The position numbers were made by a program, and so were the translations under genes. Positions 1 to 13,272 of a DNA stretch of 13,272 nucleotides are shown here, in pieces. Source of the stretch: a virus. The notes under the pieces are model-generated. The model did not search any database. It was given only the letters and a program-made list of their open reading frames with translations, and was not told where the DNA came from. Location of the stretch: positions 1-13,272 of the IMG/VR virus record IMGVR_UViG_3300029518_000026; one strand, written 5' to 3'. How positions within the stretch are numbered: the first letter of the stretch is position 1; the number at the start of each line of letters is the position of its first letter.

Positions 1-145
1 CGTAATAGCAGATTGCACAAAATTTTCTTCCCCAACGCCCCAATCTTTGTGCAAAATGTCAATAGACACAATATATAGTAGTTAGTCATTGCTAACATAC
101 CTCTAAGAAAAATCCCTCCCTCTGCACTCGGCAGGGGAGGGGAGT
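1..145. repeat. Left terminal inverted repeat (ITR), 145 bp
   Basis: Bases 1-145 are the reverse complement of 13128-13272. There are 10 mismatches, at left positions 38, 40, 41, 89, 100, 103, 105, 107, 108 and 137. The first 37 nt are identical, and similarity stops abruptly at 146/13127. Confidence 0.95.
104..141 (-). terminator. Intrinsic terminator of the late (structural) operon, embedded in the left ITR
   Basis: The stem has 11 bp: 114-120 pairs with 135-141 and 122-125 pairs with 131-134. T121 is bulged and the loop is 126-130. On the minus strand it is followed by AUUUUUCUU (113-104). It sits 16 nt downstream of the tailspike stop at 157. Confidence 0.6.
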
Positions 146-156
146 GGGTACGGATA

Positions 157-2319
157 TTACCTGCCCGGATAGTGTTTTAAAGTGCCGTTGTGCAAGTATG
201 TTAGTTCGGTATTAGCGGGTGTACCATCAAAGGCATTTGTGATACCTTTTGTAATAAAATTTCCTATAGCATTAGCCCCATCCCCGACAAACTGTACGCC
301 TATCATGGAATTCCCTAAGCCTATTAGCTGTAATCCGTTGACAGCACATGTCAGCCCATTACATTGGTTAAATTGTAACCCAAACAATCCGTTAGGAGTA
401 CAAGCTGCATAGGTATTACTGATGCTGACGCAGCCGGAGGAGGTTTTGTAAAACTGAATACCACCTTGCGAGCACCCATCAAATACGCAGTTCGATATTA
501 AAATATCGTTAAAGCGGTTGTTTCCTGTAGCACTCTCGCTCTCGAACACGACGCCATAACCACCGTTTGCCGATTCGCACGATAGTAAATAAATGTCGCT
601 CCCCGCGCCTATCACATCGAAAGCCGCCGAGTTAAAACTACTCTGTGTTGTATACGTATCACCGTAGGAACATCGCACAAAATACAAGGATGCATTGCCG
701 CCCGCTAGAATTGGGTTTCCTTCGTCGGTGCAGTGATAAGCTCTGAATCTATTGTCTCCGTTATGGTCTACAGACTGCACATAACAACGTTCATACACTG
801 TTGAGACATTTTTAGTGATGTAAAATCCACCCCCCGCATCGTTTGACATCGTCTTAACGAACAGGTGCCGGAAAGTTCCGTAGACTACCCCGTAAATCTT
901 TACAGGGAACTCCGCATCATGATTCTGAATTTCAATATTTTCCAGCGTTATGCAACGAGGAAAATTATTAACTACTCGGCCACTAATGTCTCCGACGATA
1001 ATACTAGAATTGTTATTCAAAATTATGAGCGCGCCGTTTCCTTCGTCAGAATATTCAGGGCCCACCATGGAAAAACCCGATTTGTTGATCGTGATATTTG
1101 TAGACACTGTATATGTCCGATTTGATAAGTGCACTTTATGCAAAGTGTTTATAGCACTCTGTAAATCAGGGAACCAATCTGCGGACCCGTCGGCATACTG
1201 TTTTGCAATAGTGACGGACGAACCCGCCTCAAAAATTTGTTTGTTTTTAGCCATAATAGGCCCGTTGATGGTGATAGTTCCGCCAATTACGCCGTCAATA
1301 TATACCGGAACGTTTTGTGCAGATTCAAAGCCCGACACTTTAAATGTGCCCTGTGGGATGTATAGTGGCAACCCCGAGGATTTTGCGGCGTTGAAAGCGG
1401 AGGTTTCATCAGTAGACCCGTCACCAACGGCTCCGTATGTTTTAACGTTTGCCCAGTTGACGGCTGATTTTAGCGCAGCGTCAATATTTTTTTGTAGTTT
1501 ATTATCCGCGTCCTTCCGGGCCTGTGTCTCATTGTCAATATCCGTCTGAAGCTGGGTGTCGGCGTCCTTCCGGGCCTGTGTCTCATTGTCAATATCCGTC
1601 TGAAGCTGGGTGTCGGCGTCCTTCCGGGCCTGTGTCTCATTGTCAATATCCGTCTGAAGCTGGGTGTCGGCGTCCTTCCGGGCCTGTGTCTCATTGTCAA
1701 TATCCGTCTGAAGCTGGGTGTCGGCGTCCTCTCTGGCCGTTTTTTCCGCGTCAATAGCTGTCTGAAGCTCCGTGTCTGCGCTCTCCCGGGCCGTTTTCTC
1801 TGCGCTCAAGCCCTCATTAAATGCATTGATAAGGTAGTGCAGAACTTCATTTGTGGAGCTGCTAACGCAGTTAGAGCCGGGCACGTAGGCATCACCGGCG
1901 ATCATCGCTCTTGTGACACGTACCAGCGCCCCGTTTACCCAGACAAGATCGTTGACCGCTCTATCCGCTGTCGCGGTGGGGCTATGCCCCTCATCGTTGG
2001 GAGTAATGGCCTTTTTGACATCGGCCCAAAGTTCATCGAAATTGCCAATTTTGGTCCAGAATTCTGTACGGTCCAGAGAAACGCCGGACGGCACCGGCTG
2101 TACAGAAAGATAGGCGTTACCGTTGCTGTCCACAACAACGGTATTAGCCTCGTACTGGCGTGTGATGTCCCATTGGATCGGGTTTGCGTACTTGATCGTG
2201 GCCAGGCTGACGAAATTCGTCAGTTTGGTGTTGAATTCGTTCAGCTCGTCCATAATCCAATCAAGATTGAGATCATGGAAATTGGTGTAGGGCGCTCTGT
2301 GAATAGGATTGATACTCAT
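157..2319 (-). CDS. Tailspike / tail appendage with pectate-lyase-like beta-helix (putative depolymerase; phi29 gp12 position)
   Basis: 720-aa ORF with SD AAGGAGA 8 nt upstream of the ATG. NVKTYGAVGDGSTDETSAFNAA (aa 291-312) matches the typical start of pectate-lyase-superfamily right-handed beta-helix domains. Aa 173-280 form an 18-aa repeat stalk. It is the last gene of the structural module. Confidence 0.8.
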   Translation of the reverse strand: MSINPIHRAPYTNFHDLNLDWIMDELNEFNTKLTNFVSLATIKYANPIQWDITRQYEANTVVVDSNGNAYLSVQPVPSGVSLDRTEFWTKIGNFDELWADVKKAITPNDEGHSPTATADRAVNDLVWVNGALVRVTRAMIAGDAYVPGSNCVSSSTNEVLHYLINAFNEGLSAEKTARESADTELQTAIDAEKTAREDADTQLQTDIDNETQARKDADTQLQTDIDNETQARKDADTQLQTDIDNETQARKDADTQLQTDIDNETQARKDADNKLQKNIDAALKSAVNWANVKTYGAVGDGSTDETSAFNAAKSSGLPLYIPQGTFKVSGFESAQNVPVYIDGVIGGTITINGPIMAKNKQIFEAGSSVTIAKQYADGSADWFPDLQSAINTLHKVHLSNRTYTVSTNITINKSGFSMVGPEYSDEGNGALIILNNNSSIIVGDISGRVVNNFPRCITLENIEIQNHDAEFPVKIYGVVYGTFRHLFVKTMSNDAGGGFYITKNVSTVYERCYVQSVDHNGDNRFRAYHCTDEGNPILAGGNASLYFVRCSYGDTYTTQSSFNSAAFDVIGAGSDIYLLSCESANGGYGVVFESESATGNNRFNDILISNCVFDGCSQGGIQFYKTSSGCVSISNTYAACTPNGLFGLQFNQCNGLTCAVNGLQLIGLGNSMIGVQFVGDGANAIGNFITKGITNAFDGTPANTELTYLHNGTLKHYPGR
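1480..1803 (-). repeat. Six tandem 54-nt (18-aa) repeats inside the tailspike gene; 1508-1730 is nucleotide-perfect (4.1 copies)
   Basis: The period of 54 nt was verified at 1508, 1562, 1616, 1670 and 1724. The encoded unit is NETQARKDADTQLQTDID, flanked by diverged copies (AEKTARESADTELQTAID, AEKTAREDADTQLQTDID, NETQARKDADNKLQKNID). Confidence 0.95.
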
Positions 2320-2332
2320 AAATTACATCTCC

Positions 2333-3022
2333 TTAATATACCAGCAAACAAAAGTTCGCCCGGATGTCCGTAACGATTTTATGGACTGCATTTTCCATTG
2401 CAAGGGACAACTCTTTGGCAATAAGGTCTTGCGGGTCTCGCCCTGCCCGGCCCTTCTCGGTCACGGTGTCTTTGTAGCCGTTGTGCAATTCGGATGTATT
2501 GTTATCGGTGGTTGTCTGATCGGTGGTGGTCGTATCCGTGCCGCTGCTGGTAATGGTGTTTCCAGTTCCAAGGGCCGTTGTACTCTTTTCAGCGGTTTGC
2601 AATGTTCCGCTGTCAAACCCCGTGACGTCCCGGGTGGTGCTGTCGCTGCCGGTATTCTGGCCGGTGGTGGTCAGGTTAGGCGCTCGGGTAGTTGTTCCCT
2701 TCACGCCGTTTGTGCGGTTGATTGTGCCGCCGCTGGTTCCTGCATGGTCGGTGGTTCTGATTCGGTCATCGGATGCCAAAGCATCGTATTTAAGGCCCAG
2801 CGCCTCGGCGTACCGGGTCCAGCTCGGAAGCATGGTTTCAGAATAGACGCCCAGCGCCCTGCGCATCGTGGGGCCATCCGCGTATAATACCTCCAATTCC
2901 AGCGTATCAAGCAGTAATTGATTGCAGACAGCGTCTTTAGAGACATTGTCAGGGACTTCCAAGTCGTCGAACAGTTTCGGGTATCTTGCCAACAGGCCGT
3001 TAAAGCTCAATGTTGCGTGCAT
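2333..3022 (-). CDS. Putative lower collar / head-tail adaptor protein (phi29 gp11 position)
   Basis: 229-aa ORF with SD GGAGGTGA upstream. It overlaps the portal gene end by 23 nt and lies directly after the portal gene, as gp11 does in phi29. The central ~100 aa are Thr/Gly/Ser/Asn-rich. The call rests on synteny only. Confidence 0.4.
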   Translation of the reverse strand: MHATLSFNGLLARYPKLFDDLEVPDNVSKDAVCNQLLLDTLELEVLYADGPTMRRALGVYSETMLPSWTRYAEALGLKYDALASDDRIRTTDHAGTSGGTINRTNGVKGTTTRAPNLTTTGQNTGSDSTTRDVTGFDSGTLQTAEKSTTALGTGNTITSSGTDTTTTDQTTTDNNTSELHNGYKDTVTEKGRAGRDPQDLIAKELSLAMENAVHKIVTDIRANFCLLVY

Positions 3023-3941
3023 CGTTGTTCACCTCCTGCGCTCCAGTATCGGGCGGAAAACGCCAATCAACCCATAAAGTAGATTTGTCAATTCCAAAGA
3101 GCTTGTGTACTCGCTCACACCCATGCTGCAAGCTGTCCAACCATAGCGACGCTTTGGCGGCTGTCTCAACGTTGTTAGAATTGACTTCGTCAGTCAGCAT
3201 CCGCTCTTTCTTGCTTGTGTTGGTGTTGGGGATGCCTACTTCAGTATCGAACAGGGCTTTAATGGTTTTAAGGGCTGTAAGCAATTCGTTGGTAATGAAG
3301 TTCCCTTTGAGGTCAGTTGCAAAATACATCCACGGGGCTTGCCCGGATGCCCCATTCTTGGGCGCTTTGAGCAAAGAGGAATCCACAAACACGGCGGGGT
3401 CACCCTGCATAATCGCGTCAAACATCTTTTTAAAAGATTCTGCACCCGCTTTGTTACCGGACGCAAACACGTAGGCAAGGCGGCTATTGATTAAATTGCT
3501 CTGGATGGTCTGGGCAGCAAGGGCCATCATATCCCCATAATAGGCCACAATATCAACCATACCCCGGTAATCGGGCTGCAAATTGATGATCTCGCACTGC
3601 TTTCCGATCTGTAAATATGGGGACCCTTTAATAAAAGGGTTTGCAATGATGGAGTGTGTCGGATTATAGAAAATGTTGATGCCGGTTAGTCCCATTCGGT
3701 CATATACGAGGCCATAACGGTCTGTATTAAACACCGTAACACCGCCGGAACCGAAAACAAGATACTGCAAGCGGTTACCGGGCCATGTTTCGGGCAATGT
3801 CCACCGTACCATTGACACGGCCTCAAGAAACAGGTATTTACGGAAATAATATGAAAGGCTATTTCCTTTTGTGTGCATTACGGAGGGCGTCACTGGGGAC
3901 ACATGAGCGTTGATTTGCTCATAGCTGTAGGGGGCGCTCAT
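3000..3941 (-). CDS. Portal / upper collar connector protein (phi29 gp10-like)
   Basis: 313 aa. GIPNTNTSKKERMLTDEVNSNNVE...CERVHKLFGI parallels phi29 gp10 [24 protein letters not shown]...CEKINELYGL (from memory). Size is similar (309 aa in phi29). The ATGA start/stop overlap with the upstream M23 gene suggests translational coupling. Confidence 0.85.
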   Translation of the reverse strand: MSAPYSYEQINAHVSPVTPSVMHTKGNSLSYYFRKYLFLEAVSMVRWTLPETWPGNRLQYLVFGSGGVTVFNTDRYGLVYDRMGLTGINIFYNPTHSIIANPFIKGSPYLQIGKQCEIINLQPDYRGMVDIVAYYGDMMALAAQTIQSNLINSRLAYVFASGNKAGAESFKKMFDAIMQGDPAVFVDSSLLKAPKNGASGQAPWMYFATDLKGNFITNELLTALKTIKALFDTEVGIPNTNTSKKERMLTDEVNSNNVETAAKASLWLDSLQHGCERVHKLFGIDKSTLWVDWRFPPDTGAQEVNNDARNIEL

Positions 3942-4477
3942 AACAGACGACCTCCTTTTGCCATTTTAAACAGTAACCACACCGGCAACTTACCGGTGGG
4001 CCACGGCCCGGGACCCGGGCCAGGGCCCCCGCCGGAATCCCATTCTACGTCCCATGTGCCGACCTGATTTGGGATTCTGATAATGCTGGACGGGTCCCTC
4101 AGGTTTCCGGCTGCATCGGCATACTCCCAGTGCGTGTGAATGCCCGTTGCGTTGCCGGTTTTGCCCTGCGTGCCGATAAACTGACCCTTGGAAATGGTGT
4201 CGCCCACGTTCCAAATTTGCGAGGCAAAGTGCGCGGCTCGCCAGGTGGTGCCGTCGGCCATCCGTACTTTGATCATGTTTCCCCACGACTGATCGCCCGA
4301 GGTGCTGCCATTCCAGTGCTGCGCCACGACCACAACGCCCGCCTCGGGCGCGTAGGCTTTGTGATTGCCGTGCACCGTGTCTATGCCCCGGTGGGGACTT
4401 CCGTCCGAGTACGCCGGATAACCGGCTGTCACTCTGATTGGCGACACGTCAGTAATACACTGTTTATAGACTGCCAT
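3938..4477 (-). CDS. Peptidase M23 (LytM-type) peptidoglycan endopeptidase, probably tail-associated lysin (phi29 gp13 C-domain analogue)
   Basis: 179 aa with the HxxxD motif (H29-RGI-D33) and the HxH motif (H114-T-H116). The C-terminus carries a GGGPGPGPGPWP linker followed by KLPVWLLFKMAKGGRLL. SD GGAGGC lies 7 nt upstream. Confidence 0.8.
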   Translation of the reverse strand: MAVYKQCITDVSPIRVTAGYPAYSDGSPHRGIDTVHGNHKAYAPEAGVVVVAQHWNGSTSGDQSWGNMIKVRMADGTTWRAAHFASQIWNVGDTISKGQFIGTQGKTGNATGIHTHWEYADAAGNLRDPSSIIRIPNQVGTWDVEWDSGGGPGPGPGPWPTGKLPVWLLFKMAKGGRLL

Positions 4478-4489
4478 TGTTTACGCCTC

Positions 4490-5893
4490 CTATTCATAGA
4501 AAAAACCATTCTTCATGTAACTTTTGACACTGTCAATTTCTTCTGCTGTTGCTGTTAGCGCAATGTCCGGATCGTCAACCATGATGTACCCCGGGATAGT
4601 GGATATTTGCACACGTTTGCACAAGGGTCTCCCATGGTCGGTATTGTTATCATCCGTAAGAATTTTAAAGCGCGCAACCATATAAGGCACCGAATCAAAA
4701 GCTATTGTGGACCCCGTTGCGCCCTTGCTCGCTACATCTGCATTAGTTGCCTGTGCAGCATTTAAAATACCGTTTCCGACGTCTGAGAAAGAACCCCCGG
4801 ATAATGCTGCCTGGATACCTCCGAACGCTGCCGCAATACCAGTATGCAGCAAGCCTCCGCTGCCCGACGGTATATCAAATGTAATATTGGAAAGTTGAAT
4901 AGGTACCCCAAGTTTGGCGGTTGTCTCGTGTACTAGCTGATTCGAATCGGTAAATATACGTAAGATACTGTCACCGGTGAAAAGGTCAACCATATATTGT
5001 ATAGATAAGGTGACAGCGCCCCACAGTTTAGATGCGTCAAGAGGTATCACTCCAAAGGGCTGCAAGAAGATAGTGTAGTCCGTGTAGGGGGAGGCATTAC
5101 AATACCCTCCGCGGCTTCCCGCTTGAGGGTGCTTCGGGATACTCACGCTCACCGATTTTGTTAATTTGTTATTGTCTTCTCCCAAAATCCAACATGGAAC
5201 GTCTATCGACCACCACCCGACATCTACACTTGAAACAAGCGGTAAATGTGCGGTGATTTTGGCGATGTCAAATGGAAAGTAATTGCAACTTACGATATAT
5301 TGATAGGGATTAAAAAGAACCTTTGTTAAACTGTCGCTAATTTCCGTATTGTCAATACTAAGGTATGACACATCAGTCAGCAATTTTGCAGATAGTTTTT
5401 TGGCATTTGTAGGGGTCATTACTGCATATGTAATAGCCCCAATGGAGTTTGCGGCTTTAGCTATAAACCCAATAACAAAGAATCCCCCGCTAATTGTTTC
5501 CGCAAAGCCACCTTGAAAAGCGGTTGTTACACTTTGCACTTTAGCCGATGCCGGGTAAAGTCCATCTGAAATTGTACCATCATACTGTGCCGACGATCTT
5601 GTGACATACTCCGTACTATTGCCGATCTGGTCACGGTAACTTGCCAGCGTGTCAACAGTCAGCGAGGCCGCCCAGAGACCGTTGGCATATGTCCAATTTT
5701 TAACCCAGTAATACCGGCTGAACGTGGGAAGGTAGCAATAATTGTACCCGGTGGGGTCGTTTTGTGTTGCAATCTTGATCTCGGGGTCAATGATGTTGCA
5801 AGGGGCTTTAAGGTCAATTCCGAACTCCTGCCCACCGTCGGGCCGCTTTGTGCTGTTTGTGCGCTTTGCAAACTGGTAAAAAATAGCTTGCAT
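4490..5893 (-). CDS. Tail knob / distal tube protein (phi29 gp9-like)
   Basis: 467 aa, immediately after the capsid gene. The N-terminal YYWVKNWTY...LTVDTLASY, the Gly/Ala-rich GSGGLLHTGIAAAFGGIQAALSGG and the C-terminal GYIMVDDPDI..TAEEIDSVKSYMKNGFF parallel gp9 features recalled from phi29. SD GGAGG lies 6 nt upstream. Confidence 0.6.
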   Translation of the reverse strand: MQAIFYQFAKRTNSTKRPDGGQEFGIDLKAPCNIIDPEIKIATQNDPTGYNYCYLPTFSRYYWVKNWTYANGLWAASLTVDTLASYRDQIGNSTEYVTRSSAQYDGTISDGLYPASAKVQSVTTAFQGGFAETISGGFFVIGFIAKAANSIGAITYAVMTPTNAKKLSAKLLTDVSYLSIDNTEISDSLTKVLFNPYQYIVSCNYFPFDIAKITAHLPLVSSVDVGWWSIDVPCWILGEDNNKLTKSVSVSIPKHPQAGSRGGYCNASPYTDYTIFLQPFGVIPLDASKLWGAVTLSIQYMVDLFTGDSILRIFTDSNQLVHETTAKLGVPIQLSNITFDIPSGSGGLLHTGIAAAFGGIQAALSGGSFSDVGNGILNAAQATNADVASKGATGSTIAFDSVPYMVARFKILTDDNNTDHGRPLCKRVQISTIPGYIMVDDPDIALTATAEEIDSVKSYMKNGFFYE

Positions 5894-5905
5894 TTTGCAC
5901 CTCCT

Positions 5906-5938
5906 ATAAAAATAACCGGCGGGCAGATGCCCGCCGGT
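5906..5938 (-). terminator. Intrinsic terminator/attenuator after the major capsid gene
   Basis: Perfect 10-bp GC-rich stem (5915-5924 pairs with 5929-5938) with a 4-nt loop. On the minus strand it is followed by UAUUUUUAU (5914-5906). It lies between the MCP stop (5944) and the tail knob SD. Confidence 0.75.
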
Positions 5939-5943
5939 GCCGG

Positions 5944-7218
5944 TCAGGACTTCGATGGGTCATCGTCCTTGTGCGTGGTGGTTTTCAGGGTAGGCGCTTT
6001 TGCCGCATCGGCAGCGCTCGGTGCAGTGACGTCCCCGGAGGTCATCAGGAACAGAACGGCGTTCTCGGTGAAGTCATCGTACCACGACCAACCGTAGTGG
6101 TACCAGAAATTCGTGTACAGGCCGCGGGCGTTCATGGGAGTTGGGACCACGCGGGACAGCTTCGGAGTGTATCCGATTGCATCCCAGTCCAGCAGGCAAC
6201 CGAACACATTGGTGAGCTTCACCGCGGCACTCTTGTAGGATGACCCGCTGGTGTTGGTCACAATAGGTGTCGCAGAGATGGTCTCGCGCTCGTTGATGTT
6301 CTGCCAGAATGTGACCTGTTCGGCGTCGCGGTATTTCAGCATGTTATCGTGGAACACCTCGGGAATCACGCGGGCGTCGATCTGGCTCTGCGTGCCACTG
6401 TACAGGTAGAGGTGCTGACGATCATACGGGGTGTGGCGCATGATGTTGTACGTCGTGTCACCGATCTTCCAGTTCTGATGCCAGTTGATGGTACGTTCCT
6501 TCATCAGGCGGGAAATGTCATTGATACGACCATAGGCGTATTTGGCAAACCCCGGGAAGTTTGCTTCTTTGTACACGTCCTGCACGGTCAGTTTTGTGCC
6601 CTGCTGGGCGTTGTACTCATCAAGCAGATAAATGACGCTTTTCGGGCTGGCCGTAGTCATGCCGGTCAGATGATTCGCCATCAGGTTATTGGCGAGGTTC
6701 CGTCTGTCTGCCTCGATCTGGTTCGACAGATGCAGCACGAACGAGGACCAGAATTGCGCCAGTTCCTCGGGGCCTTTGAACGCCGCTTCCATCTGGGTAT
6801 CAGCCTGCGTATACACGCGGCTGTAATTGGTCTGGCCATAGTAGTTAGTCTGAAGGACTTTAGGCTTGTGAACTTCGTACATATCCACGCTTTGGCCGTC
6901 CGTAAGTGCCCACGCCTTATCGGTGACGGGGTCAGTATCGCAGAAATTGATCTTCCGCACATGGTTCGACCAGTCGTCGCCCGTGACCTGCAAACGCTTC
7001 ATGGGGGCATCATAGGGACGGACGGCAAAGATAGTGCGGCCCAACACCTGGCTGATCGCTTTGGTGTAATTGTCGGGGCCGGTCTTCATCGTGGCCTGTG
7101 CAACAGAAACGAAACTGAATGTGTCCACGATGGGCGTCGTCGGTTCCTGACCGGTGGCCAGTTTGTTAATCTCTGTCAGAATTGCGGCAATGTCCGCAAA
7201 ATCCATACCAGCGGGCAT
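5944..7218 (-). CDS. Major capsid protein (phi29 gp8-like, HK97 fold)
   Basis: 424 aa. NARGLYTNFWYHYGWSWYDDFTENAVLFLMTSGDV parallels phi29 gp8 [33 protein letters not shown] (from memory). It follows the scaffold gene. Confidence 0.9.
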   Translation of the reverse strand: MPAGMDFADIAAILTEINKLATGQEPTTPIVDTFSFVSVAQATMKTGPDNYTKAISQVLGRTIFAVRPYDAPMKRLQVTGDDWSNHVRKINFCDTDPVTDKAWALTDGQSVDMYEVHKPKVLQTNYYGQTNYSRVYTQADTQMEAAFKGPEELAQFWSSFVLHLSNQIEADRRNLANNLMANHLTGMTTASPKSVIYLLDEYNAQQGTKLTVQDVYKEANFPGFAKYAYGRINDISRLMKERTINWHQNWKIGDTTYNIMRHTPYDRQHLYLYSGTQSQIDARVIPEVFHDNMLKYRDAEQVTFWQNINERETISATPIVTNTSGSSYKSAAVKLTNVFGCLLDWDAIGYTPKLSRVVPTPMNARGLYTNFWYHYGWSWYDDFTENAVLFLMTSGDVTAPSAADAAKAPTLKTTTHKDDDPSKS

Positions 7219-7219
7219 A

Positions 7220-7627
7220 TTACTTCACTTCCTTTCCATAAGTCGGGTCGATGATTCGGGCCGTCACCGTTGTGGCATCTGCCGCCGGCTGCTGCTGGAT
7301 GCCAAGGCCCAGCGCGTTTGCCTGCAACGTCTGGGTCATAGTCTGCATTGCTTGTGCGCTGGTCTGCTGGCCCTGCAAAATCTGCTGCAACAGGGTTTCA
7401 AGGCCATCATACTGCGGCGTGGGCTGCGGCACGGGCTGTGGCGTGGGCTGCGGCACGGGCTGCGGTGCGGGCTGCGGTGCGGGCTGCGGCGCGGGCTGCG
7501 GCGCGGGCTGCGGGACGGGCTGCGGGACGGGCTGCGGCGCGGGCTGCGGCACGGGCTGCTCCATAGCTTCGATCTCTGCTTTGGTGTATCCGGCCATAGC
7601 GAGGGCCGCTTTTTCACTGATTTTCAA
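7220..7627 (-). CDS. Putative scaffolding protein with (PxPQ)12 repeat (phi29 gp7 position)
   Basis: 135 aa, directly upstream of the MCP gene. The Q-rich C-terminal half is predicted helical. The start is TTG at 7627, with GGAGG 9 nt upstream. The alternative ATG at 7597 has no SD. Confidence 0.6.
   Translation of the reverse strand: MKISEKAALAMAGYTKAEIEAMEQPVPQPAPQPVPQPVPQPAPQPAPQPAPQPAPQPVPQPTPQPVPQPTPQYDGLETLLQQILQGQQTSAQAMQTMTQTLQANALGLGIQQQPAADATTVTARIIDPTYGKEVK
7412..7555 (-). repeat. 12 tandem copies of a 12-nt unit (gggctgcggnnc on plus) encoding PxPQ (x = V/A/T)
   Basis: Read directly from the sequence. It encodes aa 25-72 of the scaffold ORF (PVPQPAPQPVPQ...PTPQ). Confidence 0.95.
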
Positions 7628-7847
7628 CTTTGGTCGCCTCCATTACAACGTATGTGTCATGTGTCAGGCATTTAATGACCTGATCTTTATCGCCTTTGGA
7701 GAGAGGACCCACCGCGCAACACTGCCGCGTGTGGGCGACGTCTGCCCAGTCGCTATAGTAGCCGATGCTCAAACGAGTGCAAAGGTCAGCCAGCAGAAAA
7801 GCACGCTCGTTTGTGATCGACTGGGCAAAAATGATATAACAACCCAT
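7614..7847 (-). CDS. Hypothetical 77-aa protein (Cys/His-containing), second gene of the late operon
   Basis: The ORF fills the whole gap between neighbouring genes on the coding strand. GAAGGAAAG lies upstream of the ATG. The 3' end overlaps the scaffold start by 14 nt. No recognisable motif. Confidence 0.5.
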   Translation of the reverse strand: MGCYIIFAQSITNERAFLLADLCTRLSIGYYSDWADVAHTRQCCAVGPLSKGDKDQVIKCLTHDTYVVMEATKVENQ

Positions 7848-7849
7848 AG

Positions 7850-8008
7850 TTAGCTTTCCTTCTTGATGTCGTCCAGGGCGAGCCGCATCTCGGTAATAGC
7901 CGCAGTGTTCTCCTTGACAACGGTATTACACTGATACCACATCAGCAAAAAAGCGGCGATAGGAAACCCCACGTTAGAAATAGCTTGAATCACAGTATTA
8001 GCATCCAT
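7850..8008 (-). CDS. Small membrane protein, YvrJ-like (holin-like candidate); not in the supplied ORF track
   Basis: Hand translation gives MDANTVIQAISNVGFPIAAFLLMWYQCNTVVKENTAAITEMRLALDDIKKES (52 aa). SD GGAGGTG lies 5 nt upstream of the ATG at 8008, and the stop TAA is at 7850-7852. The N-V-G-F-P-I plus hydrophobic stretch resembles the YvrJ family motif as I recall it. Confidence 0.6.
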   Translation of the reverse strand: MDANTVIQAISNVGFPIAAFLLMWYQCNTVVKENTAAITEMRLALDDIKKES

Positions 8009-8042
8009 TTGAGCACCTCCATATTAAATATAAATACAAGTA

Positions 8043-8112
8043 AATCCCAGGTTCTTGCGCTGGCTGACGCTTGCCCGCCCCTTCTGGGGGCTGCCTGTGG
8101 GCACCTGGGATT
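8043..8112 (-). ncRNA. Candidate structured RNA element (70 nt, multi-branch, closed by a 10-bp helix) in the ATPase/late-operon intergenic region
   Basis: 8043-8052 (aatcccaggt) pairs perfectly with 8103-8112 (acctgggatt). The 50-nt GC-rich interior can form several short hairpins, e.g. GCCCC-CAGAA-GGGGC. On the minus strand it is followed by the U-rich UUUACUUGUAUUUAUAUUU. Function is unknown. Confidence 0.3.
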
Positions 8113-8118
8113 AACTTT

Positions 8119-8147
8119 AATATATATCACCCGTATAAAAAAGTCAA
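8119..8147 (-). promoter_or_regulatory. Candidate sigma-A/sigma-70-type promoter for the late operon
   Basis: On the minus strand: TTGACT (8147-8142, overlapping the ATPase stop), a 17-nt spacer, then TATATT (8124-8119). The predicted transcription start falls at about the first base of the 8043-8112 helix. Confidence 0.4.
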
Positions 8148-9205
8148 GTACCGCAATACTCACGAAAGAAAATTTCATCCGAATAACGCTCAAATTCAAT
8201 CTGACGCTGTAAGTACGCGGGCCAGATATACCCATACGCGGCCCTAAATCGTTTCCGCTCATAATCGCCGGTGCCGTATGTGGGCATCTCGCCAGACCGA
8301 TGCCGACACACATAGTAGAGGGGTTTACTCTTATGCTCATAGATGCAGCACCGCCCAATTTGAACAAGGGGGTAGTATTCCCGGAGGGGCCGAGATACAA
8401 CAAGACTTTTCTCCTCGGCGCTGTACTGGTTTTCAATAGCGGACCTGTAAAAATCTGTACCGGTCATGGACCTATAGAGGGCCGTATTGGCTTTCTCTTT
8501 GGCAATAGGGCTGTCCACTAGATCAATCAAAAGAATCCCTTTATCGGCCAACAGCTTGACGCGCTCTTTTTTGCCGATCATCTTCTCGACGGTATCGGTG
8601 ATCTCCCATTGCATATAATAGGGGTTGGCCATGCCCACCGCGTTCGACATACACAACAGCGTCAAGGGCTTTTGCCCTTGTAGTTCTCGGTTACGGTTGA
8701 CTGTCTCATAAATATTAGCGAGGCCCACGCCCTCACCGCGACGATAGTAGTCGGTCTCTTCTTTCTGGTATTCGTCCAAAATAATTATATTGGTGTGAGG
8801 ACTTGAAAAACCACGGGTTCGGGCCAAGGTGACGACACTTCCCACGACGCCCGACATCTTGGCCGGTTTTATGGGAGAACCTGTATCAGTGAAGGCCCCC
8901 GCGTTACCCACTTCATACAAGCCCGCTATTTTCGGCAGTTTAAATGGGGCATAATGTGTTTGCAAATCATCATTCAACGGAGACCACGGCCACATACTGG
9001 GCGATGCGCAAATAAGTTCCGCCTGCTGCGGCGTGCGGCGCAGATATAGAAATTCTTCTTCGGTCTGATGCACGTGCTTCAATGCTCCATAAGTCTTGCC
9101 GGTACCACGTCCACCCCATATAAAAATAATAGGTGCTCCCGTTGACAAAATGCCATCCTTTTCGGAAAAATTCGGCCATCCTTCGTCAGTGTATAGTTTA
9201 ATCAT
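8144..9205 (-). CDS. DNA encapsidation (packaging) ATPase, phi29 gp16-like
   Basis: 353 aa. Walker A is GGRGTGKT and Walker B is IIILDEY. FIWGGRGTGKTYG...EEFLYLRR and LLCMSNAVGMANPYY parallel phi29 gp16 VIGARGIGKSYA...EQFIYVRR and CICLSNAVSVVNPYF (from memory). The TGATG start/stop overlap with the polymerase gene and GGAGG 7 nt upstream support the start. Confidence 0.9.
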   Translation of the reverse strand: MIKLYTDEGWPNFSEKDGILSTGAPIIFIWGGRGTGKTYGALKHVHQTEEEFLYLRRTPQQAELICASPSMWPWSPLNDDLQTHYAPFKLPKIAGLYEVGNAGAFTDTGSPIKPAKMSGVVGSVVTLARTRGFSSPHTNIIILDEYQKEETDYYRRGEGVGLANIYETVNRNRELQGQKPLTLLCMSNAVGMANPYYMQWEITDTVEKMIGKKERVKLLADKGILLIDLVDSPIAKEKANTALYRSMTGTDFYRSAIENQYSAEEKSLVVSRPLREYYPLVQIGRCCIYEHKSKPLYYVCRHRSGEMPTYGTGDYERKRFRAAYGYIWPAYLQRQIEFERYSDEIFFREYCGT

Positions 9206-11295
9206 CAGACAACCTCCATAATCTTGTACCCTAATATCTTTGCGTATTCGTCGGTAATTCCCAATGTGTACGTATTATCACAAATACACAGGTTTCTTGT
9301 TATATGTACCGTATGCCCGTCAACCACAAAATCGGGCACATTGGGCCGGTCATTATAAATAACCTGATTTCCGGCGGCAAGACAGAACGTAAAGCCGGGC
9401 TTGAATACCTCAAAACCACCCCACAGGGCAAGCTCCAAACCGCCTTTCCGCTTGCTAACTCCCGCTATTGTAGTAGTGATCGGCCCGCCTTTTTTATAGG
9501 TAGTCGCGTATTTCTTAGCGCCCCACGTCATAAACTCCGCGTAGCTGCGCTCTTGCTCGTATACACCCATATAATGAATATTGCCTTTTGGGTCTGTAGC
9601 GCAAGCACCGTTGTCTTTCGCAAGCTGTGTCACAGATTTGTTAAACTCCACTAAATCAATATTACCCATGTACTTGACGCTGTCAGTGTCGCAGTACACA
9701 CCATTCTTGCCCGCGGCCCATTGCGCTATTTTTAGGCGCTTGCGGGTGTGAGCCGTTGTCCATACGCCCCATTGATAGGGCAAAAACAAATGGGGGTTGT
9801 GGTCGTTATAACTGCCCTCTGGGTCGTCGGTGCACTCGCTCCAAAGATTGTCGGGGTCATCCTCGTCAAAAAGTGTGTCCAGCTGCAAGGGGTCTTGTGC
9901 GGTCATGCCGTAGTAGCTATTAAGATCGCCCTTGGCCTTGACATAATACAAATCTTGACCGGGAACACCTTTAAGGGATGTTTTGCCGGTGTAACTCTCT
10001 TTTACACAATCCGTCAAGGGCTTTGGCAGTTTGCCATAATCGGACGTGTACAGGTCCATAACGTTAAGAGCGTCCCAATCATACTCTTTGGCAATGATTC
10101 TAAAATCTATATCGGTTATGGTGATCTCCAACTGTTCAGCAGACAACAGACGGCCATTGTCGTTTATGTATCCTTCACAGTGCCGGACCTTTGCAAGGGG
10201 GATATATGGGAACCCCCACCACTTAAAGCGCTGGCGCAAACCTTTTACTTGCAAGCGCATCAAGCAAGCCTTGCCGTGCCTCATACACTGCATTAACCTC
10301 TCTACGGTGGCCGGTTCCTGCCTAAATGGTGTCATAGGAAAATAACATTCGCATTGAACGGCAGGATAGGCGCTCGACATATCCACGGAACCGACGTTTT
10401 CCAAATGGAGACCTACATAATACCGATTCGCATGGGTGTCACCGCCCCGGAACGCCTCCCGCAACATTTGGTATAGGTCCCACGACGGCAAAAGGCGCTT
10501 GACCCGTTTAATGCCCCATTTATACATTGCTTCGCGTGCCATTCGTCGGACGTATCCGGTGCGCGTTAGTGGTAGAGTATACAGATCGTCGCCGTCTCGG
10601 TTCATCTCGATTAACAGGCACTCCACAATACACCGAACATCGTTAATACAATACGCCAATTCTGTAGACGTTAAAGACGTCCATGGGTACCGAACTTTGG
10701 AATAATCAAGTGCCCCGGTCAATTTGGCATGCGGGGCACCCAGCTGTTTGCCCCATGCATCAAGGGACAAATTGCTGTGCCGCATACTGCATCGGTACTC
10801 AATAGCGCGATTGTCGCATTTTAAGACCCTACGGGGTTTGCTGGCGAACACATCACCCGGGCCAAAATCCAGAATACCCGACAAATATTGAAATTCATGT
10901 GCAAGATTGTGAACGTACATACACAGAAACCAGTCACCTTGAGGCCCGCTGCTCGCTTGCAAAAAGTCGCTGATTGCCCCCGTAAAGTTCAGCCACTCGT
11001 CCCACGTCCTACCAATAATGGTAATATCCAGACCGAGTTGACACTGCCAAATATACATTATGGTATGTGGATTGTCGTCCGCATCTACACATACTCGGCT
11101 AGTCTCAATATCAAACGCACACGGCATATTCACATATAAGCGCTTCTTGTTCGTTTTGCGTTTCTTGCCTTTTGTGTGTTTGCGGTCTAGATGCTCCATA
11201 AGCCACGGGACAGGGTTGTAATTACAAGCCTCCGCCGAAACCTCCGCGCAGGTCGGCGGAACTGCTGCCGTCGCTGTAGTCCCATTCTTTACCAT
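9205..11295 (-). CDS. Protein-primed family-B DNA polymerase
   Basis: Motifs, numbered on the 700-aa track ORF: Exo I FDIETS (aa 65-70), Exo III YCIND (219-223), motif A DMSSAYP (309-315), motif B KGDLNSYYG (459-467), motif C YCDTDS (538-543) and KKY (598-600). The start is uncertain. ATG at 11295 has GGTGAGG 6 nt upstream. GTG at 11307 and ATG at 11199 (no SD) are alternatives. Confidence 0.9.
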   Translation of the reverse strand: MVKNGTTATAAVPPTCAEVSAEACNYNPVPWLMEHLDRKHTKGKKRKTNKKRLYVNMPCAFDIETSRVCVDADDNPHTIMYIWQCQLGLDITIIGRTWDEWLNFTGAISDFLQASSGPQGDWFLCMYVHNLAHEFQYLSGILDFGPGDVFASKPRRVLKCDNRAIEYRCSMRHSNLSLDAWGKQLGAPHAKLTGALDYSKVRYPWTSLTSTELAYCINDVRCIVECLLIEMNRDGDDLYTLPLTRTGYVRRMAREAMYKWGIKRVKRLLPSWDLYQMLREAFRGGDTHANRYYVGLHLENVGSVDMSSAYPAVQCECYFPMTPFRQEPATVERLMQCMRHGKACLMRLQVKGLRQRFKWWGFPYIPLAKVRHCEGYINDNGRLLSAEQLEITITDIDFRIIAKEYDWDALNVMDLYTSDYGKLPKPLTDCVKESYTGKTSLKGVPGQDLYYVKAKGDLNSYYGMTAQDPLQLDTLFDEDDPDNLWSECTDDPEGSYNDHNPHLFLPYQWGVWTTAHTRKRLKIAQWAAGKNGVYCDTDSVKYMGNIDLVEFNKSVTQLAKDNGACATDPKGNIHYMGVYEQERSYAEFMTWGAKKYATTYKKGGPITTTIAGVSKRKGGLELALWGGFEVFKPGFTFCLAAGNQVIYNDRPNVPDFVVDGHTVHITRNLCICDNTYTLGITDEYAKILGYKIMEVV

Positions 11296-11821
11296 AGTTG
11301 ACCTCACCTTGCTGCCACTTTACAAAATCGTCAATACTGACATTGTAGCCGCCTTTCTCGCGCCAGTACATAACCGGCTGGTCGGACGGATAGTAGTATA
11401 CGCCCGATGCTTTTACGATCTCCCACCATTCCGACAAGGCCGTGTACTGATCCTCGGGCACGTCGGCTACATCAATACCGCTAACTTTCATTTTTTGCGT
11501 AAATTCTTCACGGGCACCGCCAACGGTGGAACCTTTAGAACGCACAAAACGCGCTACATCTGCGAGCGCCTGTTCCAATGCTTTACGGTCTCCGCGCATT
11601 GCCTTTAGGGTGGGAAAACCTCCGGCAAATTCTTTATAAACGTCGCTTGTGCCGCTGATGGGGTCCGCGGATAGGCGCTTAATACGCTTCTGCGCAATGT
11701 CGCGCAGTCGGGTGTATTCTTTGCGCATCTGATTGTCTGGCCACGATTCCAACGCATAGGGTGTATATAGCTCGGCACTGTATTTAAGGGTTGCACTTGC
11801 TTTAGCGGCGCCTACTGCCAT
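11222..11821 (-). CDS. Candidate terminal protein (replication primer)
   Basis: 199 aa, immediately upstream of and overlapping the polymerase gene, as in phi29 gene 3/gene 2. The N-terminal basic helix KEYTRLRDIAQKRIKRL is reminiscent of phi29 TP AEYARLVKNTKAKIART. The C-terminus is rich in Ser/Tyr. The genome has ITRs and a protein-primed polymerase, so a TP is required. Confidence 0.45.
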   Translation of the reverse strand: MAVGAAKASATLKYSAELYTPYALESWPDNQMRKEYTRLRDIAQKRIKRLSADPISGTSDVYKEFAGGFPTLKAMRGDRKALEQALADVARFVRSKGSTVGGAREEFTQKMKVSGIDVADVPEDQYTALSEWWEIVKASGVYYYPSDQPVMYWREKGGYNVSIDDFVKWQQGEVNYGKEWDYSDGSSSADLRGGFGGGL

Positions 11822-12032
11822 GCTTCTCGCGCTCCTTTCTATCTAAGATCATATAATACCAGTCCAGAGGGTCCGCTTCAATGCCCAATCCGTTGAAAAT
11901 GATTTTGGCCCATTCAGAGCGGAAAAACTTGACATCATTAGTTGTAACTCCACTATATACAATGGCCGTTGCGAGGTAGATCAAAGAATCGTCGCAGTTA
12001 AGCAAGGATACTCTGTTATCTTTCCTTTTCAT
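11802..12032 (-). CDS. Hypothetical 76-aa early protein with basic C-terminus
   Basis: The start was chosen at ATG 12032 because AGGAGG lies 4 nt upstream. The track's upstream start at 12077 lies inside the terminator hairpin and has no SD. The gene overlaps the next gene by 20 nt. No recognisable motif. Confidence 0.5.
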   Translation of the reverse strand: MKRKDNRVSLLNCDDSLIYLATAIVYSGVTTNDVKFFRSEWAKIIFNGLGIEADPLDWYYMILDRKEREKHGSRRR

Positions 12033-12042
12033 GGGGCCTCCT

Positions 12043-12077
12043 ATAATAAATATGGCCGCCGCATGTGCGGCGGCCAT
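12043..12077 (-). terminator. Intrinsic terminator/attenuator after the SSB-like gene
   Basis: 11-bp stem ATGGCCGCCGC/GCGGCGGCCAT (12067-12077 pairs with 12052-12062) with loop ACAT, followed on the minus strand by AUUUAUUAU. It begins 9 nt after the stop at 12086. Confidence 0.65.
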
Positions 12078-12085
12078 TGGCTAAA

Positions 12086-12523
12086 TCAAACCAGATTCAA
12101 AGACAAAACCTGGCCCTTTTTGGTGCTGATCAACACAGGTTTGATCAGCACAGGTTCCGTCCACGTATCAGGATTGCCGAGCAGCGTAAACATCCGCTTC
12201 AAAGACTGATAGACGCCCACGGAGACGCAGCTATAGGACTGCCCGTCCGCGGTAATGAGGACAATGCGGGGTGCAATCGTCTTCCCCTCGGGGACATCGT
12301 CCTTACTGACCTCCACGCACTCCACGGACACATGAACCAGCGACAGCACCTCATTGACGTGCTCCTTTAGCTTGTTGGCGGGGTTGCTCGTTGCATTGTA
12401 GAATGCAACTGCGGCAGAGCGGTCAGAGAGGTTCATATCGGTGTACCCAAGACCGGTATTCATCACATCGGACACCGTCATAGCTGCACCACTGTTTTCG
12501 GACTTCATCATTGCTTCGGACAT
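12086..12523 (-). CDS. Putative single-stranded DNA-binding protein (phage SSB-like)
   Basis: 145 aa with SD AGGAG 7 nt upstream. The C-terminal pattern RIVLITADGQSYSCVSVGVYQSLKRMFTLLGNPDTW..PVLIKPV..TKKGQVLSLNL resembles Firmicutes phage SSB family proteins as I recall them. It sits in the replication module and is followed by a terminator, consistent with high expression. Confidence 0.45.
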   Translation of the reverse strand: MSEAMMKSENSGAAMTVSDVMNTGLGYTDMNLSDRSAAVAFYNATSNPANKLKEHVNEVLSLVHVSVECVEVSKDDVPEGKTIAPRIVLITADGQSYSCVSVGVYQSLKRMFTLLGNPDTWTEPVLIKPVLISTKKGQVLSLNLV

Positions 12524-12561
12524 AATATAGCTCCTTTCATTATGTGCCCTGTCATTATCAA

Positions 12562-12601
12562 TACCGGGCGGGCAGTCCCGGTAGACGGCCCGGAGGCCGT
12601 T
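12562..12601 (-). other. Two adjacent GC-rich hairpins between early genes
   Basis: Hairpin A has a 7-bp stem (12562-12568 pairs with 12577-12583) and an 8-nt loop. Hairpin B has a 6-bp stem (12585-12590 pairs with 12595-12600) and loop cgga. Neither has a clean U-tract on the minus strand. Confidence 0.5.
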
Positions 12602-12606
12602 TCGAC

Positions 12607-12873
12607 TTAATTCTTGTTATATAAGGAGTACATAGCCTGTACCCCGTCACGCACATGGGCCGCACCCTGATACATAAGATCGGCTGACAAGCAAGTGCCT
12701 TTAAAACCCTCAAGGGTGTGTACTTGCTCGTCGCAATGGATGAGAGCTTGCTTATAACCGGCCAACCATGCCCGATTGTTTGCGGCTCGGATAGCGTCCT
12801 TCTGATCCTCGTACTCGCAGCACGTCAACGTGCCGTTGGGGTGAATTTCGATGATGAATTTACGCATTTCCAT
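12607..12873 (-). CDS. Hypothetical 88-aa early protein
   Basis: The start was moved to ATG 12873 (MEMRKFIIE...) because GGGAG lies 9 nt upstream. The upstream part of the track ORF overlaps a better-supported small ORF in another frame. No recognisable motif. Confidence 0.55.
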   Translation of the reverse strand: MEMRKFIIEIHPNGTLTCCEYEDQKDAIRAANNRAWLAGYKQALIHCDEQVHTLEGFKGTCLSADLMYQGAAHVRDGVQAMYSLYNKN

Positions 12874-12889
12874 TTGTGGAATCTCCCTT

Positions 12890-13036
12890 CTACCATCCAA
12901 ACATAATCTTTGCAAGACTGACAAGCACCTTAATACTGTCGATAATGTCATCTTCGGACAGTTGTTCCAAATTCTTACCATCAAGAGTAATGTTATCATC
13001 GGTTAAAGTGATTTTAATCATGACTTCTTTTTTCAT
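12890..13036 (-). CDS. Hypothetical 48-aa acidic early protein; not in the supplied ORF track
   Basis: Hand translation gives MKKEVMIKITLTDDNITLDGKNLEQLSEDDIIDSIKVLVSLAKIMFGW. SD AGGGGGG lies 6 nt upstream of the ATG at 13036, and the stop TAG is at 12890-12892. It is the first ORF downstream of the early promoters. Confidence 0.5.
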   Translation of the reverse strand: MKKEVMIKITLTDDNITLDGKNLEQLSEDDIIDSIKVLVSLAKIMFGW

Positions 13037-13072
13037 TGGAAACCCCCCTTTCTTGTTTCTTTCATTGTCTAT

Positions 13073-13118
13073 ATTATACCATACACTAAATTGTATATGT
13101 TGCTATTTACATTGTAAA
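13073..13118 (-). promoter_or_regulatory. Tandem early promoters just inside the right ITR
   Basis: On the minus strand, the first promoter reads TTTACA (13118-13113), a 17-nt spacer, then TACAAT (13095-13090). Downstream is an extended -10, TGgTATAAT (13081-13073). Both lie 35-80 nt upstream of the first ORF. Confidence 0.55.
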
Positions 13119-13127
13119 AATTGCTGT

Positions 13128-13272
13128 ACTCCCCTACCCTGCCGAGTGCAGAGGGAGGGATTTTCTTAATAGATATGTTAGCATTGACTAACTACTATAT
13201 ATTGTGTCTATTGACATTTTGCACAAAGATTTAGCCGTTGGGGAAGAAAATTTTGTGCAATCTGCTATTACG
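13128..13272. repeat. Right terminal inverted repeat (ITR), 145 bp
   Basis: Reverse complement of 1-145 (135/145 identical). Confidence 0.95.

Follow-up and report, generated by a model that had tools for sequence, protein, structure and literature searches.

The 13,272-nt stretch of viral DNA analyzed here (hereafter the window) raises the question of whether so short a sequence is a whole phage genome and, if so, of what kind of phage. The original prediction was a complete genome of a very small phi29-like protein-primed podophage. Its identification as a complete or near-complete genome of this type is supported by domain matches, the structure of the tail knob, inverted terminal repeats (ITRs), adapter-fused ends and collinearity with gene blocks of phi29 and with Amedibacillus phage AD70P2. 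Very probably, the window covers essentially the whole linear dsDNA genome of a virulent phi29-like human-gut podophage from a large, uncultured and unclassified genus-level clade.

Inverted repeats and physical ends of the genome

Direct reading of the sequence revealed a 145-nt inverted repeat bounding the window. Its arms (1–145 and 13128–13272, no strand assigned) are 93% complementary, and their outermost 39 nt are the same. The prediction that the repeat bounds the window was thus correct; that it does so exactly at the termini was not, since the real ends lie 6 nt further out on each side. At least 12 independent assemblies stop at the sequence GGGACA, 6 nt outside each window end, and in two assemblies (L082 and L033) an Illumina adapter is joined directly to the GGGACA end. 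An ENA assembly of the same genome (L104) is 100% identical to the window except in a repeat array and carries TGGGACA at both ends. The stops shared by independent assemblies, with a fused adapter in two cases, lead us to conclude that the ends are real. The true genome is ~13,284 bp long, and the window is short of just GGGACA (6 nt) at each end. A search for sequence beyond the window ends found a furthest extension of 6–7 nt in any assembly.

The ITRs and the apparent completeness could instead be an assembly artefact, the window being a fragment of a larger element, a linear plasmid or a phage-plasmid. One related IMG/VR contig is indeed 18 kb long, and phi29-like phage-plasmids exist in Enterococcus (PMC11476376). 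However, this single contig is chimeric, the same genome folded back on itself, and related contigs, of which there are more than 100, are every one no longer than 14.3 kb. The repeated, independent stops at GGGACA also argue against an artefact, as does gene content: no integrase, repressor, plasmid, partition or toxin–antitoxin genes were found among the window ORFs by Pfam and PHROG family matches and in the translations. We consider this explanation exceedingly improbable.

Gene content

Sixteen genes were counted, as against a predicted number of about 16; all are on the minus strand, and the GC content is about 50%. The predicted gene set was confirmed by family matches for the family B DNA polymerase (PolB), SSB, ATPase, major capsid protein (MCP), portal, tailspike and M23 peptidase, and by structure for the gp9-like knob. 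The predicted collar is weakly supported, while the terminal protein and scaffold are candidates by position only.

From the right end, the first two genes are early ORFs of 48 aa (12890–13036; ORF list and L104 gene call) and 88 aa (12607–12873; L104 gene call, 289-member cluster). The gene at 12086–12523 codes for a 145-aa phi29-type SSB (PF17427, Phi29_Phage_SSB, 34.8 bits with a cut-off of 25; PHROG 6243, E 6.5e-18), and a 76-aa ORF at the phi29 gene 4 position (11802–12032) is an L104 gene call with a 1,909-member cluster. The protein-primed PolB (9205–11199) has 664 aa when started from the ATG at 11199, as in the L104 gene call; the ORF remains open as far as a GTG at 11307 (9205–11307). 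It matches PF03175 (DNA_pol_B_2, 34.3 bits, cut-off 25.8) and PHROG 1907 (E 1e-40), its sole PDB match is phi29 DNA polymerase (1XHX, E 1.5e-7), and Exo I, Exo III, motifs A, B and C and KxY can be read directly in its sequence.

The gene adjoining PolB on the upstream side (11222–11821, 199 aa) occupies the place of phi29 gene 3, and is found there in AD70P2 and MT835998 as well. Homology searches with its product, including one against phi29 gp3, gave no detectable similarity. By gene position it is the terminal-protein candidate, and its cluster has 4,426 members. The ITRs and the fixed physical ends lend indirect support to a terminal protein that would be covalently linked to the 5′ ends.

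The 353-aa gp16-like packaging ATPase (8144–9205) was identified by PF05894 (Podovirus_Gp16, 52.7 bits, cut-off 25, E 5.6e-14) and PHROG 2150 (E 2.6e-24), and Walker A (GRGTGKT) and Walker B (IIILDE) motifs are seen in its sequence. The first gene of the late block (7850–8008) codes for a 52-aa holin candidate (PHROG 4898, E 1.8e-6). This gene, the one-strand gene layout and two conserved RNA elements had been overlooked in the original prediction. Next come a clade-conserved 77-aa ORF (7614–7847; 886-member cluster; MT835998 homologue 34% identical) and a 135-aa scaffold candidate (7220–7627), whose gene immediately precedes that of the MCP, as does phi29 gene 7. The scaffold candidate contains a (PQPx)n array encoded by 12.3 copies of a 12-nt repeat, relatives having from 3 to 20 units. 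The gp8-like MCP (5944–7218, 424 aa) matches PF25622 (Phi29_MCP, 61.2 bits, cut-off 27, E 1.5e-16).

Sequence-level searches with the 467-aa product of the ORF at 4490–5893 gave no match to gp9. Its AF2 model (pLDDT 90.6, pTM 0.81), in which residues 342–377 form a disordered Gly/Ala-rich loop, was compared with the PDB using Foldseek. Significant matches were obtained only to phi29 gp9 (5FB5, 5FB4 and 5FEI; E 4.8e-11, probability 1.0, TMq 0.53). Judged by this model, the protein is a gp9-type tail knob; its family comprises 5,377 clusters at 50% identity. The adjacent gene (3938–4477) encodes a 179-aa M23 metallopeptidase (PF01551, E 2.6e-14) with visible HxxxD and HxH motifs, whose PDB matches include the phi29 morphogenesis protein gp13 (3CSQ, E 1e-4). 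It is the counterpart of the gp13 M23 domain and probably a tail-associated lysin, which may double as endolysin.

The 313-aa gp10-like portal, or upper collar connector (3000–3941), matches PF05352 (Phage_connector, 58.5 bits, cut-off 25.6, E 9e-16) and PHROG 2038 (E 4.7e-26). The 229-aa ORF after it (2333–3022) stands in the order of phi29 genes 10–11. A weak hhalign match to phi29 gp11 (E 3e-4, probability 39%) and a weak, transitive match of its MT835998 homologue to PHROG 3225 ('adaptor Ad4', E 4.5e-5) hint at a gp11-type lower collar. The last gene (157–2319) encodes a 720-aa gp12-like tailspike, or pre-neck appendage, with a pectate-lyase-like domain (PF12708; PHROG 4775, pre-neck appendage; PHROG 2234, tail spike). 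It contains 4.1 perfect copies of a 54-bp (18-aa) tandem repeat at 1508–1730, and members of its cluster are 666, 684, 702 and 720 aa long, i.e. differ in 18-aa steps. The copy number in the window is uncertain, because L104, an assembly of the same genome, differs from it in this array.

Relation to cultured phages and to uncultured relatives

The hallmark set for phi29-like phages is p8, p9, p10, p11, p2 and p16 (Evseev et al. 2024). The window shares with phi29 (Salasmaviridae) the gp8 MCP, gp9 knob, gp10 portal, gp16 ATPase, PolB, gp5-type SSB, a gp12-like appendage and an M23 domain like that of gp13, and it retains the phi29 gene blocks 5-4-3-2 and 7-8-9-10-11-12. It differs from phi29 in size (13.3 versus 19.3 kb), ITR length (145–151 versus 6 bp) and the location of the ATPase gene after the polymerase gene. 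The early and late operons of phi29 are divergent, whereas the window genes are all on one strand; neither this divergence nor a pRNA gene matching Rfam, both traits of Salasmaviridae, was found in the window. As predicted, there is no head fibre and no gp15-type endolysin relative to phi29; p6/p4 homologues and an Rfam pRNA are also missing, and a hammerhead ribozyme is present.

The closest cultured relatives are the Amedibacillus phages AD70P2 and AD70P3 (12.2–12.3 kb), which have the NCBI lineage Guelinviridae and were placed by a review in an MCP cluster apart from the Clostridium Guelinviridae (PMC11476376). AD70P2 is collinear with the window over the whole genome, has nearly all genes on one strand and has ITRs. 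Protein identities (PolB 35%, portal 32%, MCP 29%, ATPase 27%, knob 21%) indicate a family-level relationship at best. In contrast to the window, with its M23 protein between knob and portal, AD70P2 has a GC content of 26.7% and encodes a CHAP/SH3 endolysin at the early end as its lysin.

A second group, Astrithrvirus (Salmonella astrithr/Astrid), Acinetobacter phage Phanie and Vibrio phage K58 g2, consists of phi29-like phages of 10.4–11.9 kb with ITRs of tens of bp and a PolB 31–35% identical to that of the window. Since a helper can be required by small phi29-like phages that infect Gram-negative bacteria (PMC11476376, citing Pourcel et al.) and the PolB identity to Phanie and Astrid is in this range, the window might be a helper-dependent, satellite-like phage like Phanie, which depends on another phage for the tail of its virions. 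However, phages of this group have a split tail knob, no tail-fibre or tailspike genes and Gram-negative hosts (PMC11476376, section 2.6), while in the window the gp9-type knob is one full-length protein and a 720-aa tailspike is encoded as well. The lysin of that group is of the CHAP type and its portal gene precedes the MCP gene, a gene order unlike that of the window, the layout of which matches the autonomous phage AD70P2. Helper dependence is thus very unlikely.

The original prediction placed the genome near the lower size limit of tailed dsDNA phages. At 13.3 kb and with 16 genes it is far below phi29, and the clade is unclassified, its GenBank member being labelled only 'Bacteriophage sp.'; both facts would suit an exceptional, near-minimal tailed phage of a new lineage. 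Yet cultured relatives are smaller: 10.4 kb for Vibrio phage K58 g2, 11.6 kb for Astrithrvirus, 11.9 kb for Phanie and 12.2–12.3 kb for AD70P2/P3. Moreover, hundreds of near relatives are public, and more than 2,000 phi29-like genomes have been catalogued, including many human-gut clusters of 12–14 kb (Evseev et al. 2024, PMC11476376). A new lineage is accordingly hard to credit, and the claimed novelty was overstated, given 189 IMG/VR contigs, a terminal-protein cluster of 4,426 members and a relative in GenBank.

At least 189 IMG/VR contigs encode an MCP 91–94% identical to that of the window, and protein clusters of the window genes have 289–4,426 members. The GenBank entry, MT836263, is 86.5% identical over 79%. 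A human-gut source is indicated by MT836263, which is from human faeces, and by ENA sample SAMEA3708646. Gene order, ITR sequence, hammerhead and leader RNA are as in the window in MT836263 and in IMG/VR UViGs such as IMGVR_UViG_3300045988_071318 (L040). Genome-wide similarity of these relatives to the window is 70–88%, repeat copy numbers differ, and the C-terminal part of the MT836263 tailspike is replaced. The best genome-wide similarity was ~88%, and no genome with at least 95% similarity was found, including in any described genus; therefore, the window is a separate species-level genome. It adds a new species-level genome to an unclassified but well-sampled gut clade, and is not new as a kind. 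It probably belongs to MCP cluster 13 of Evseev et al. 2024 ('Virus sp. ctxAI8', 13,382 bp, 49.8% GC), a likeness in size, GC content and source only; the review gives one human-gut cluster as 13.4 kb and 49.8% GC (PMC11476376). As to the type of host, which we infer, MAG bins holding relatives disagree: Prevotella versus Collinsella (two bins).

RNA elements and proposed life cycle

A type II hammerhead ribozyme (RF02276) was found upstream of the SSB gene at 12545–12606 on the minus strand. It scored 36.2 bits (E 2.3e-4 for the window, 6e-6 for the local region), 0.8 bit short of the Rfam gathering threshold (GA 37); the MT836263 copy scored 32.2 bits. The sub-threshold score is due to a U3–A8 core variant and an inserted U. 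In the predicted fold, three stems surround the conserved core, with A15.1–U16.1 and a cleavage site at H17, and the loop of stem I forms a pseudoknot with the 3′ tail; cleavage would occur between 12584 and 12583. Among 27 distinct variants, 95.8% of cells were paired, versus 31–42% with the partners slid. The C3–G8 pair is UA in 17 variants, CG in 6, UG in 3 and another combination in 1; C-G, U-G, U-A and one C/A all occur within one clade. The closing pair of stem I is UA in 24 and CG in 3, GUC and GAAA are invariant, and in most copies an additional U (a G in one variant) separates A9 from G10.1.

Type II hammerheads of bacteria and phages (Perreault et al. 2011, PMC3088659) likewise have GAAA and a CUGAUGA-type core, a GUC triplet, A15.1–U16.1, a short open stem II and a 4–5 bp pseudoknot between stem I loop and 3′ tail, and are intergenic in phage. 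Natural examples with U3–A8 covariation are already known. Unlike the known ones, this hammerhead is in a phi29-like phage, shows mixed 3–8 states in one clade and commonly has the extra U. A literature search found no paper mentioning both hammerhead ribozymes and phi29-like phages, and a hammerhead search of AD70P2 detected none.

The second RNA element opens the late operon. On the minus strand at 8043–8147, a putative promoter (TTGACT-17-TATATT, 8147–8119) is followed by a structured leader (8112–8043) and a U-rich tract; AD70P2 has a similar layout before its structural genes. The leader has a folding z of −3.2, and in relatives three pairs of the closing stem covary and a 50-nt core is almost invariant. 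It matched no Rfam family. The predicted absence of an obvious pRNA gene also held, since RF00044 gave no match at E ≤1 in the whole window or at E ≤10 in the 7980–8170 gap; the late operon nevertheless opens with this conserved structured RNA.

A putative early promoter region (TTTACA-17-TACAAT, then TGgTATAAT) is located just inside the right ITR (13073–13118, minus strand). Intrinsic-terminator-like hairpins on the same strand directly follow the SSB gene (12052–12077; 11-bp stem with 9 GC pairs, then ATTTATTATA) and the MCP gene (5915–5938; 10-bp stem with 9 GC pairs, then TATTTTTATA). Promoters and terminators are consensus matches, and the number of terminator-like hairpins in the window is not above shuffled expectation.

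In the life cycle that we propose, DNA synthesis would start at each ITR end with the 199-aa candidate terminal protein as primer, carried out by the family B polymerase together with the phi29-type SSB. The GGG reiteration at the termini would permit sliding-back. Promoters next to the inner edge of the right ITR would drive leftward transcription of all 16 genes, and the hammerhead would cut the early transcript in the stretch that separates the two initial small ORFs from the SSB gene. The hairpins after the SSB and MCP genes may attenuate downstream expression. A second sigma-A-type promoter with the conserved structured leader would open the late block, in the order holin, scaffold, MCP, gp9 knob, M23 lysin, portal, lower collar and tailspike, and the gp16-type ATPase would package the DNA.

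Genome termini, relatives and host

The inverted repeat that bounds the window has arms at 1-145 and 13128-13272 that are 93% complementary, and direct reading revealed that the outermost 39 nt are the same in both arms. An IMG/VR search located the terminal 37-mer within 0-6 nt of a contig end in 27 contigs. The extra bases found beyond the window ends in these contigs number up to six and are always GGGACA. GGGACA reaching exactly 6 nt past each window end was also observed in independent assemblies (L014, L017, L019, L082, L085, L094, L104 and others). In two assemblies an Illumina adapter is joined straight to the phage end, with ...GATCT followed by GGACA in L082 and by A and then CGTAAT in L033, as expected from adapter ligation to natural DNA termini. 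The ENA assembly ERZ28596417 (L104; sample SAMEA3708646, 13,278 bp), which is 100% identical to the window except for one repeat array, has TGGGACA at both ends, the leading T probably being an adapter overhang. The window termini with GGGACA added on each side imply a true genome of ~13,284 bp with a 151-bp inverted terminal repeat (ITR) starting with GGG. This terminal reiteration would permit sliding-back initiation.

The original prediction was of a complete genome with ends exactly at the repeat. The 145-nt arms, the shared GGGACA termini and the adapter fusions bear out an ITR-bounded, near-complete genome; the window ends lie at real termini but lack six nucleotides (GGGACA) each. Assemblies running past the ends were looked for, and they add the 6-nt GGGACA only. 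An 18-kb contig (L025, IMGVR_UViG_3300045988_033841) was considered as an extension and rejected, being a fold-back (palindromic) chimera of a clade genome. Apart from it, none of the more than 100 related contigs exceeds 14.3 kb.

Relatives are abundant. Contigs with a related major capsid protein (MCP) number at least 189 in IMG/VR, and the 80 that were kept are 91-94% identical. The best whole-genome match covers 98.6% at 89.7% identity, or ~88% overall, and most relatives fall at 70-82%, which is consistent with a genus-level swarm with no species-mate among the genomes fetched. An unverified GenBank "Bacteriophage sp." from human faeces in Mexico, MT836263.1, aligns to 79% of the window at 86.5% identity. 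Protein clusters at 90% identity have 289-4,426 members, every one annotated as hypothetical. Ranking cultured phages by DNA polymerase (PolB) similarity puts Amedibacillus phages AD70P2/P3 first (12.2-12.3 kb, 35% identity), followed by Clostridium phage HM2, Salmonella Astrithrvirus (11.6 kb), Acinetobacter phage Phanie (11.9 kb) and Vibrio phage K58 g2 (10.4 kb). AD70P2 is collinear with the window along its whole length. A 2024 review catalogued 2,115 phi29-like genomes, among them an MCP cluster from human metagenomes whose representative is "Virus sp. ctxAI8" (13,382 bp, 49.8% GC) and whose suggested host is Clostridia (PMC11476376). This cluster and the window probably belong to one clade.

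The window thus holds nearly all of the genome of a phage that is new at species level and belongs to a known, uncultured clade of small phi29-like gut phages, one that has been heavily sampled. As a description the original prediction was correct, and the biology is ordinary. Its placement of the genome near the lower size limit for tailed phages did not hold, since cultured relatives measure 10.4-12.3 kb. Nor is the genome of an exceptional kind, given the 189 IMG/VR contigs, the clusters of up to 4,426 members and a relative, MT836263.1, that was already public. It adds one more species to a very common, unclassified clade. Its value lies in taxonomy and in serving as a compact reference whose termini are defined. 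A by-product is the clade's likely true termini (GGGACA...), deduced via the adapter-fused assemblies.

In GTDB, relatives were found in two MAG contigs only (L108 and L109), each a whole phage genome, one binned with Prevotella and one with Collinsella. These are probably binning artefacts, a caution for host assignment, and host prediction from binning was dropped, the two bins being uninformative. The window has strong GGAGG ribosome-binding sites and sigma-A-like promoters. Amedibacillus is a member of the Erysipelotrichaceae. Along with the ribosome-binding sites and the promoters, the fact that the nearest cultured relative infects a member of Bacillota suggests a Gram-positive host.

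Gene content and proteins without family matches

All long ORFs lie on the minus strand, and a tRNA scan of the window found none. Family scans identified DNA_pol_B_2 (9205-11307), the Podovirus_Gp16 ATPase (8144-9205), Phi29_MCP (5944-7218), Phage_connector (3000-3941), Peptidase_M23 (3938-4477), a pectate-lyase type pre-neck appendage/tailspike (157-2319), Phi29_Phage_SSB (12086-12523) and a holin (7850-8008), all on the minus strand. Most of the gene list predicted originally was confirmed by these scans, and the tail knob by structure (see below). The sole PDB sequence match of the polymerase is phi29 DNA polymerase; motifs corresponding to Exo I, Exo III, A, B, C and KxY of the phi29 enzyme are legible in its translation. 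The M23 protein matches phi29 gp13 and other M23 enzymes in PDB. Gene blocks 5-4-3-2 and 7-8-9-10-11-12 of phi29 are found in the same order in the window. In contrast to phi29, the M23 gene is inserted after gene 9 and the ATPase gene is moved beside the polymerase gene. In MT835998.1 (a related gut phage of 14 kb with a 46% identical PolB), the structural genes are on the strand opposite to the ATPase, polymerase and terminal protein genes, so in the wider group the genes need not all share one strand.

Strong GC-rich hairpins followed by T-tracts were observed on the minus strand directly 3' of the SSB gene (12052-12077) and of the MCP gene (5915-5938). They resemble terminators that attenuate transcription beyond the two products required in greatest quantity. 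Since the first hairpin overlaps the ATG at 12077, 12032 is the more likely start of the next ORF (76 aa).

Sequence searches of Pfam, PHROG and PDB found no match for the 467-aa protein, and a profile of 63 sequences of its family found nothing in PDB. A homologue search with the family profile brought up the same close relatives only. PHROG scans of the 63 members gave one weak match, and hhalign comparison with phi29 gp9 was also weak (E 0.003-0.15). The family comprises 5,377 clusters at 50% identity; one NCBI MAG labels a member "major tail protein". An AlphaFold model built with 139 diverse members was confident (pLDDT 90.6, pTM 0.81). Its only significant PDB structure matches were seven chains of the phi29 tail knob gp9 (E 4.8e-11, probability 1.0), so structure comparison alone settled the identity of the protein as the tail knob. 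The sole disordered segment of the model, the Gly/Ala-rich residues 342-377, occupies the position of the gp9 membrane-penetrating loop.

The 229-aa protein is encoded after the portal gene, as gp11 is in phi29, and shows a weak collinear hhalign match to gp11 (E 3e-4). Its MT835998 homologue (33% identical) matches the PHROG "adaptor Ad4", a label carried by phi29 gp11. We regard it as a probable lower collar protein. Direct PDB sequence searches with the 229-aa and 199-aa proteins returned nothing useful. For the 199-aa terminal protein candidate, phi29 gp3 yielded no signal in hhalign, three homologues had no Pfam or PHROG match, and a single-sequence AF2 model was too poor for use (pLDDT 39). 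Both this protein and the PQ-repeat scaffold are candidates assigned by position.

Two genes contain repeat arrays. Four perfect tandem repeats of 54 bp (18 aa, DADTQLQTDIDNETQARK) were observed at 1508-1730 in the tailspike gene; the other assembly of the same genome has an 8-nt difference and a frameshift in this array. Members of the tailspike cluster are 666, 684, 702 and 720 aa long, so that either copy number varies by single units or the array is unreliably assembled. In the scaffold candidate gene, a 12-nt repeat at 7412-7559 encodes (PQPx)n with 12 units. Relatives have from 3 to 20 units, in proteins of 107 to 167 aa.

A hammerhead ribozyme upstream of the SSB gene

A match to the Rfam Hammerhead_II family was found on the gene strand at 12543-12607 (36.2 bits against a gathering threshold of 37, E 2.3e-4). 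The type II hammerhead itself occupies 12545-12606 on the minus strand, in the intergenic space that separates the SSB gene from an 88-aa early ORF. By direct reading, stem II is GUC/GAC, stem III has 6 bp including A15.1-U16.1 and stem I has 7 bp. The core consists of UUGAUAA and GAAA, with an extra U after A9, before stem II, and a U3-A8 pair. The cleavage triplet is GUC, with the cut predicted between 12584 and 12583. A 5-bp pseudoknot joins the stem I loop (UGCCC) to the 3' tail (GGGCA). These features agree with the type II hammerheads of Perreault et al. (PMC3088659), and hammerheads with U3-A8 are known to be natural and active.

The element is conserved far above the flanking ORF. It is present in 47 of 47 loci having the SSB gene and upstream DNA, one with a stem II mismatch. 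At least 119 IMG/VR contigs contain it, and in each the distance to one end is 0.15-1.4 kb. Among the 47 loci, the core pair is U3-A8 in 34, C3-G8 in seven, U3-G8 in four and C3/A8 in one. The pair that closes stem I is U-A in some variants and C-G in others. Overall, 95.8% of cells are paired, compared to 31-42% when partners were slid. Identification as a hammerhead is thus supported by covariation of the core pair, the switching stem I closing pair and the pseudoknot between loop I and the 3' tail. Searches of AD70P2, MT835998, Astrid and HM2 found no hammerhead, and a literature search found no paper mentioning hammerheads together with phi29-like phages.

Cleavage would likely part the first two small ORFs from the replication genes at the mRNA level. 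The cut would leave a 5'-OH end and a hairpin just before the SSB ribosome-binding site. All members examined have the hammerhead as a fixed part of the early transcript, and within one clade a path can be seen from C3-G8 through U3-G8 to U3-A8. The clade therefore offers natural variants on which to test how much change the hammerhead core tolerates and how a ribozyme processes mRNA in a phage of 16 genes.

A leader RNA of the late operon

A promoter-like site, TTGACT-17-TATATT (8147-8119, minus strand), lies in the 135 nt that separate the ATPase gene from the holin gene. A 70-nt leader RNA (8112-8043, minus strand) starts ~7 nt downstream of it. In this element (z = -3.2) a 10-bp stem encloses a branched core of 50 nt; a U-rich tract and the ribosome-binding site of the holin gene come after it. 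Over ~88 loci the core is almost invariant and the promoter spacer varies; three positions of the closing stem show compensatory change. A like layout is found in MT835998 (1014-1165, plus strand) and AD70P2 (6390-6506, minus strand), and in a crude scan for promoter plus fold, five more distantly related phi29-like genomes showed no clear counterpart. No Rfam family, pRNA included, matches the leader. It is a selected RNA structure of no known family.

The original prediction had noted no obvious pRNA gene, in agreement with the absence of Rfam pRNA matches from the window and from the ATPase-holin gap. Outside Salasmaviridae, phi29-like phages are not known to have a packaging RNA. The leader RNA lies immediately downstream of the packaging ATPase gene, behind a promoter-like site of its own where the late operon begins, and might conceivably be a functional equivalent of phi29 pRNA in such phages. 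We consider this very improbable. Loop-loop complementarity of the pRNA type was not seen in the leader RNA. Less radically, the leader could be a novel terminator/antiterminator RNA acting in cis on the timing of late genes, these minimal phages being without a p4-like activator. Candidate roles are thus a terminator/antiterminator for late-gene timing, a put-like element, a 5' stabiliser and a packaging-RNA analogue.

The hammerhead and the leader RNA, neither of which figured in the original prediction, are the parts of the genome worth further study. Located at the early/late boundary, the leader RNA offers an experimental way into late timing, or into packaging without a known pRNA.
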